Below are positions 1 to 64,000 of a stretch of 64,000 nt of DNA, piece after piece (within the stretch, counting starts at the first letter, position 1; each line of letters opens with the position of its first letter). Source of the DNA: Candidatus Omnitrophota bacterium (lineage in GTDB: Bacteria > Omnitrophota > Gorgyraeia > Zapsychrales > Zapsychraceae); assembly GCA_020632515.1 (NCBI GenBank), contig JACKFK010000004.1, positions 192,068 to 256,067 of the forward strand. Reading direction: 5' to 3'. The translations under genes were made by a program, and so were the position numbers. The notes under the pieces are model-generated. The model searched no databases, was not told the DNA's origin, and saw nothing but the letters and a program-made list of their open reading frames with translations.

Positions 1-2
1 AG

Positions 3-881
3 GAAATTTTCGCGGAAAATGATCAATTTAATAATAACTCGCAGGAAGTGAATTTGAATTTAAATAAGCAATTTTCTGATAAAGATCGGATTCAAGTGAC
101 CGACCGGTTTCGGAATTCAGAATCGATTGAAGATTTCGAAGATGCTTTTGGCCGTCAATCAGGACGTTTCAGTGCGATTCGTAATAATGTTGATGCCTTT
201 TACACAAGAGAATTCACGCCGAAGTTTTCATCCATCTTACATTATGGAAATGAAGTTTATGAGACGGATGATAGCACTCGCGATGATTCACTTTTACAAA
301 AATACGGATTAGAATTGCAATATAAGCACTCTTCAAAAACTATTTTTTTAGCTGGGTATGAATACTCAGAAATTGAATTTGATCCAGGTGCGGATGCTAA
401 TGTTCAAAAGATGTTTGGTGGAATTCGTTATTATTTGAAAGATACAATGTATATTGAAGGACGAGCAGGTAATTCAAAAGTTGATTCATTTACGGGTGCA
501 GATTCTAATGAGCCGCATTATCAGGTAACTTTTAGTAACATTATTGATGATTTAACGCAGTTCACGTTAACTTATCTTAATGAAACAGCAACTAATAGTT
601 ATACAGAAGACGTATTTGAATCTTGGAGAATTAATGCAAATTTACGCAGACAGCTTTCTGAGCGTTTGAATGCAGCGTTATCGCTCTTTTATGGAGAAGC
701 GGAATTTCAAACGCTTAATATCGGCGATGATACTGCCGGTGCCAGCGCCTGGTTAGGGTATGATTTGACGGAAGATCTAAAGGTTTTCTGTTCATATTCG
801 TTATATGATAAAGATTCCAACGTTGTCACTCGGGATTACAAGAAAAATCTTGTAACATTAGGGTTAACGTTTGATTTTTAA
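3..881 (+). CDS. outer-membrane beta-barrel-like protein (5' end outside window)
   Basis: The frame of ORF 48..881 stays open back to nt 3, so the gene probably starts upstream of the window. It has alternating-polarity strands and a C-terminal ...TLGLTFDF aromatic terminus typical of OM barrels. It lies directly upstream of the EPS initiation and export genes. Confidence 0.45.
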   Translation, partial: EIFAENDQFNNNSQEVNLNLNKQFSDKDRIQVTDRFRNSESIEDFEDAFGRQSGRFSAIRNNVDAFYTREFTPKFSSILHYGNEVYETDDSTRDDSLLQKYGLELQYKHSSKTIFLAGYEYSEIEFDPGADANVQKMFGGIRYYLKDTMYIEGRAGNSKVDSFTGADSNEPHYQVTFSNIIDDLTQFTLTYLNETATNSYTEDVFESWRINANLRRQLSERLNAALSLFYGEAEFQTLNIGDDTAGASAWLGYDLTEDLKVFCSYSLYDKDSNVVTRDYKKNLVTLGLTFDF

Positions 882-901
882 GGATATTGAGTAAATTAGA
901 G

Positions 902-930
902 AAGGGGTCGAAAAGTATTTTTCGGCCCCT
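902..930 (+). terminator. stem-loop downstream of the barrel gene (weak terminator candidate)
   Basis: AAGGGGTCGAAAA-gtat-TTTTCGGCCCCTT forms a 13-bp stem with one U.G pair. No clear U-tract follows. Confidence 0.4.
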
Positions 931-974
931 TAGTCTAAAATTTAATGGTGAAATAAAGGGAAGTTTAAACACAA

Positions 975-2381
975 ATGCTTAAAGAACACGCGACAGTTTT
1001 TCGAAGGTTATTAATTTTCACGGATATTTGTCTGTTGACTGGGGCTTTTTTTCTGGGCTACTTTGTCCGCAGTTTTCTTGAATTGGCTTATTCATTGAAT
1101 GCCTATTTGTGGATGTTGCCGGTTTATCTGCTCACTTGGGGTGGTTTGCTTTATTTCTCCGGAATGTATTCTTCTTTTCGATTAAAGCGTAAAACCGAGA
1201 TTTTGATTATTATCGGACGCTCTGCCTTATTAGGATTTATTACCCTTACCAGCTTTAATTATCTTTTTAAAGTTATGTACATCAGCCGATTGTTGATTTT
1301 TCTTATTTTCTTTTTCGGCATGATTTTATTGGCAGTTGAGAAAATTATATTAATTCAATATTTTCGCCACTTACGTAAAAGCGGTTTTAATTTTCGTAAT
1401 ATCATTATTGTGGGAAGCGGCCGCCGGGCGCAAAAATTTATTACCCGTATTGATCAGCATCGGGAATTTGGTTTAAAGATTATTGGTCTTATTGACGACG
1501 ATCCGGAAAAATTGAATCAACAAGTGTGCGGGCATCAGGTTATTGGTGTGTTGAAAGATTTGCCAGAGATTTTACGTTCCAATGTCATTGATCAGGTAAT
1601 TTTTATTGTTCCGCATTCCTGGCTTGGCCGTTGTGAAGAGCCAATCCTTTATTGTGAAACGGTTGGAGTTCGTGTCAGTATTGCGGTGGATTATTTTGAT
1701 TTGAAATTCTCCCGCGCTAAGCAGAGCGATCTGCACGGTTTTCCTTTATTAACATTTGACAGCACACCGGACAAACTGTGGCAACTTTTGGCCAAGCGTT
1801 TGATTGACATTGGGATTGCCTTTTTGTCGTTGATTGTGTTGGCGCCGTTATTTTTAATGACAGCACTTTTGATTAAATGGACGTCAAAAGGCCCTGTATT
1901 TTTTACCCAAGAACGGACTGGATTAAACGGCCGTATTTTTAATTTGTACAAATTCCGCACAATGGTTCAGGATGCTGAACAATTAAAAGAAAAATTGATG
2001 GCGCACAATGAAATGGAAGGCCCTGTGTTTAAAATGACCAATGACCCGCGGATCACGCCTGTTGGGAAATTTTTACGTAAATTCAGCATTGATGAATTGC
2101 CACAGTTGTGGAACGTTTTGATCGGTGACATGAGCTTAGTCGGGCCTCGTCCGCCGATTGTAAAAGAAGTTGAAAAGTACGACCATTGGCAGCGTCGAAG
2201 ATTAAGTATGCGTCCAGGGTTGACGTGTATTTGGCAGGTTGGAGGACGAAATAAAATTACAAGTTTTGATGAATGGATGAAATTAGATTTAGAGTACATC
2301 GACAATTGGAAACTCTCATTAGATCTGAAATTAATTCTTTTCACCATTCCTGTTGTCTTATTTGGCCATGGGGCTAAGTAA
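975..2381 (+). CDS. polyprenyl-phosphate sugar phosphotransferase (WbaP/EpsB-type initiating transferase)
   Basis: N-terminal TM helices and a central GSGRRA Rossmann-like segment. The C-terminal bacterial sugar transferase motifs DELPQLWNVLIGDMSLVGPRP and PGLTCIWQV are present. Confidence 0.9.
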   Translation: MLKEHATVFRRLLIFTDICLLTGAFFLGYFVRSFLELAYSLNAYLWMLPVYLLTWGGLLYFSGMYSSFRLKRKTEILIIIGRSALLGFITLTSFNYLFKVMYISRLLIFLIFFFGMILLAVEKIILIQYFRHLRKSGFNFRNIIIVGSGRRAQKFITRIDQHREFGLKIIGLIDDDPEKLNQQVCGHQVIGVLKDLPEILRSNVIDQVIFIVPHSWLGRCEEPILYCETVGVRVSIAVDYFDLKFSRAKQSDLHGFPLLTFDSTPDKLWQLLAKRLIDIGIAFLSLIVLAPLFLMTALLIKWTSKGPVFFTQERTGLNGRIFNLYKFRTMVQDAEQLKEKLMAHNEMEGPVFKMTNDPRITPVGKFLRKFSIDELPQLWNVLIGDMSLVGPRPPIVKEVEKYDHWQRRRLSMRPGLTCIWQVGGRNKITSFDEWMKLDLEYIDNWKLSLDLKLILFTIPVVLFGHGAK

Positions 2382-2423
2382 GTTTAAAAAATAAATAAAA
2401 TTCTTTTTGGAGGTTATTTTAAA

Positions 2424-3101
2424 ATGAAAAAAGCTGCAATATTAGCATTGATAGGAGTATTAAGTAGTGCCATGATCGCGCAGGCGCAAACATTCGGCGC
2501 TGATCCGGAGTATGATAAATCATTGATTTTGGAAGCGCAAGATCCTGACCGTAAGGATTATGTTGATTCTCTTTATGATGACGCGCAGAAACTACAGAAA
2601 TTAGAATACACGGTTGGGATTAATGACGTCTTGGAAATTAGCATTATCCAACCAGACGAATTATCAAAAGTTGTTACTGTCGCGCCGGACGGATCGATTT
2701 CTTTTCCTTACATCGGACGAGTCCATGTTACAGGTCTAACATTATCCACTATTCAAGATTTTATTCAGAATGAATTAGCCAATGGATATTTAAAATATCC
2801 AGTTGTATTAGTTACACTGCAAGAATCGCGCAGCCGTAATTATCTTGTTTACGGAGAAGTGCAAAGACCCGGAGAATATGCGATTGGAGAAAATGCTACT
2901 GTTCTAAAAGCAATTTCCATGGCAGGTGGTTTTACTAAATTCGGATCTTCAAGCCGCGTTAAAATTCTTCGCCCAAAACAGGGAGAAAAGGGTTACGATA
3001 TTCTTAAAATTAATATCAAGGATGTTATGAACGGCGACGCAGATGCCGACGTAGAATTAACTTCTGGAGACATTGTGATCGTCTCCGAAGGGGTATTTTA
3101 A
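2424..3101 (+). CDS. wza: polysaccharide export outer-membrane protein (Wza / Poly_export + SLBB)
   Basis: Signal peptide MKKAAILALIGVLSSAMIAQA. Poly_export-like YTVGINDVLEISI...PDGSISFPYIGRVHVTGLT, followed by an SLBB-like GEVQRPGEY half. Confidence 0.85.
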   Translation: MKKAAILALIGVLSSAMIAQAQTFGADPEYDKSLILEAQDPDRKDYVDSLYDDAQKLQKLEYTVGINDVLEISIIQPDELSKVVTVAPDGSISFPYIGRVHVTGLTLSTIQDFIQNELANGYLKYPVVLVTLQESRSRNYLVYGEVQRPGEYAIGENATVLKAISMAGGFTKFGSSSRVKILRPKQGEKGYDILKINIKDVMNGDADADVELTSGDIVIVSEGVF

Positions 3102-3224
3102 TTTACCCTTTAGATACAAAATGATCGCAAAATTTTCATAAATGTATACTAATATTTTATTTTCACTGTATGATAAAAATTAGATCATAATGGGAAAAAA
3201 GTATACGAAAGAGAGAGGTTAGAA

Positions 3225-4823
3225 ATGGATGAACAATTAACAAATACAGGGGATAATACTTTACGTGATTATTTACGTATTGTTTTTAAGCATAAAATCC
3301 TCGTCATTACAACATTCTTAACAGTTTCCGGTACAGTTTTTGTCGGGCTCCAGTTACGCACACCGGTTTATGAGTCCTCGGTTAAAATGTTATTAGCCGC
3401 TGAAAAGCAGGTGGAATCAACCTTATTAAAGGATTTAAAGGGAACGCAAAAAGCTGAGCTTGTGTTAACGCAAAGCGAAATCGTACGTTCTAATCCGGTG
3501 CTTGAACGGGCTGTTAAATCATTAAAGTTAGATAAGCGCCCTTACGATTATGAAAAGGCGTACAGCACACCGTTAAAGGCTATGCTCATTGACATGGATA
3601 AAGCAAAATTTGATACCATGCTTGAGAAAATGATGCCCCAACAGCGTGAAGAGTTCCTTTTCCGTCGGGCTGTTGAAGGGATGAGGCTCAGTGTTGAAGT
3701 TGAACCGTTGCGTGATACAAATCTGTTTTTGATTAAAGTAACAGATTTTGATCCAGTTGAGGCGGCCAAAAAGGCGAATGTTTTAAGCCGCTCCTATATT
3801 ATTTTTGATCTTGAACAACAATTAGCCGAACTTACACTTAAATACGGTCGCAAACATCCAACAGTGAATCTTTTAAAAGACACGATTTTTATCATGAGCA
3901 CGAATCTTAACGGTCAGCAATTGACTGATCTTGAAGCGATTGGTCCTGCGAGTGTGAAGATTATCGGTCAAGCCATGGTTCCATTAAAACCAACAGGTTC
4001 ATCCAAATCCGTTGCCTTAATTTTAGCAGTAGTTATGAGCGGGTTTTTAGGGATTATGCTAGCCTTTGTTTTTGAATTTATGGATCAAACATTTAAAGGT
4101 CCTAAGGACATTGAAAAAGTTCTTGGTTTACCTTGCTTAGGATCAGTTCCTAAAAAGAAATTTATGGATCGTTCTTTAGTTAAAAACGTGAAGAAAAACA
4201 GTAATTACACCAAGGCTTATTTAACTCTTTCGGATCAAATGTATTTATTAGTCCGGGATAAAGGTATTAAATCATTTCTGTTTACTTCCGCATTATCAAT
4301 GGAAGGTGCTTCTGTAATTATCGCCAATCTTGGTAAATTTCTGGCGCATAAATTGCACAAACCTGTTTTGATTATCGACGCTAATATGCGCAACAGCGCC
4401 ATGCAGCATATCTTCAAATATTCAGCTAAGAATGGATTAGCTGATATTGTCGGTGGGGAAGCTGCCTTAGAAGATGTGGTTCAGGAAGTTGATACGAACC
4501 TTTCGGTTCTTCCTGCGGGAAAGTCAAGCATGGATCCTATTTCTCTTTTAGACTCACCAAAGATGACAGAGTTAATTAAAAAAACAAAAGAGAATTATGG
4601 CGTGGTCCTTATTGATTGCGCGCATCTGCGTAAATTTAAAGATGCTGTTTTAATTTCTCCGGCAACAGACGGAACTATTTTAATTGTTGAAGAAGGTAAA
4701 TCACGGTATGAAGTTGTTAAAACAGCGATTGCACCGTTAGAAAAGAAAAAAGCGAATTTGGTTGGTGTTATTTTAAACAATCGGACATATGTTATTCCGA
4801 AGTTTATTTACGATCGAATTTAG
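3225..4823 (+). CDS. Wzz/Wzc-like polysaccharide co-polymerase with degenerate BY-kinase-like domain
   Basis: Two TM helices flank a long periplasmic coiled region (Wzz-like). The C-terminal ParA/MinD-like fold has Walker A' VLIIDANMRN and Walker B VVLIDCAHL. The Walker A position reads TSALSMEGAS, with no GK[ST]. Confidence 0.75.
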   Translation: MDEQLTNTGDNTLRDYLRIVFKHKILVITTFLTVSGTVFVGLQLRTPVYESSVKMLLAAEKQVESTLLKDLKGTQKAELVLTQSEIVRSNPVLERAVKSLKLDKRPYDYEKAYSTPLKAMLIDMDKAKFDTMLEKMMPQQREEFLFRRAVEGMRLSVEVEPLRDTNLFLIKVTDFDPVEAAKKANVLSRSYIIFDLEQQLAELTLKYGRKHPTVNLLKDTIFIMSTNLNGQQLTDLEAIGPASVKIIGQAMVPLKPTGSSKSVALILAVVMSGFLGIMLAFVFEFMDQTFKGPKDIEKVLGLPCLGSVPKKKFMDRSLVKNVKKNSNYTKAYLTLSDQMYLLVRDKGIKSFLFTSALSMEGASVIIANLGKFLAHKLHKPVLIIDANMRNSAMQHIFKYSAKNGLADIVGGEAALEDVVQEVDTNLSVLPAGKSSMDPISLLDSPKMTELIKKTKENYGVVLIDCAHLRKFKDAVLISPATDGTILIVEEGKSRYEVVKTAIAPLEKKKANLVGVILNNRTYVIPKFIYDRI

Positions 4824-4864
4824 TGCAGGATAATTCTGCTTAGTAAGGAAATGAGGCGACGGTT

Positions 4865-6172
4865 ATGTATAATATTAATGTATTGTTAAAGAAACGCGAA
4901 GTAGAGAATAAACCGATTAATGTCGCAATTATCGGTGCTGGCTGGTACGGCCGGGGATTGATCCAAGAATTGTGTCATTGGCCGGGGATGACGCCAAAAG
5001 TTGTCATCAGCAAGAATATTAAGAATATCGCGCTGGCCTTTAACGCGGGTGGAGTGGATAAATCTGCCTTGACTGTGGTTAAATCAGCCAAAGATCTTGC
5101 CCAGGCATTTAAGAAGAGTCAATACATCGCGACTGATAATTATGACCTTGTTAATGATCTGCAAGGGATTGATGTTATTTTTGAAGCAACAGGTGATATT
5201 TTAGTCAGTGCAAAGATTGCTTTATCAGCTTTGAATCAAGGCATCCATTTTGTAACGGTTAATTCTGAAATGGATTCCACTTTAGGCTATCAAATTAATA
5301 AACTTTTTCAGGAAAAGAATCTTATCTTCTCTAATAGTGACGGCGATCAGCCAGGGGTAATTTACCGTATGCTGGAGAAGATAACGTCTATGGGTTTTGA
5401 AATTGTTGTCGCCGGTAGCTGTAAAGGATTTATTGATCCGCATAAAAATCCTCAAGATATTGCGCCATGGGTTCGGCAAGGGCATAACCCCAAGATGATT
5501 ACTTCTTTTACCGATGGAACTAAGCAATCCATGGAATTGGCCGTGGTTTCCAATGCGGCCGGACTTTTTCCTGATAAACGGGGGATGCATGGCCCCCGGG
5601 TGACAAAACCCACATTAACTGAGATTTTTTCTAAATTGATAAAGAATCCTGGAGCGGTTGATTATGTGTTAGGTATTGATGGTGTAGATCAAGGCGCTGG
5701 TGTTTTTGTTGTCTGTAAACGGGAAGGCGAAATTATTGCCGAAGATTTACAATATTTGAAGAAAGGTGACGGGCCATATTATTTATTCTTTCGTGATGAT
5801 CACCTATGTTATTTGGAAGCGCCTATTTCCATTGCTGAGGCTGGCCAATTTAACTTAGCATCGATGGCTCCCATTGAATTTAATTCTGATGTTATCACCT
5901 GCGCGAAACGAGATTTAAAAAAGGGAGAAAAAATTGACGGAATAGGCGGATACATGGCCTATGGCGTTATTGACCGGGCCGATGTTAGCCGGCGGGAAAA
6001 TTTATTACCGATGGGGCTTAGTGAATTTGCGGTTTTAAAACAAGATGTCGATCAAGATACACCGATCACTTATGATATGGTTGATTTTTGTGAAGACAAT
6101 ATTGCGCTACAACTTAGAAAAAAGATGGAAGACGAATATCAGAGAAAGGAGCCTCTTACAACAGAGCGATGA
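4865..6172 (+). CDS. NAD(P)-binding oxidoreductase with C-terminal SAF-like domain (COG4091-like, homoserine-dehydrogenase-like)
   Basis: N-terminal Rossmann motif VAIIGAGWYGRG. C-terminal beta-clip-like KRDLKKGEKIDGIGGYMAYG. Size and layout resemble sugar-modifying SAF-domain dehydrogenases. Confidence 0.55.
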   Translation: MYNINVLLKKREVENKPINVAIIGAGWYGRGLIQELCHWPGMTPKVVISKNIKNIALAFNAGGVDKSALTVVKSAKDLAQAFKKSQYIATDNYDLVNDLQGIDVIFEATGDILVSAKIALSALNQGIHFVTVNSEMDSTLGYQINKLFQEKNLIFSNSDGDQPGVIYRMLEKITSMGFEIVVAGSCKGFIDPHKNPQDIAPWVRQGHNPKMITSFTDGTKQSMELAVVSNAAGLFPDKRGMHGPRVTKPTLTEIFSKLIKNPGAVDYVLGIDGVDQGAGVFVVCKREGEIIAEDLQYLKKGDGPYYLFFRDDHLCYLEAPISIAEAGQFNLASMAPIEFNSDVITCAKRDLKKGEKIDGIGGYMAYGVIDRADVSRRENLLPMGLSEFAVLKQDVDQDTPITYDMVDFCEDNIALQLRKKMEDEYQRKEPLTTER

Positions 6173-6293
6173 TAGCGTTTTGTGAAATGTGATTTGATGC
6201 CTGCTGATTAAAAATTTATTCCAATAATCATTTGGCATTAACATAAGGGTAAGTGAAGAAATCTTTTAAAATAGTGTAACAACATATGAATTG

Positions 6294-6327
6294 CCCCATG
6301 GCCGGCTAGGTTCAGCCATGGGTTTTT
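6294..6327 (+). terminator. rho-independent terminator
   Basis: CCCATGGC-cggctaggttca-GCCATGGG is followed by TTTTT. Confidence 0.7.
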
Positions 6328-6348
6328 ATTAATGAGTATTTAATTTAC

Positions 6349-6975
6349 GCGACCAAAGGGAGCGTAAATTATACTGATTCTGAATGAAATTATCTGATCA
6401 TAGAATTATTGAATTTCATTCAACCAGTATAAATAGTTCTTTTTCCAAGAAAATGTTCAGAAATAATTTTTAATTTGAGTAAGAACTATTATAGAAATAC
6501 GAATTAACCCCGTAAAGTACAAAGAAATTGGACGGGGTGAGGATAATTTATCAGCGACCAAAGGGAGCGTAAATTATACTGATTCTGAATGAAATTATCT
6601 GATCATAGAATTATTGAATTTCATTCAACCAGTATAAATAGTTCTTTTTCCAAGAAAATGTTCAGAAATAATTTTTAATTTGAGTAAGAACTATTATAGA
6701 AATACGAATTAACCCCGTAAAGTACAAAGAAATTGGACGGGGTGAGGATAATTTATCAGCGACCAAAGGGAGCGTAAATTATACTGATTCTGAATGAAAT
6801 TATCTGATCATAGAATTATTGAATTTCATTCAACCAGTATAAATAGTTCTTTTTCCAAGAAAATGTTCAGAAATAATTTTTAATTTGAGTAAGAACTATT
6901 ATAGAAATACGAATTAACCCCGTAAAGTACAAAGAAATTGGACGGGGTGAGGATAATTTATCAGCGACCAAAGGA
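6349..6975. repeat. perfect tandem repeat, 3 x 205 bp plus 12-nt partial fourth unit
   Basis: Units start at 6349, 6554, 6759 and 6964 (period 205) and are identical by eye. Each unit has three inverted repeats. In unit 1 these are 6370-6431 (7+11 bp stem), 6432-6490 (10 bp stem) and 6508-6537 (CCCCGT/ACGGGG). There is no ORF of 60 aa or more in 6173-6998. Confidence 0.95.
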
Positions 6976-6998
6976 GTTGGCGGTGTACGTCATAATTT

Positions 6999-8561
6999 AT
7001 GTCTAAACAAATTTTACGTAATATATTCAGTAATTATTTAGTTAATTTCATCCAATTAGCGCTTGGTTTTATCATTGTTCCATTTTTGATTAAGAAATTA
7101 GGCCAAAACGCTTACGGATTGATTGTCTTGGCAGAATCCACCATCGGGTTCTTTGAAATTGTCACGGTCAATATTCGTATCGCCTTGTCCCGGTATGTTA
7201 CGTTTTCAATGTCGCAAGAAAAGTATGATGATTTCATGGAGTATTTATCAGCAGGTCGGTTTATGCTTAACTGCGCCGGTGGGTTGATTCTTATTATTGG
7301 GTCGATCATCAGTTATAATTTTTCCAATATTTTTCAAGTGCCGGATCATTTGGTATCTGAAAGTAAAATTCTTTTCTTTTTGATTATCATCGGATTTTTT
7401 ATTTCCGTGCCCAACATTCTTTACTGGTCAATCCTTTACGCGAAACAGCGCTTTGATCTAATCAACAAAGCAGCCACTGCCGGAATTATGACGAGGGCTG
7501 GATGTGTGTTTATTTTATTTTCAATCTTACCGGATGATCATGTAAATCTAGTCATGTATGGTGTTTTTTATTTATTAATGAAACTCATACAGAACATTTT
7601 GGTTTACCGTTGGCATTTTTCCATGCTTGAAGGAATTAAGATTGTTTATCGTAAATTCAAAATGAGCCGGATAAAAGAGATTGCCTCATTTGGGATTCAC
7701 GCCTCCATTAGTAACATCAGCGGGCTTTTATATAATCAAACCGCGACGATATTAATCAACATTTTCTGGGGACCGCAATACAATACCATCTACGACATCA
7801 GTATGAAATTTCCGAACATGATCAGGAACTTATTTGTTCAAGCCACCTGGACACTGACCCCGACATTTACCGATTACGCGGCGCGAAATGATAAATTAAA
7901 AGTAAAACAATTATTGTTTGTTTACACGAAAGCAATGTCGTTGATTACAATTCCGATCGGCTTTTTATTTATCATGCTGGCTTATCCACTAATATCAATA
8001 TGGGTAGGAGAGCAGTTTGAAATGTCGAGCAAGTTACTTATATGGCATATGATTCCGTTGATTTTTCATATTCCAATGGCAGTAACCAATTGCGTATTTT
8101 TAGCCTACGGCAAGGTTAAATTTCCCAGTTACTTCAGGCTGATAGCCGCGGTGATAAATCTACTTCTTGCGGTTTTTCTGGTGAAATTTTTCAGCTTAGG
8201 ATTATTTGGATTCGCGTACTCAGCCGCGTTAATTATTTTTCTTCAGGCAGGGATCATTGTTCCATGGTACGCGTGTAAAATCACTAAACTTTCTTTGCGT
8301 GAGTACTGGGTTCAAACCTTCCTTATTCCATTTTCCTGGGCTGCCACAATTATTTTTGGCAGTTTCTTTCTGATTCATCAGATTCAATCGGGGAATCATT
8401 TTTCATTATTATTATTCGCGATTTTAACTGTCGCCGCGGTTATTTACATTGTGGGTTCATATAAATTTATTTTAGATCCGACAGAACGAGGCTTTATGCA
8501 GCAGTTTATCCAAAATAAATTTAAAAAGGGGAAGGTTTCTGTAGAGGATAATACAATTTAG
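6999..8561 (+). CDS. wzx: Wzx-type polysaccharide flippase (MOP superfamily)
   Basis: Polytopic membrane protein. The N-terminus NYLVNFIQLALGFIIVPFLIKKLGQNAYG is typical of O-unit flippases. Confidence 0.8.
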   Translation: MSKQILRNIFSNYLVNFIQLALGFIIVPFLIKKLGQNAYGLIVLAESTIGFFEIVTVNIRIALSRYVTFSMSQEKYDDFMEYLSAGRFMLNCAGGLILIIGSIISYNFSNIFQVPDHLVSESKILFFLIIIGFFISVPNILYWSILYAKQRFDLINKAATAGIMTRAGCVFILFSILPDDHVNLVMYGVFYLLMKLIQNILVYRWHFSMLEGIKIVYRKFKMSRIKEIASFGIHASISNISGLLYNQTATILINIFWGPQYNTIYDISMKFPNMIRNLFVQATWTLTPTFTDYAARNDKLKVKQLLFVYTKAMSLITIPIGFLFIMLAYPLISIWVGEQFEMSSKLLIWHMIPLIFHIPMAVTNCVFLAYGKVKFPSYFRLIAAVINLLLAVFLVKFFSLGLFGFAYSAALIIFLQAGIIVPWYACKITKLSLREYWVQTFLIPFSWAATIIFGSFFLIHQIQSGNHFSLLLFAILTVAAVIYIVGSYKFILDPTERGFMQQFIQNKFKKGKVSVEDNTI

Positions 8562-8581
8562 GAGAGAATAAGGATATCTGT

Positions 8582-9565
8582 ATGAAACAACGAATTAGTG
8601 TAATTATACCAGCGTACAACGCTGAGAGCTTTATTTTAAAGACGATTAATAGTGTCTTGGCGCAAACGCATCCAGCTGACGAAATTATTGTGGTTGATGA
8701 TGGTTCCAAAGATACTACTGCGGAAATTGTCAAGGGATTGAATAACAAGAAAATCTTTGTTTACAAAATTCCTAATGGCGGCGGCGCTAATGCCATGAAC
8801 ACAGGGTTTAAACTCTCCACAGGAGATCTTATTTGTTTTTTAGATCATGATGATATTTGGTTTAAGAATTATCTAAGTAAGCAATTTAAGGCCTTACAGC
8901 GATATCCCCAGGCTGGGATCTCGGTTGCAAATTTTGTGGCCAGGTTCCACGGGCCGCAATCACGGATGCAGAAAAGTTTACAGCGTCTGCGTTATTTCGA
9001 TCAGTTAAATTTTCAAGAACCTTTGCGGTTAGATAATATGAAAACATTATTGCAACAGGATTTTGTCGGAACATTTACCGCCGCAATGATCCGCCGGGAA
9101 GTTCTTGAAAAAGTAGGTTCGTTTCAAACTAATTTGCGGATTTGTTACGATTATCATTTTTGGACGCATTGTGCCATGGAAACGCAATTTATCATCAATG
9201 ATGAAGTTCTTTTTTTCAAACGCACGCATGGCGGTAATGCGTGTGCAAACAATATTCGCATGAATACGGAGCATAAGGGGGTTTTAGAGGAACTGCTGAA
9301 GCACGAATATGTAAGAAAACATCATTACAAACCTGTTATCCAGAAAGAAATTGCCTGGATGTATTATGAAATTGCTAATGACTATTTTCTTATGAAAGAA
9401 ATTAAAAAATGTTACCAATCTTATTTTCGTGCGCTTGCGGCTGATGTTTCACCTGCTAATATTTTGCTTTTTTTAAAGAAGGCAGGGATGAAGACCATTC
9501 GGCTTTTATCATTTGGTTTAGTCAGTCGTAAACGGTTTAGTGGTGCAGCAGCAAGATCGTCATGA
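8582..9565 (+). CDS. family 2 glycosyltransferase
   Basis: ISVIIPAYNAESFILKTINSVLAQTHPADEIIVVDDGSKDTT plus the DHDD motif (FLDHDDIW). Confidence 0.9.
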   Translation: MKQRISVIIPAYNAESFILKTINSVLAQTHPADEIIVVDDGSKDTTAEIVKGLNNKKIFVYKIPNGGGANAMNTGFKLSTGDLICFLDHDDIWFKNYLSKQFKALQRYPQAGISVANFVARFHGPQSRMQKSLQRLRYFDQLNFQEPLRLDNMKTLLQQDFVGTFTAAMIRREVLEKVGSFQTNLRICYDYHFWTHCAMETQFIINDEVLFFKRTHGGNACANNIRMNTEHKGVLEELLKHEYVRKHHYKPVIQKEIAWMYYEIANDYFLMKEIKKCYQSYFRALAADVSPANILLFLKKAGMKTIRLLSFGLVSRKRFSGAAARSS

Positions 9566-10842
9566 AAAAAGTTCTTGTCGTTTCGTATCTTTATTATCCT
9601 TCAACGGAAGTAGGCGCGCGCCGGATATATAATTTAAGAAAATTTCTTAAAGATGAAGAAATCGATGTTACAATCTTAACAGTTGATTTCACACGGTACG
9701 CGGAGCTTGATGAAAGCTTAGATTATCACGGAGAAAAGGTTTTTCGGACTCCCAGTTTTGGGCCGGTAAAAGTCACCAAGCGCGTGATGAATGAATCTTT
9801 TGCAGTCGGCTTCACGCGTCGGGCTGCTTACTTATTAAAGCGTTTGTGCAGTCAAATCCTTTTTCCGGATGAATATATCGGGTGGCGTCCTTTTGCGGTT
9901 GCAAAAGGAATTCGTTTGCACAAAGAAGAAAAATTTGATTACGTTTTGGCCACAGGAAGACCGTGGTCTGATTTTATTATTGGAAGGGCTATCGCGCGAA
10001 AATGTAACATTCCGATTATTCTCGATTATCGTGATCCTTGGACAGCTGATGAAAATATCTTTTTCCCTTCGAGTTTTATTAAGAAAATCAGTCATTGGTA
10101 TGAACAGCGTTTGGTCAGATATGTCGATAAGATCATTGTCAATACGGAAGCGGTAAAAGAATTATTCTTAAAACATTTTCGGCATAATCTGGAAGGTAAA
10201 ATTTTTGTTGTTACCAATGGGTATGATCCGCAGACGGCAGAGCGTTTAGAAAAAGCATCTGTTGACCGCGGCGATCATACCGGTCAAGGGATGTGCCGTT
10301 TGATTCATACCGGCTCATTTTTTGAATCTCGCTCCTTGGAAACATTGATTCAAGCCATGCATCAACTGCATGAAGAAAAAATTATTCATCCTGACAACTT
10401 TGAAATTCTCTCTTATGGTCCGCTTTTAGGAAAAGATAAACGTCTTTTACAGCAGCTCAATCTAACAGCCTTTGTTAAAGAACATAGTTTTATTCCGTAT
10501 TTTGATTCTTTGAAAATGTTATGTAAATCATCAATGAATCTGCTGATTGTCGGCAGTGGTCATGGATCAATGATCCCGGCGAAACTATTTGATTATCTAT
10601 TAGCGCGGCGACCTATTTTTTGTGTTGGCCCTGAGGTTTCTGAAGCGGGTAAGATTATTAAAGCCCATGATTATGGATTTTACGCCCGTATCAATGATCC
10701 TAAAGATATTGCTGTTAGATTACGTGATGCGATTAATTTATATCGACAGGGAAAAATGCAAGAACCGTTAACGGTTCCGGATCAGTACAGTATCCGCAAT
10801 CAAGTTCATCGCCTAGCAGTATTATTAAAAGGCGGGTTATAA
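9562..10842 (+). CDS. GT-B fold glycosyltransferase (GT4-like)
   Basis: The N-terminus MKKVLVVSYLYYPSTEVGARR is typical of GT-B enzymes. It has a 4-nt ATGA overlap with the upstream GT2. No clear EX7E motif. Confidence 0.55.
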   Translation: MKKVLVVSYLYYPSTEVGARRIYNLRKFLKDEEIDVTILTVDFTRYAELDESLDYHGEKVFRTPSFGPVKVTKRVMNESFAVGFTRRAAYLLKRLCSQILFPDEYIGWRPFAVAKGIRLHKEEKFDYVLATGRPWSDFIIGRAIARKCNIPIILDYRDPWTADENIFFPSSFIKKISHWYEQRLVRYVDKIIVNTEAVKELFLKHFRHNLEGKIFVVTNGYDPQTAERLEKASVDRGDHTGQGMCRLIHTGSFFESRSLETLIQAMHQLHEEKIIHPDNFEILSYGPLLGKDKRLLQQLNLTAFVKEHSFIPYFDSLKMLCKSSMNLLIVGSGHGSMIPAKLFDYLLARRPIFCVGPEVSEAGKIIKAHDYGFYARINDPKDIAVRLRDAINLYRQGKMQEPLTVPDQYSIRNQVHRLAVLLKGGL

Positions 10843-10860
10843 CGGATAAAAAGGTTTATT

Positions 10861-12012
10861 ATGGCGGAGAAAATTAAAGTATTACATTTGATAAATTCAC
10901 TGAAACTCGGCGGGGCAGAGGTAAATTTAATAAATATCATCGAGGCGAGTGACTTAGATCAATTTGACGTTCATGTCGGGTTCGCTGAAACAGGACCATT
11001 ACAAGCCCGCTTTGAACATTGTCCTATTGCTCTTTTTCAGTTTGTTCAAAGAGCGCATAAAGTGAAAAGTTTGCGGTCATTGCTGACAATACTAACGATC
11101 GCTAACTATATTCGTCAAAATAAAATTGATGTGATTCATACGCATTCATTCAGTACCCAAGCTTGGGGCGCGCTGGCTGGAAAATTAACTGGAGCTAAAG
11201 TTTTGGAACACGTCCACGACGGGCGTTACGCGGATCCTGTTTTTCTGCGCAGCCGGGGCGCGAATCCGGATCAATTTAAATTAGCCAAACAGTTAAACCG
11301 TTTTTCTGACAAGGTTCTTGTGCTGACGAAAACAAATGAAGATTACATGCGAGAAAAGCATCTATGCGCGATGAACAAAGTTGAACGGTTGTTAAATGGC
11401 ATTCCGCTATCACAAAATGGAATCCGTAAGGCTGAAGATATTTTTGTTCGCTATCCACAGCTGCGGGAGCGGAAGATTGTTTTTATGGCCGCGCGCTTGG
11501 CCGAAGGAAAAAATCTGGAAATGATTTTTGAGCTGGCTGCTCAATTAAAGGATGATTATCCGGAAATTTTGTTTCTTGTCGCCGGTGACGGCCCTTTAAT
11601 GGAAAAGCTTAAAATTGAGAGCAAGCAAAAAGATTTAGAAAAGCATATTTTATTTATTGGTTTTTATACGCCTGTAAAGGAATTGCTTAATATTAGTGAT
11701 ATTGTGATTCATCCATCGCTGATGGAACTTCATTCGATTACAGTGATTGAAGCTTTAAGCATGGAAAAGCCGGTGTTGGTTTCGCAGCATGTTGGCTGTC
11801 ATGATGAATGGTTTACTCATCGACAAAATGCTTTTTTGTTAGATCCGTATCAACCGCAACAATGGTCTGTGGTGATCCGTGAATTATTCGAGGATGATTT
11901 CTTAAGTAAAGAAATTTCCAAGAAGGGGCGATTATTAGCGGAACAAACATGTGATATTAAAAAAGTAGTAAATCGGATTCAAAATTTATATAAAGAATTA
12001 ACCATAAAGTAA
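10861..12012 (+). CDS. family 4 glycosyltransferase
   Basis: KVLHLINSLKLGGAEVNL N-terminus and an EX7E motif (ELHSITVIE). Confidence 0.85.
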   Translation: MAEKIKVLHLINSLKLGGAEVNLINIIEASDLDQFDVHVGFAETGPLQARFEHCPIALFQFVQRAHKVKSLRSLLTILTIANYIRQNKIDVIHTHSFSTQAWGALAGKLTGAKVLEHVHDGRYADPVFLRSRGANPDQFKLAKQLNRFSDKVLVLTKTNEDYMREKHLCAMNKVERLLNGIPLSQNGIRKAEDIFVRYPQLRERKIVFMAARLAEGKNLEMIFELAAQLKDDYPEILFLVAGDGPLMEKLKIESKQKDLEKHILFIGFYTPVKELLNISDIVIHPSLMELHSITVIEALSMEKPVLVSQHVGCHDEWFTHRQNAFLLDPYQPQQWSVVIRELFEDDFLSKEISKKGRLLAEQTCDIKKVVNRIQNLYKELTIK

Positions 12013-12024
12013 GGAATAGATAAA

Positions 12025-14103
12025 ATGAAAAAAATTAAATGCCTATTAAGTGTCGTTTTTTTATTTGCCGCCATTCAAACTGGACACGCGCAAGTTTCGC
12101 ATAATGAATGGCGCTTTGCCGGTTGGATGGGTGGAGGAGCTTATCCGGCAATCGTGCCTGATCCAAGCGTGGAAGGTCGACTTTATCTTTCGTCAGACGT
12201 TGCCGGGATCTGGCGCAGCGATAATAGAGGAGAGAATTGGTATTTTATTAATGCCGGGCTTTCCAACCTCAATATCCCGTTATTAGCCGTAGCCCCTTCA
12301 GATTCTAATGTGCTTTACGCTGGATCCGTGACTGGATTAATGCGTTCTGATAACGCTGGACGAAGCTGGCGTTTATTAGATGTTACCGCGGGTAAGATTA
12401 CCTTTAGCAAGGAACAAAATAATCACGCGATATGGGTTGATGAAGTCGATCCGAAGAAAGTTTATGTTGGAACAAAAACCGGCCAGATATTTTTTACCCG
12501 TAACGGCGGATTTGAATGGCAAAGCATGGGGCGAGATTTTTATCCATTTGGCCAAAATATTCCGATAACAAGTTTGCAACTTAATCAGGACGGTACAAAA
12601 CTTTTTGTTTCCTCGAGTATCGGGCTAAAACGTTTTGATGTGAGCGAAGGTAGCTGGGAAAATATTTTTAAAACACCTGTTAAAGTGCAAGATATGAAAC
12701 TGGTGCAAAATACGCAGACGCTTTACATTGTGGCCGAGAATAAAATTGGAATCAGCAACGATTACGGCGCGACATGGACCTATTCAAATACGATTCCCAA
12801 GGGGGAAATTACCCATATCGATGTGAATCGTTCAGTTGACGGTCAAATTAAAATTTCTGCGGCCTGGCGTAATGGTTGGGAAGGCGGAGTTCTTTTAAGT
12901 GAAGATAATGGTAGCAGCTGGCAGAATGTGGAACATAATCTTCACCATGATGAAGTCGGTAATCCAAGCCGGACTTGGATGAAAGGATTTTCCCGCCCGA
13001 ACGATTTAGTCTGGGACCCATTTAATCCAGACATATTATATTTTACTGATACGTGGGGAGTGTGGCGGTCCAATGATAATGGCCAGTCCTGGTATGAAAA
13101 AATTAACGGCGCACCTAACGCGTCGGGATCGGATATCAAGATATCCAAAGACGGCATTATTTATGTTGCGACAATGGATCAGGGAATATTAAAATCTTCG
13201 GATGGCGGTCTGTTTTATGAAGCGTTTGTACCCAATGCGAAGTTATTCAATGGTATTGCCGGACATTTTTGGCGGATTATTCTCGACGATGAATCGCAGA
13301 ATATTCTAACAACCGTATCGCCATGGAGCAAAGATCGTAGTGAAGTCATGATCTGTCAATATAAGGAAGTTTCTTGCCGGATTATTACCGCAGGGCTTCC
13401 TCCACAATACCCGCAGGAAAATACCATGTGGACCAAAGGGTATCCGCGCGCGTTAGCGATTGATCCAAAAAATCGGGAACGAATTTATTTAGGGATTGAC
13501 GGAGATGATGGCGGTGGTTTGTTTAAATCAGAAGACGGCGGTACTACTTGGTCAAAGTCTGTTGGCCAGCCAGGTTCTTTACGGATTTACAACGGTTTAG
13601 TTATTGATCCCATGAAGCCAAAAATTATTTATTGGGCCGCGTTTGGTGAAAACGGTGGTATTTATCAGAGTGATGATTACGGAGTAACCTGGAAAAATGT
13701 TTTTAATGACAGCACAATGATTTTTGACTTAGCAGTTTCTTCTCGGGGAGATGTTTACGCGGCGACAGCCGGATCGCAAATATATGTTACCAATAATAAG
13801 GGAAAGAATTGGCGTTTATTAAATAAATTTGACAGCGGTAGCGCTTGTGAAGCTGTAACAATCGATCCGAATAATGAAGAACGTATTTTTGTGGGAACTG
13901 TCAGCTGGAATGAAAACAGCGATGGACACATTTATTTTACTGATGACGGGGGAAAAACTTGGCAGGATATTTCCCACGGGCTGCCCCGTTCGCAAGGGCC
14001 GGCGGCTATGGCGGTAAATCCGAAAGAAAACACGTTGTACGTTTTACTTTACAGCGGCTCTGTTTATAAACGTAATATTGCTTCTTTGGAGAAGGTCAAA
14101 TGA
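12025..14103 (+). CDS. secreted BNR/Asp-box repeat beta-propeller protein (sialidase/GH74-like fold)
   Basis: Signal peptide, then about ten SxDxGxxW Asp-boxes: SDNRGENW, SDNAGRSW, SNDYGATW, SEDNGSSW, SNDNGQSW, SEDGGTTW, SDDYGVTW, TNNKGKNW, TDDGGKTW. Confidence 0.75.
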   Translation: MKKIKCLLSVVFLFAAIQTGHAQVSHNEWRFAGWMGGGAYPAIVPDPSVEGRLYLSSDVAGIWRSDNRGENWYFINAGLSNLNIPLLAVAPSDSNVLYAGSVTGLMRSDNAGRSWRLLDVTAGKITFSKEQNNHAIWVDEVDPKKVYVGTKTGQIFFTRNGGFEWQSMGRDFYPFGQNIPITSLQLNQDGTKLFVSSSIGLKRFDVSEGSWENIFKTPVKVQDMKLVQNTQTLYIVAENKIGISNDYGATWTYSNTIPKGEITHIDVNRSVDGQIKISAAWRNGWEGGVLLSEDNGSSWQNVEHNLHHDEVGNPSRTWMKGFSRPNDLVWDPFNPDILYFTDTWGVWRSNDNGQSWYEKINGAPNASGSDIKISKDGIIYVATMDQGILKSSDGGLFYEAFVPNAKLFNGIAGHFWRIILDDESQNILTTVSPWSKDRSEVMICQYKEVSCRIITAGLPPQYPQENTMWTKGYPRALAIDPKNRERIYLGIDGDDGGGLFKSEDGGTTWSKSVGQPGSLRIYNGLVIDPMKPKIIYWAAFGENGGIYQSDDYGVTWKNVFNDSTMIFDLAVSSRGDVYAATAGSQIYVTNNKGKNWRLLNKFDSGSACEAVTIDPNNEERIFVGTVSWNENSDGHIYFTDDGGKTWQDISHGLPRSQGPAAMAVNPKENTLYVLLYSGSVYKRNIASLEKVK

Positions 14104-15476
14104 AAGGGAATCTTTGGTTAAACGTCTTAGCTGGAATTTTAGCCAGTGTCATATTCGCGGTATTATTATCGTCCGGATTGCCGCTGCAGTATGCCTTTGG
14201 TTTTCTCCTGGGGCTTTTAATTATTTTTATTTTTGCCGGAAATTCCCTTTATTTTCTGTTTGGGTTATTTTTGTTTCGTCCAGCTATTGATGAATTTTTG
14301 GTATCTATCCGGATTGCTTTAGGGGGAATGGATTTAGGGATGGGAGGGATTCTTTCTTTATTCCTTTGTACCAGTGTTATTTTTACGTTTTTATTTAATC
14401 CGCGTTACATTAAACGCCTGCATCATCCAGTGATTTATTTGTATCTGATTTTTGTCCTTATTGAAGTTTTCACCTTTTTTAATTCACCGGATCCTTCATC
14501 AGGGGTTAAAGCGTTATTAAAATATTTTTCAATTATGTCGGTAATGGTTTTGATTATTTTAAACATCCGCCGGGAAAAAGACGCGTATTTGATCTTACGC
14601 GCTTTTATTTATTCCGCTATTATCCCGGTTCTTATCGGCTATGTTAATTTGGCGATTGATGGCGCCGCGAGATTTCAAGGCAGTTTTGATCACCCTAATA
14701 TTCTAGCTTCCTTTGTTGTTTTAATTTTAGGCTGTTTGATTGTTCAGCTGGATCAGCCAAATCGTTTTAAGAAATTTTCCATTGGCCGGATTATTTATAT
14801 CATTTTTTTAATCGTGCCATTGGTGCTGACGCAAACCCGCAGTGCCTGGGGGGCGATATTGCTTTTTGCGGTTATTTACGCTGTTTTTTATAATCGCAGC
14901 TGGATATTACCTTCATTAATAATTTTTTGTATCGTTGGGTTAACGCCATTTGTGCAGCAGCGGGTTTTAGATACCATTGGTTCGTATGGAGAATCTACAA
15001 CAGTGGATGAAGAAAGCTCTTTAGGCTGGCGTTTGGAACAATGGAAGGATTTATATGCTAAGGCGTTGAAAAGACCGCTAACGGGGTATGGATTATACGC
15101 AGATATTCGTCTTTCTGAGGAAGAACATGCCGCGCATAACGATTATCTCAAATTTTTCATCGAGTCTGGAGTTTTTGGCGTGCTCAGTTATTTTTCCTGT
15201 TTTTTCTATTTGCTTTTTTCCGCTTTTAAATATCAACATGAGCGTTACTCCAACCTTACCCGGAAAGTTTCCATTTTCTTTATTTGTTATATTCCTTCGT
15301 TTCTTATTGTCAGCTATGTGGAAAATATGGCCAGTTACATCGTGATTCATTGGTATTTGTGGGGGATGATGGCGGTATTGATTTCTGCTCAAGCCTTAGA
15401 ACGTGAACAAAAGATTCTGGAGCTTCGTCGCGCCCGTCTTGATTCAACAGAGGACGACGATGAGGAAGACGATTAA
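14100..15476 (+). CDS. wzy: O-antigen polymerase/ligase-family membrane protein (Wzy-like)
   Basis: About 10-12 TM helices. Wzy_C-like loop LTQTRSAWGAILLF...HNDYLKFFIESG. Acidic tail STEDDDEEDD. Confidence 0.7.
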   Translation: MKGNLWLNVLAGILASVIFAVLLSSGLPLQYAFGFLLGLLIIFIFAGNSLYFLFGLFLFRPAIDEFLVSIRIALGGMDLGMGGILSLFLCTSVIFTFLFNPRYIKRLHHPVIYLYLIFVLIEVFTFFNSPDPSSGVKALLKYFSIMSVMVLIILNIRREKDAYLILRAFIYSAIIPVLIGYVNLAIDGAARFQGSFDHPNILASFVVLILGCLIVQLDQPNRFKKFSIGRIIYIIFLIVPLVLTQTRSAWGAILLFAVIYAVFYNRSWILPSLIIFCIVGLTPFVQQRVLDTIGSYGESTTVDEESSLGWRLEQWKDLYAKALKRPLTGYGLYADIRLSEEEHAAHNDYLKFFIESGVFGVLSYFSCFFYLLFSAFKYQHERYSNLTRKVSIFFICYIPSFLIVSYVENMASYIVIHWYLWGMMAVLISAQALEREQKILELRRARLDSTEDDDEEDD

Positions 15477-15479
15477 ACT

Positions 15480-16811
15480 ATGAGTATGTTAAAGGATTAT
15501 TTTAAGAATAAATTACGAACAGGAAAGCTTTTTAAATCTTTGCTAAAGGAATTACAATTATCAGAGAATTTTTCAAAGCAGGAAATGCGAAATTTTCATA
15601 ATGAAAAGTTACAGAAAATTATGAAAATAGCATTTACTAATATACCGTATTATCAACAAGTGATGAAAAGTAGAAATTTAACTTTTCAAGATATAAAAAA
15701 CGTTGATGATTTGAAAAGATTACCTTTAATTGACAAAACTATTGTTCGAGAGAATTTCCAAGAATTTAGAAATACTCAACATAAAGGACCAATATTTAAG
15801 GGCTTATCGAGTGGAACAACTGGAAGGTCAGGGGTGTATCTTCGTGACATTCGTTCAATTAATTTTGAAAATGCAGTTTTATGGCGTCTTTATCAGAAAG
15901 TTGGAAAAAAAGTAAACAGTCGGAGGGTAACATTACGTGGAGAATTACCATGTTCGATTGATCAAAAAGAGCCGCCTTTCTGGAGGGTAAATCGTTTTTC
16001 AAAAGAATTAATTATGTCGTCTTTTCATCTTAATGATACAAATATGTCTGCTTATGTGGATGAGATAAATAAATATAGACCATATGATTTGCATGCCTAT
16101 CCAGCAAGTGCATATCTTTTAGCTGAATATTGTTTAAGAATGAATAAAAATATAAATTTTGAAATTATTTTTACTTCTTCTGAAACCCTCATGCCTCAAC
16201 AGAAAGAAACAATAGAAAAGGCATTTAATGGAAAAGTTTGTGATATTTACGGGCAGGCTGAACGTGTTGCTATGATAATTCATAATGAATTTGGGGATTA
16301 TAATATTATTGAAGATTATTCTATAGTTGAATTACTGCCAATTGAAGATGGACGTTATGAAGTTATAGGAACAACTCTTAATAATTATTTGATGCCGCTG
16401 ATTCGATATCGTACAGGCGATATTGTTGAAATGAATTCCAAGGAATATGATGATAAATATGTTTCTTTTCGTTCTGTGAAACAAGTAATGGGGCGATTTG
16501 ATACTCACCTAAAAACACCGGATGGACGTAAATTTGGAGCAGCGGCGCTTAGTATGATTCCCAAAGGGGTTGATAATATCATTGAATCACAATTTGTACA
16601 AAAACAATTAGGGGAAGTAATTCTCCGTATAGTATGTACAAAAGATTTTTCGGATAAAGATGAATTGAAATTGAAGAATAATATTAACAAATATCTTTCT
16701 AAAGAAATTCGGGTATTTATTGAAAAAGTTAAATCAATTCCAAGAACAAAAGCAGGAAAATTCTTGTTAGTGGTTGATAAATCTAATCAGGATTTGAAAA
16801 GTGATGAGTAG
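15480..16811 (+). CDS. CapK/PaaK-like adenylate-forming enzyme (phenylacetate-CoA-ligase family), copy 1
   Basis: AMP-binding core SSGTTGRSG. Overall layout matches COG1541 capsule CapK / F390-synthetase-like proteins. Confidence 0.75.
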   Translation: MSMLKDYFKNKLRTGKLFKSLLKELQLSENFSKQEMRNFHNEKLQKIMKIAFTNIPYYQQVMKSRNLTFQDIKNVDDLKRLPLIDKTIVRENFQEFRNTQHKGPIFKGLSSGTTGRSGVYLRDIRSINFENAVLWRLYQKVGKKVNSRRVTLRGELPCSIDQKEPPFWRVNRFSKELIMSSFHLNDTNMSAYVDEINKYRPYDLHAYPASAYLLAEYCLRMNKNINFEIIFTSSETLMPQQKETIEKAFNGKVCDIYGQAERVAMIIHNEFGDYNIIEDYSIVELLPIEDGRYEVIGTTLNNYLMPLIRYRTGDIVEMNSKEYDDKYVSFRSVKQVMGRFDTHLKTPDGRKFGAAALSMIPKGVDNIIESQFVQKQLGEVILRIVCTKDFSDKDELKLKNNINKYLSKEIRVFIEKVKSIPRTKAGKFLLVVDKSNQDLKSDE

Positions 16812-18015
16812 TGGTGAAAATATAAAGATTTTCAAGGACGAAAGTATTTTATGTTTTGCCGGCGAAGATTGGTGGTACCACAATCCACATTCCAATCTGC
16901 ATATCATGAAGTCGATGGCCAAACATAACAAAGTGCTATTTATTAATTCCATCGGAATTCGTATGCCCAGCGCTAAAACCGATTCGCATCTTGGGCAGCG
17001 CATTGCCCGTAAATTACGCAGTATGCTTAAATATTTAAGAAAAGTTGATACGTCGCTTTGGGTTTTTACACCAATTGCCTTACCGATTATCGCGCGCTTT
17101 GAAAAAGTCATTTTTGCTGTGAATAAAGTTTTATTACTGACACAGCTGCGGGTGATTATGTTTTTTTTAGGATTTAAAAATCCAATTATCTGGGTCAGCT
17201 TACCCACGGTTAAAGATGTGGTGTTAAGTCTTCGTCGGAAAATTGCCAAGAGTTTAGTGTATTACTGCACAGATAATATTTCATTTTTCTCCGGCCAACG
17301 GAATGAAACTATTCATGAGCAGGAAACCGCGATTCATAAGGCGGCGGATGTGGCCTTTTTTGTGAATCATAATTTATTAGAAGAAAAAAAAGGTGTTAAC
17401 CCTAATACGCATTTTCTTAGCCATGGCAGTGATTATGAACATTTTGAAAAAGTCAGAACAGAAAAGTTTCCAATGCCAGAAGATTTAAAGAATATCCCTC
17501 AACCTATTTTAGGTTATACCGGTGTTATAAGTCGTTCGGTGGATGCGGATTTAATTGAGTACTTAGCGCAGAGAAACCCTTCCTGGTCTTTTGTTTTTGT
17601 TGGAGGAATTCAGAAAGATATAGAGAAATTAGAAAAAATGCCTAATATTTATTTTCTTGGTAAGAAACCGTATGAAGAACTTCCAGCATACTTACAGTAC
17701 ATGGATGTTTGCTGTATGTATTATTTAACCAACAATATCTGGATCCAAAGTTGTAATCCTAAAAAAACATTGGAATATTTAGCCACGGGAAAACCTTTTG
17801 TTTGCGTTGATTTTCCAGAAATTCATTATTTTAAAGATTGTGTTTATATCGCCAAAAATAAGGAAGAATTTGAAACGTGTTTAAAAACGGCTTTGCATGA
17901 AAAATCCACTGAGAAAACAAATGCCCGGATCAAGGTAGCACAGGAGCACACCTGGGATCATATCGCGCAAAGAGCCGGTGCATTGATTCAAGCCGCGATA
18001 AATAAAAGAAATTAA
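16804..18015 (+). CDS. GT-B fold glycosyltransferase (TuaH-like)
   Basis: ILGYTGVISRSVDADLIEYLAQRNPSWSFVFVGG...NIYFLGKKPYEELPAYL...LEYLATGKPFV. The ATG at 16804 is preferred over the GTG at 16801. It overlaps the capK-like stop. Confidence 0.55.
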   Translation: MSSGENIKIFKDESILCFAGEDWWYHNPHSNLHIMKSMAKHNKVLFINSIGIRMPSAKTDSHLGQRIARKLRSMLKYLRKVDTSLWVFTPIALPIIARFEKVIFAVNKVLLLTQLRVIMFFLGFKNPIIWVSLPTVKDVVLSLRRKIAKSLVYYCTDNISFFSGQRNETIHEQETAIHKAADVAFFVNHNLLEEKKGVNPNTHFLSHGSDYEHFEKVRTEKFPMPEDLKNIPQPILGYTGVISRSVDADLIEYLAQRNPSWSFVFVGGIQKDIEKLEKMPNIYFLGKKPYEELPAYLQYMDVCCMYYLTNNIWIQSCNPKKTLEYLATGKPFVCVDFPEIHYFKDCVYIAKNKEEFETCLKTALHEKSTEKTNARIKVAQEHTWDHIAQRAGALIQAAINKRN

Positions 18016-18029
18016 AGGAAGTATTTGCT

Positions 18030-19244
18030 ATGGCAGAAACGGATAAAATTGTTCCTCAAGGTGTGATGACTGTTCGCGACGAGGCCTTAGGATTATTAGG
18101 ATATGTTGTGGTAGACCGGACGATTAATGGTCATGCCTGCGGTGGGTTGCGCATTCATAAAGACCTATCCATTGATGAATTAAAGGCGTTAGCCAGGGGA
18201 ATGACATTAAAATATGGATTTTGCAGAATGGATCAAGGCGGCGCCAAAGCAGGAATTGTCCTTAATATGGATGCCCCGCAAGAAACCAAACAACGTTTTT
18301 TACGTCGATTCGCTGAATTAATTGAACCATTACTTAAAAGCGGGTATTACATTACCGGACCAGACATGGGTACTGAACAAAAAGATATTCTCGATATGCT
18401 TAAGCATATTGATATGAAGATTCCAAAGATGCGTCGTGATAGCGGACAAAAATCAGGGTTTTATACGGCTCTTAGTGTGATGGTCGCGGCTGAAGCCTGT
18501 GTAGAATATAAAAAAATGTCTTGGAATGGATTAAAAGTAGCCATTGAAGGATTCGGAGCTGTCGGTAGTTCATTGGCGCTGCTGTTAACCCGGCGGAAAA
18601 AAGCAAAAATTGTGGCGATTTCAACGTCGGCTGGCGCAATTTATGATGAAAATGGTTTGGATGTTGAGAAATTGCGGGATCTCTTAAAAACTAAAGGTAG
18701 TAAATTAGTCGATTTTTATGAAGGTGCGCGTAAAATTCAACAGGAAGAAGTGCTAACTTTGGATGTAGATATTCTGGCGCAGTGCGCGAAACAGTACACG
18801 ATTAATGAAAATAATGCCCACGCGATTAAGGCCTCCATTATTACTCCGGGCGCCAATAATCCGATTACGGTTAAAGCCGAAGAAATTCTGACGAAAAGGG
18901 GAGTTTTGTGTATCCCTTATTTTTGCGCGAATTGCGGCGGGGTTATGGGCAATAAAATGGAAGTGACAGGGGTTTCTGAAGATGTTATCGAAGATGTTAT
19001 CAGATTGAAAAATAAAAAGAAAATTTTTCGGTTAATCGAAATCGCCCGCAAAGAAAATCAAACCTTAACGTGGATCGCTGAAGGAGAAGCGTTGGATTTA
19101 TTTAATAAAATGAAAATTAAAGTTAATAAACGGCATTTAAAATATCGGTTGTACCGGATGGCGGTTAACGCTTTTAATCAAGGGGTTGTCCCAAAATTTC
19201 TACTAAAAAAAATCGCTCCAATGTATTTGCGCAAAATATTTTAA
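18030..19244 (+). CDS. Glu/Leu/Phe/Val (ELFV)-family amino-acid dehydrogenase
   Basis: GGLRIH, then KYGFCRMDQGGAKAGI (catalytic Lys box). NAD Rossmann motif EGFGAVGS. Confidence 0.75.
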   Translation: MAETDKIVPQGVMTVRDEALGLLGYVVVDRTINGHACGGLRIHKDLSIDELKALARGMTLKYGFCRMDQGGAKAGIVLNMDAPQETKQRFLRRFAELIEPLLKSGYYITGPDMGTEQKDILDMLKHIDMKIPKMRRDSGQKSGFYTALSVMVAAEACVEYKKMSWNGLKVAIEGFGAVGSSLALLLTRRKKAKIVAISTSAGAIYDENGLDVEKLRDLLKTKGSKLVDFYEGARKIQQEEVLTLDVDILAQCAKQYTINENNAHAIKASIITPGANNPITVKAEEILTKRGVLCIPYFCANCGGVMGNKMEVTGVSEDVIEDVIRLKNKKKIFRLIEIARKENQTLTWIAEGEALDLFNKMKIKVNKRHLKYRLYRMAVNAFNQGVVPKFLLKKIAPMYLRKIF

Positions 19245-19289
19245 ATCATATGAAGGATAAAATTATTATTAGAATGAGAGAGATGAGAG

Positions 19290-20675
19290 ATGTTGGACAG
19301 GGTTTCAAGTTATGTGTCTTTTTTAGCGCAGAATAGTTATCTTTCCTTAAAGGGTGCAGCTGTTAATTCAATTAAATATTGCAAGAAATTTTATAACCTT
19401 TTAAACGAATTAGAAAAAACAGATAAGTATTCTTTTGCGGAGCTGCAAAATTTGCAGAATGAAAAACTGCGGCGTCTGGTAACGCATTGCTATGAATTTG
19501 TTCCTTACTACCGCCGGGTTTTTCAAGAGTTAAAACTGACCCCTAGTGATATCAAAACCAAAGAGGATTTATTAAAACTCCCTTTGATGGATAAGAATGT
19601 TTTAAGGCAAAACTATCAGGATTTTATTGCCACCAATGTGAATCGGCGTCATTTGCGAGATGGATGGACCACCGGCACGACCGGAAATCCAATCAACGCG
19701 TTAAGAGATAATCATTCAATTATTTTTGAAAATGCCATGAAATGGCGTCATCGCCGCAAGGTTGGTGTTGATATTACGGATCGTTGCATCGCGGTGTGGG
19801 GAACTATTTGGGACGATCAAATAGTCCCGACTAATCTTAAGCGTCCGCCTTTTTGGCGTTATAACTTGGCAGACCGGCAGTTGTTGATAAGTTATTATCA
19901 TATGAGCGTACTGACGCTGCCGCTGTTTATGAAAGAAATTGAACGGTTTAAACCGCAATATATCGAAGGTTTTCCATCGAGTATTTTGATTTTAGCGAAG
20001 TTTTTAAAAGCAAGAAATCAGACATATCCGTTAAAGGCAGTATTTACTTCGTCTGAGAATTTGTATGAAATTCATCGCAAGGAGATTGAAGAAACTTTTG
20101 CAACAAAAGTTTATGATCTTTATGGGCAGTCAGAACGGGTTTGTGTGGCCACGGAAACACCGCAAAATAGAAATTTGGAAGTAAACATGGAATATGGTGT
20201 ATTAGAATTGATTCATCAAAATAAACCGCAGATAGAAGGAGCTTCAGGTTCTATTGTGGGAACAGGATTGAATAATTACGCAATGCCGTTGCTTCGTTAT
20301 GAGACCAATGATTTGGCAGTTGTTCAAGAGGCGGCCTCAACCGGATTTAATACACCTATTATTGAACGGTTAATGGGGCGGGAGTCTGATTCCATTAAGA
20401 CATCGGATGGACGGATTATCCCGGGTAACGGAATCATGTCGGCTTTTCATGGTCTGAAAAATGTTCAAGAATCACAAATTATTCAGGAAGATTTAGAACA
20501 TTTGATTATTAAAGTGAAATTAGTCAATGATGAAGAAGGTTTTAATTCTGCTGAATTAATAAAAAATTTAAAGACATATGTCGGTAGTGCAATGAATATC
20601 GAAATTAAGATTCAAAAAGATATTTTTGGCTCTTCTCAACGTAAACATCGTTGGGTTGTTTCGGAGATTGAATAA
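19290..20675 (+). CDS. CapK/PaaK-like adenylate-forming enzyme, copy 2
   Basis: The TTGTTGNP AMP-binding core is collinear with ORF 15480..16811 (FPSSILILAKF vs YPASAYLLAEY; DLYGQSERV vs DIYGQAERV). Confidence 0.75.
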   Translation: MLDRVSSYVSFLAQNSYLSLKGAAVNSIKYCKKFYNLLNELEKTDKYSFAELQNLQNEKLRRLVTHCYEFVPYYRRVFQELKLTPSDIKTKEDLLKLPLMDKNVLRQNYQDFIATNVNRRHLRDGWTTGTTGNPINALRDNHSIIFENAMKWRHRRKVGVDITDRCIAVWGTIWDDQIVPTNLKRPPFWRYNLADRQLLISYYHMSVLTLPLFMKEIERFKPQYIEGFPSSILILAKFLKARNQTYPLKAVFTSSENLYEIHRKEIEETFATKVYDLYGQSERVCVATETPQNRNLEVNMEYGVLELIHQNKPQIEGASGSIVGTGLNNYAMPLLRYETNDLAVVQEAASTGFNTPIIERLMGRESDSIKTSDGRIIPGNGIMSAFHGLKNVQESQIIQEDLEHLIIKVKLVNDEEGFNSAELIKNLKTYVGSAMNIEIKIQKDIFGSSQRKHRWVVSEIE

Positions 20676-20880
20676 GTCAATAAGTTGCTAGAACAAGTCA
20701 CAAAGTCACAAAGTCAGCTATCAGTCATCAGCGTTCAGCTATCAGAAAGTATAGTCTCCTGTCGCCAGGATACAGTGACCAGTGAAAAAGTTACAAAGCC
20801 ACAAAGTCGCAGATATTTTGTAATCTAGCAACTTTATGACACGGTGACTTTGCAACATTGTGACTTTATAACTTTTAAAT
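20676..20880 (+). repeat. intergenic repeat mosaic S1 (contains empty IS target site)
   Basis: Contains TAAGTTGCTAGAA (20681-20693), 2 x GTCACAAA (20697-20712) and 5 x CAGNNNT heptamers (20715-20749). Also contains hairpin GTCTCCTGTCGCCAGGATAC (20754-20773) and inverted GTGAC boxes up to the ATG. Confidence 0.9.
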
Positions 20881-22098
20881 ATGAATAAAACATTACAACA
20901 ACTTTATCAGTATGTGAAACAGGAAAATTTTTCCGGCTGGGATCCTTTTGACGGTTTAAACAGCGTTTATTTTAAGGAAAGCTTTTTTTATAAAAGTGAA
21001 TTTTTGCGTTTGTGCTGGATTCAACTTTTTAAACAGTCTCCTTTGAATTTACGTTCTGCCTTGAAGGTGCCGAAAAGTTTAAATCCTAAAGGGGCAGCGT
21101 TATTTCTTTCCGGATTAGTAAATTTGCATGAAGCCACGGCTGAACAACACTATTTAACAGACGCGCAAGAGCTATTTCAACAATTGATACGTTTGCAGCT
21201 TAACACGAAAACAGGTATTGGCTGGGGGTATAATTTTGATTGGCAGGCAAAGGCTTTTTTTGTGCCCGAAGGCACGGCTAATGTGGTGACAACAGTTTTT
21301 GTGGGGCAGGCATTGCTGGATTATTGGAAATGGGCGGATCAAAAGCAACGTGAGGAAATTAAAAATATCATTTTGGGTGTGGTTAATTTTATCTATAATG
21401 AAATGATCATTTGGCAAACAGAGAGCCAGTTATGTTTTGCCTATATACCGCAGAAAAAAACAGAAGTCCATAACGCGAATCTAATGACGGCTGCTTTTTT
21501 AGCGCGGGTGTTGACTTTTTCAGATATTAAAAAGAGTATCCCGCTTGATTTAAAGGCTCTTATAATTAAAGCGGTAGAATTTTCGACGGAAGATATTGAC
21601 GATGATGGGTATTGGCCGTATGGCACCATGGATCATCATCGGTGGATGGATAATTTTCATACAGCTTTTAATCTGCAGGCATTACTGCAAATAAAAGATT
21701 CTTTAAAATTAACAGATTATGATAATACGATTGAACAAGTCTATCATTATTACATTTGGGAACTTTTTTTAGAAGATAGCCGGCCTAAATATTATCATAA
21801 TAAATTATTTCCGGTGGATATTCACACCATCGCTGAAGCGATTATTTTGTTAACACAAGTATTGTCAAAAAAATATAACAATCGTGATGGAGAAAATATT
21901 TTTACCCAGCAGAATATCTCTCAATCTAAGGAATTGCTAAAGAATTTACAACAATATGTGGAAGATGAATTTTTTAATGAGCAGGGATATTTTTATTATC
22001 AGCAAGGTAAGTATTTAAAAAACAAAATTCCTTATATGCGCTGGAGCCAGGCGTGGATGTTTAAAGCGCTGGCGGTGCGAGAAAAGAGACAGGCTTAG
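20881..22098 (+). CDS. hypothetical protein, probably alpha/alpha-barrel glycan-modifying enzyme
   Basis: No catalytic motif recognised. Aromatic-rich helical repeats (GIGWGYNFDWQ, DDDGYWPYG, HRWMDNFHTAF) resemble (alpha/alpha)6 epimerase/lyase-like proteins found in polysaccharide loci. Confidence 0.35.
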   Translation: MNKTLQQLYQYVKQENFSGWDPFDGLNSVYFKESFFYKSEFLRLCWIQLFKQSPLNLRSALKVPKSLNPKGAALFLSGLVNLHEATAEQHYLTDAQELFQQLIRLQLNTKTGIGWGYNFDWQAKAFFVPEGTANVVTTVFVGQALLDYWKWADQKQREEIKNIILGVVNFIYNEMIIWQTESQLCFAYIPQKKTEVHNANLMTAAFLARVLTFSDIKKSIPLDLKALIIKAVEFSTEDIDDDGYWPYGTMDHHRWMDNFHTAFNLQALLQIKDSLKLTDYDNTIEQVYHYYIWELFLEDSRPKYYHNKLFPVDIHTIAEAIILLTQVLSKKYNNRDGENIFTQQNISQSKELLKNLQQYVEDEFFNEQGYFYYQQGKYLKNKIPYMRWSQAWMFKALAVREKRQA

Positions 22099-22299
22099 CT
22101 TTCAGATATCAGCTATCAGAAAGAAGTCGTAACAGCTGATGACTGACAGCTGCGAAGCCAATAACTGATATGGTGACTTTGTGGCTAGAGTATTAGATTT
22201 GTATTGATGTGATCTTGCGACTTTCTGAAAGCTGACAGCTGACAGCTAAGAATCGGATAACTAACACGGTGACCTGGCAACTTTGTAACTTTTATTATT
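22099..22299 (+). repeat. intergenic repeat mosaic S2
   Basis: CAGNNNT heptamers, a degenerate GTGAC-box unit (GGTGACTTTGTGGCTAGAGTATTAGATTTG...), CTGACAG inverse heptamers and AAGAATCGGATAACTAACACGGTGAC. Confidence 0.85.
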
Positions 22300-23061
22300 A
22301 TGATTATTCCAACTAACAAACAGAGAATTCGTTTCTTCGGCGGGTATATTGATCCTCTTACCATGGAGGAAACCTTAAATTGTGTCGAAGAAATCATCCG
22401 CCGCCGGATTATGACCCAGCATGTGGTCATAAACGTGGCGAAATTGGTGATGATGCAGAAAGATGGGAATCTGCGGGAGGCTGTGAATTCGTGCCGGTTA
22501 ATTAACTGTGACGGCGCCGGGATTTTGTGGGCTGCACGGTTGTTAGGATTTAAAATACCCGAGCGGGTGGCTGGAATTGATCTAATGCTGAATCTGGTGA
22601 AATTAGCCGCGGAAAAAAAATTCAGAATTTTTCTTTTAGGCGCGACGAAAGAGATTTGTCTGAGAGTTGAACATAAATTTCAACAGCAGTATCCGGGGAT
22701 TCAGATTGTAGGTTGTCAGGATGGATATTTTAAAAAAGAGGAAGAGCTGACGGTTGTGGAAAAAATTAAAGACTCTTGTGCTGAGATTTTATTTGTGGCG
22801 TTGCCTAGTCCGAAAAAGGAAATCTTTCTGAATAAATATATCCAGCAAATGCAAGTTCCGTTTGTTATGGGGGTGGGTGGTAGTTTTGATGTAGTAGCAG
22901 GTAAGGTCAAACGGGCGCCGAAGTGGATGCAAGATTTTGGATTGGAATGGTTTTACCGGATGATCAGCGAGCCGGGACGGATGTGGAAAAGATATTTAAC
23001 AACGAATACTGTTTTTGCCTGGATGGTTTTAAAAGCATTGGTAACGGGGAAAAAGAATTAA
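22300..23061 (+). CDS. WecG/TagA/CpsF-family glycosyltransferase (GT26)
   Basis: FFGGYIDPLTMEETL...INCDGAGILWAARLLG...ERVAGIDLM...FRIFLLGA are typical of the family. Confidence 0.85.
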   Translation: MIIPTNKQRIRFFGGYIDPLTMEETLNCVEEIIRRRIMTQHVVINVAKLVMMQKDGNLREAVNSCRLINCDGAGILWAARLLGFKIPERVAGIDLMLNLVKLAAEKKFRIFLLGATKEICLRVEHKFQQQYPGIQIVGCQDGYFKKEEELTVVEKIKDSCAEILFVALPSPKKEIFLNKYIQQMQVPFVMGVGGSFDVVAGKVKRAPKWMQDFGLEWFYRMISEPGRMWKRYLTTNTVFAWMVLKALVTGKKN

Positions 23062-23303
23062 AAGTCACATTGTTACCAGGTCACAAGGTCACCGTGTCCG
23101 AGCGGAAAATTAGCATTACAACTTTGTGACTAGAGCGTTAGATTTGTTTTGCTGTGACCTTGTAATTTTCTGATCGCTGAACGCTGACAGCTGAAATCTA
23201 AGAACCGGATAACTGACGTTGTGACATTGTGGCTAAAGCCTCGGATTTGTTTTACTGTAACATTGTGACTTTTAGAAATACATAATTTATTAAAGAGGAC
23301 AAT
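23062..23303 (+). repeat. intergenic repeat mosaic S3
   Basis: GTCACA boxes, two degenerate GTGAC-box units (…TAGAGCGTTAGATTTG…, …AAGCCTCGGATTTG…), and CTGAACGCTGACAGCTGAAATCTAAGAACCGGATAACTGAC. Confidence 0.85.
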
Positions 23304-24539
23304 ATGACAACAGAGAAATCTATGATGAAAAATTTTAAACAATCGCCGGTGGGCAAATCCATCGGTGTGTTCGTGAAATCTTTAAAACATCGCCCTTTTT
23401 ATAACGGGCATTGTAAAACGTTGCAAAAAGATCTCTTTTTTTCACCTAAGACGTATTATCCGAAAATTGTGGCTGATAGTATCCAGCAGCGACGGATTCA
23501 TCTTGATGAAACCATAAATTGGCTTTGCCGCGGACAAGATGCGAATCAGGATGGCGGGGTGGCGGTCGGGTATGGATTTCGTCAAGGATGGGGAGCGTCC
23601 TACCCGGAAACAACTGGTTACATTATTGAAACTTTTTACGAGTACGCGCAGCTAACTGGAGACGATCAATACCGCGCCCGCGCGCTAAAAATGGCGCAAT
23701 GGTTATTAAAGGTTCAAATGGAAAACGGCGCGTATCAAGGTTTTACTATTTCCGATAAAAAAGGCCCTGTGGTCTTTAATACCGGACAGATTATCTTTGG
23801 CTTGTTGAAAACGGCTTTGGAAACCCATGATGAAAAATTTTTAGAGGCTGCGCAGCGGGCTGGTGATTGGCTTGTAAATGTGCAAGACGCCAACGGCGCG
23901 TGGAGCCGGTACACATATAATGATTTCGCGCACGCGTATCACGCGCGGGTCGCCTGGCCGCTTCTTGAGTTGTATAAAATCACAAAAAAGGAATCTTATA
24001 AAACCGCGGCGATTCGAAATTGTGAATGGATTTTAACACTGCAGGATTCTAACGGCTGGTACCATCAAAACAGTTTTTTTAAAACAACGAACCCATTTAC
24101 GCATAATATTGTTTATACCACTCGGGGGATTTTTGAATCCGGCATGATTCTTAACGAAGAACACTACATTGCCTCGGCGGAAAAAGTTCTTAAGCCGTTA
24201 ATGGATTCCTTCGAACAAAAGAAATATCTTTGTGGTGAATTTAATGAAAAATGGGAATCTTCAGCTCGGTACAGTTGTTTAACCGGGAATTCGCAATTGG
24301 CTGTTTGTCTGTTTAAGTTTTATAAATTAAGAAACAAACAAGAATATCTCACCGCGGCTAAGAAGTTAAACCGTTATAATATGGCCGCGCAGGACATTGT
24401 TTCCTCAAATCCGGGAATTAAAGGCGGTATAAAAGGATCTGTGCCGGTATGGGGTGATTATATGAGCTTTTTCTGTCCGAATTGGGCTGCTAAATTCTTC
24501 GCCGACGCCCTGATGCAGGAAGTGTCAGTTTCAATCTGA
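23304..24539 (+). CDS. alpha/alpha-toroid protein with prenyltransferase/squalene-cyclase-like repeats
   Basis: Three QxxNG[AW][WY] repeats (KVQMENGAY, NVQDANGAW, TLQDSNGWY) about 50 aa apart. Good RBS AAAGAGGA. Confidence 0.45.
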   Translation: MTTEKSMMKNFKQSPVGKSIGVFVKSLKHRPFYNGHCKTLQKDLFFSPKTYYPKIVADSIQQRRIHLDETINWLCRGQDANQDGGVAVGYGFRQGWGASYPETTGYIIETFYEYAQLTGDDQYRARALKMAQWLLKVQMENGAYQGFTISDKKGPVVFNTGQIIFGLLKTALETHDEKFLEAAQRAGDWLVNVQDANGAWSRYTYNDFAHAYHARVAWPLLELYKITKKESYKTAAIRNCEWILTLQDSNGWYHQNSFFKTTNPFTHNIVYTTRGIFESGMILNEEHYIASAEKVLKPLMDSFEQKKYLCGEFNEKWESSARYSCLTGNSQLAVCLFKFYKLRNKQEYLTAAKKLNRYNMAAQDIVSSNPGIKGGIKGSVPVWGDYMSFFCPNWAAKFFADALMQEVSVSI

Positions 24540-24575
24540 AGAAAATAATTGAGAGTGAGTTGACGGTCAGTAAGA

Positions 24576-24836
24576 ATGCTTAAGGATGCTTGTGAAAAGA
24601 AATTGTTTGATGGAGAGTTAACATGTAAAGTCTTATTGCCAGAAGATATAATCGGTTTAAAAGTTCAAGCGATGATAAATGATCCACAGCGGCAAAAACA
24701 AGAAATGTTAGACATTGAGAGTTTATTAACGCTTGAGAATTACAGCGTTAATTGGAAAAAACTAGAAGAATATTTTCAGCTTTTTGAACTAACGGATGAT
24801 TTTAATATGTTAAAAAAGAGATACCAGAATGCTTAA
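24576..24836 (+). CDS. small hypothetical protein (possible C-terminal fragment of a nucleotidyltransferase-fold TA protein)
   Basis: IIGLKVQAMINDPQRQKQEMLDIESLL resembles the helical C-terminal part of NTase-fold proteins. It has an 8-nt overlap with the next small ORF. Confidence 0.3.
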   Translation: MLKDACEKKLFDGELTCKVLLPEDIIGLKVQAMINDPQRQKQEMLDIESLLTLENYSVNWKKLEEYFQLFELTDDFNMLKKRYQNA

Positions 24837-25050
24837 AGATTCTGAAAAAAAAGAAATGCTTAGACTGGCTGCGGCGGACAGTTTACGGTCGGATTTTCGC
24901 GAGCTTATTAAACGTAGACCGAAAGTATCAACAGACGCAAATACCGTGGACCTGGACTGTGTTATTAATTTTTTTAATATAGTTAATGCTTTTTGTAATC
25001 ATCAAAGAAAACCATTCCGCCGGATTATTGATAAAAATATGAAAATGTAA
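24829..25050 (+). CDS. small hypothetical protein
   Basis: The ORF is translationally coupled (ATGCTTAA overlap) to 24576..24836. No recognisable motif. Confidence 0.25.
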   Translation: MLKDSEKKEMLRLAAADSLRSDFRELIKRRPKVSTDANTVDLDCVINFFNIVNAFCNHQRKPFRRIIDKNMKM

Positions 25051-25101
25051 GATGTTTTTAAAATTGAAATAAGAACTGCTTTAATTAGTTGAAAGGAACA
25101 A

Positions 25102-26250
25102 ATGAAACGAACTAAAATTATTCTTGTCGCCGGAGCCCGGCCTAATTTTATGAAAATCGCGCCGTTGATGCGTGAATTTAAAAAACAAAAAAAATATTTT
25201 AACGCGAAGCTTTTGCACACCGGCCAGCATTACGATGTCAAAATGTCCGATGTATTTTTTAAGGAATTAAACATTCCGAAACCGGATATTTATTTAGGGG
25301 TTGGTTCTGGCTCGCACGCCGAGCAAACCGCGAAGATTATGGTTGAGTTTGAAAAGGTTGTCTTAAAAGAAAAGCCGGACATGGTCCTTGTTGTGGGTGA
25401 TGTCAATTCTACTATTGCTTGTTCCATGGTGGCCAGTAAACTGCATGTGAAGGTGATTCATGTGGAGGCAGGGTTGCGCAGTTTTGATCGAAAAATGCCG
25501 GAAGAAATTAACCGCGTGTTAACGGATTCGATATCCGATTATTTGTTTGTAACCGAGGAGAGTGGCATAGAGAATCTTAAGAACGAAGGAGTATCGCGCA
25601 AGAAAATTCATTTTGTCGGTAATACCATGATCGATACATTACTTTATAATATGGATAAGATTGATGCGTCGAGGATTTTGCATAAACTCAATTCTCAAAA
25701 ATTCTCTATTCGGCAGAACGCGTCAACAACGCCGATTCATTGGCGGGCGTATTCAATGTTGACATTGCATCGGCCCAGCAATGTCGATCATAAAGCGACA
25801 ATGATGGAAATATTTGAAATTATCAAATATATAAGTGCAAAATTGCCGATTATTTATCCTATTCATCCACGCACGAGAAAAATGATGGAAAAGCACGGGT
25901 TATTGAAAAAGTTTGAGAATCTAAAAAATCTTATTATGGTGGAGCCGTTGGGGTATGTGGATTTTCTTTTCTTAGTAAAAAACGCGCGTTTTGTCTTAAC
26001 TGATTCCGGCGGGATTCAGGAGGAAAGTACAGTTTTAAAAGTTCCGTGTTTAACAATGCGGGAAAATACAGAGCGTCCTGTAACAATGACCGTCGGCACC
26101 AATATCCTTGTTGGGCGAAATAAAATGAAATTATTCCGAGAAGTTAATAATATTTTAAAGAACCGTTTGGTTAAAGGACGGATTCCGAAATATTGGGACG
26201 GCTGCGCTGCCCAGCGGATTGTCAAAGTATTGAAAGCTAGTGGTAAGTGA
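25102..26250 (+). CDS. wecB: UDP-N-acetylglucosamine 2-epimerase (non-hydrolysing)
   Basis: KIILVAGARPNFMKIAPL...LHTGQHYD...MSDVFFKELNIPKPDIYLGVGSGSHAEQTAKIM...DSGGIQEE. Confidence 0.92.
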   Translation: MKRTKIILVAGARPNFMKIAPLMREFKKQKKYFNAKLLHTGQHYDVKMSDVFFKELNIPKPDIYLGVGSGSHAEQTAKIMVEFEKVVLKEKPDMVLVVGDVNSTIACSMVASKLHVKVIHVEAGLRSFDRKMPEEINRVLTDSISDYLFVTEESGIENLKNEGVSRKKIHFVGNTMIDTLLYNMDKIDASRILHKLNSQKFSIRQNASTTPIHWRAYSMLTLHRPSNVDHKATMMEIFEIIKYISAKLPIIYPIHPRTRKMMEKHGLLKKFENLKNLIMVEPLGYVDFLFLVKNARFVLTDSGGIQEESTVLKVPCLTMRENTERPVTMTVGTNILVGRNKMKLFREVNNILKNRLVKGRIPKYWDGCAAQRIVKVLKASGK

Positions 26251-26483
26251 TAAGTCAGAAACAAGTCATAAGGTCACAATGTCACAATGTCACAATGTCA
26301 CAAAGAGGCTAAGTCACAAGGTCATAAAGCTTCCGTTTTCTTTTTTTCTGGTCACCAGCGACTGGAGACCGGAGACTGATACACGGTGGCTTTGTGACAA
26401 AAGTTTCAGATATGCGCTGGTGTGACGTTGTGACTTTTACACGGTGACTTGGTGACTATTAGCTATCAGTCATCAGCCTTCAG
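26251..26483 (+). repeat. intergenic repeat mosaic S4a (left of IS copy 1)
   Basis: GTGGTAA/GTGATAA heptamers start inside the wecB 3' end (26240-26260). Eight phased 8-mers occupy 26265-26328. These are followed by the AAGCTTCCGTTTTCTTTTTTTCTGGTCACCAGCGACTGGAGAC module, one GTGAC-box unit and CAGNNNT heptamers. Confidence 0.9.
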
Positions 26484-26568
26484 TTAAAATGAATAATTGT
26501 GTCCTCCCATCCTAGGAGTTAACCTAGGATGAGAAAGAATAATAACCCAAAAAAGGAGGACACAAGTT

Positions 26569-27600
26569 ATGATAACAATCGGCGTTGATTTTCACAAGCA
26601 AACATCAAGTTACCATGTTTTAGATGAAAACGGAAAATTTCTTAAACGTTGTAAACTAAAAAATAATGAAGAAAATATCCGTAAATTTATTCAAAGTTTT
26701 CAAGGCCCAAAACAAGTCGCTATGGAAGCCACTCGTAATTGGGGAATATTTTTCGAATGTATCAAAGATTTAGTTGACGATTTTCAATTAGGACATCCTA
26801 AGAAAATGAAAGCCATAACAGACTCTGAAACAAAGAACGACAAGCATGACGCTCAAATGATTGCCAAACTAACTTACAGTAAGTTTTTACCTAAGGCTCA
26901 TGTAAGTCATTTAGACAATCGCCAATTACGAAGCCTTTTACGCTATCGTCATTTTCTTGTTAAGCAACGCCGCGCGATTCGTCAACAAGTTCAAACGTTA
27001 ATTGATCGTAATCTCTGGCCGTGTGATCGTCCCAAAGCGTTCAAAGATATCTTTTGTAAAAAAGGCATTCAATGGTTAAAAAGCATTACATTACATGAAA
27101 GAGAACGATTCATTCTCGATCAAGCATTAGAATCTTTTGAAGACTTAAGTCGGCGCATTCTTCAAATCGAAGATTACGTTAATCAACAAACAGCTGAACT
27201 TAAAGGCTTAGAATATTTACGAACAACGCCCGGCTTTAAAACAAGCCGTGTTAACGCCTATATTGTCTTATTAGAAACCGATGACATTCATCGTTTTCGT
27301 AAAGCGAACGGCTTTGCTCATTACGCCGGCTTAGTTCCACGTGAACATTCTTCAGGTTCAAAACAACGTCACGGCCGATTAGTTAAAAATGCTAATATGC
27401 ATTTAAGAACCGCTTTTATTGAATCAACTTTAGCCGCTATTCGTTTAGACAAAGGTCTTAAAAGTTATTACAAGAAAGTTAAAAAATCCAGCGGATCTGG
27501 CTCCGCCATCATTGCCTGTGCCCGTAAATTATCTTATGCTGTTTATCATGTTTTAAAAGATCAACGCCCTTATCGGGCTGAATCACCTGTAGCCGCCTGA
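26569..27600 (+). CDS. IS110-family (DEDD / IS116-IS110-IS902) transposase
   Basis: N-terminal ITIGVDFHKQ (DEDD RuvC-like). C-terminal YAGLVPREHSSGSKQRHGRLVKNANMHLRTAF. RBS AAAGGAGG. Confidence 0.92.
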   Translation: MITIGVDFHKQTSSYHVLDENGKFLKRCKLKNNEENIRKFIQSFQGPKQVAMEATRNWGIFFECIKDLVDDFQLGHPKKMKAITDSETKNDKHDAQMIAKLTYSKFLPKAHVSHLDNRQLRSLLRYRHFLVKQRRAIRQQVQTLIDRNLWPCDRPKAFKDIFCKKGIQWLKSITLHERERFILDQALESFEDLSRRILQIEDYVNQQTAELKGLEYLRTTPGFKTSRVNAYIVLLETDDIHRFRKANGFAHYAGLVPREHSSGSKQRHGRLVKNANMHLRTAFIESTLAAIRLDKGLKSYYKKVKKSSGSGSAIIACARKLSYAVYHVLKDQRPYRAESPVAA

Positions 27601-27780
27601 TAGCTGCCGCCTGTTTGCTTTTGCAATCGAGGTCTCTCTCAGTTTCGCGGTACTTGGTGATCAATTTTATTTTGAGTGTCTTTTTGACGACTCCAATACT
27701 AGCTTATTCACATTTTTTTGTAGTGACTTTGCGTTCTTTAAACATTTTTTTCGAACTATTGACACAATTATTCATACTAG
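27601..27780 (+). ncRNA. candidate transposon-encoded guide RNA region (bridge/seek-RNA-like), copy 1
   Basis: A 180-nt non-coding tail lies 3' of the transposase, versus only 85 nt at the 5' end. Internal ATACTAGCT (27696-27704) equals the right junction (27774-27782). Internal GCGTTCTTTAAACAT (27731-27745) resembles the left junction GCNTTCAGTTAAAATG. Confidence 0.35.
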
Positions 27781-28077
27781 CTATCAGAAAGTATAGTCTC
27801 CTGTCGCCAGGATACAGTGACCAGTACTGGTTGCTGAAGACTTGAGACTAGCGACTGATACCAACAACTGACACGGTGACATTGTGACAAGAGTTTCAGA
27901 TATGCGCTGGTGTGACATTGTGACTTTTACACGGTGACATTGCAACATTGGTTAAACCATAAACAAACCTCGGAGGTTTGTTTACGGTTATGAATCGGAC
28001 AGCTAACACGGTGACATTGTGACAAAAGTTTCAGATTTGAGCTGTTGTGACTTTTAAACTGATAACGAAAGGTTTTC
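27781..28077 (+). repeat. intergenic repeat mosaic S4b (right of IS copy 1)
   Basis: Rest of the heptamer module, hairpin GTCTCCTGTCGCCAGGATAC, the CCAGTACTGG palindrome, two GTGAC-box units and the 31-nt palindrome. Confidence 0.9.
27957..27987 (+). repeat. 31-nt palindromic hairpin element, copy a
   Basis: CCATAAACAAACCTC-G-GAGGTTTGTTTACGG (one A/C mismatch). Confidence 0.85.
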
Positions 28078-28677
28078 ATGAACGAAAACATTATCCCTCA
28101 TGAAGCAATTATTAAAAAACAAGACCGCTGGAGACTGAATCAGCATAAATCTGTTATCCTTTGGTTTACCGGGTTATCCGGATCCGGAAAATCCACCTTA
28201 TCGCATAAGTTAGAAGCAGCTTTGTATGAACGCGGTGTACGCACGTATGTTCTTGACGGCGATAATGTCCGTAAGGGCATGAATAAAGATTTAGGGTTTG
28301 CCCCGGAAGACCGCAAAGAAAATATCCGTCGTATCGGCGAGATGACCAAGCTTTTTATGGACTGCGGCATCATTATGATGACGGCGTTTATTTCTCCTTA
28401 CCGTGAAGACCGGGCCATGGTGCGTTCGTTGGTGGAGAAGAGTGAATTTGTGGAAGTTTATATGAAATGTTCCGTGGATGTTTGCGAGCGTCGTGATGTC
28501 AAAGGTCTTTACAAAAAAGCCCGTGCCGGTGAGATTAAGAATTTTACCGGAATCAGCGCGCCTTACGAAGAACCGCAAAATCCGGAAATTGTCATCGAAT
28601 CCGATGCAATGACCCTGGACGAAAGCGTTGCAAAGATCGTTCAGTATTTGGAAGAAAAAGGGTGCTTGAAGTGCTAA
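28078..28677 (+). CDS. cysC: adenylylsulfate (APS) kinase
   Basis: VILWFTGLSGSGKSTLS P-loop and YVLDGDNVRKGMNKDLGFAPEDRKENIRRIGE. Confidence 0.95.
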   Translation: MNENIIPHEAIIKKQDRWRLNQHKSVILWFTGLSGSGKSTLSHKLEAALYERGVRTYVLDGDNVRKGMNKDLGFAPEDRKENIRRIGEMTKLFMDCGIIMMTAFISPYREDRAMVRSLVEKSEFVEVYMKCSVDVCERRDVKGLYKKARAGEIKNFTGISAPYEEPQNPEIVIESDAMTLDESVAKIVQYLEEKGCLKC

Positions 28678-28888
28678 GTGATAAGTGGTAAGTGGTAAGT
28701 GGTAAGTCTGAAACAAGTCACAAAGTCGCAAAGTCACAAGGTCACAAGGTCATCGTGTCAGCTATCAGCTTTCAGCGATCAGAAAAAAATATACTCTCCG
28801 GCCGCCAGGAGTCAGTGCTGTTGAGCAGCAACCGATTCAACTTCGTAAGTTGAACTAGGTTTGCTTTGATAAAATAAAGAAATTAATA
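28678..28888 (+). repeat. intergenic repeat mosaic S5
   Basis: The heptamer array GTGCTAA GTGATAA GTGGTAA x3 (28671-28705) includes the cysC stop. Then four 8-mers (28717-28748), CAGNNNT heptamers, a degenerate CCAGGAG hairpin and the CGATTCAACTT hairpin. Confidence 0.9.
28830..28862 (+). repeat. 33-nt hairpin motif, copy 1
   Basis: AACCGATTCAACTTCGTAAGTTGAACTAGGTTT (stem TCAACTT/AAGTTGA). Confidence 0.85.
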
Positions 28889-29188
28889 ATGTCAATACGT
28901 TTGGAAAGTTTAAAACAATTAAAGGATTTAATTTTATTGAATTTAAAAGATGAGTCGATAAAAGTTTTTCTGTTTGGATCCAGCGCCCGAGAAGATTATG
29001 AAAATGGTTCGGATATTGATATTGGATTATTACCCAAAGAGTCGGTGAATGAAAATATAATAACAATTCTTAAAGAAAAAATTGAACATTTAAATATTCC
29101 TTACAAAGTTGAACTTGTTAATTTTAGGGAAACAAGTGAAGAGTTTGTTAATGATGCGATGAAAGACGCGGTGATATGGAAAGATTAA
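28889..29188 (+). CDS. mntA: minimal nucleotidyltransferase (MNT-type antitoxin)
   Basis: NTase motif LFGSSAREDYENGSDIDIGLL. Overlaps the downstream HEPN gene. Confidence 0.8.
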   Translation: MSIRLESLKQLKDLILLNLKDESIKVFLFGSSAREDYENGSDIDIGLLPKESVNENIITILKEKIEHLNIPYKVELVNFRETSEEFVNDAMKDAVIWKD

Positions 29189-29556
29189 GATTAAAACATC
29201 AAGATGCGGTAAAGGCTTTGTCTACGTTTACCGAGATTTTGGGAGAACCTTATTCCGTTATTATCCGTGATGCTAGTATTCAACGCTTTGAATATACCTT
29301 TGAAGCTTTTTGGAAATATTTTAAAGAATATTTAAAAATCAAAGAAGGGATTATGGCGGCTTCTCCTAAAGCAGTGTTTCGCGAGTTGCTGGCAATCCAA
29401 TTCGTTACAGAAGAACAGGCTGTCGCATTATTAGAGATGACTGACCGGCGTAATGACACGGTCCATACTTATAAAGAAGCTGTGGCGAAGATTATTTACG
29501 AAAAGTTACAAGGTTATTGCCAACTCATGAGAGGTGTTTTAAATATTGGTTGTTAA
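29176..29556 (+). CDS. hepT: HEPN-domain protein (HI0074-family NTase substrate-binding protein; HepT-type toxin)
   Basis: Rx4H motif RRNDTVH. Size and pairing with MNT fit the family. Confidence 0.75.
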   Translation: MERLRLKHQDAVKALSTFTEILGEPYSVIIRDASIQRFEYTFEAFWKYFKEYLKIKEGIMAASPKAVFRELLAIQFVTEEQAVALLEMTDRRNDTVHTYKEAVAKIIYEKLQGYCQLMRGVLNIGC

Positions 29557-29771
29557 GTTGCTCGTTGCTAGAAAAAGTCACAAGGTCACAAAGTCACAAA
29601 GTCACAAGGTCATAAAGCTTCCGTTTTCTTTTTTTCTGGTCACCAGCGACTGGAGACTGGAGACTGATACACGGTGGCTTGGTGACACAAGTTTCAGATT
29701 TGAGTTGTTTTGACGTTGTGACTTTTACACGATGACTTGGTGACTATTAGCTATCAGTCATCAGCATTCAG
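29557..29771 (+). repeat. intergenic repeat mosaic S6a (left of IS copy 2)
   Basis: TAAGTTGCT(CGTTGCT)AGAAAAA, five 8-mers (29577-29616), the AAGCTTCCG...GGTCACCAGCGACTGGAGAC module, one GTGAC-box unit and heptamers. Confidence 0.9.
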
Positions 29772-29856
29772 TTAAAATGAATAATTGTGTCCTCCCATCC
29801 TAGGAGTTAACCTAGGATGAGAAAGAATAATAACCCAAAAAAGGAGGACACAAGTT

Positions 29857-30888
29857 ATGATAACAATCGGCGTTGATTTTCACAAGCAAACATCAAGTTA
29901 CCATGTTTTAGATGAAAACGGAAAATTTCTTAAACGTTGTAAACTAAAAAATAATGAAGAAAATATCCGTAAATTTATTCAAAGTTTTCAAGGCCCAAAA
30001 CAAGTCGCTATGGAAGCCACTCGTAATTGGGGAATATTTTTCGAATGTATCAAAGATTTAGTTGACGATTTTCAATTAGGACATCCTAAGAAAATGAAAG
30101 CCATAACAGACTCTGAAACAAAGAACGACAAGCATGACGCTCAAATGATTGCCAAACTAACTTACAGTAAGTTTTTACCTAAGGCTCATGTAAGTCATTT
30201 AGACAATCGCCAATTACGAAGCCTTTTACGCTATCGTCATTTTCTTGTTAAGCAACGCCGCGCGATTCGTCAACAAGTTCAAACGTTAATTGATCGTAAT
30301 CTCTGGCCGTGTGATCGTCCCAAAGCGTTCAAAGATATCTTTTGTAAAAAAGGCATTCAATGGTTAAAAAGCATTACATTACATGAAAGAGAACGATTCA
30401 TTCTCGATCAAGCATTAGAATCTTTTGAAGACTTAAGTCGGCGCATTCTTCAAATCGAAGATTACGTTAATCAACAAACAGCTGAACTTAAAGGCTTAGA
30501 ATATTTACGAACAACGCCCGGCTTTAAAACAAGCCGTGTTAACGCCTATATTGTCTTATTAGAAACCGATGACATTCATCGTTTTCGTAAAGCGAACGGC
30601 TTTGCTCATTACGCCGGCTTAGTTCCACGTGAACATTCTTCAGGTTCAAAACAACGTCACGGCCGATTAGTTAAAAATGCTAATATGCATTTAAGAACCG
30701 CTTTTATTGAATCAACTTTAGCCGCTATTCGTTTAGACAAAGGTCTTAAAAGTTATTACAAGAAAGTTAAAAAATCCAGCGGATCTGGCTCCGCCATCAT
30801 TGCCTGTGCCCGTAAATTATCTTATGCTGTTTATCATGTTTTAAAAGATCAACGCCCTTATCGGGCTGAATCACCTGTAGCCGCCTGA
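29857..30888 (+). CDS. IS110-family transposase (identical 343-aa product)
   Basis: Same translation as 26569..27600. Confidence 0.92.
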   Translation: MITIGVDFHKQTSSYHVLDENGKFLKRCKLKNNEENIRKFIQSFQGPKQVAMEATRNWGIFFECIKDLVDDFQLGHPKKMKAITDSETKNDKHDAQMIAKLTYSKFLPKAHVSHLDNRQLRSLLRYRHFLVKQRRAIRQQVQTLIDRNLWPCDRPKAFKDIFCKKGIQWLKSITLHERERFILDQALESFEDLSRRILQIEDYVNQQTAELKGLEYLRTTPGFKTSRVNAYIVLLETDDIHRFRKANGFAHYAGLVPREHSSGSKQRHGRLVKNANMHLRTAFIESTLAAIRLDKGLKSYYKKVKKSSGSGSAIIACARKLSYAVYHVLKDQRPYRAESPVAA

Positions 30889-31068
30889 TAGCTGCCGCCT
30901 GTTTGCTTTTGCAATCGAGGTCTCTCTCAGTTTCGCGGTACTTGGTGATCAATTTTATTTTGAGTGTCTTTTTGACGACTCCAATACTAGCTTATTCACA
31001 TTTTTTTGTAGTGACTTTGCGTTCTTTAAACATTTTTTTCGAACTATTGACACAATTATTCATACTAG
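30889..31068 (+). ncRNA. candidate transposon-encoded guide RNA region, copy 2
   Basis: Identical to 27601-27780. Confidence 0.35.
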
Positions 31069-31302
31069 CTATCAGAAAGTATAGTCTCCTGTCGCCAGGA
31101 GACAGTGACCAGTACTGGTTGCTGGAAACTTGAGACTAGCGACTGATACCAACAACTGACACGGTGACATTGTGACAAGAGTTTCAGATATGCGCTGATG
31201 TGACGTTGTGACTTTTACACGGTGACTTTGTGACACAAGTTTCAGATTTGGGTTGTTGTGACATTGTGACTTGTCGATAGCTAAGAACCGGATAACGGAC
31301 TT
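31069..31302 (+). repeat. intergenic repeat mosaic S6b
   Basis: Heptamer remainder, hairpin GTCTCCTGTCGCCAGGAGAC, CCAGTACTGG, two tandem GTGAC-box units and CGATAGCTAAGAACCGGATAAC. Confidence 0.9.
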
Positions 31303-32103
31303 ATGAACGAACTTTTAAAAGTTATTAAAACCGCGGTCAAGGCGGGTGCGGCGACAATGGAAATCTACACAACAGATTTTGCTGTTGAGTACAAAGACGA
31401 CCAATCACCGCTGACGCTGGCCGATAAAAAATCGCATGAAATTATTGTCGCTGGATTGCAAAGTCTGGATCTGGCTGCGCCGATTTTAAGTGAAGAAGGC
31501 CGCAGTATTACCTATGATGAGCGCCGGCAGTGGGATTGTTTCTGGTGTGTTGATCCGCTGGACGGGACCAAAGAATTTGTGAATAAGCGCGATGAATTTA
31601 CTGTCAACATCGCTTTTATCGACGGACAGAAACCGATTCTTGGGGTTATCTATGTCCCGGCGAAAAAAATACTTTATTTTGCCGGCAAAGGGATTGGCGT
31701 TTATAAATGCGATCATTTAGATCAGTTAAATGAGATGGAAAGCCTGGATCAGCTTTTTTCAGTTTCACAAACATTACCAAATTGTGAAAACAATCGTCCG
31801 TACACGGTGGTGGCGAGTAAATCCCACATGAATCAGGCAACGGAAGAGTTTATTGATGAATTGAAAAAAAAGACAGAAGACTTGGAATTAATCAGCGCCG
31901 GCAGTTCGCTGAAGTTTTGTTTAGTGGCCGAGGGAAAAGCTGATTGTTACCCGCGTTTTGGCCCGACTTGTGAATGGGACACCGCAGCCGGCCAGGCCAT
32001 TTGCCAGGAAGCAGGTTTTGATGTTGTGGATCATACAAACGGCGGTACATTGAAATATAATAAGGAAGACTTGCTTAATCCGTCATTTTTGGTGATGAGA
32101 TAA
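31303..32103 (+). CDS. cysQ: 3'(2'),5'-bisphosphate nucleotidase
   Basis: ILSEEG and WCVDPLDGTKEF inositol-monophosphatase-family motifs, plus C-terminal WDTAAGQAI. Confidence 0.9.
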   Translation: MNELLKVIKTAVKAGAATMEIYTTDFAVEYKDDQSPLTLADKKSHEIIVAGLQSLDLAAPILSEEGRSITYDERRQWDCFWCVDPLDGTKEFVNKRDEFTVNIAFIDGQKPILGVIYVPAKKILYFAGKGIGVYKCDHLDQLNEMESLDQLFSVSQTLPNCENNRPYTVVASKSHMNQATEEFIDELKKKTEDLELISAGSSLKFCLVAEGKADCYPRFGPTCEWDTAAGQAICQEAGFDVVDHTNGGTLKYNKEDLLNPSFLVMR

Positions 32104-32326
32104 GTGCTGTTGTAGCGATCAGCCATCAAATGTCACAAGGTCACAAGGTCACAAAGTCGCAAAGTCGCAAAGTCGCAAAGTCGCAAAGTCACAAAGTCGC
32201 AAAGATACCAAGTCACAATGTCACAAAGTCATAAAGCTTCCGTTTTCTTTTTTTCTGGTCACCAGCGACTGGAGACTGATACACGGTGACATTGTGACTT
32301 TCTGAAAGCTGTCAACCGACACAACC
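32104..32326 (+). repeat. intergenic repeat mosaic S7 with longest octamer array
   Basis: Thirteen phased 8-mers occupy 32132-32235 (GTCACAAG x2, GTCACAAA, GTCGCAAA x4, ...). Then the AAGCTTCCG...GGTCACCAGCGACTGGAGAC module. Confidence 0.92.
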
Positions 32327-32355
32327 TTGACAATGTGGATATATGGTATTATAGT
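32327..32355 (+). promoter_or_regulatory. sigma70-type promoter of AAA+ ATPase 1
   Basis: TTGACA-17 nt-TATAGT. The GTG at 32335 used by the ORF track lies inside the spacer. Confidence 0.65.
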
Positions 32356-32391
32356 TATACTGCAAATGATATATATGAAATTATGGTAAAC

Positions 32392-33696
32392 ATGATTATT
32401 CAACGTGATATTATACACAAAATTAAACCTTTTTTAGAGCGCAGGGAATGTTTAGCCCTTATCGGCCCGCGGCAGACAGGAAAAACTACTCTTTTACAGC
32501 TAATTACAGACTATTTATATAAAGAAAAAAATGTTGATAAGGAATTGGTAAAGAGGATCAGTTTTGAAGACCGGAAACTGTTGTTTCAATTTGAAAAAGA
32601 TCCTTGTGAATTTGTTAGATCTTATTGGCCGGGGGCTGCCAAGCAAACGTTTTACTTTATGATTGATGAGTTTCAATACGCCAGCGAAGGTGGACAAAAG
32701 TTAAAACTGATTTATGACACCTTTACCAATCTTAAGCTATTGATTACAGGATCATCATCTCTGGATCTGCGGGCGCAGGTGGGAAAATATATGGTAGGAC
32801 GGATATTGAGTTTTTATATTTATCCGTTTAATTTTCATGAAATCTTAAAAACGAGGTCTTCTCGTTTAGAACGCGCTTACGCACGGCAAAACAAACAAAT
32901 TAAAAATTGGCTCTTTGAAAATCAACCCCTGGATTTGAAAAAAGGTGATGATTTGTTACACGAGGAAATGACAAAAGCCTTTGAAGATTACTGTGTTTGG
33001 GGCGGGTACCCGCAAATTGTCCTTACAGAAGATATTGAACAAAGAAAGAAAGTTTTAAATGATCTTTATAACAATTATCTTTTAAAAGACATTAAAACAT
33101 CATTAGAGTTGGCCACAGAAAAAGAGCTTTATAAACTTTCGCAATATATCGCGACACAGGTAGGACAGATTACGGTTTATCAGAATTTATCTCAGGCCTC
33201 AGGGCTTGAGTACCGGACTTTAAAAAAGCATTTATCGATTTTAGAAGAAACATTTATTATTAAAAGTGTAACGCCGTTTTTCAGAAATAAACAGAAAGAG
33301 CTGTCGCGGAATCCTAAAATATTTTTCTTGGATATGGGGTTTCGCAACGCGCTTATCGACGATATCAATGATCTGGAAAAAAGGCCCGATGCCGGGAACA
33401 TGGTGGAAAATACGGTATATGTACAGCTTTTAAAAAACTTTATACAGGCTGATAAATTAAATTTTTACCGGACTAAAATGGGCTCAGAAATTGATTTTAT
33501 CACATGGAATAACCACGCCATTATTCCAATGGAAGTTAAATATAAAGTTTTTAAACAAGAGCAGATTTCTAAAGGATTTCGTAGTTTTATTGAGCAGTTT
33601 AAGCCGGAGAAGGCCATTGTTTGGACAAAGAACTTCTGGGGGATGCTCGAAGAAAATGGAACGCAGATTTTGTTTGCACCGGGGTATTATTGTTAA
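32392..33696 (+). CDS. AAA+ ATPase, COG1373 type (AAA_14 + DUF4143), paralog 1
   Basis: Walker A GPRQTGKTTLLQ and Walker B FYFMIDEFQY. The start was moved to ATG 32392 (32383 is also possible) because of the upstream promoter. Confidence 0.8.
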   Translation: MIIQRDIIHKIKPFLERRECLALIGPRQTGKTTLLQLITDYLYKEKNVDKELVKRISFEDRKLLFQFEKDPCEFVRSYWPGAAKQTFYFMIDEFQYASEGGQKLKLIYDTFTNLKLLITGSSSLDLRAQVGKYMVGRILSFYIYPFNFHEILKTRSSRLERAYARQNKQIKNWLFENQPLDLKKGDDLLHEEMTKAFEDYCVWGGYPQIVLTEDIEQRKKVLNDLYNNYLLKDIKTSLELATEKELYKLSQYIATQVGQITVYQNLSQASGLEYRTLKKHLSILEETFIIKSVTPFFRNKQKELSRNPKIFFLDMGFRNALIDDINDLEKRPDAGNMVENTVYVQLLKNFIQADKLNFYRTKMGSEIDFITWNNHAIIPMEVKYKVFKQEQISKGFRSFIEQFKPEKAIVWTKNFWGMLEENGTQILFAPGYYC

Positions 33697-34078
33697 GTTG
33701 CTAGAAAAGATCGCAAAGTGACCTTGTGACTTTCTGAAAGTTGACGACTGAAAGTGAAAGCTAAGAGTCGGACAACTGACACGGTGCCATTGTGACAAAA
33801 GTTTCAGATTTGAGTTGTTTTGACGCTGTGGCTTTTACACGGTGACTTTGTGACACAAGTTTCAGATTTGGGTTGTTGTGACATTGTGACTTGTCGATAG
33901 CTAAGAACCGGATAACTGACACGGTGCCATTGTGACAAGAGTTTCAGATTTGAGCTGTTGTGACCTTGTGACTTGTTGACAGCTGACATCTGAATTGATT
34001 AAAACCGTAAACAAACCTCCGAGGTTTGTTTGTGGTTAAGAACCGGATAACTGACAATTCGACATTTCAGATTGTTAT
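33697..34078 (+). repeat. intergenic repeat mosaic S8
   Basis: TAAGTTGCTAGAAAA at the stop and inverse heptamers. Three 58-nt GTGAC-box units at 33779-33836, 33837-33894 and 33919-33976. The 31-nt palindrome is also present. Confidence 0.92.
34005..34035 (+). repeat. 31-nt palindromic hairpin element, copy b
   Basis: CCGTAAACAAACCTC-C-GAGGTTTGTTTGTGG. The two non-Watson-Crick positions are G.U-compatible on the + strand only. Confidence 0.85.
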
Positions 34079-34107
34079 TTGACAAAATGACTATCATACT
34101 GTATAAT
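34079..34107 (+). promoter_or_regulatory. consensus sigma70-type promoter of AAA+ ATPase 2
   Basis: TTGACA-17 nt-TATAAT, both hexamers perfect. Confidence 0.75.
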
Positions 34108-34150
34108 TACTTTATAAAATGATATTATTTATTGAGGATAAGGGGCAGAA

Positions 34151-35350
34151 ATGATTGATTTTAAGGCCATCTTTGAATATGACCGTTTAGCCAAAGAAGA
34201 AGGAAAGAAATATCAGAAACGACGATTTTTTTATAATGAAATCGTGCAAACGCAGGGAAAACATTTCACTGGTATTCTGGGTGCCCGCGGAGTAGGTAAA
34301 ACAATTTTATTAAAACAGCTGGCTTGTGAACAGCCGCAGTCACTTTATGTTTCTCTGGATGCGGTTGATGTTGATCTTTTTGAACTGGCTAAGAAAGCCA
34401 AAGAAGAGTTTAAGATTCAATCGCTGTTGCTGGATGAGGTGCACTTTCATCCGCGATTCCAGGAAAATCTGAAGAAAATTTATGATTTTTTGGATATTCA
34501 AGTAATTTTTACCAGCTCTATTGCCTTAGCGTTAATTGAATCGCAATATGATCTTTCACGAAGGGTTTTGTTAAAGAAGTTATATCCGTTTTCATTTCGT
34601 GAATATCTTTATTTTAAATATGACGTGGAATTTCCTTCGCTGACATTTGATCAGATTATTCAAAAGGAAGTAGATTCAAAATTCTTTTCCTACAGTCAGA
34701 ATTTTAGTGATTATCTGCAAGGAGGTATTTTCCCTTTTGCCATTGAAGAACCGTTTGTTTTGGATTTGCTTAAGAATGTGGCTGCTAAAGTTATTCGTAA
34801 AGATATTCCCCGCGTCACTGATATCAGTGTATCGGAAATTGAAATTATCGAAAAAGTGCTTCAGTTTATCGGAACATCCGGGATTGATGGAATTAATTAT
34901 TCATCGATCTCACAGAACTGCGGCATTACTAAATATAAAGCGCAGCAATATGTCGAGTTGTTAGAAAAAGCGTTTATTATTCATCAGATTTTTCCTAAAG
35001 GAACAAATGTGCTGAAAGAGCCGAAGATTTTAATGGCTGTTCCCTATCGCTTGCTTTACACGGATTTTCAAAGGGCTTTAGGAGGATTAAGAGAAGATTT
35101 TCTTGTGGAAATGATGCGTTCTTTGGGGAAAGAAATTTATTATTTGAAATCAACCCGCGGCCAAAAAACACCGGATTATTTGTTAACACATCAACAGAAG
35201 AATGTTGTTGTTGAAGTCGGGGGAAAAGGAAAAGGCCGACAGCAGTTTAAAGGGATTGTGCCTGACCAGAAAATCATCGCTGCCGACGCGGTAACATTTG
35301 ATGAATTGCGCCGTCCGTTATTTTTGTTTGGATTTTTAAGTGATAAATAA
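34151..35350 (+). CDS. AAA+ ATPase, COG1373 type, paralog 2
   Basis: Walker A GARGVGKTILLKQ, Walker B LLLDEVHF, and LYPFSFREYL as in the other paralogs. Confidence 0.75.
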   Translation: MIDFKAIFEYDRLAKEEGKKYQKRRFFYNEIVQTQGKHFTGILGARGVGKTILLKQLACEQPQSLYVSLDAVDVDLFELAKKAKEEFKIQSLLLDEVHFHPRFQENLKKIYDFLDIQVIFTSSIALALIESQYDLSRRVLLKKLYPFSFREYLYFKYDVEFPSLTFDQIIQKEVDSKFFSYSQNFSDYLQGGIFPFAIEEPFVLDLLKNVAAKVIRKDIPRVTDISVSEIEIIEKVLQFIGTSGIDGINYSSISQNCGITKYKAQQYVELLEKAFIIHQIFPKGTNVLKEPKILMAVPYRLLYTDFQRALGGLREDFLVEMMRSLGKEIYYLKSTRGQKTPDYLLTHQQKNVVVEVGGKGKGRQQFKGIVPDQKIIAADAVTFDELRRPLFLFGFLSDK

Positions 35351-35648
35351 GTCTCCTGTCGCCAGGAGACAGTGATCAGTAAGAAACAACCGATTCAACT
35401 TCGTAAGTTGAACTAGGTTTACTTGTGACTTTCTGAAATCTGACAGCTGAAAGCTAAGAACCGGATAACTGACACGGTGACATTGTGACAAGAGTTTCAG
35501 ATTTGAGTTGTTTTGACGTTGTGACTTTTACACGGTGACTTGGTGACACAAGTTTCAGATTTGAGCTGTTGTGACTTTTTGACAGCTACGCACCGGATAA
35601 CTGACACAGTGACATTGTGACTTTTGTACGAAACATGAAAGGATTTTT
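35351..35648 (+). repeat. intergenic repeat mosaic S9
   Basis: Hairpin GTCTCCTGTCGCCAGGAGAC (35351-35370), the 33-nt hairpin, inverse heptamers and two tandem GTGAC-box units, ending in GTGACATTGTGAC just before the gmd RBS. Confidence 0.9.
35388..35420 (+). repeat. 33-nt hairpin motif, copy 2
   Basis: AACCGATTCAACTTCGTAAGTTGAACTAGGTTT, identical to copy 1. Confidence 0.85.
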
Positions 35649-36737
35649 ATGACAAAAAAAGCGCTTATAACCGGCGTGACCGGACAAGATGGGGCTTATT
35701 TAGCAGAATTATTATTAGATAAAGGCTATGAGGTGCACGGCATCAAACGCCGCAGTTCATTATTTAACACGCACCGGATTGATCATCTTTATAGAGATTT
35801 ACACGAACGCGGGGTAAAGTTTAAACTTCATTACGGCGATATGACGGATTCCACCAATTTGATCCGCATTATTCAGGAAGTTCAGCCGGATGAGATTTAT
35901 AATTTAGCCGCGCAATCGCATGTTCAAGTTTCGTTCGAAACCCCGGAATACACCGCCAATGCCGACGCGCTGGGCACCTTGCGTGTTTTAGAGGCGATTC
36001 GTATTCTGAAACTGGAAAAGAAAACTAAAATTTATCAAGCGTCCACGTCGGAGCTTTACGGCAAGGTGCAAGAGATTCCTCAGCGGGAAACCACACCGTT
36101 TTATCCGCGCAGTCCCTATGGTGTGGCCAAACTCTACGCGTATTGGATCACGGTCAATTATCGCGAGGCATACGGTATGTTTGCTTGCAACGGAATTTTG
36201 TTCAACCACGAATCACCGATCCGTGGAGAAACCTTTGTTACGCGTAAAATCACCCGCGCGGCCAGCCGGATCAAATGCGGCTTGCAGCAAAAACTATATT
36301 TAGGAAATCTTGATGCCAAACGCGATTGGGGTCATGCTAAGGATTATGTGGAAGGCATGTGGCGTGTCTTGCAGCAAAAGCAGCCGGATGATTATGTATT
36401 GGCGACCGGCAAAACCCAGTCGGTGCGGGAGTTTGTGGAATTTGTTTTCACGGAGCTTGGCATCAGTATTAAGTGGAAGGGTAAAGGCATTCATGAAAAA
36501 GGCATTGATCAAGAAAGCGGCAAGAGTTTGATTGAAGTGGATAAAAAGTATTTTCGTCCGACGGAGGTGGATATCCTTTTAGGGGATGCGTCCAAGGCGC
36601 GCCGAAAATTAAAGTGGAAACCGAAATACACCATGCAGGAATTAGCTAAAGAAATGGTGGCCGCGGATTTGGCCGAGGCCGAAAAAGAAGCGCATCTGAA
36701 AGGAAAAGGCTATTCGGTGTTGGAGTTTAATGAATAA
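35649..36737 (+). CDS. gmd: GDP-mannose 4,6-dehydratase
   Basis: [35 protein letters not shown]...STSELYG...[10 protein letters not shown]. Confidence 0.95.
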
Positions 36738-36850
36738 AAGTCGCAAAGTCACCGTGTCAGCTTTCAGCTATCAGTCTTCAGCGATCAGAAAACCACAAAC
36801 AAACCTCCGAGGTTTGTTTGTGGTTAAGAACCGAATAACTGACTTACTAT
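36738..36850 (+). repeat. intergenic repeat mosaic S10
   Basis: GTCGCAAAGTCAC, CAGNNNT heptamers, the 31-nt palindrome and TTAAGAACCGAATAACTGAC. Confidence 0.9.
36793..36823 (+). repeat. 31-nt palindromic hairpin element, copy c
   Basis: CCACAAACAAACCT-CCG-AGGTTTGTTTGTGG, a perfect 14-bp stem. Confidence 0.85.
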
Positions 36851-37894
36851 ATGAATAAAAACGCACGCATTTACATTGCCGGCCATCGCGGGATGGTGGG
36901 CTCAGCGATCACACGCAAATTAGAAGCCGAAGGCTATACGAATCTGCTTAAGCGCACGCATAAAGAATTGGATTTAACGCGCCAGCAAGAGACTGAAGAT
37001 TTCTTCGCGCGGGAAAAGCCGGAGTATGTTTTTATTGCGGCCGCCCGTGTGGGCGGGATTATGGCCAACAGCACGTATAAGGCGGACTTTATTTATCAGA
37101 ACATCATGATCGCGGCCAATATCATTGAAGCCTCACGTAAGTTCGGTGTAAAAAAACTTTTAAATCTTGGCTCGACGTGCATTTATCCTAAGCTGGCGCC
37201 GCAGCCGTTAAAAGAAGAATCTCTGCTGACCGGTCCGTTAGAACCGACCAACGATGCGTATGCCGTGGCCAAGATCAGCGCGATCCGCTTGTGTCGGCAT
37301 TATAATGAACAGCATGGCACCAATTTTATTTCCGCGATGCCGACGAATCTTTATGGGCCTAATGATAATTATGATCTGTTTGCGTCACATGTATTGCCGG
37401 CCATGATCCGTAAATTTTATTTAGCCAAAAAATTGGCAGAGAATGATTTCACTGCCATTGCCAACGATTTTAAAAAACGAGGGTCATTAATTAAGGAAGG
37501 TCAGACAGAGTTGTCGAAAAAGGAGGTTGTGCCGGCACTTGCAAGTTTTGGGATTCGCGCGGATTCCGTCACATTATGGGGGACAGGTTCACCCTACCGG
37601 GAATTTCTTCATGCCGATGATTTAGCCCAGGCGTGTTTATTTTTGCTGCTCAACTGCGATGCTAAAGATATTGGGGAATTTGTCAATGTTGGCAGCGGTC
37701 AAGAGCATACCATCAAAGAAATAGCCGTCATGGTTAAAGACATTGTTGGGTTTTCCGGGGAAATCACCTGGGATACATCCAAACCTGACGGCACCCCGCG
37801 TAAAATCAGCGACGTTTCCCGCATTAACAAACTCGGCTGGCGCAGCACTATTGACCTTAAGACTGGGATTGAAAGCGTTGTTCGAGAGTTGTAA
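36851..37894 (+). CDS. fcl: GDP-L-fucose synthase (GDP-4-keto-6-deoxymannose 3,5-epimerase/4-reductase)
   Basis: RIYIAGHRGMVGSAI...FIAAARVGGIMAN...YAVAKI...PTNLYGPNDNY. About 25 aa of insertion relative to typical Fcl. Confidence 0.9.
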   Translation: MNKNARIYIAGHRGMVGSAITRKLEAEGYTNLLKRTHKELDLTRQQETEDFFAREKPEYVFIAAARVGGIMANSTYKADFIYQNIMIAANIIEASRKFGVKKLLNLGSTCIYPKLAPQPLKEESLLTGPLEPTNDAYAVAKISAIRLCRHYNEQHGTNFISAMPTNLYGPNDNYDLFASHVLPAMIRKFYLAKKLAENDFTAIANDFKKRGSLIKEGQTELSKKEVVPALASFGIRADSVTLWGTGSPYREFLHADDLAQACLFLLLNCDAKDIGEFVNVGSGQEHTIKEIAVMVKDIVGFSGEITWDTSKPDGTPRKISDVSRINKLGWRSTIDLKTGIESVVREL

Positions 37895-37898
37895 GAGT

Positions 37899-37931
37899 AA
37901 CCGATTCAACTTCGTAAGTTGAACTAGGTTT
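37899..37931 (+). repeat. 33-nt hairpin motif, copy 3 (mosaic S11)
   Basis: AACCGATTCAACTTCGTAAGTTGAACTAGGTTT lies 4 nt after the fcl stop. Confidence 0.85.
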
Positions 37932-37939
37932 GCGCTTAG

Positions 37940-37968
37940 TTGACATGTCGTATAAAATAATGTATATT
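37940..37968 (+). promoter_or_regulatory. sigma70-type promoter of AAA+ ATPase 3 (leaderless or near-leaderless mRNA)
   Basis: TTGACA-17 nt-TATATT. The -10 box ends 5 nt before ATG 37974 and 8 nt before ATG 37977. Confidence 0.65.
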
Positions 37969-37973
37969 TTACG

Positions 37974-39233
37974 ATGATGAGCGATAATTTACATAAATAT
38001 AGGAGTTTGACAGCGTTTTTACCTGATCTTAAGCGTAAGGGACTGATTTTATTAACAGGAGCGCGGCAGACTGGAAAAACAACCTTGGCTAAGAAGCATT
38101 ATAAGGGGTTACGCTATATTAATTTGGACGCGCCGGAAAATCGGGAAGTGCTTAAGGCGGTAGCGTCAGCGAATTGGAGCCGGGATATTGGTCCTGCGGT
38201 TATTGATGAAGCGCAAAAAGAGCCTGAAATCTTTGAAAAAATAAAATATGCTTTTGATGCTCAAGGGATTTCAACCAGTGTTCTATTAGGGTCAAGTCAG
38301 ATTTTATTGATCAAGAAAATCCGGGAATCTTTGGCTGGTCGGATCAGTATTTATGAAATCTGGCCGCTAATGCTGTCGGAGTTATTCGCTACAGGGCAGA
38401 ACGATTATCAAAACCCTTTGTGCGACCAGCTGCTTTCGGCCGCGGATGTGAATGATGTATTGGCAAATATTCCAGCTGTCTTGCTTGAGACAGAAAATTT
38501 AAAACGCCGGGAAGCGCAGGAACATCTTTTTTGCTGGGGAGGCATGCCCGCATTGCTGCATCTGCCGCCGCAAGAGCGTTTTAAATGGTTAAAAGATTAT
38601 GAATATACCTATCTGGAGCGGGATCTTGGCGATTTAGCCCGATTGGATGATTTAGAACCGTTTCGTAAATTTCAAAAACTTTCCGCGTTGCGTTCAGCGC
38701 AATTGTTAAGTTACGCGGAGATTGCCAGAGACGCCGGGATCAGCGTGGACACAGCCCGACGGTATTTGGAATATTTGAGGTTGTCATATCAGGTTATTTT
38801 GCTGCAGCCGTATCATTCAAATTTAACCAGTTCTGTGGTTAAGACACCGAAATTATATTGGCTGGATATTGGTTTGTTAAGACAGTTAAGCGGTAATAAA
38901 GAAGGTCGTGAAGGTGGTTTATATGAAACAATGGTGGTCGCAGAGATTGTTAAATGGATTAAAACAGCGCAGCGGGAATGTGAAATTTATTTTTACCGGA
39001 CCCGGGCCGGGATGGAAGTGGATGTTTTGCTTCAGACCGCCAAGGGTGTTATAGGTGTGGAAATTAAAAGCCGGGATCGATTAGCCGCGAAAGACACCAC
39101 CGGGCTTAAAGCTATCGCGAAGAAATTGGGAGCAAAGTGGAAAGCCGGGATTGTTCTTTATAATGGAGATGAAATTAGGAAAATCGAAGAGCCGGATATT
39201 TGGGCGGTTCCCAGTCATCGGTTTTTTGGTTAG
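37974..39233 (+). CDS. AAA+ ATPase, COG1373 type, paralog 3
   Basis: Walker A GARQTGKTTLAKK, Walker B AVIDEAQK, and ESLAGRISIYEIWPL. The start may be the second ATG (37977). Confidence 0.8.
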   Translation: MMSDNLHKYRSLTAFLPDLKRKGLILLTGARQTGKTTLAKKHYKGLRYINLDAPENREVLKAVASANWSRDIGPAVIDEAQKEPEIFEKIKYAFDAQGISTSVLLGSSQILLIKKIRESLAGRISIYEIWPLMLSELFATGQNDYQNPLCDQLLSAADVNDVLANIPAVLLETENLKRREAQEHLFCWGGMPALLHLPPQERFKWLKDYEYTYLERDLGDLARLDDLEPFRKFQKLSALRSAQLLSYAEIARDAGISVDTARRYLEYLRLSYQVILLQPYHSNLTSSVVKTPKLYWLDIGLLRQLSGNKEGREGGLYETMVVAEIVKWIKTAQRECEIYFYRTRAGMEVDVLLQTAKGVIGVEIKSRDRLAAKDTTGLKAIAKKLGAKWKAGIVLYNGDEIRKIEEPDIWAVPSHRFFG

Positions 39234-39565
39234 TATTTCAGTCTTCGGTCGCCAGGAGAGATCAAGTCGCAAAGTCGCAAAGTCACAAGGTCACAAGGTC
39301 ACAAGGTCACAAGGTCACAAAGTTTCCAGATTTCAAATACGGTGGCTTTGTGACTATCAGCCATCAGCGTTCAGCTATCAGCTATCAGAAGAAAAAAATC
39401 TGATCGCTGAAATCTGAAAGCTGACGACTGAAAGCTAAGAGCTGGATAAGTGACATGGTGACATTGTGACTTTTTCACGGTGACTTTGTGACTAGAGGAT
39501 TAGATTTGGATTGATGTGACTTTGTGACTTGTTGAAAGCTAGGAGTCGGATAACTGACTTTACCC
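39234..39565 (+). repeat. intergenic repeat mosaic S12
   Basis: Degenerate CCAGGAGAG hairpin and seven 8-mers (39266-39321). A heptamer array holds a second intact IS-target-like site (CATCAGCGTTCAG|CTATCAG, junction 39374/39375). An A-rich centre is followed by inverse heptamers and a GTGAC-box unit. Confidence 0.9.
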
Positions 39566-39594
39566 TTGTCTAATGAGCGTTAATAGTGTATAAT
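39566..39594 (+). promoter_or_regulatory. sigma70-type promoter of abiEi-abiEii
   Basis: TTGTCT-17 nt-TATAAT. Confidence 0.6.
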
Positions 39595-39602
39595 TTCAGT
39601 AT

Positions 39603-39621
39603 ACTGTCAAAATATGACAGT
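39603..39621. promoter_or_regulatory. palindromic operator candidate (AbiEi autoregulation)
   Basis: ACTGTCA-aaata-TGACAGT lies just downstream of the -10 box. A further TGACAG half-site is at 39644-39649. Confidence 0.45.
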
Positions 39622-39634
39622 TTTATGAAAAAAT

Positions 39635-40267
39635 ATGAAAGTTTTGACAGAGCTAATTTTAGATAATTATAAAAGTGATATTCTAACCACTGCAGATGTG
39701 GTCACTTTGTCTAAAGGGTCTTCGGATCGACGTTACGGTCTGGTTAAGCGGGCTTTGGCGGCAGAGGAGATTATCCAAATTCGAAGAGGCCTGTACTATT
39801 TAGCAAAGAAGTATCAGCGTGGGCCAATGAATTTGTTTGCTTTAGCCCAGAGAATCTATGGACCGTCATATATTAGTTTTGAATCGGCTTTATCGTATCA
39901 TGGCTGGATTCCGGAGGCTGTTTATCTTACGGCGAGTGCCAGTATTCGTAAAGCAATAAGATACACAACCCCGTTAGGGATTTTTGATTATAAGCGGATT
40001 CCTTGCGCAGATTTTTTCTATGAGGTTAATCGGATTCAAAATGAAGCAGAGGATATTTTTTTTATGGCTTCACCGATTAGAGCTTTGGTTGACTATATTT
40101 ATGTTTATAAAAAAGATTGGCCGGATTTAAAGGCTATTGCGCAAGACTTGAGAATTGAACCGGAAAATTTTAATGAAATTAAAAAAGAAGCATTGCAAGG
40201 TTTTAAGGAAAATTTTAAAAGCCGCAGAGTTAAACGGTTTATTAAGATGCTGGAAGGGAACGTTTGA
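39635..40267 (+). CDS. abiEi: AbiEi-family antitoxin / transcriptional regulator
   Basis: N-terminal wHTH-like LTTADVVTLSKGSSDRRYGLVKRALAAEEIIQIRRGLYYL. Overlaps the downstream AbiEii gene by 4 nt. Confidence 0.75.
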   Translation: MKVLTELILDNYKSDILTTADVVTLSKGSSDRRYGLVKRALAAEEIIQIRRGLYYLAKKYQRGPMNLFALAQRIYGPSYISFESALSYHGWIPEAVYLTASASIRKAIRYTTPLGIFDYKRIPCADFFYEVNRIQNEAEDIFFMASPIRALVDYIYVYKKDWPDLKAIAQDLRIEPENFNEIKKEALQGFKENFKSRRVKRFIKMLEGNV

Positions 40268-41133
40268 GCGTCAAAATTATTCAAGAACGTTTAAATCTTT
40301 ATCAATGCGCTTCCGTGCAGGAAGAAGCTCAAGCTTTACGGGAAATAACCCAGGAAGTAGCATTGGCTGCGCTCGCGCGAACGGATTTTTTTAAGTATGC
40401 AGCGTTTCATGGAGGAACCTGTTTGCGGATTCTTTACGGGCTTAACCGGTTTTCAGAAGATCTAGATTTTACGCTAAAGCAGCCTGACAACGGTTTTCAA
40501 GTTGAATCATATATTAGTAATTTAGCTGTTGAATTTAAAGCTTTTGGTTTTGAGTTGGAGGTGATCGATCGTTCAGAAGCAGAACTTCCCGTAAAAAAAG
40601 TATTTCTAAAGGATAATTCAATCGGGAAAGTATTAAAATTAAAACATTTAAAAAGTGACCGCTCGGAAAAGAAGATCAAGATTAAACTAGAGATTGATAC
40701 TAATCCGCCGGATCATGCCGGATACGAAAGTAAAATGGTTGATTTCCCTTTTATTTTTTCACTTACGGCATTGGATCGAAGTAGTTTATTTGCCGGTAAG
40801 ATCCATGCGCTGCTTTCACGGATTTATGTTAAAGGACGTGATTGGTATGATTTTCTGTGGTATCTCCGTAATAAAGATTTCATCAATCTTAAATATCTGT
40901 CCAGTGCTTTAGATCAGCAGGGGCCATGGCAGGGACAGAAATTAACGGTTGATCAGAATTGGGTTGTAGAAGCGTTGACGGAAAAAATCAAAAATCTGGA
41001 TTGGGATAATGCGATTAAAGATGTGCTTAAATTTATTAAACCGTTAGAAGTTAAATCTGTGGAGCTGTGGAATAAAGAGCTGTTTTTAGCACAGTTAGAG
41101 AAATATCTAAAAGAGAAAAAAGATCACAACTGA
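40264..41133 (+). CDS. abiEii: AbiEii/AbiGii-family nucleotidyltransferase toxin
   Basis: FHGGTCLRILYGLNRFSEDLDF NTase motif. TTG start overlaps the abiEi stop. Confidence 0.85.
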   Translation: MSVKIIQERLNLYQCASVQEEAQALREITQEVALAALARTDFFKYAAFHGGTCLRILYGLNRFSEDLDFTLKQPDNGFQVESYISNLAVEFKAFGFELEVIDRSEAELPVKKVFLKDNSIGKVLKLKHLKSDRSEKKIKIKLEIDTNPPDHAGYESKMVDFPFIFSLTALDRSSLFAGKIHALLSRIYVKGRDWYDFLWYLRNKDFINLKYLSSALDQQGPWQGQKLTVDQNWVVEALTEKIKNLDWDNAIKDVLKFIKPLEVKSVELWNKELFLAQLEKYLKEKKDHN

Positions 41134-41773
41134 CAATACGGTGGCTTTGTGACTATCAGCCATCAGCGTTCAGTCATCAGCCATCAGAAGAAAAAAATCT
41201 GATCGCTGAAATCTGAAGACTGAAAGCTAAGAGCCGGGCAACTGATGCGGCGACATTGTGACTTTCTGAAAGCTGACGACTGAAAGCTGAAAGCTACACG
41301 CCGGATAACTGACACAGTGACTTTTAATCCTTTTTTAACCATCTCTTAATGTAAGGTTTGATAGGGTAATTGGTTGCCTGGACAAACCCGGACAGTCTGG
41401 GTTAGATATATTGATCTTTAAAGTAATTATGATATTATTTATCGTCGAGAAACAAAAGGGGGGCCAGTACTGGTCACTGGAGACTTGAGACTGGCGACTG
41501 ACAATACGGTGACCTTGTGATCTTGTGACTTTTTGACGCACCGGACAACTGACATAGTGACGTTGCGACATTGTGACTTTATGACAACTAATAGAAATTA
41601 TTTAAAGGTAGTTTAACACAATAAGAATTAATTAGAGTTAACAGTTTGAGATAAATAAAAGTAAAAAGAGTTAATTCAAATTAAGTTAAACCAATTTGTA
41701 GATTAAATTGATGAGGATAAGAAATTAGAGACAGACACGGTGACTTTGCAACATTGTGACCTTGTGACTTGTT
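41134..41773 (+). repeat. intergenic repeat mosaic S13 plus unique AT-rich segments (largest gap, 640 bp)
   Basis: Contains heptamer/inverse-heptamer palindrome, GTGAC boxes and a CCAGTACTGG module. Unique segments are 41335-41460 and an AT-rich stretch at 41580-41745 with 4 x AGTT(T)AAY. The minus-strand ORF 41335..41571 runs through repeats and is not believed. Confidence 0.85.
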
Positions 41774-42718
41774 ATGAAAACAATCTTACTCACCGGCGCT
41801 GCCGGATTTATCGGACATAAAACCGCGGAATTTCTTTGTCAGAAAGAATACAAAGTAATCGGCATTGATAACCTTAATGACTATTACGATGTGAATCTTA
41901 AGAAATCCCGGCTTAAACAATTAAAAGCGAATAAAAATTTCACTTTTTATAAGCTGGACATTGAAAATTTAAACGCGCTAAAAAAACTGTTTAAACAATA
42001 CCGGTTTACTGCGGTCATTAATCTGGCGGCACGCGCCGGGGTTCGCTACAGCATGGTTAATCCGTTTGTATATTTTACGACAAACGCCAATGGCACATTA
42101 AACCTGCTGGAGCTGTGTAAGGATTTTAAAGTAAAGAAATTTGTTTTGGCGTCGACGTCATCACTTTATGCCGGACAGAAAATGCCGTTTAAAGAAAATC
42201 TGGCCGTGAATACGCCCATTTCCAGTTACGCGGCCAGTAAAAAAGCGGCTGAGGTAACAGCGTATACGTATCATTATCTTTATGGCATTGATGTTACGGT
42301 CTTGCGGTATTTCACCGTCTATGGCCCGGGCGGACGGCCGGATATGAGTGTGGATCGTTTTATTAAATGGATCGATCAGGGAAAACCTATTCAGCTTTAT
42401 GGCGACGGTACCCAGGCGCGGGATTTTACCTATGTAGATGACATTGCCCGGGGAACGATCAAAGCGTTAAAAAAAGTGGGATTTAAAATTATTAACTTAG
42501 GCGGAGGCAATAAACCGTACACGTTGAAGTTTCTAATTCAATTAATTGAACAGAATTTAGGGAAGAAAGCAAAAATTAAACAACATCCTTTTGTAAAAAC
42601 CGACATGAAAGCCACTTGGGCTGATATCCGTGAAGCTAAGAAAGTGCTAGGTTGGCAGCCGACGGTGAATTTAAAAGAAGGCATAAAGAAATCAATTGAT
42701 TGGTATCAGAGTTATTGA
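41774..42718 (+). CDS. NAD-dependent epimerase/dehydratase, UDP-glucuronate 4-epimerase-like
   Basis: ILLTGAAGFIGHKTAEFL...VIGIDNLNDYYDVNLKKSRL, with the STSSLYG and YAASKKA catalytic motif. Confidence 0.8.
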   Translation: MKTILLTGAAGFIGHKTAEFLCQKEYKVIGIDNLNDYYDVNLKKSRLKQLKANKNFTFYKLDIENLNALKKLFKQYRFTAVINLAARAGVRYSMVNPFVYFTTNANGTLNLLELCKDFKVKKFVLASTSSLYAGQKMPFKENLAVNTPISSYAASKKAAEVTAYTYHYLYGIDVTVLRYFTVYGPGGRPDMSVDRFIKWIDQGKPIQLYGDGTQARDFTYVDDIARGTIKALKKVGFKIINLGGGNKPYTLKFLIQLIEQNLGKKAKIKQHPFVKTDMKATWADIREAKKVLGWQPTVNLKEGIKKSIDWYQSY

Positions 42719-42861
42719 TGAGAGGAATTAAATTAATCATTGTATATATCAGTATAGTAGTTTTTAGTATAAATAATGATTATTCTTAAATATTTATTTT
42801 TTGTGGGAAGCTTTTAATAATAAAAAATAAAGTAGATGACTTTCTAAAATATGAGACATAC

Positions 42862-43443
42862 ATGAATAAATTACAATTATTAATATTTAGATTATTTGTA
42901 AATATAGGAATTCTTTTTTATCGAGATATATGGGTGCTAAAAGATAAGATTAATTGTTTGTCTGCTAGTTATAAAAAAAGATTATTGATTTGCATTTTTG
43001 AAAAACATTTGGGAAAAAGGGGGAGTTGGATTGGATATGAGACAAAATTTTCTAATACACCATGTTTTCCGCATGGTATATGTGGAATTTTTATTTCAGG
43101 GGGAGTTGTAATAGGTAAGAATTGTGTTATATTTCAACATGTTACTATTGGTTCGAATACATTATACGATTCAAAAACAAAAGGATTTCCTACAATAGGG
43201 GATAATTGTTATATAGGAGCCGGAGCAAAAATAATTGGTAATATAAAAATTGGAAATAATTGTAGAATTGGGGCAAATTGTGTGGTCTATCAAAATTTGA
43301 ACGATAATACTTGTGCAGTTTCCCAACCAACTCGATTAATTGTTAAAGAACACTTAAATAATAGATATTATTCTAAACGTAATAATAAGTGGTGCTTTTT
43401 TCAAGATGGAAAATGGATTGAGGATCCAATGTATCAGTTGTAA
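42862..43443 (+). CDS. left-handed beta-helix (hexapeptide-repeat) O-acetyltransferase
   Basis: GIFISGGVVIGKNCVIFQHVTIGS...PTIGDNCYIGAGAKIIGNIKIGNNCRIGANCVV. Confidence 0.8.
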   Translation: MNKLQLLIFRLFVNIGILFYRDIWVLKDKINCLSASYKKRLLICIFEKHLGKRGSWIGYETKFSNTPCFPHGICGIFISGGVVIGKNCVIFQHVTIGSNTLYDSKTKGFPTIGDNCYIGAGAKIIGNIKIGNNCRIGANCVVYQNLNDNTCAVSQPTRLIVKEHLNNRYYSKRNNKWCFFQDGKWIEDPMYQL

Positions 43444-43491
43444 TGAAGGTAAAGGAAATTTAGATTGATTTAATATTAAAAAATAAATTTT

Positions 43492-44943
43492 ATGACATAT
43501 AAAAGTAGAATTTTTTCTTCTATAAGATGGTCTGGTCTATTATCAGGATCGTCAATTATTATTGAATTTTTAAAATATGCAATTCTAGCTCGTTTACTTG
43601 ATCCAAAAGATTTTGGATTAGTGAGTATGGTAAGTGTTGTTATAGGATTTGCTTTGGCTTATACCGATGTTGGGATATCTACAGCTCTTATTCATTTTCA
43701 AAATGTTACTAAAAGGGAACTTTCCAGTCTTTATTGGATGAATATATTTTGTGGTATATTTATTTTTTTATTGATCCAAATAATTGTTCCGGGAATTGCC
43801 TATTTTTATAATGAAGAAGATATAAAACCTTTGATTAGAATTGCTAGTTTTGCATTCTTGATAATACCTTTTGGGCAACAATTTCGAACGTTACTAAAGA
43901 AGGAATTGAAATTTAAAGTTCTTTCTAAGATTGAATTTATTGCAGCTTTTGTGGGATTATGTGTTTGTATTGTTTCTGCTTTTTTACATTATGGGCCTTT
44001 TTCATTAATTTTGGGAGCTTTAGCAAAAGTTTGTACTGATACAATGATTATTTTATTCATTTCGTGGAAAGAAATCGATTTAAATTTTCACTTTTCCCTA
44101 TCAGAAATTAAAAAATATTTACGTTTTGGTTTTTGGCAATTGGGTGAAAGAAGTTTAATTTTTGTTTCAGCTAATATCGATTATTTGTTAGTTGGACGAT
44201 ATTTAGGACCAAAAATATTGGGATTTTATACCTTAGCTTATCAATTAATTGTTAAACCTTTTTTAACAATTAATCCGATTTTGACTCAGGTAGCTTTTCC
44301 AGTATTTTCGAGAAATCAAAAGGATAATAAAGTATTACAGAATGGATATTTAAAAATAATAAAGTTGCTCGCTATCATAGTTTTTCCAATAGTGATTTGT
44401 ATTTCGATTCTTTCACCAATCATTGTTCCTTTGATTTATGGGCCAAATTGGGAAGTATCAATCATCATAATTCAAATATTATTACCAGTTGGAATTTTTA
44501 AAGCTTTAGGAAATCCTTCTGGGAGTATTATTCTAGCTAAAGGTCGACCAGACATTGGTTTTAAATGGAATTTGTTTGTGTTATCCATGAATTTTATTGT
44601 CTTTTCTATTGCTGTAAGGATTGGGATTGTGCAAATGGCATATGCGTGGAATATTTTAAGTTTTTTATATTTTTTTATAATTCAATTCATTATTTATTAC
44701 CTTATTAATCTCAGGCTTAATGTTTTTTTAAGTTTTATCAAAGTTCCAATTTTATTAAATTTGGTTCTAGGGGTTATGTTGTATAGTGTTCTGCAGAATT
44801 TTATCAATCAGGCAATAAATTTATCTACCCTTTCATTATTTTTAGCAACAATAGCAGGTGGATATGTTTTATTATTGTATGTTTTTGAGAAGGAATTTAT
44901 CAATTATTTATTAATTCATTTGTTTAAAATCAAGAAAGTATAA
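43492..44943 (+). CDS. wzx: Wzx-type polysaccharide flippase (second copy)
   Basis: Polytopic MOP-family layout. ...LKYAILARLLDPKDFGLVSMV... is typical of lipopolysaccharide/EPS flippases. Confidence 0.8.
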   Translation: MTYKSRIFSSIRWSGLLSGSSIIIEFLKYAILARLLDPKDFGLVSMVSVVIGFALAYTDVGISTALIHFQNVTKRELSSLYWMNIFCGIFIFLLIQIIVPGIAYFYNEEDIKPLIRIASFAFLIIPFGQQFRTLLKKELKFKVLSKIEFIAAFVGLCVCIVSAFLHYGPFSLILGALAKVCTDTMIILFISWKEIDLNFHFSLSEIKKYLRFGFWQLGERSLIFVSANIDYLLVGRYLGPKILGFYTLAYQLIVKPFLTINPILTQVAFPVFSRNQKDNKVLQNGYLKIIKLLAIIVFPIVICISILSPIIVPLIYGPNWEVSIIIIQILLPVGIFKALGNPSGSIILAKGRPDIGFKWNLFVLSMNFIVFSIAVRIGIVQMAYAWNILSFLYFFIIQFIIYYLINLRLNVFLSFIKVPILLNLVLGVMLYSVLQNFINQAINLSTLSLFLATIAGGYVLLLYVFEKEFINYLLIHLFKIKKV

Positions 44944-46616
44944 TGTCTGGTCTAATTGGTTTTACAACTAAGAATTTATCAAAAGAAATAGGGTTAAAAG
45001 CATTGACACAAATGCGTGGTCTTATAATGCATTGTGATTTTTATAAAACTGATAATTTGTTTAATAATGATGCCGTTTTTGCAACGCGTTGTCACAAAGG
45101 GATTATCCAAAAGGAAAGCCAGCCGTTTAAAAATAATGGTTGTTATATATGGCTAGAGGGTGAATTATACAATCAAGAAGAATTAAAAGAACATTATGGG
45201 GTCAAATCTGAGACTGATCTTGAATTATTGGTCGATCTATATTCGATAAGTAATAATTTAGATTTTTTAATTACGATTGATGGAATTTTCACAGCTGTGT
45301 TGTTTGATTCTAATCGAGGTATGCTTTATTTATTTAATGATCGGTTTGGTTTGCAACCATTTTATTGGACAGTAATAAATAAATCTTTTATATGGTTCTC
45401 AGAGTTAAAAGCGCTCTTAGGGTTCCCTGAGTTTAAGATTAATTTAGATCGTCAAGCAATTAAAGAATATTTAAGGTTTGGTTTTTTTCTAAATGATAAA
45501 ACTTGGTTTAAGGATGTTAGACTGTTATCTTCAGCAACAGTTTTATGTTTTAATATTCGTACACAGGAGTTAAAAGAAAAGAAGTATTGGGATTTAAGAA
45601 ATATTTCAATAAATAAGAATATCGATGAAAATGCAATTATTGATGAGTTGGGTAGGTTGTTCTTACAATCTGTAAAAAAAAGATTTAGAGTTTCAGAGAG
45701 GATTGGGGTTACTCTAAGTGGTGGTTTAGATTCAAGAGCTATTTTTGCAGCAATTCCTTTAATTGATTCTCCGTTACCTGTTGTAACTTTTGGAAGAAAG
45801 GGGTGTTTGGATATAAAAATTGCCAAACAAGTTATTAAAAAGAGATCAAATTCTAAACATCATATTTTTGATATTAATGCTAATAATTGGTTAGCCAATC
45901 GGATATCCGGTGTTTGGTGGTCTGATGGGCAAAAAAATATTATACATATGCATGGAATAACTGAAATTGCTCGGAATAAGGAATTAATGGATATTACTTT
46001 AGATGGTTTCTTGGGAGATGCTATATTGGGAGGGTCTTATTTTAATGATAAAAACTTTACGATTTTTGAGAAATTTGAGAATAGAGGTAGACGTTTTATC
46101 TTGCTGGGACAAAAAATAAGAGGAATATATTTATTTCAACGTTTTCCATTCTTTGACAAAGATTTAATGGATTTTGTTTTATCTATACCGGAGCATTTAA
46201 GGCAAGATTCTTATATATATAATAGGATGCTATTAAGTAAGTTTCCGGAATTTTTTAAAGAAATTGCTTGGTGTAAAACTCGCGTTCCTATTTCATGGAA
46301 TAGATATAAAGGAAAAATATATAGATTGCCATTTACTATGCGAGATCGGATTCTAAAAAAAATAAATATTCATATAGCATCATCACAACTATATACAGAT
46401 TATTTAAATTGGTTGAAAATTGATCCAGCAAAACAATTAGTAGATGAGATTTTACAAAATCCTAAAGCCATATATCGAGATTACATCAAATCGGAGGATT
46501 CAGAAATTCTTTTTGATTCACAAAGATATAGAAAAATATCTATAGATAAGATTGGTCTTTATATTACATTAGAGATATGGCTTCAACAATTATTTCATAA
46601 AAAGTATTTGGTATAG
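44943..46616 (+). CDS. asparagine-synthetase-B-like amidotransferase/amide ligase (N-terminal nucleophile Cys replaced by Ser)
   Basis: The N-terminus is MSGLIGF (canonical MCGI). The PP-loop GVTLSGGLDSRAI is present. Confidence 0.75.
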   Translation: MSGLIGFTTKNLSKEIGLKALTQMRGLIMHCDFYKTDNLFNNDAVFATRCHKGIIQKESQPFKNNGCYIWLEGELYNQEELKEHYGVKSETDLELLVDLYSISNNLDFLITIDGIFTAVLFDSNRGMLYLFNDRFGLQPFYWTVINKSFIWFSELKALLGFPEFKINLDRQAIKEYLRFGFFLNDKTWFKDVRLLSSATVLCFNIRTQELKEKKYWDLRNISINKNIDENAIIDELGRLFLQSVKKRFRVSERIGVTLSGGLDSRAIFAAIPLIDSPLPVVTFGRKGCLDIKIAKQVIKKRSNSKHHIFDINANNWLANRISGVWWSDGQKNIIHMHGITEIARNKELMDITLDGFLGDAILGGSYFNDKNFTIFEKFENRGRRFILLGQKIRGIYLFQRFPFFDKDLMDFVLSIPEHLRQDSYIYNRMLLSKFPEFFKEIAWCKTRVPISWNRYKGKIYRLPFTMRDRILKKINIHIASSQLYTDYLNWLKIDPAKQLVDEILQNPKAIYRDYIKSEDSEILFDSQRYRKISIDKIGLYITLEIWLQQLFHKKYLV

Positions 46617-46664
46617 AATTTTAAATTAATTGGAAGTAATCATTTAACGAGAGAAAATTTAAAT

Positions 46665-47441
46665 ATGAATAAAGAAAGAAGATATATTTTTTCAATCAAC
46701 ACAGGACGAGCAGGTTCAGAATATTTATCAACATTGTTGGCAGCTACAAATGAGTGTGAATCTTGTCATGAAGCTTATCCAAATTTTGCCAGTGATATGA
46801 TAAGAAAAGTGAATATTTTAGGCAATGAAGCAACGTTAGATCTTCAGCGAATAAAAATAAATTATCTTAAGAATTTAGATATTAAAAAAACTGTTTATGC
46901 GGATACAAGCCATATTTTTATAAAATCTTGGTATTATGCGGCGGTTAAAGATTTAGAGAATATTATGGTTATTTGGTTGAAAAGGAATAAAGAAGAAATC
47001 ATTAAAAGTCTTATACGGTTAAAAGCTATTCCAAATAAGACAGTATTAGGAAATAATTGGTATCTTCGTACAGATTATCCAACGAATTTGTTATCAGCTA
47101 AATCTAATTTATCAGATTATCAATTATGTGATTGGTATGTTTCAGAAATAGAGGCTAGGGCATTATATTTTAAAAAAAGTTTTCCTAATATTCCTTTTTT
47201 TTCGGTTAATTTAGAAGATTTAAATAGTTATGAATATGTATGTAAATTGTTTAGTAAATTAAACTTAACCCCAACTGATGGTTTAAAAGATATTGTTGGG
47301 AAAAAAATTAATATGAAGAGAGAAACTAAAAAAATAACATTAATTCAAAGAGTTAATAGAAAGTTAAAAAGAAGTTTTATTAAATGTAATCCGTTTAAGA
47401 ATCGAAATCGAATTCATATCATAGGTGATGGAATTTATTGA
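46665..47441 (+). CDS. putative PAPS-dependent sulfotransferase
   Basis: 5'-PSB-like loop SINTGRAGSEYLSTLL (aa 11-26) and 3'-PB-like LKRNKEEIIKSL (R107...S115, R-x7-S spacing as in RNPxDxxxS). Confidence 0.5.
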   Translation: MNKERRYIFSINTGRAGSEYLSTLLAATNECESCHEAYPNFASDMIRKVNILGNEATLDLQRIKINYLKNLDIKKTVYADTSHIFIKSWYYAAVKDLENIMVIWLKRNKEEIIKSLIRLKAIPNKTVLGNNWYLRTDYPTNLLSAKSNLSDYQLCDWYVSEIEARALYFKKSFPNIPFFSVNLEDLNSYEYVCKLFSKLNLTPTDGLKDIVGKKINMKRETKKITLIQRVNRKLKRSFIKCNPFKNRNRIHIIGDGIY

Positions 47442-47462
47442 TTTTTGCAGTAAGGAGGTGGA

Positions 47463-48599
47463 ATGCGTATAGGATACTGTATCAAGAAAGATGTGCTAGA
47501 TAGGTCATCTTGGTCTGGAACGCATTACTATATATATAAAGCATTAGAAAAGTATTCAGGCGTTATTGTGCCATTTGGTCCATTGAATAATAGATACCTT
47601 TATTTATTGAAGATACTAAATCGAATATCATCTAATTTTTTTCGAAAAAGTTTTAATATAAATCATACAAAATTAGTTTCAAAAGAATATGCAAGAGTTT
47701 TAAAAAAGAAAATTTCTGAAGAAAAATTAGATATATTATTCTTTCCAGCCGGAGGTGCTTTGTCAGCTTATCTAGAAACAAATATACCTATGGTATCCTT
47801 AATGGATGCCACCTGTAGTTTATTATTTGATTATTATGAAGGATATAAAAATTTATTTAGCGTATCTAAAAAAAGATGTATTCATACTGATAAAAAGGCA
47901 TTGCAACGATCGATTTTAACTATTTATTGCTCTGATTGGGCGGCGAACTCAGCAATAAATGAATATGGAATTGATAAATCCAAAATACATGTAATTCCTT
48001 TGGGAGCTAATATTGAAGAAGCTCCTAAGAGAAAAGATGTTCTAGAGATAAGAAAAGTAACACCACAGGTTTGTAAGCTCCTATTTATTGGTGTGGATTG
48101 GGAGCGTAAAGGAGGAGAAATTGCTTATCAAACCATGGTAGAATTAAATCGAAGAGGAATTGAAACAGAGTTGATTATTTGTGGAGTTACTCCCCCAGCG
48201 AAATTTATTTCTGAAAAAGTTAGAATTGAAGGGTATTTAAATAAGAATAACAAAAAAGAGTTTTCTCGATTATGTGAACTTTATAAAGAAGCTTCTTTTT
48301 TTATTCTTCCGACCCGTAGTGAATGTGCAGGAGTTGTTTTCTGTGAAGCTGCTGCATTTGCTTTGCCAATCTTAGCGGCAAATACAGGCGGTGTGGCAAC
48401 CTATGTTGGACATGAAAAAAATGGATATTTGTTACCTTTAGATTACGATGGGGTAAGTTATGCCGATAAGATTGAAGAGTTATGGAAAAATAAAAATGAA
48501 TATCAAGAGTTTTGTAGGAACTCAAGAAATAAGTTTGAAGAGGAATTAAATTGGGATAAATGGGGAGAGCGAGTAGCTAGTTTATTAAAGAAGCTTTAA
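47463..48599 (+). CDS. family 4 glycosyltransferase
   Basis: EX7E motif ECAGVVFCE, followed by PILAANTGGV. Confidence 0.8.
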   Translation: MRIGYCIKKDVLDRSSWSGTHYYIYKALEKYSGVIVPFGPLNNRYLYLLKILNRISSNFFRKSFNINHTKLVSKEYARVLKKKISEEKLDILFFPAGGALSAYLETNIPMVSLMDATCSLLFDYYEGYKNLFSVSKKRCIHTDKKALQRSILTIYCSDWAANSAINEYGIDKSKIHVIPLGANIEEAPKRKDVLEIRKVTPQVCKLLFIGVDWERKGGEIAYQTMVELNRRGIETELIICGVTPPAKFISEKVRIEGYLNKNNKKEFSRLCELYKEASFFILPTRSECAGVVFCEAAAFALPILAANTGGVATYVGHEKNGYLLPLDYDGVSYADKIEELWKNKNEYQEFCRNSRNKFEEELNWDKWGERVASLLKKL

Positions 48600-48694
48600 A
48601 AAGGTGTTTTTAATACTTAATAAATGCTATATATTTTGAAATTTAGATTTTTCAATATATATTCGTGTGATTAGATTAAGGAATTGATTAAAAA

Positions 48695-49876
48695 ATGAGA
48701 ATTTTTGCATGTTCAATTGATTTTAAACCTCAAATTGGTGGTATTTCAGAGTATTGTTATCAAGTTTCTCAGAGTTTAGTAGATAATGGACATCAGGTTT
48801 ATTTTATGGCCCCAAAGGTAAATGGGAGTGATGAATTTGACGATAAAGAGAAAAATCTAGATATTTATCGGATAGAGATTAAATTTAAAGTGATATTAGC
48901 ATTTTCATATTTTAATTTTATATTTAAATTTAAAGAATTCTTAAAGTTAGTTGTTGGTTTAAGAAAATTATCTAAAGAAATGGAAAGTATAATACAAGTT
49001 CATAAGATTGATTATATATGTTGTTTTTTCTGGGATAAATTTGGATGGGCCGCATATATGTTAAAAAAAAAGATTGGGGTTCCATATTATTTAATGTTTC
49101 ATGGAAAAGACATCCAAGAAAATTATACTTTTTCGGGTTTTATTCAAAATATTTTAATTCGTAATGCTGATGCAATTATAGTGAATAGTGAATTTAATAA
49201 AGAAAGAATATTCAGAAAAGTTAAAAAGCCCCCCCAAATTTATGTTACGTATTGTGGTGTAAACGAAAGGGAATTTTTTAAAAAGGAAGTAAACGAAGCC
49301 TTTAAAAAACAATTATGTATTGAAGGAAAGAAAGTTATATTAACTCTGTCTCGGTTGGTTGAACGTAAAGGGGTTGATCGTGCTATTTATGCATTTAAAA
49401 AATATTTAGATAAAACAAATGATCAAAATGTGGTTTATCTGATAGGAGGTGTTGGGCCGGAATTGGTAAAATTAAAGAAGATTGCTAATGATTTAAAGCT
49501 AGAAAGAAAAGTGTTTTTCTTAGGGGAAGTTGAAGATAAAAAAAAGAATGAGATTTATAATCTCGCCAGTTTATTTATATTACCTTGCAGGGAATTAAAA
49601 GATGGAGATGTCGAAGGTTTTGGCATTGTTTTTTTAGAGGCTAACTGTTGTGAAGTGCCAGTGATTGCGGGTAATACTGGTGGAGTACCTTCTGCTGTCA
49701 TTAATAATGTTAATGGATTGCTGGTGGATCCGGACAATATTGATGAAATCGCGGAAAAAATAGAATATTTGCTTTTAAACGAACACATTGCACGAAAATT
49801 AGGAAAAAATGGGAGAATTCGGGCTATCAATGAGTTTACATGGTCACAGGTAGCAAAAAGAATTCTTTTCTCATAG
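48695..49876 (+). CDS. family 4 glycosyltransferase
   Basis: EX7E motif EGFGIVFLE, followed by PVIAGNTGGVPS. Confidence 0.85.
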   Translation: MRIFACSIDFKPQIGGISEYCYQVSQSLVDNGHQVYFMAPKVNGSDEFDDKEKNLDIYRIEIKFKVILAFSYFNFIFKFKEFLKLVVGLRKLSKEMESIIQVHKIDYICCFFWDKFGWAAYMLKKKIGVPYYLMFHGKDIQENYTFSGFIQNILIRNADAIIVNSEFNKERIFRKVKKPPQIYVTYCGVNEREFFKKEVNEAFKKQLCIEGKKVILTLSRLVERKGVDRAIYAFKKYLDKTNDQNVVYLIGGVGPELVKLKKIANDLKLERKVFFLGEVEDKKKNEIYNLASLFILPCRELKDGDVEGFGIVFLEANCCEVPVIAGNTGGVPSAVINNVNGLLVDPDNIDEIAEKIEYLLLNEHIARKLGKNGRIRAINEFTWSQVAKRILFS

Positions 49877-49915
49877 TCAGAGTGATGAATAAAATAGTAT
49901 GAAAGGTTTAAGAGT

Positions 49916-51364
49916 ATGGTTGATAAAAAAGATTTTTTTCGATTTATAGGTACATTGGTACTAGCCGCAATTATCGGTTTTGCTGTCATAATGGTAGTGG
50001 ATAAAGCTTTTGCCGGATCAAAGAATCCGGTCGCAAGCATTGTCATAAGGGCTGTCTTATTAATCATACTTACGACATTAGCAATGCAGCGTAATCGCAG
50101 GTTATTTATGCATTGTTATCTGCTTGCTTTTCCATTTTTGAATACCTTATTAAATGGGGTAAGTCTTGTAACCCTATTTGGAGTTATTTTATTTTTGCTA
50201 TACTACAAAGAGATACAACAAGCATTCAAAAATAATATTTATTTATATAAATATCCATTTATTCTGATAGTTTTGGGCACTGTCATTAGTATTTTTTTAG
50301 CAAAATATCCAGGCGCGGGCTTTGATTATATTCTTTTATATATTTCTTTATTACTTGTATATTGGACGCTGGTTGTTTTTATTGATAAAGAATCGAATTA
50401 TCGATTAGTCATAAAATATATTTTTGCAATTTATATTTTCGCGGGAATCATTTCAATACTGCAGGTTACTTTTGGGGTTAATAGTATTAAGATTTTTCTT
50501 GGAAATTATAACCGTAATGTGAGTTTGGATGGTTCTTTTAATCGTATTCCGGGAATGTTTGGAGATGCGCAAGCGGCAGCTCTTTATTATGCATCGATTT
50601 TCTTTGTTTGTTTAGGCACAATTATCTGTTTTTATAAACAAAAGAAGTTTTTATATTTTATTCTTTTAATTGGGATTCTGGGATTAGCTTTTTCTGGGAG
50701 TCGTTTGGCGATTCTGACATTTGTTTTCTTGTTTGTTATCATGCATTTTGTGACTTTGAATTTTAAAAAATATGTAACTATGAGTCTGATATCTTTGTTT
50801 TTAATTTGTTTTGGGGCTAGTTTTTATCAAGGTTTTTTACCTGTGCAGATAACAGAAAGATTCAATATACATAAATTGAACGATAGTTCAGATTATAGAA
50901 TGAAACTATGGAAATACAGCTTGCCAATTTTTTATGAAAATCCTTTGGGGGTTGGTTTTGGCGGTGAAAATCTCTATGACGCAGGGTTAAAGGTACAGGC
51001 ATTTTTTATTCCTGAATTTAAGGAAAATATAGCCTCACGAAAGAGTACACATTTTGAAAGTTCCTATCTTCAGATTTTATATTCTATTGGTATTCTTGGT
51101 TTTCTGGGTTTTATGCTATTGATTTTTCAATTTTTTATTACAGGTTTAAAGATTTATTCAAATCGAAGGAAGAATTTGATATATAAATTTTCACTGTATT
51201 TGATGTTTTCCATGACGGTATGGTTATTTTGTGTTGTGACCAGCCCCCAAATTGGGAGAGAGCGATTAATGACGATATTTATAACATTATTAGCTTTAAT
51301 GAATGGATTATATAATAAATTAAATAATAGAAGTATTGATGTTGATCTTATTGAAGAAGAATAA
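49916..51364 (+). CDS. wzy: O-antigen polymerase/ligase-family membrane protein (Wzy-like, second copy)
   Basis: At least 10 TM helices. Loop LAFSGSRLAILTFVF...HFESSYLQILYSIG is comparable to Wzy_C. Confidence 0.65.
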   Translation: MVDKKDFFRFIGTLVLAAIIGFAVIMVVDKAFAGSKNPVASIVIRAVLLIILTTLAMQRNRRLFMHCYLLAFPFLNTLLNGVSLVTLFGVILFLLYYKEIQQAFKNNIYLYKYPFILIVLGTVISIFLAKYPGAGFDYILLYISLLLVYWTLVVFIDKESNYRLVIKYIFAIYIFAGIISILQVTFGVNSIKIFLGNYNRNVSLDGSFNRIPGMFGDAQAAALYYASIFFVCLGTIICFYKQKKFLYFILLIGILGLAFSGSRLAILTFVFLFVIMHFVTLNFKKYVTMSLISLFLICFGASFYQGFLPVQITERFNIHKLNDSSDYRMKLWKYSLPIFYENPLGVGFGGENLYDAGLKVQAFFIPEFKENIASRKSTHFESSYLQILYSIGILGFLGFMLLIFQFFITGLKIYSNRRKNLIYKFSLYLMFSMTVWLFCVVTSPQIGRERLMTIFITLLALMNGLYNKLNNRSIDVDLIEEE

Positions 51365-51390
51365 TTAACCTTTAACCTAAATGAGTAAAT

Positions 51391-52500
51391 ATGGTGAAAC
51401 TTTTATTTTTTGGAAGTTATAGCGCGTATAAATACGGAGGGGCGGAATACAGTGCGAATACAATTTTAAATTCGATTAAAAATAGTGAGCTTATTGTCAT
51501 ATCAGGACGATTAGAACATTTAGAAGATAAGGTTTCTAAGTTTTCTTACCCGAGCATGATCAATGTAGAATTTTTTTATAATTATTATTTTCGTTTCATA
51601 AATTTTTTTATCAATTCACTAAGAATTAAGAAAGTATTTAAAGAAATATCAGGGGATTTATTGTTGGCGCAGCTTCCTGCTGCGTTGGCTATAAATTATT
51701 TTAAAGGGCCTTCAGTGTATTTCTTTCGTTCAGAAAATGATCTCAATATTTATCGGACACATAAAAAAGGTTTTTTTCGTTCAATTAGTTTTTTGATTAA
51801 ATTTTCTTTAGAGTGGCCATTCTTTCTTTTTTTTTGTGTTCAAAACAGACGAGCTGTTAAAAAGGCAAAATTGCTTGTTGTGAATTCCACATTTATGGCG
51901 AAAAAGGTTAAATTAAAATTTAATAAAGATTCAGTTGTTCATTATCCTCCTATTGATATAAAAAAACTAAACACTCTAAAGCTTCCAGCTTTGAAAGAAC
52001 GAAAATATATTATGATGGTTGGGGATGATGTCGTAAAAGGTATAGAAATCTTTAAAGAGATAGCGGCTAAAATGCAGAAACATGAATTTTTATTGGTGGG
52101 AAAGAAATATAGAGAATTAAAAAAGGACAATATTACCTATTATCCTTTCCAAGCAGATCCAATGGAAATATACAAAATGGTTAAATTGGTGCTTGTTCCA
52201 TCCATATGGGAAGAACCTTTTGGTAGAGTTGCTGTAGAGGCACAGGCCTTGGGAATACCTGTTATTGTATCTGCCAAAGGAGGATTGCCAGAAACAGTCT
52301 CTTCGGCAGATTATGTCATAAATGATTTATATAATGTAAATGTATGGACAAATAAAATAAATTGGATGTTATCTGATTATGAGAAACATAGTAGAAAAGC
52401 TCTGGAATATGTGCGCAAGTTTGAGATGTCTGATTCCATGAAAAATCTTTTTGATGAAATTTATAAAAAAACAGGTATTAGGTTGGAGTCAAGAATATAA
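51391..52500 (+). CDS. family 4 glycosyltransferase
   Basis: EX7E motif EPFGRVAVE, followed by PVIVSAKGGLPE. Confidence 0.8.
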   Translation: MVKLLFFGSYSAYKYGGAEYSANTILNSIKNSELIVISGRLEHLEDKVSKFSYPSMINVEFFYNYYFRFINFFINSLRIKKVFKEISGDLLLAQLPAALAINYFKGPSVYFFRSENDLNIYRTHKKGFFRSISFLIKFSLEWPFFLFFCVQNRRAVKKAKLLVVNSTFMAKKVKLKFNKDSVVHYPPIDIKKLNTLKLPALKERKYIMMVGDDVVKGIEIFKEIAAKMQKHEFLLVGKKYRELKKDNITYYPFQADPMEIYKMVKLVLVPSIWEEPFGRVAVEAQALGIPVIVSAKGGLPETVSSADYVINDLYNVNVWTNKINWMLSDYEKHSRKALEYVRKFEMSDSMKNLFDEIYKKTGIRLESRI

Positions 52501-52503
52501 GCA

Positions 52504-53625
52504 ATGAATATGAAAGATCGTCCAAAAATTAAAATCCTCCATCTTCTATGGACAGGGCATTCAGGGGGGATGGAGAAATTTGTTTATGATATCACCAGGT
52601 TTGCGGATCGTTCTCGTTTTGAGCATCAGGTGTGTTTTCTTGCTCAAGGTGGGTGGGTTGCTGATCAAATTCAGAAGAATGCCACTGAGGTGAAATATTG
52701 TTTGATGAAATCCGGTGGGTCTTTTTTTAAAAGTTTGAATTTATTTAAGATTATCAATGATTTTCAACCGCAAATCATTATGAATCATCAAAGAAATCTT
52801 TTATCCAATCTTTATCTGTCCTTTTTTTTTTATAATAAAGTAAAAATTTATTATGAACATGGAGGGAATCTTTTAAGTCAGGGTTCTAAGGTTACGCGGT
52901 TATTTTATAAGCTTTTTTCATGGCAATATCGCATGATCCTTACAAATTCTAATTTAGTGAAACAAAAGATTCAGGCTTTAAAGATTCCAGATGAAGATAA
53001 GGTTAATGTGTTATATTTAGGGATTGATGTTGATAAATATAGAAAAAAAGAACGGAATGAAGGTTTTTATGCAAAATTAGGGTTGGACCAAAAAAAGAAA
53101 ATCATTGGAGCTGTGGGAAGAATGGTTGAGCAAAAAGGATGGGATGATTTCTTGTCAGTCGCCAATGAAATTCAGTTGTTAGATCAGAACTATCAATTTT
53201 TAATTATCGGAGACGGGCCTTTAAGAAGCGAACTTGAAGCGAAATCAAAAGAAATGAGTTTAAGTGTGATGTTTCTTGGAAATAGAGAAGACGTTCAGGA
53301 TTTATTGCAAATATTTGATCTTTTTATGATGACATCCAAATGGGAACCTTTTGGTTTAACTGTCCTTGAGGCTTTGGCAGCAGAAGTTCCTGTTGTCGGG
53401 TATTATGTGGATGGAATGGGAGAGATCTTTGATCATGGCGGAGGTGGTGTTCTTCTTAAAGAACGAAATCCGCAGAAGTTAGCTCAAACAGTTATTGACA
53501 TATTTGCTGAAGAAGGGCGCTTAAGAACTTTTTCGCAAGAAGGCAAAAAGAATGTTGAATGTAATTTTGATATCAAAACCACAATACGGAATTTAGAAAA
53601 ATATTATCTTCAATTAGTGCAATGA
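52504..53625 (+). CDS. family 4 glycosyltransferase
   Basis: KILHLLWTGHSGGMEKF N-terminus and EX7E motif EPFGLTVLE. Confidence 0.85.
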   Translation: MNMKDRPKIKILHLLWTGHSGGMEKFVYDITRFADRSRFEHQVCFLAQGGWVADQIQKNATEVKYCLMKSGGSFFKSLNLFKIINDFQPQIIMNHQRNLLSNLYLSFFFYNKVKIYYEHGGNLLSQGSKVTRLFYKLFSWQYRMILTNSNLVKQKIQALKIPDEDKVNVLYLGIDVDKYRKKERNEGFYAKLGLDQKKKIIGAVGRMVEQKGWDDFLSVANEIQLLDQNYQFLIIGDGPLRSELEAKSKEMSLSVMFLGNREDVQDLLQIFDLFMMTSKWEPFGLTVLEALAAEVPVVGYYVDGMGEIFDHGGGGVLLKERNPQKLAQTVIDIFAEEGRLRTFSQEGKKNVECNFDIKTTIRNLEKYYLQLVQ

Positions 53626-54860
53626 AAATTCTACTCATTAACAAATATTTTTACATCAAAGGCGGGGCAGAGAATTCCTTTTTTCAAATGGCTAAGCTGC
53701 TGGAAAAAAAAGGGCATGAGGTTGTGTTCTTTGCGATGGAATCTCCCCGAAATTTTGAATCACCGTATAGCCGCTATTTTATCAGTCATGTGGATTATGA
53801 TAATCATAGTTTGCCTAATATTTTGAAATGTTCCGGCCGGATGTTGTACTCTTGGGAAGCGCGCCGCGGTCTGGAAGAATTGATCGCGCAGGAAAAGCCT
53901 GATATCGCGCATTTGAATAATATTTATCATCAGATTTCTCCATCAATTATCCATAGTTTGAAAAAGTATCGGGTGCCTATGGTGATGTCCTTGCGGGATT
54001 ATAAGCTTGTCTGCGCGTCGTATTCCATGGTGCATCAGGGGGTGGTTTGTGAGGCTTGTAAGGATGGACGGTATTATCATGCGTTTTCTAAAAAGTGTGT
54101 TAAGGGATCGCTTATGAAAAGTTTGCTTAATACATCAGAAATGTATCTGCATCATAAGATGCTGAATATTTATGATGATGTGGATATGTTTATTTCTCCC
54201 AGCCGTTTTTTAAAGAGCAAAGTGAACGAAATGGGGTTTAAGAAAGAGATAAAGCATCTTTTTAATTTTGTAAATTTGGATGAGTTTAATCCGGAGTTTC
54301 ATTGGTCGCAGCGGACAGCTGTGTTTTTTGGGCGCTTGTCGCATGAAAAAGGTGTGGCCACCCTGATACGGGCTTTTAAGGGAATAAACGGACTTCAATT
54401 AAAAATTATTGGGGAAGGCCCGTTGCGGCCGGAATTAGAAAAGTTAGTGGCCAATGAGAAAATCACTAATGTGATTTTCAGTGGTTATAAATCAGGCGAT
54501 GATCTGTATAACGAAATCAAGAAATCAATGTTTGTGGTGCTGCCTTCAGAATGGTATGAAAATAATCCTCGTAATATTATTGAAGGATTTGCTCTTGGCA
54601 AACCGGCTGTGGCGGCTGATATTGGCGGGATTCCGGAATTAGTTATCGAAGGTCAAACAGGGTATTTGTATCCATCCGGCAATGTGGATGCGTTAAGAGC
54701 AAAGTTAGATTTGATGATGAGTGATGAAGCTAAACTGGTTGAGATGGGCCGGCAGGGGCGAAAGTTTGTGGAAGAGGAATTAAACGAAGAAGCGCACTAT
54801 CAAGGATTGAAGAAGATATATGATGACCTGTTAACAAAGAATACGGTTGTCAATGTTTAA
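53622..54860 (+). CDS. family 4 glycosyltransferase
   Basis: MKILLINKYFYIKGGAE N-terminus, EX7E motif ENNPRNIIE, followed by ADIGGIPE. Confidence 0.85.
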   Translation: MKILLINKYFYIKGGAENSFFQMAKLLEKKGHEVVFFAMESPRNFESPYSRYFISHVDYDNHSLPNILKCSGRMLYSWEARRGLEELIAQEKPDIAHLNNIYHQISPSIIHSLKKYRVPMVMSLRDYKLVCASYSMVHQGVVCEACKDGRYYHAFSKKCVKGSLMKSLLNTSEMYLHHKMLNIYDDVDMFISPSRFLKSKVNEMGFKKEIKHLFNFVNLDEFNPEFHWSQRTAVFFGRLSHEKGVATLIRAFKGINGLQLKIIGEGPLRPELEKLVANEKITNVIFSGYKSGDDLYNEIKKSMFVVLPSEWYENNPRNIIEGFALGKPAVAADIGGIPELVIEGQTGYLYPSGNVDALRAKLDLMMSDEAKLVEMGRQGRKFVEEELNEEAHYQGLKKIYDDLLTKNTVVNV

Positions 54861-57306
54861 GCGGATCAATCCATTTTTAGTGGCGGCATTATGTTTGGGG
54901 ATTTATTTAGTAAAGTCCATGATCGGTATTGATATTTTAAAAGATTATAGCTTCAGTCAGTGGCTGCCGTTTCGTTTGAATTTGGTAGATCACAGTTATG
55001 CCGCGCAGAAAGATTTTGAGTTTAATGAAGAGTTCTTAAGTAAAGCTGCCGTGGAAAAAGAATTCAATTTATGGATGCGGGATACAGATGCGGTTACTTA
55101 TGAGGTTCAGAAGTCGTGTGAGAAGCAAAACGGGTGTTTGCTCATTGAAAATCAAGGCCGGGAAGACTGGGCCTTTGAATTGAATAAATTCGTTCATGTT
55201 GTTCAGGGGGATGTTTTTGAATATTCTTTTTCCGGGAAGATAAAAGACGGAGCAGCGCAAGCATCATTTGGAGTTGTGCTTTTTGACAGCGAGAAAAAGG
55301 TGTTGGATTGGCATTATCTTCGTCAGGAATTAAACGCTGATAAAGAATGGCAGAGTTTTGAAGGGAAGTTTATTGTTCCGGCTAAAACCGCTATGATTAA
55401 ATTTCGTGTAACTGGTAAAGATACGGGAAAAGTTTGGTTCGATAGAATGAATATTAAATTTGAGCGTAATTTGCAAGAGGATCGCAAAGAATTGCTGCCA
55501 GATTATAGTTTGTCAAACAAACTTGTGAAATATACGTTGGATTGGAAGAAGGAAATTATACAGGTTATTGATCAAAGGAATCAAAAATTATGGCAGGATA
55601 AAGATTCGTTACAGCGGGTGTTTGTCAGGAAAATTGAAAAGATTAATCAGGATTCTTTAAAAGTTATGTTTGTAAGTTATCGGAATTTTCAGGAAGGAAC
55701 AGCGATCATTACTATCAAACCGGATTCCCCCGAAATTTCGTATGAAATCTTAATGCCGGAAGATAGGGTTTTTGAATATTTGAATTTCCCCCAATTGTTT
55801 GATTTTAACGCATCGGTGGAGCTGGTTGTTCCGATGCAGGAGGGGATGCTGATTGATAAGACGTTTCCGTTTAAGGACTTTCCTAAAAGTTTATATTACA
55901 GCCGGCAGTGGTCAATGCCGTTTATCGGCGGGACAGATGGAAACGCTGGCTGGATGGCTATAGTGGAAACGCCGTATGATTTTCGGATAGTAAAAGCAAA
56001 AGATAAAGAAGGGAATTTGGTGTTAGAGAATCAATGGGTGGCTGAAAAAGAAAGGTTTAGTTATCCACGGAAAATGAAGTATGTTTTTGTGGATCAGGGC
56101 GGGTATGTGAAAATGGCCAAGATATATCGGGCTTACGCACGTCAGCAAGGAAAACTGAAAACTTTACGGAGTAAAGCGCAAGATAACGCTAATATTACAA
56201 AGTTAATTGGTGCTGTGAATTTATGGTATTGGGGAAAGGGGCACATTAAACTTGCCCGGGAATTGCAAAAACGAAATGTGCCCAAGGTATTTTTTTCCAA
56301 TATAAAATGGAATTTGGAAGAGGTGAATAATTTTAACTATTTAACGTCAAAATATGATATATATCAGGACGTTTGGCCGCCGGATTTATCGGGTGTCGCC
56401 CCTAGAACGCAAGGCTGGCCAGAGGATTTGGTCGTGGATGTGAAGCAAAAACCGATTAAAGGATGGACAATAAAACGAAAAGGACAAGAATATCCAGGGG
56501 GTGTAATTTGTTCTATAAAGGGACTGGATATGGCGAGAAAGCGGATCGCAGAAGATTTGAAAAATTATCCGTATACAGGGCGGTTCATTGATACGGTTAC
56601 GGCTTCTCCGTGGAGAGAATGTTATCATCCGCAACATCCAACAACTAAGCGGGAAGACGCTGAGTATAAAATGGATTTATTAAATGTTGTATCGTATGAA
56701 ATGGGTTTGATTACCGGAAGTGAAGACGGCGTGGATGCAGCCGTTCCTTATGCTGATTATTTTGAAGGGATGATGAGTATTATTATCGGAAGGCTGCCGG
56801 ATTCCGGACGGGGTGTCCGTCAGGTAAAGTATGTTGCGCCGACTGAAGATTTTCTGAAGTATCAAATAGGGTATCAATACCGGATTCCGTTATGGGAATT
56901 GGTTTATCATGATTGTATTGTTTCAACTTGGTATTGGGGAGATTCTTCGAATAAGATTCCGGAATATTTGAACCGCAGGAATTTATTTAATATTTTATAC
57001 GGGAATATGCCGATGTGGACATTGCGTGATTGGAAACATTGGACAGAACAGAAAGATGTGTTGATTGAAAGTTATTATCATGTCGGGCCGGTCTTTGAAA
57101 AAGTTGGATTTGAAGAAATGGTCGCGCATGAGTTTGTAACACCGGATCGCAGTGTGCAGAGATCTCAATTTAGCAACGATGTGAATGTGTATGTAAATTT
57201 TAGTGAGCAGAAATTTGAACTCGGTGAAGAGTTGGGAAAGGTTCCTGCTCACGGTTATGTCATTTTTGATAAAAATAAGGTCTGGCAAGAAGGAGAATTA
57301 AATTGA
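54847..57306 (+). CDS. membrane-anchored protein with carbohydrate-binding-module-like domain and large glycoside-hydrolase-like C-terminal region
   Basis: N-terminal TM FLVAALCLGIYLV and a jelly-roll/CBM-like segment (aa ~90-200: WAFELNKF...KFRVTGKDTGKVWFDRMNI). The remaining ~600 aa has acidic and aromatic motifs (GSEDGVD, WYWGD), but the family was not recognised. Confidence 0.35.
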   Translation: MSMFKRINPFLVAALCLGIYLVKSMIGIDILKDYSFSQWLPFRLNLVDHSYAAQKDFEFNEEFLSKAAVEKEFNLWMRDTDAVTYEVQKSCEKQNGCLLIENQGREDWAFELNKFVHVVQGDVFEYSFSGKIKDGAAQASFGVVLFDSEKKVLDWHYLRQELNADKEWQSFEGKFIVPAKTAMIKFRVTGKDTGKVWFDRMNIKFERNLQEDRKELLPDYSLSNKLVKYTLDWKKEIIQVIDQRNQKLWQDKDSLQRVFVRKIEKINQDSLKVMFVSYRNFQEGTAIITIKPDSPEISYEILMPEDRVFEYLNFPQLFDFNASVELVVPMQEGMLIDKTFPFKDFPKSLYYSRQWSMPFIGGTDGNAGWMAIVETPYDFRIVKAKDKEGNLVLENQWVAEKERFSYPRKMKYVFVDQGGYVKMAKIYRAYARQQGKLKTLRSKAQDNANITKLIGAVNLWYWGKGHIKLARELQKRNVPKVFFSNIKWNLEEVNNFNYLTSKYDIYQDVWPPDLSGVAPRTQGWPEDLVVDVKQKPIKGWTIKRKGQEYPGGVICSIKGLDMARKRIAEDLKNYPYTGRFIDTVTASPWRECYHPQHPTTKREDAEYKMDLLNVVSYEMGLITGSEDGVDAAVPYADYFEGMMSIIIGRLPDSGRGVRQVKYVAPTEDFLKYQIGYQYRIPLWELVYHDCIVSTWYWGDSSNKIPEYLNRRNLFNILYGNMPMWTLRDWKHWTEQKDVLIESYYHVGPVFEKVGFEEMVAHEFVTPDRSVQRSQFSNDVNVYVNFSEQKFELGEELGKVPAHGYVIFDKNKVWQEGELN

Positions 57307-58448
57307 AAATCGTTGTCATTGGTACCAGAGGGTTTCCTAATGTTCAAGGTGGTGTCGAAAGCCATTGTGAACATTTATACCCAAATATTGTGTTGCATGG
57401 TGGCGATGTTACAGTGATTGGTCGCAAACCATATTTATCGCCGCAGGTGACGGAATATAAGAAAGTGAAGATTGTGCATAAAGAATGCACAACCAATAAA
57501 TATCTGGAAGCTATTTCTCACACGTTTTCCGGAGTTTTTGAAGCTAAAAAATTAAACGCCGATATTTTGCATATTCACGCGATTGGCCCGTCGATTATGA
57601 CTCTGGTAGCTAAACTGATGGGATTAAAAGTTGTGGTTACTAATCATGGTCCGGATTATGTCCGGTCGAAATGGAATTTATTTGCCAAGATAATTTTAAA
57701 GTTGGGAGAGTTTTTCGGCAGTAAAATGGCCAATGAAGTGATTTGTATTTCCAATCCTATAGCAGAAAGTATTGAAAAGAAATATAAACGGAACGTTAAT
57801 GTTATTCCTAATGGCGTTATTATTGAAGACCGTGTGGAAAGTAAAGAGTTTTTGAAAAAACATCATCTCACTGATCATAAATATATTTTGTGTGTCGGAC
57901 GGTTGGTGCCGGAAAAAGGGTTTCATGATTTAATCGACGCCTTTAATCGAATAACGAACGGGCAAGATCAATTGAATTCCTGGAAGCTGGTTGTTGTGGG
58001 CGACGCTGATCATGAAGGGAAATATAGTTTGGAGTTGAAGGATAAAGCGAAGCAAAATCCAAATGTTATATTAACAGGAACGTTAAAGGGGCAGGCTTTG
58101 CGAGAGGTTTTTTCGCATGCCGGTCTTTTTGTTTTACCATCTTACCATGAAGGCTTACCAATCGTTCTGCTGGAGGCGATGAGTTTCGGCCTTTCCTGTA
58201 TTGTTTCCGATATCCCGGCCAACCGCAATGTCGGCTTATCAGAGGACCGGCATTTTAAAGCCGGGGATATTGAAGCTTTAGCGGCAAAGATTAAAAAATA
58301 CATGAGTGTTGAATTTTCCGAAAGCGAATCTAAGGCTCAGATTGAAATGATTCGTCAGAATTATGATTGGGATCATATCGCGGAAAAAACGGTTGATGTG
58401 TATAATGCCGTGCTTAATCGGAAAAAGCGGGAAATGCAGCTGGTATAA
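57303..58448 (+). CDS. family 4 glycosyltransferase with DUF1972-like N-terminal domain
   Basis: MKIVVIGTRGFPNVQGGVESHCEHLYP N-terminus and EX7E motif EGLPIVLLE. Confidence 0.85.
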   Translation: MKIVVIGTRGFPNVQGGVESHCEHLYPNIVLHGGDVTVIGRKPYLSPQVTEYKKVKIVHKECTTNKYLEAISHTFSGVFEAKKLNADILHIHAIGPSIMTLVAKLMGLKVVVTNHGPDYVRSKWNLFAKIILKLGEFFGSKMANEVICISNPIAESIEKKYKRNVNVIPNGVIIEDRVESKEFLKKHHLTDHKYILCVGRLVPEKGFHDLIDAFNRITNGQDQLNSWKLVVVGDADHEGKYSLELKDKAKQNPNVILTGTLKGQALREVFSHAGLFVLPSYHEGLPIVLLEAMSFGLSCIVSDIPANRNVGLSEDRHFKAGDIEALAAKIKKYMSVEFSESESKAQIEMIRQNYDWDHIAEKTVDVYNAVLNRKKREMQLV

Positions 58449-58469
58449 ACGGCATGATGATCCTCTCTA

Positions 58470-58501
58470 AACCGATCCAACTTCCGAAGTTGAACTAGGT
58501 C
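58470..58501 (+). repeat. 33-nt hairpin motif, copy 4 (variant)
   Basis: AACCGATCCAACTTCCGAAGTTGAACTAGGTC lies between convergent genes. Its CTA (58495-58497) is the stop codon of the minus-strand DUF2442 gene. Confidence 0.8.
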
Positions 58502-58746
58502 TTTCTTTGAATAATCTCTCGATATAGAGTGTCGGGAGCGATATCTGCTCCATTTGGCCAGCAAATAGTTCCTAATTCTTCATTGACATAGAATTTGTTA
58601 AAATTTTTCTTATTAAGCAGTTGAGCAAATACTCCTCGGCCTAAATATTTTCTAAGATCCACGCGGCCTTTTTTCTTATTATCAAATATAAATTCGACCA
58701 TATAATCTTTAATTAGTTTAGCTTTTTTTACTTCATGTATTTCCAT
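58495..58746 (-). CDS. DUF2442-family small protein
   Basis: ...YMVEFIFDNKKKGRVDLRKYL...ELGTICWPNGADIAPDTLY is typical of DUF2442. Paired with the DUF4160 gene upstream. Confidence 0.7.
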   Translation of the reverse strand: MEIHEVKKAKLIKDYMVEFIFDNKKKGRVDLRKYLGRGVFAQLLNKKNFNKFYVNEELGTICWPNGADIAPDTLYREIIQRKT

Positions 58747-58753
58747 AATTACA

Positions 58754-59014
58754 TTACTCCAAAGGTTTAATAGTTTTTAATTTTCCGTCTTTTTGCGCTC
58801 TATCCCAATTATCTAATAATTCTTTTTGATGTTTCCTAGCCCAGTCTCTAATGAGGCGTTTTGCTAAAGGTGGTAAGTCGCCACCCATTATTCTGCCAGA
58901 TTTAATTTGAAAGACAGCAATGCGTCCTTGATACTTGGCATGAAAATGAGGAGGATTATGATCTTTAAAAAACATCATTATCGATATTCCATAAAAACGG
59001 GAGATTATTGGCAT
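58754..59014 (-). CDS. DUF4160-family small protein
   Basis: MPIISRFYGISIMMFFKDHNPPHFHAKYQG is the hallmark DUF4160 N-terminus. Confidence 0.75.
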   Translation of the reverse strand: MPIISRFYGISIMMFFKDHNPPHFHAKYQGRIAVFQIKSGRIMGGDLPPLAKRLIRDWARKHQKELLDNWDRAQKDGKLKTIKPLE

Positions 59015-59053
59015 GTTGAAATTATAACATATAAAATAAACACTGCAACCGGC

Positions 59054-59122
59054 CTACGTTAAATTTGTATGGAACAAAAGTAAAGCAGCCATAATAATAT
59101 TGGCGTCAATAATCAGTTTCAT
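59054..59122 (-). pseudogene. 22-codon remnant of a PIN-domain (VapC-like) toxin gene
   Basis: The minus strand reads MKLIIDANIIMAALLLFHTNLT*. This is a PIN-like first strand with the conserved Asp, then a premature stop. The antitoxin-like upstream frame is cut by the hairpin motif at 59194. Confidence 0.3.
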
Positions 59123-59193
59123 TTTTTAGTTTTTTTTGTTGCCGTCCATTGTTTTCAGGTCCATAGGTAACGGCTTCTTCAGCGGTGAGGGTG

Positions 59194-59217
59194 CCCGAAG
59201 TTGAACTAGGTAGGTTT
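59194..59217 (+). repeat. 33-nt hairpin motif, copy 5 (3' half only)
   Basis: CCCGAAGTTGAACTAGGTAGGTTT abuts the stop of the minus-strand ATPase gene. Confidence 0.7.
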
Positions 59218-60399
59218 CTAGAGATTTTGTGTTACAGAATGTATATTCTCAAAAGTGATGAAATTGATTTCACAAGATTTATACATCACTTTCTTAGTTA
59301 GGTTTTCATTGATGATGTAAGCGTGCTTTGTGTTAGGGTAGCGCAGCAGGAATCTGGTGATTCCTTTTGGTATTTCGGGGGCGCTTACTGTGCTTTTTAC
59401 TTCTATTGGGGTTGGCATACGATTATGCAAAAGTATAAAATCAACTTCATCTCCGTCTTTTGTCCGCCAGAATTTTATTTCCATATTAGGTTCTAAGTAC
59501 GGAAGCAGTGCAAGGTAAACAAAGCTTTCATATAAAACTCCTTTATCTGGACGGGTTTTTATGGATGAGAAATCTTTAAGTAAAGCATTACGGATACCAA
59601 GATCATAGAGGTAATTTTTACAAGATTTTTTTAATTCGTTGCCGAGATTGGTGGAATAACTATGTACCCGAAAATTCACATATGTTTCTTCAAGAATATC
59701 CATATAGCGGCTAATTGCTTTCGCGCTTAAATTAATTTGGTTAGCCAGATTAGACATGGAAACAACAGATCCCTGATTTTGAGCGAGTAAATAAAGCAAA
59801 TGGTTAAAGGCGCGGATATTTTCTTCTTTAATAAGAGACTTAATATCTTTGAGGATATAACTGCTCAAGAGTTCGTCTAATATAAGTCTTTTTCGTTTAG
59901 GTTCTTTAGTGTTTGTAAGTCCTGGGAGTCCTCCATAAATTAAATAGTCTGAGAGGTGGCAGGGTATTTTTTTCATTTCTTCAAATGACAGCGGATAAAT
60001 ACGAAAAATGAATTTTCGCCCAGCCAGGCTTTCTTTAAGATGTTTATGGATTTCAATTGAAGATGATCCTGAGCAAATAATTTTAATTTTTTTGTCAGCA
60101 TCATAAATGGCTTTAAAGATTTTTGAGGCATTTTGAATGTATTGAAATTCGTCAATAAAAACGATATTACCGGAATTCTTTAAGATTTTAATAATTTCTG
60201 TTTCTGAATTATTAAATTGGGCAAGAATTTGTGGTTGCTCAAGATCAAAGAAAGAGGATGTAAGGCCTGATTCTTTAGCATAAGTTTGGAGCTGTTTTAA
60301 AAGGGTTGTTTTGCCAACCTGGCGTGGGCCCAGTAAAATATTAATTTCTGGTTGGTAAATTTCCTTTTGTAAGGTATTGAAAATAAATCGTTTAATCAT
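59218..60399 (-). CDS. AAA+ ATPase, COG1373 type, paralog 4
   Basis: Walker A GPRQVGKTTLLKQ, Walker B VFIDEFQY, and ESLAGRKFIFRIYPLSFEE. Confidence 0.8.
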   Translation of the reverse strand: MIKRFIFNTLQKEIYQPEINILLGPRQVGKTTLLKQLQTYAKESGLTSSFFDLEQPQILAQFNNSETEIIKILKNSGNIVFIDEFQYIQNASKIFKAIYDADKKIKIICSGSSSIEIHKHLKESLAGRKFIFRIYPLSFEEMKKIPCHLSDYLIYGGLPGLTNTKEPKRKRLILDELLSSYILKDIKSLIKEENIRAFNHLLYLLAQNQGSVVSMSNLANQINLSAKAISRYMDILEETYVNFRVHSYSTNLGNELKKSCKNYLYDLGIRNALLKDFSSIKTRPDKGVLYESFVYLALLPYLEPNMEIKFWRTKDGDEVDFILLHNRMPTPIEVKSTVSAPEIPKGITRFLLRYPNTKHAYIINENLTKKVMYKSCEINFITFENIHSVTQNL

Positions 60400-60409
60400 T
60401 GTATTGACT

Positions 60410-60438
60410 AATATAACCTATTTATTCAGAAAAGTCAA
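60410..60438 (-). promoter_or_regulatory. sigma70-type promoter of AAA+ ATPase 4
   Basis: The minus strand reads TTGACT-17 nt-TATATT. The -10 box ends 10 nt before the ATG, so the leader is very short. Confidence 0.6.
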
Positions 60439-60446
60439 TAGCAGGG

Positions 60447-60478
60447 CAACCAATCCAGCTCCCGAAGTTGAACTAGAT
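60447..60478 (+). repeat. 33-nt hairpin motif, copy 6 (variant)
   Basis: CAACCAATCCAGCTCCCGAAGTTGAACTAGAT. Confidence 0.7.
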
Positions 60479-60527
60479 AGCAATACGTATGTATTGACAT
60501 TTTATATTTTGCGTATATACTTGCATT

Positions 60528-61028
60528 ATGAGGGAAAAAGGAAAGACGTTGTATTTACAAATTCGAGTTTCTCCAAAGCAGAAACGGTTAATCCGGCAGG
60601 CCTCTCAACAGGAGAATACGAGTATATCAGAATGGGTCTTAAGGAAGGTGTTGCCGGATCAAGCCTCTTTTTTTCAATCTTTGGTGAAAGAGCTCGCGCG
60701 GACATCGCAAAATCAAAGTTATGTGTGGGCCAGGATGAATGATTTTTTGGTGTCTTTATCTAAAGAAGAGTTTAGTATTGCTTTAGAAAATCCCGTGAAC
60801 GCGAAGTTATCTGCGTATACCGCTAATTATTTAGCAGCGATGGTGGAATACGCGGCCGCACAAAAGGAACTGCCGCCGCCACTGTGGGTTAACGAAATTG
60901 AACCTTTAACAAAAGCGTATTTTGGATCCCCGCTGCAGAGTTTACGATTACATCTTTTATTGAGCTCTCCGGTTGTATTCCGTCGGCGGAATATTTTTAT
61001 TGATGCCACGATTGGAGACCGTGTTTAA
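60528..61028 (+). CDS. ribbon-helix-helix (DUF1778/CopG-like) domain protein, putative antitoxin
   Basis: The N-terminus LQIRVSPKQKRLIRQASQQENTSISEWVLRKVL fits an RHH pattern. Its stop is 1 nt before the ATG of the NTase-fold gene. Confidence 0.45.
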   Translation: MREKGKTLYLQIRVSPKQKRLIRQASQQENTSISEWVLRKVLPDQASFFQSLVKELARTSQNQSYVWARMNDFLVSLSKEEFSIALENPVNAKLSAYTANYLAAMVEYAAAQKELPPPLWVNEIEPLTKAYFGSPLQSLRLHLLLSSPVVFRRRNIFIDATIGDRV

Positions 61029-61029
61029 A

Positions 61030-61554
61030 ATGAGTTCGTTAACCGCGAAAGACATTCATCGATTATTTGAAAAACTTAACGACGAGTTAAGGACGCAATC
61101 GATCAAAGGTGAGGTGTATCTAGTCGGGGGCGCTGTGATGTGTCTGGTCTTTCAGGCCCGGGAGTCAACTATGGATGTAGACGCGTTGTTTAAACCAAGC
61201 AAAAGACTCCGTGAAGCAGCCGCAAAAGTCGGCAATAAAGCTGGAGTTAAAGGGGATTGGCTTAATGATGGGGTGAAAAGATTTTTAAGCCCAAAGGGCA
61301 TTTTTCAGCCGTTTTTAGAATTAAGCCATTTACGTATTTTTTCTGCCAAGGCGGAATATCTTTTGGCCATGAAATGTTTAGCGGCCCGGATAGGGGAAGA
61401 GTTTCATGATATCGAAGATATTCGGTATTTATTGAGAAATTTAAATATTACAAGTTATAAACAGGCTTGTCAGATTATCACGGATTATTATCCTTTAGAG
61501 CGTTTTCCACAAAAAACACTCTATTTATTGGAAGAGTTATTAGAATCTTCTTAA
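61030..61554 (+). CDS. nucleotidyltransferase-fold protein, putative TA partner
   Basis: Minimal NTase motif VGGAVMCLVFQARESTMDVDALF. The start was moved from 60973 to ATG 61030, directly after the upstream stop. Confidence 0.55.
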   Translation: MSSLTAKDIHRLFEKLNDELRTQSIKGEVYLVGGAVMCLVFQARESTMDVDALFKPSKRLREAAAKVGNKAGVKGDWLNDGVKRFLSPKGIFQPFLELSHLRIFSAKAEYLLAMKCLAARIGEEFHDIEDIRYLLRNLNITSYKQACQIITDYYPLERFPQKTLYLLEELLESS

Positions 61555-61598
61555 ATCTAATTTTGAGGTTTAAGTTAGTTTTTCTTAAGATGGACAAG

Positions 61599-61630
61599 TT
61601 GTAAATTAAATTGACAATTTCTCCATTATA
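61599..61630. promoter_or_regulatory. 32-nt motif with 13-bp palindrome, candidate TetR operator, copy 1
   Basis: TTGTAAATTAAATTGACAATTTCTCCATTATA contains AAATTG-A-CAATTT. It lies 87 nt upstream of tetR. Confidence 0.4.
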
Positions 61631-61716
61631 ATCAAGGAGAGGATTCGAATTTATATTTTTGATTGATATTTCTAAATGATCGTTTAGAATATAGCTTGTC
61701 TTTTTAGGGGGTTAAG

Positions 61717-62301
61717 ATGTCAAGAATGAAAGAATATGTCCGTACGGAAGTTCTTTTAAAAGCCATGAATACTTTTTGGAAAAAGGGCTATAAAGAAACT
61801 TCCATGCAGGATCTTGTAGATCAGATGGGAATTAACCGCTTTTCCATTTACAGTGATTTTAAGAGTAAACGCCATATTTACCTTGAAGCTTTAGAGGTTT
61901 ATTATCAGCAAAAGGCTGTTCCTTTATTTGCCATGTTGAATCATTCGAAGGAAGGTATTCAGTCGATTGAAACATTGTTAAATCATATTATTCCAGTTAC
62001 AGGGGAGATTAAGAATAAAGGTTTTGGATGTATGATTTACCGGGCTATGCATACGCATAATCCTGTGGACGATGATGATATTCATAAACTTTTGCAAAGA
62101 TTTTTATCTGAATTTGAAGATGCCTTTTTGAACGCGTTAAAGAGGGCCAAGAAATTAGGGGAATTAAAAAAGGAGGTCGATATAAAAAAATACGCGAAAT
62201 TATTAACAACTTATACCAGCGGCCTGGTTACGGTTTCAAATGTGGTTGATAAGAAACATTTAAAAGAGCAAGTTGTGTCTTTGCTAGAGGTAATCAAATA
62301 G
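61717..62301 (+). CDS. TetR/AcrR-family transcriptional regulator
   Basis: HTH segment KGYKETSMQDLVDQMGINRFSIYSDFKSKRHIY. Confidence 0.88.
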   Translation: MSRMKEYVRTEVLLKAMNTFWKKGYKETSMQDLVDQMGINRFSIYSDFKSKRHIYLEALEVYYQQKAVPLFAMLNHSKEGIQSIETLLNHIIPVTGEIKNKGFGCMIYRAMHTHNPVDDDDIHKLLQRFLSEFEDAFLNALKRAKKLGELKKEVDIKKYAKLLTTYTSGLVTVSNVVDKKHLKEQVVSLLEVIK

Positions 62302-62422
62302 TTTTTTTTGATTTTTTTCTGAATGATTGTTCCGGAAAATCATTTCTCCATTGGAGAATATCCATAAGTTTAGTCCAGATGTCTTAAATTCATACTTAAT
62401 TTTTAAAAGAAAGGAAATAATT

Positions 62423-62950
62423 ATGGCAAGAATTGAATACGCAGAAAAAGGGCAAGAAGCGCCAGAGGCATCAGCGATTTATGAAAGTATCGCGGTTGAT
62501 TTTAAAATGATTCCTAATATTATCAAATTGGTAGGACATTCCGGAGCGGCCACGCAAGGACTTGGCACGGTGATCGGGATTTATTTTAAAAAATTAAAAC
62601 TCGATCCACGGGTAAAGGAAATTGCTTACTTAACCGTTGCCCGTGAAAATCAATGTCAATATTGTCAGGGGCATCATACGATGTATGCGAAACAGGCAGG
62701 GTTAAGCGATGAAGAAATATCTTTACTTGGTGATAACGGTATTACCTCTGAGAATTTCTCAGAAGCCGAACGGGCTGTTATTAAGTTTGCTTTAGAAACG
62801 ACACGCAATGTTAAGGCAAGCGATGAAGTTCTAAATGTGTTGAAAAAAAGTTTTAATTTAAATCAGATAGTCGAAATTGCTTTTGTTGTGGCTGCGGCTA
62901 ATTTTATTCAAAGGATTGGTAAGAATTTTGAAGCGGATTTAGAAATGTAG
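62423..62950 (+). CDS. carboxymuconolactone-decarboxylase-family (AhpD-like) protein
   Basis: CxxC-H motif ENQCQYCQGHH. The start was moved to ATG 62423, which has RBS AAAGGAAA. Confidence 0.75.
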   Translation: MARIEYAEKGQEAPEASAIYESIAVDFKMIPNIIKLVGHSGAATQGLGTVIGIYFKKLKLDPRVKEIAYLTVARENQCQYCQGHHTMYAKQAGLSDEEISLLGDNGITSENFSEAERAVIKFALETTRNVKASDEVLNVLKKSFNLNQIVEIAFVVAAANFIQRIGKNFEADLEM

Positions 62951-63056
62951 AATATAATTCTAAAAAAATACTGAGTTATATTAATTTATTGTTCTAAAAT
63001 GGACAAAGATTTAGCGACAATTTTTTTTAATCTTCATATTGAAGGAAGGAAAATAT

Positions 63057-63464
63057 ATGCATTCAATGGAATTATTTTGGTTGTTTTTAACTGTCCTTAT
63101 TACAGCGTTTATGGCTTTCCCTTATGCTGTTATCCGTTCAAAGGAGCAAGGAGTAAAAACAATTTTAACAACTTCTATACCGATCAATACTCTGTCTTCT
63201 GCACGGGCCCAACGCGCGCAACGGGCCCATCTTAATGCAATTGAGAATTTGATTATTTTTATGCCTTTGGTTTTTATTCTTCATTTCAATGGTATCAGTA
63301 CAACGGCTACCGTTACAGCATGTCAAATCCATTTTTTTTCTCGGTTTATTTATTATTTTCTATATCTTTTTGGGGTTCCTTATTTTCGCTCTTTTATGTT
63401 TGCTGTAAATTTCTGTTCAACAATGGTTCTTGTAACAAAATTATTTTGTTTTTATTTTTTTTAA
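63057..63464 (+). CDS. MAPEG-family membrane protein
   Basis: Four TM helices and RAQRAHLNAIENLIIFMPLVF. ATG 63057 follows GAAGGAAGGA. Confidence 0.7.
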   Translation: MHSMELFWLFLTVLITAFMAFPYAVIRSKEQGVKTILTTSIPINTLSSARAQRAQRAHLNAIENLIIFMPLVFILHFNGISTTATVTACQIHFFSRFIYYFLYLFGVPYFRSFMFAVNFCSTMVLVTKLFCFYFF

Positions 63465-63545
63465 AACGAAAGAACCTGGTTCAGCTTTGTATGAAGTATT
63501 CCTGAAACCAAAAGGTGAACGAAGTCTATAATATAATAGGGGAAA

Positions 63546-63577
63546 TTGTAAATTAAATTGGCAATTTCTCCATTATA
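63546..63577. promoter_or_regulatory. 32-nt motif with palindrome, copy 2
   Basis: TTGTAAATTAAATTGGCAATTTCTCCATTATA matches copy 1 at 31 of 32 positions. Confidence 0.4.
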
Positions 63578-63708
63578 TTATGCCTGAAGAACAGAATATC
63601 AGTGGGTATTTATGAATCTAGAATATTATCAGAGGATTTCAGCAGGAAATTCTAAAGATTCTTATATTATTTATGGAGGGGCCCGCATCAGAAAAGATTT
63701 ATAGGTGT

Positions 63709-63744
63709 CAACCAATCCAACTTCCGAAGTTGGGCTAGGTTTTC
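63709..63744 (+). repeat. 33-nt hairpin motif, copy 7 (variant)
   Basis: CAACCAATCCAACTTCCGAAGTTGGGCTAGGTTTT. Confidence 0.7.
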
Positions 63745-63790
63745 TACAAGATTCTTGCATAATTTCCTACTTTTAAGTACAATAACCCTC

Positions 63791-64000
63791 ATGTTATTCG
63801 GACAGAAAAAAGAAAGCAAAGGTATCCGCATCTTGATTGCAGACGATAATGAAGTTGATCGGACTTTGATTGAGAAAACCCTGGAAAAAGAAGGGTACGC
63901 GGTGATCAAAGCGGAAAACGGTCAGCAAGCTATGGATTTAGCGCAGTCGCAAAAGCCGGATGTGATTGTACTCGACTGTGAGATGCCGGTGATGGGCGGG
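63791..64000 (+). CDS. response regulator receiver domain (3' end outside window)
   Basis: Translates to MLFGQKKESKGIRILIADDNEVDRTLIEKTLEKEGYAVIKAENGQQAMDLAQSQKPDVIVLDCEMPVMGG, with the DD...D acidic pocket. It is absent from the ORF track because no stop falls within the window. Confidence 0.85.
   Translation, partial: MLFGQKKESKGIRILIADDNEVDRTLIEKTLEKEGYAVIKAENGQQAMDLAQSQKPDVIVLDCEMPVMGG

Follow-up and report, generated by a model that had tools for sequence, protein, structure and literature searches.

Putative defence-type ATPase-nuclease modules in an exopolysaccharide locus of an uncultured Omnitrophota bacterium

In an uncultured Omnitrophota bacterium, four ATPase genes of the AAA_14+DUF4143 family lie in the flexible portion of a ~58-kb locus for exopolysaccharide, with toxin-antitoxin modules, Abi modules and IS110 copies as neighbours. 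From the analysis of the 64,000-nucleotide stretch of DNA that contains these genes (hereafter, the window), we consider that, taken as a whole, they are best explained, with a probability of roughly 0.6, as independently acquired, self-contained single-gene modules of defence type, in which a near-consensus sigma70 promoter would be followed directly by an ORF for an ATPase-nuclease. The gene family itself is already catalogued; what is new is the promoter-plus-ORF unit of ATPase3 and ATPase4, which has no conserved flanks.

Four divergent ATPases and a predicted nuclease domain

The four AAA+ ATPase ORFs proposed in a first-pass annotation are all present and intact, namely ATPase1 (32392..33696), ATPase2 (34151..35350) and ATPase3 (37977..39233) on the + strand and ATPase4 (59218..60399) on the - strand. 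The start of ATPase3 was shifted to the second ATG, at 37977, which is the most likely one because the same start is kept in 40 orthologues. ATPase1 starts at 32392 or 32383; a GTG at 32335 was ruled out, as it falls within the promoter. The annotated AAA_14 plus DUF4143 architecture was recovered above the Pfam gathering thresholds in all four proteins (76-105 bits for AAA_14 and 38-134 bits for DUF4143), the weak DUF4143 match of 38 bits belonging to ATPase2, the most divergent paralog. A PADLOC search, suggested in the same annotation, assigned all four, ATPase1 included, to PDC-S01, the HMMs matching end to end with E-values from 1e-26 to 1e-94 (the latter for ATPase4). A Candidatus Omnitrophica MAG at NCBI encodes a protein 100% identical to ATPase4.

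Pairwise identity among the paralogs is 20-31%, and because identity to ATPase1 is just 22-31%, these genes are not recent duplicates, in agreement with the first-pass annotation. The sequence motifs said to be shared by all four hold except in ATPase2, which departs in both Walker A (GARGVGKT) and Walker B (LLDEVH). The D...ExK nuclease motif is likewise intact in three of the four (D...EVK in ATPase1; D349, E362 and K364 in ATPase3) and altered in ATPase2, where EVG replaces the E-x-K of the other paralogs. Across 27 sequences, G-K-T, D-E and D349...E362 never vary, and K364 is almost always kept (90% or more).

In the AlphaFold (AF2) model of ATPase3 (pLDDT 86.8, pTM 0.88), the protein is predicted to comprise an AAA+ domain, a winged helix and a PD-(D/E)xK nuclease. 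The model thus bears out the earlier suspicion of a C-terminal PD-(D/E)xK fold, to which the D...ExK motif of three paralogs also points. As modelled, an Orc1/Cdc6-like AAA+ ATPase, with a helical linker and the winged helix, precedes the nuclease. Foldseek matches include Orc1/Cdc6 (2qby_A, E 1.9e-6), RuvB, McrB and STAND proteins, although the TM-scores of the top matches (2qby_A, 1w5s, 4m9s and 9jap) are low, at 0.23-0.40. The AAA+ core, helical domain and winged helix are common to Orc1/Cdc6-type AAA+ proteins and STAND-like NTPases (Avs, CED-4/Apaf-1 fold), but the window proteins have no sensor repeat domains, score below the Pfam nSTAND threshold and carry their effector as a C-terminal PD-(D/E)xK domain on a ~400-aa protein. 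Whole-model matches also include Can2 and VC1899 (1xmx, 8q3z and others), which we take to be PD-(D/E)xK effector nucleases. The D...ExK motif accords with this likeness to type III CRISPR effectors of the Can2/Card1 and VC1899 type; the sensor, however, is an AAA+ ATPase and not CARF, global TM-scores are ~0.2, and no cyclic-oligoadenylate system was found near the window ATPases.

A promoter that appears to travel with the gene

Promoter-like sites were scored as matches out of 12 to a sigma70-like consensus, which may not be that of Omnitrophota. The excellent promoter-like site attributed to each ATPase is found, on the + strand, before ATPase1 (TTGACA-17-TATAGT, 32327..32355, 11/12), ATPase2 (TTGACA-17-TATAAT, 34079..34107, 12/12) and ATPase3 (TTGACA-17-TATATT, 37940..37968, 11/12). 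The - strand site of ATPase4 (TTGACT-17-TATATT, 60438-60410) falls short of that description: it reaches 10/12 and is one of 13 sites at 10 or 11 of 12 in the AT-rich 45-64 kb. The site claimed for abiEi/abiEii, a toxin-antitoxin or abortive-infection pair (39566..41133, + strand), is there as well (TTGTCT-17-TATAAT, 39566-39594, + strand, 10/12).

Total numbers of promoter-like sites are not above chance (40 versus 44, 89 versus 77 and 62 versus 66), and sites with at least 11 matches number 7 in the whole window versus 3.4 +/- 2.0 in shuffles. The non-random feature is where the best sites are placed, not how many there are. All four + strand sites with at least 11 matches lie directly upstream of accessory genes, namely ATPase1, ATPase2, ATPase3 and a TacA-like plus DUF6036 nucleotidyltransferase toxin-antitoxin pair (60494..61554, + strand; TTGACA-16-TATACT, 11/12), and the whole-window scan found none before the ~40 biosynthetic genes. 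Ahead of cysC, cysQ, gmd and fcl, no spacer contains a + strand site with at least 9 matches, in agreement with the first-pass impression that nothing comparable precedes these genes.

The 45 orthologues of ATPase3 (53-65% identity) come from at least 11 phyla: Omnitrophota, Desulfobacterota, Planctomycetota, Fibrobacterota, Nitrospirota, Calditrichota, KSB1, Gammaproteobacteria, Dependentiae, Chlamydiota and Bacteroidota. Common to all are the promoter and the ORF only: conservation runs from the -35 box to the stop codon, information content falls to zero upstream of the -35 box, and no conservation was found 3' of the stop codon. The conserved promoter part (37940..37976 in the window) reads TTGACA-17-TAtAaT, 8 nt, then ATG; the consensus is tttCTTGacA-N17-TAaATT-TTACGAc.-ATGAGCGA. 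With 8 nt between the end of its -10 box and the ATG, ATPase3 probably has a leaderless mRNA. The same promoter-plus-ORF design recurs in relatives of ATPase4 (78-81% identity) in unrelated contexts. Its promoter part (60400..60441 in the window), tATTGACT-N13-AGGTTAyATTAGTCAAT-N3-ATG, is conserved in three of them, and in ATPase4 10 nt separate the end of the -10 box from the ATG. The spacing is consistent with leaderless or nearly leaderless mRNAs in both lineages. The 5' UTRs of ATPase1 and ATPase2 are ordinary, at ~37 nt (that of ATPase2 with an AAGGGG Shine-Dalgarno downstream of the promoter-like site), so this design is not general.

The ATPase3 promoter holds a partial palindrome, TCGTATAA...TTTTACGA, and that of ATPase4 sits within an inverted repeat, TATTGACT...AGTCAATA. 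In the ATPase3 lineage, the palindrome ATCGTAAAATAT..GTATATTTTACGAT is present in the consensus and is perfect or nearly so in three orthologue loci (L022, L023 and L041). We predict that it is operator-like; its left arm, however, is only moderately conserved, and the conserved TTTACGA could serve initiation instead. Free-standing toxin-antitoxin and Abi modules, AbiE for example, are autoregulated, each from a promoter of its own, and the ATPases share with them compactness, an own promoter, an operator-like palindrome and placement in flexible regions. The window ATPases differ in being single genes without a partner antitoxin, and their toxicity and autoregulation are putative.

Insertion into the biosynthetic locus and the role of repeats

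Comparison of the gmd-fcl-cysQ region, proposed earlier as a check, found the ATPases absent from two relatives and a different lineage in a third. One Omnitrophica relative has a contiguous manC-gmd-fcl-ugd-cysQ-cysD-cysNC-cysC cluster without any ATPase, and a second has gmd and fcl cleanly adjacent. In the third, an ATPase of a fifth lineage (~25% identity), with its own promoter TTGACA-17-AATAAT, lies between the two genes. These relatives are distant, the best non-self Fcl match being 71% identical. Base composition separates host-type from accessory genes: GC3 is 0.45-0.51 in the host-type + strand genes cysC (APS kinase, 28078..28677, 0.49), cysQ (Inositol_P family, 31303..32103, 0.45) and gmd plus fcl (GDP-fucose synthesis, 35649..37894, 0.51), and 0.24-0.37 in the interleaved accessory genes, with ATPase3 at 0.43. 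Presence and absence in distant relatives, together with GC3, support separate insertion of the ATPases into an older operon. The first-pass reading of autonomous genes inserted one by one is likewise supported, because the promoter and ORF form a unit across phyla, relatives lack the ATPases and GC3 differs. The promoter appears to travel with the gene.

The ATPases might instead serve the polysaccharide pathway as accessories or regulators, for instance as DNA-binding switches for gmd, fcl and downstream genes that are retained because their strong promoters drive these genes. We regard this as very improbable. It would suit the occurrence of different lineages beside gmd, fcl and sugar epimerase/dehydrogenase genes in at least four Omnitrophota genomes (the window, L010/L012, L011 and L065), the position of ATPase1-3 on the operon strand without a predicted intrinsic terminator after them on the + strand, and the lack of recognisable own promoters of the biosynthetic genes; the recurrent sugar-operon placement could indeed reflect something besides an insertion hotspot. 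Yet orthologues of 60-81% identity have unrelated surroundings (an RM/Abi island, an integrase island, a place next to purB and one ahead of a Rieske/cytochrome b operon), two relatives have gmd-fcl(-cys) clusters but no ATPase, GC3 differs from that of the adjoining biosynthetic genes, and a conserved nuclease active site is unexpected in a regulator.

The repeat-bounded positions ascribed to the ATPases hold only in part. A mosaic zone at 26250..41770, composed of 15 direct-repeat families, (GTCACAAR)n arrays and their inverse, and hairpin A (GTCTCCTGTCGCCAGGAGAC), does flank ATPase1-3, but this GTGAC-type mosaic fills every spacer of the 26-42 kb region, gmd|fcl included, and occurs neither around ATPase4 nor near orthologues elsewhere. 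These are host intergenic repeats, outside the ATPase units. They may resemble REP/BIME-type elements, with short palindromic and arrayed units in varied order in within-operon spacers, but their sequences are lineage-specific and the window has no RAYT-type transposase. The IS110-family transposase copies lie at 26569..27600 (+ strand, inside a duplicated segment) and 29857..30888 (+ strand).

A second element, the 33-nt motif B (AACCGATTCAACTTCGTAAGTTGAACTAGGTTT), occurs in seven copies, all on the + strand and at module junctions: between cysC and a nucleotidyltransferase plus HEPN-like (NTase_sub_bind/HepT) toxin-antitoxin pair of the + strand at 28889..29556 (28830..28862); 37 nt past the ATPase2 stop codon, before gmd (35388..35420); 4 nt past the stop codon of fcl, with 8 nt left to the ATPase3 -35 box (37899..37931); as variants between the last glycosyltransferase and a toxin-antitoxin-like DUF4160/DUF2442 small gene pair (58495..59014, - strand) at 58470..58502, at 9 nt from the -35 box of ATPase4 and 13 nt ahead of the TacA promoter (60448..60480), and after a TetR-CMD-MAPEG module (63710..63742); and as the right half only, 6 nt beyond the ATPase4 stop codon (59194..59213).

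This arrangement raises the alternative that the modules are cassettes captured at motif B by site-specific recombination of integron or dif type, and were not brought in by illegitimate or homologous recombination. None of 100 shuffles reached the observed count, every copy lies at a junction of compositionally different modules, and copies border the ATPase3 and ATPase4 units at distances of 6-9 nt. Its right half-sequence is better conserved than its hairpin, one copy being a half-site; the core fits RYYYAAC/GTTRRRY by eye; and the contig end of a related strain is a B copy with a left flank like that of 63710 and a right side like that of 60448. That hybrid, however, rests on ~9 informative bases at an assembly break. 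At 33 nt, and with just 7 nt between its two 7-mers, motif B fits attC poorly, the paired core sites of attC being much further apart. IS110 aside, the window encodes no integrase or other recombinase, and motif B is absent from 185,579 species genomes, was not found beside orthologues elsewhere, and is missing at the cysQ|ATPase1, ATPase1|ATPase2 and ATPase3|abiE junctions. We therefore hold cassette capture to be quite improbable. A single metagenome match to the motif was set aside as a chance match.

A candidate defence family and its possible mode of action

The function of the family had been called essentially unknown, which is correct, yet catalogues already list it among defence candidates. 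PDC-S01 is described as an ATPase fused to a PD-(D/E)xK domain (PMC12988326), predicted through 'guilt by embedding' and ranked as the fourth most common defence candidate (PMC12988326; bioRxiv 10.1101/2024.01.29.577857). It is a very abundant single-gene candidate, and the defence role of the family is putative. The window genes share with PDC-S01 (AAA_14 + DUF4143; COG1373), as presented there, the same fusion in a single gene among defence and toxin-antitoxin genes, as well as cross-domain horizontal transfer, but differ in residing in a polysaccharide operon instead of an RM, BREX, DISARM or Hma system. The available text of these sources and of bioRxiv 10.1101/2024.09.26.614923 makes no mention, for PDC-S01, of a conserved promoter, a palindrome, a leaderless unit or paralog clustering. 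In Thermus, an AAA_14/DUF4143 gene is up 6.6-fold with plasmid DNA present (PMC4406477).

In a neighbour census, toxin-antitoxin, Abi and restriction genes, together with additional PDC-S01 genes, were enriched around the ATPase3 orthologues. Settings include an AbiE/NYN/RadC/type I RM island, an integrase-bounded island and sugar operons; additional divergent paralogs lie within 6 kb at 8 of ~43 orthologue loci, AbiE adjoins family genes both in the window and in L008, and members of ~30% identity occur on 133 plasmids. This enrichment and the PDC-S01 match of all four proteins bear out the earlier label 'defence-type or selfish'.

The second half of that label deserves separate consideration. 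The genes could be purely selfish operon-embedding elements, maintained or spread in an addiction-like or homing-endonuclease-like manner, in which case the embedding in RM and BREX operons that gave rise to the PDC label would stem from a preference for inserting into variable multi-gene loci. Residence in a biosynthetic and not a defence operon, the same embedding in sugar loci of other Omnitrophota, Fibrobacter and Smithella, co-orientation at 12 nt from the next gene without a terminator, and the high portability of the promoter-plus-ORF units would all suit such elements, as would a nuclease combined with a predicted sequence-specific DNA-binding domain. One heterologous defence test was negative: a PDC-S01 gene in E. 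coli B challenged with T4, T5 and T7 is outside the four protecting candidates (bioRxiv 10.1101/2024.09.26.614923). Against this, neither terminal repeats nor target duplications nor conserved flanks were found around the 45 orthologues, no empty-site/filled-site pairs were observed, and the neighbours are typical defence-island content; moreover, selfish and defensive roles are compatible. A purely selfish nature therefore seems unlikely.

For the preferred reading, that of defence-type modules, we infer a mechanism in which the winged helix would bind the palindrome in the gene's own promoter and keep expression low by autorepression. Entry of foreign DNA or phage may then trigger an ATP-dependent assembly that switches on the nuclease, and the activated nuclease would attack nucleic acid, resulting in defence or abortive infection. 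The units would be autonomous, and in the ATPase3 and ATPase4 lineages the probable leaderless or near-leaderless design would make them expressible in many hosts.

Four divergent AAA_14/DUF4143 ATPases

The four genes considered here (ATPase1, 32392-33696; ATPase2, 34151-35350; ATPase3, 37977-39233, all on the + strand; and ATPase4, 59218-60399, on the - strand) had been described in the first-pass annotation as divergent AAA+ ATPase paralogs, and profile searches bear out that all are intact open reading frames (ORFs) with the same two domains. In each protein, as in COG1373, AAA_14 (PF13173; 76-105 bits, cut-off 27) is followed, in the N-to-C direction, by DUF4143 (PF13635; 38-134 bits, cut-off 28.1), both above the Pfam gathering thresholds; identity to ATPase1 is 22-31%. 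For ATPase3, the gene stands but its start has to be moved, most likely to the second ATG at 37977, as indicated by the orthologue alignment. Walker A (GxxxxGKT) and Walker B (hhhDE) motifs, the signature of P-loop NTPases, are present; the G/K/T of Walker A and the D-E of Walker B are invariant. ATPase2 departs from the Walker motifs that had been quoted, with GARGVGKT as a variant Walker A.

The nuclease motif D...E[VI]K is intact in ATPase1, ATPase3 and ATPase4. ATPase2, with VEVGGK (EVG) in place of E[VI]K, lacks an intact catalytic lysine and may be catalytically altered. Across 27 sequences, D349 and E362 show no variation and K364 hardly any (90% or more). An AlphaFold2 model of ATPase3 (pLDDT 86.8, pTM 0.88) combines an AAA+ core with a helical region, which includes a three-helix and wing element (residues ~226-295), and a C-terminal alpha/beta domain, in which strands 336-342, 347-353 and 358-363 carry D349, E362 and K364. 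The features that define the PD-(D/E)xK superfamily, D...(D/E)xK on an alpha-beta-beta-beta-alpha-beta core, are found by motif in ATPase1, ATPase3 and ATPase4, and the core itself is seen in the ATPase3 model. With the whole model as the Foldseek query, the matches included Orc1/Cdc6, RuvB, MalT, CED-4/Apaf-1 and McrB, as well as the PD-(D/E)xK effector nucleases Can2 and VC1899. No solved structure was detectable by sequence among the relatives of the ATPases. Membership in the STAND NTPases was considered and rejected: the nSTAND3 and nSTAND5 profiles scored 16-20 bits, below their cut-offs of 27-34, and the proteins are only ~400 aa long, without repeat domains. PMC3424549 places DUF4143, a domain of unknown function, among the PD-(D/E)xK families.

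All four proteins match, as stand-alone genes, the PADLOC profile of PDC-S01, a single-gene phage defence candidate (best E-values 4e-80, 2e-26, 4e-89 and 1e-94 for ATPase1 to ATPase4). The AAA_14/DUF4143 family is thus already known as a defence candidate. The prediction is based on "guilt by embedding" (bioRxiv 10.1101/2024.01.29.577857), and PDC-S01 has been ranked fourth among the commonest defence candidates across prokaryotes and described as an ATPase fused to a PD-(D/E)xK domain that awaits experimental validation (PMC12988326). A single PDC-S01 member challenged in E. coli B with T4, T5 and T7 was not one of the four protective candidates (bioRxiv 10.1101/2024.09.26.614923). To this picture, the present analysis adds a promoter-plus-ORF unit that is conserved across phyla and probably includes a leaderless start and a self-operator, along with the clustering of divergent paralogs and their embedding in non-defence operons.

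Accessory genes in an exopolysaccharide locus

The exopolysaccharide locus spans 1-58.4 kb of the window, with all genes on the + strand, and includes genes for a BBP2-type porin, Poly_export, a Wzc-like kinase, a priming sugar transferase, many glycosyltransferases, two Wzy and two Wzx proteins, as well as wecB, cysC, cysQ, gmd and fcl. Interleaved with the polysaccharide genes at 26-42 kb, and again at 58.4-61.6 kb, are accessory genes, namely, two IS110 copies, a nucleotidyltransferase/HEPN pair, abiEi/abiEii, a DUF4160/DUF2442 pair, a TacA-like/DUF6036 pair and the four ATPases. The third codon position GC content (GC3) of cysC, cysQ, gmd and fcl is 0.45-0.51 compared with 0.24-0.37 for the interleaved accessory genes and 0.43 for ATPase3.

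The proposal that the ATPases had been inserted into an ancestral operon called for a comparison with relatives, and the outcome agrees with it. One Omnitrophica relative has a contiguous manC-gmd-fcl-ugd-cysQ-cysD-cysNC-cysC array with zero accessory genes, and in a second genome gmd and fcl are adjacent, with nothing in between. A third Omnitrophota genome carries, between gmd and fcl, a fifth ATPase lineage (~25% identity), equipped with a TTGACA-17-AATAAT site of its own; 12 nt separate the end of this gene from fcl. In a fourth (L064, 6245-8000; ENA ERZ28655704, scaffold_3), the same position is occupied by an unrelated 327-aa ORF with no Pfam match, flanked by a target duplication of ~300 bp that comprises the spacer and the 5' end of fcl. 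Taken together with the GC3 contrast, these comparisons indicate that the ATPases are variable insertions and that the gmd/fcl neighbourhood has served repeatedly as a landing place. Among non-self matches to Fcl, the best reaches 71% identity, with no relative from the same genus, so the individual insertion events are deduced from comparison rather than observed. The source is an uncultured Candidatus Omnitrophica bacterium: NCBI proteins from such a MAG match ATPase4 and Fcl at 100% identity. Exact-protein matches of ATPase3 and Fcl come only from contigs of 1.1-1.4 kb that are broken at repeats. The idea that ATPase3 is syntenic with fcl across other Omnitrophota was rejected, given that the upstream gene in the candidate loci (L011 and L012) encodes a different epimerase, 32% identical to the product of the window's 41774 gene. 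The reading of the ATPases as autonomous, independently inserted genes of a defence or selfish type is supported, with defence activity itself, like autoregulation and leaderless transcription, a prediction.

Several other features of the locus were observed. The L064 spacer is built of inversely oriented octamer arrays, in a style like that of the GTCACAAR arrays of the window. A sub-cluster at 42860-53600 (acetyltransferase, Wzx, AsnB-like gene, glycosyltransferases and Wzy) has a GC content of 27-32% and a GC3 of 0.17-0.26, against 37-46% GC in the remainder of the locus, and looks like a serotype-specific block acquired horizontally. A tandem repeat at 6341-6974 (205-bp unit, 3.1 copies, 99% identity) lies within the 0.8 kb that separate two polysaccharide genes; every copy has a minus-strand promoter-like site, TTTACG-17-TATAAT. 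The segments 26263-27990 and 29551-31280 are duplicates, offset by 3,288 bp, that contain an IS110-family transposase (two ORFs of identical length) and flanking mosaic repeats; the IS110 element sits within a AGCTATCAG-type repeat module. Known RNAs and tRNA-derived att sites were ruled out, with neither an Rfam match nor a tRNA in the window.

A conserved promoter-plus-ORF unit

The near-consensus promoter-like sites noted ahead of ATPase1, ATPase2 and ATPase3 were recovered with 11, 12 and 11 of 12 consensus matches, respectively; a site is also present ahead of ATPase4, but it scores only 10/12 and is unremarkable by score alone. The whole window contains seven sites with at least 11 matches, compared to 3.4 +/- 2.0 in shuffled sequences, and all four of those on the + strand precede accessory genes. 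Also as proposed, cysC, cysQ, gmd and fcl are not preceded by any + strand site with 9 or more matches. The 5' UTRs of ATPase1 and ATPase2, at ~37 nt, are ordinary. The ATPase2 promoter region (34085-34145) contains two copies of a direct repeat, AAAATGAyTATyAT, ~33 nt apart and without a palindrome, possibly an operator of another design. An antisense promoter-like site, TTAACA-17-TATAAT (11/12; minus strand, 38852-38880), lies inside the ATPase3 coding sequence.

A search through one genome from each species recovered 45 ATPase3 orthologues at 53-65% identity in at least 11 phyla; identity is flat across the phyla, which implies horizontal spread. Alignment of their upstream regions on the start codon gave the consensus tttCTTGacA-N17-TAaATT-TTACGAc.-ATGAGCGA. 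The ATG lies 8 nt past the end of the -10 box and is not preceded by a Shine-Dalgarno sequence, so the transcript is predicted to be leaderless or nearly so. The spacer and start region form a palindrome, ATCGTAAAATAT..GTATATTTTACGAT, that is perfect or nearly perfect at three loci (L022, L023 and L041) and recognizable in the consensus; it is partial in the window, where the arms of the candidate self-operator of ATPase3 are ATCGTAAAAT..ATTTTACGAT. Two relatives of ATPase4, 81% and 78% identical, occur in unrelated contexts, one beside purB and the other in tandem with a further paralog, ahead of a Rieske/cytochrome b operon; all that these have in common with ATPase4 is the ORF and the element tATTGACT-N13-AGGTTAyATTAGTCAAT-N3-ATG. 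Here, the palindrome ATTGACT..AGTCAAT spans the promoter, and the ATG lies 10 nt past the -10 box. The palindromes of the two lineages differ, which fits recognition by the putative winged helix of each paralog of its own promoter. The 8- and 10-nt gaps, the missing Shine-Dalgarno sequence and the palindromes are all consistent with a predicted leaderless, autoregulated expression unit.

Could the unit be an autonomous transposable element? Terminal repeats, a target-site duplication and a carried transposase are all lacking, and the sequences that precede the -35 box or follow the stop codon are not conserved among 40 or more ATPase3 orthologues or among the ATPase4 relatives. Viral carriage is not favored either, as no close relative of ATPase1, ATPase2 or ATPase4 was found in IMG/VR and only 3 distant matches of ATPase3 among 50,697 phage records; family members at ~30% identity are present on 133 plasmids and rare in phage records.

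In one orthologue neighbourhood, AbiEi/Eii is followed by the ATPase and then by NYN, RadC and a type I RM system; another is an integrase-bounded island that carries a HigB-like gene, and nucleotide-sugar operons are represented as well. In a Pfam census of flanking ORFs (n=137), the leading entries were further AAA_14/DUF4143 genes, sugar epimerases and transferases, AbiEii, PvuRts1I/SRA, PemK, BrnT, HicA and DUF2442. In 8 of ~43 loci, another, divergent paralog is no more than 6 kb away. Clusters of divergent paralogs (23-33% identity) within a few kb, like the one in the window, are seen in many genomes (L018, L032, L034, L041, L050, L051, L054 and L059), and L041 has three paralogs in 10 kb. 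Sugar genes occur near ATPase3 orthologues in ~8 of 43 loci, a lead rather than a demonstrated excess over background. At L019, L045 and L054 (Fibrobacter, Smithella; ~7255-7370), a complete small sugar transferase gene precedes the orthologue, and a C-terminal fragment of another transferase directly follows its stop codon, suggesting that the orthologue was inserted into a transferase gene or replaced one. The occurrence of AAGTTGAACTA upstream of the orthologue at another locus, L008, was taken as coincidence.

Repeats, module junctions and the place of the family

The spacers at ~20-42 kb, gmd|fcl included, are all occupied by a GTGAC-type mosaic that is limited to this region and comprises 15 direct-repeat families, including (GTCACAAR)n arrays and their inverse and hairpin A, GTCTCCTGTCGCCAGGAGAC. 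Beside ATPase4, and beside orthologues elsewhere, the mosaic was not found; it is an intergenic repeat system of the host, in the style of REP/BIME elements, and does not belong to the ATPase units. Hairpin A (27796-27815, 31084-31103 and 35351-35370; degenerate near 28794 and 39241) follows IS110, ATPase2 and ATPase3. It resembles an intrinsic terminator only as read on the minus strand and so could block antisense transcription while letting sense read-through pass.

A second element, the 33-nt motif B (AACCGATTCAACTTCGTAAGTTGAACTAGGTTT), occurs on the + strand at 28830-28862, 35388-35420, 37899-37931, 58470-58502, 60448-60480 and 63710-63742, with a half copy at 59194-59213. Each of these seven copies lies at a junction of compositionally different (host-type/accessory) modules, and copies are found 6-9 nt from the edges of the ATPase3 and ATPase4 units. 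Allowing up to 3 mismatches, the window contains 15 matches, five of them exact, where shuffled sequences give 5.9 +/- 2.3. Conservation is stronger in the right half than in the hairpin, and for two copies the predicted folding is no better than that of shuffles, which points to a sequence-specific role rather than an RNA hairpin. Motif B is lineage-specific: a pattern scan of 185,579 species genomes gave no match, and a lone metagenome match, in non-bacterial-looking DNA, was dismissed as chance; a widespread element was thereby rejected. An integron attC site, tens of nucleotides long with paired core sites, was also rejected, as motif B is 33 nt with a single short palindrome and no Rfam match, and the window encodes no integrase. 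No recombinase was found near motif B, and no tyrosine recombinase in the window.

A contig from another assembly (L061; GCA_020430025.1, JAGQKR010000225.1) is 99.7% identical to 56942-61630 and then jumps to a match of 63676-63732; it lacks the TetR-CMD-MAPEG module (~2 kb), a strain-level polymorphism. The break is at a 35-nt direct repeat, ttgtaaattaaattgRcaatttctccattata (61591-61625 and 63546-63580), and the contig ends in a motif B copy whose right side resembles the copy at 60448.

A broader reading, which we regard as a long shot, is that the PDC-S01 ATPase-nucleases are a self-propagating, operon-embedding class of universally expressible units (consensus promoter, leaderless ORF and self-operator), whose own winged helix and nuclease would aid entry into, and persistence in, variable multi-gene loci, with motif B marking the junctions of cassette and toxin-antitoxin exchange in this Omnitrophota lineage. 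If this were true, part of the "guilt-by-embedding" signal behind the fourth-place ranking of PDC-S01 among "defence systems" would reflect insertion behaviour rather than immunity.

As the locus shows, the exopolysaccharide island in Omnitrophota is a place where defence and toxin-antitoxin modules collect. The embedding of the family in non-defence operons also calls for caution in annotation pipelines that call defence from embedding alone. PDC-S01 ranks with the most abundant prokaryotic "defence systems" without a demonstrated function, and the locus and its orthologues offer testable handles: a minimal mobile promoter-plus-ORF unit conserved across at least 11 phyla, an intact nuclease triad, a candidate self-operator and a start predicted to be leaderless.
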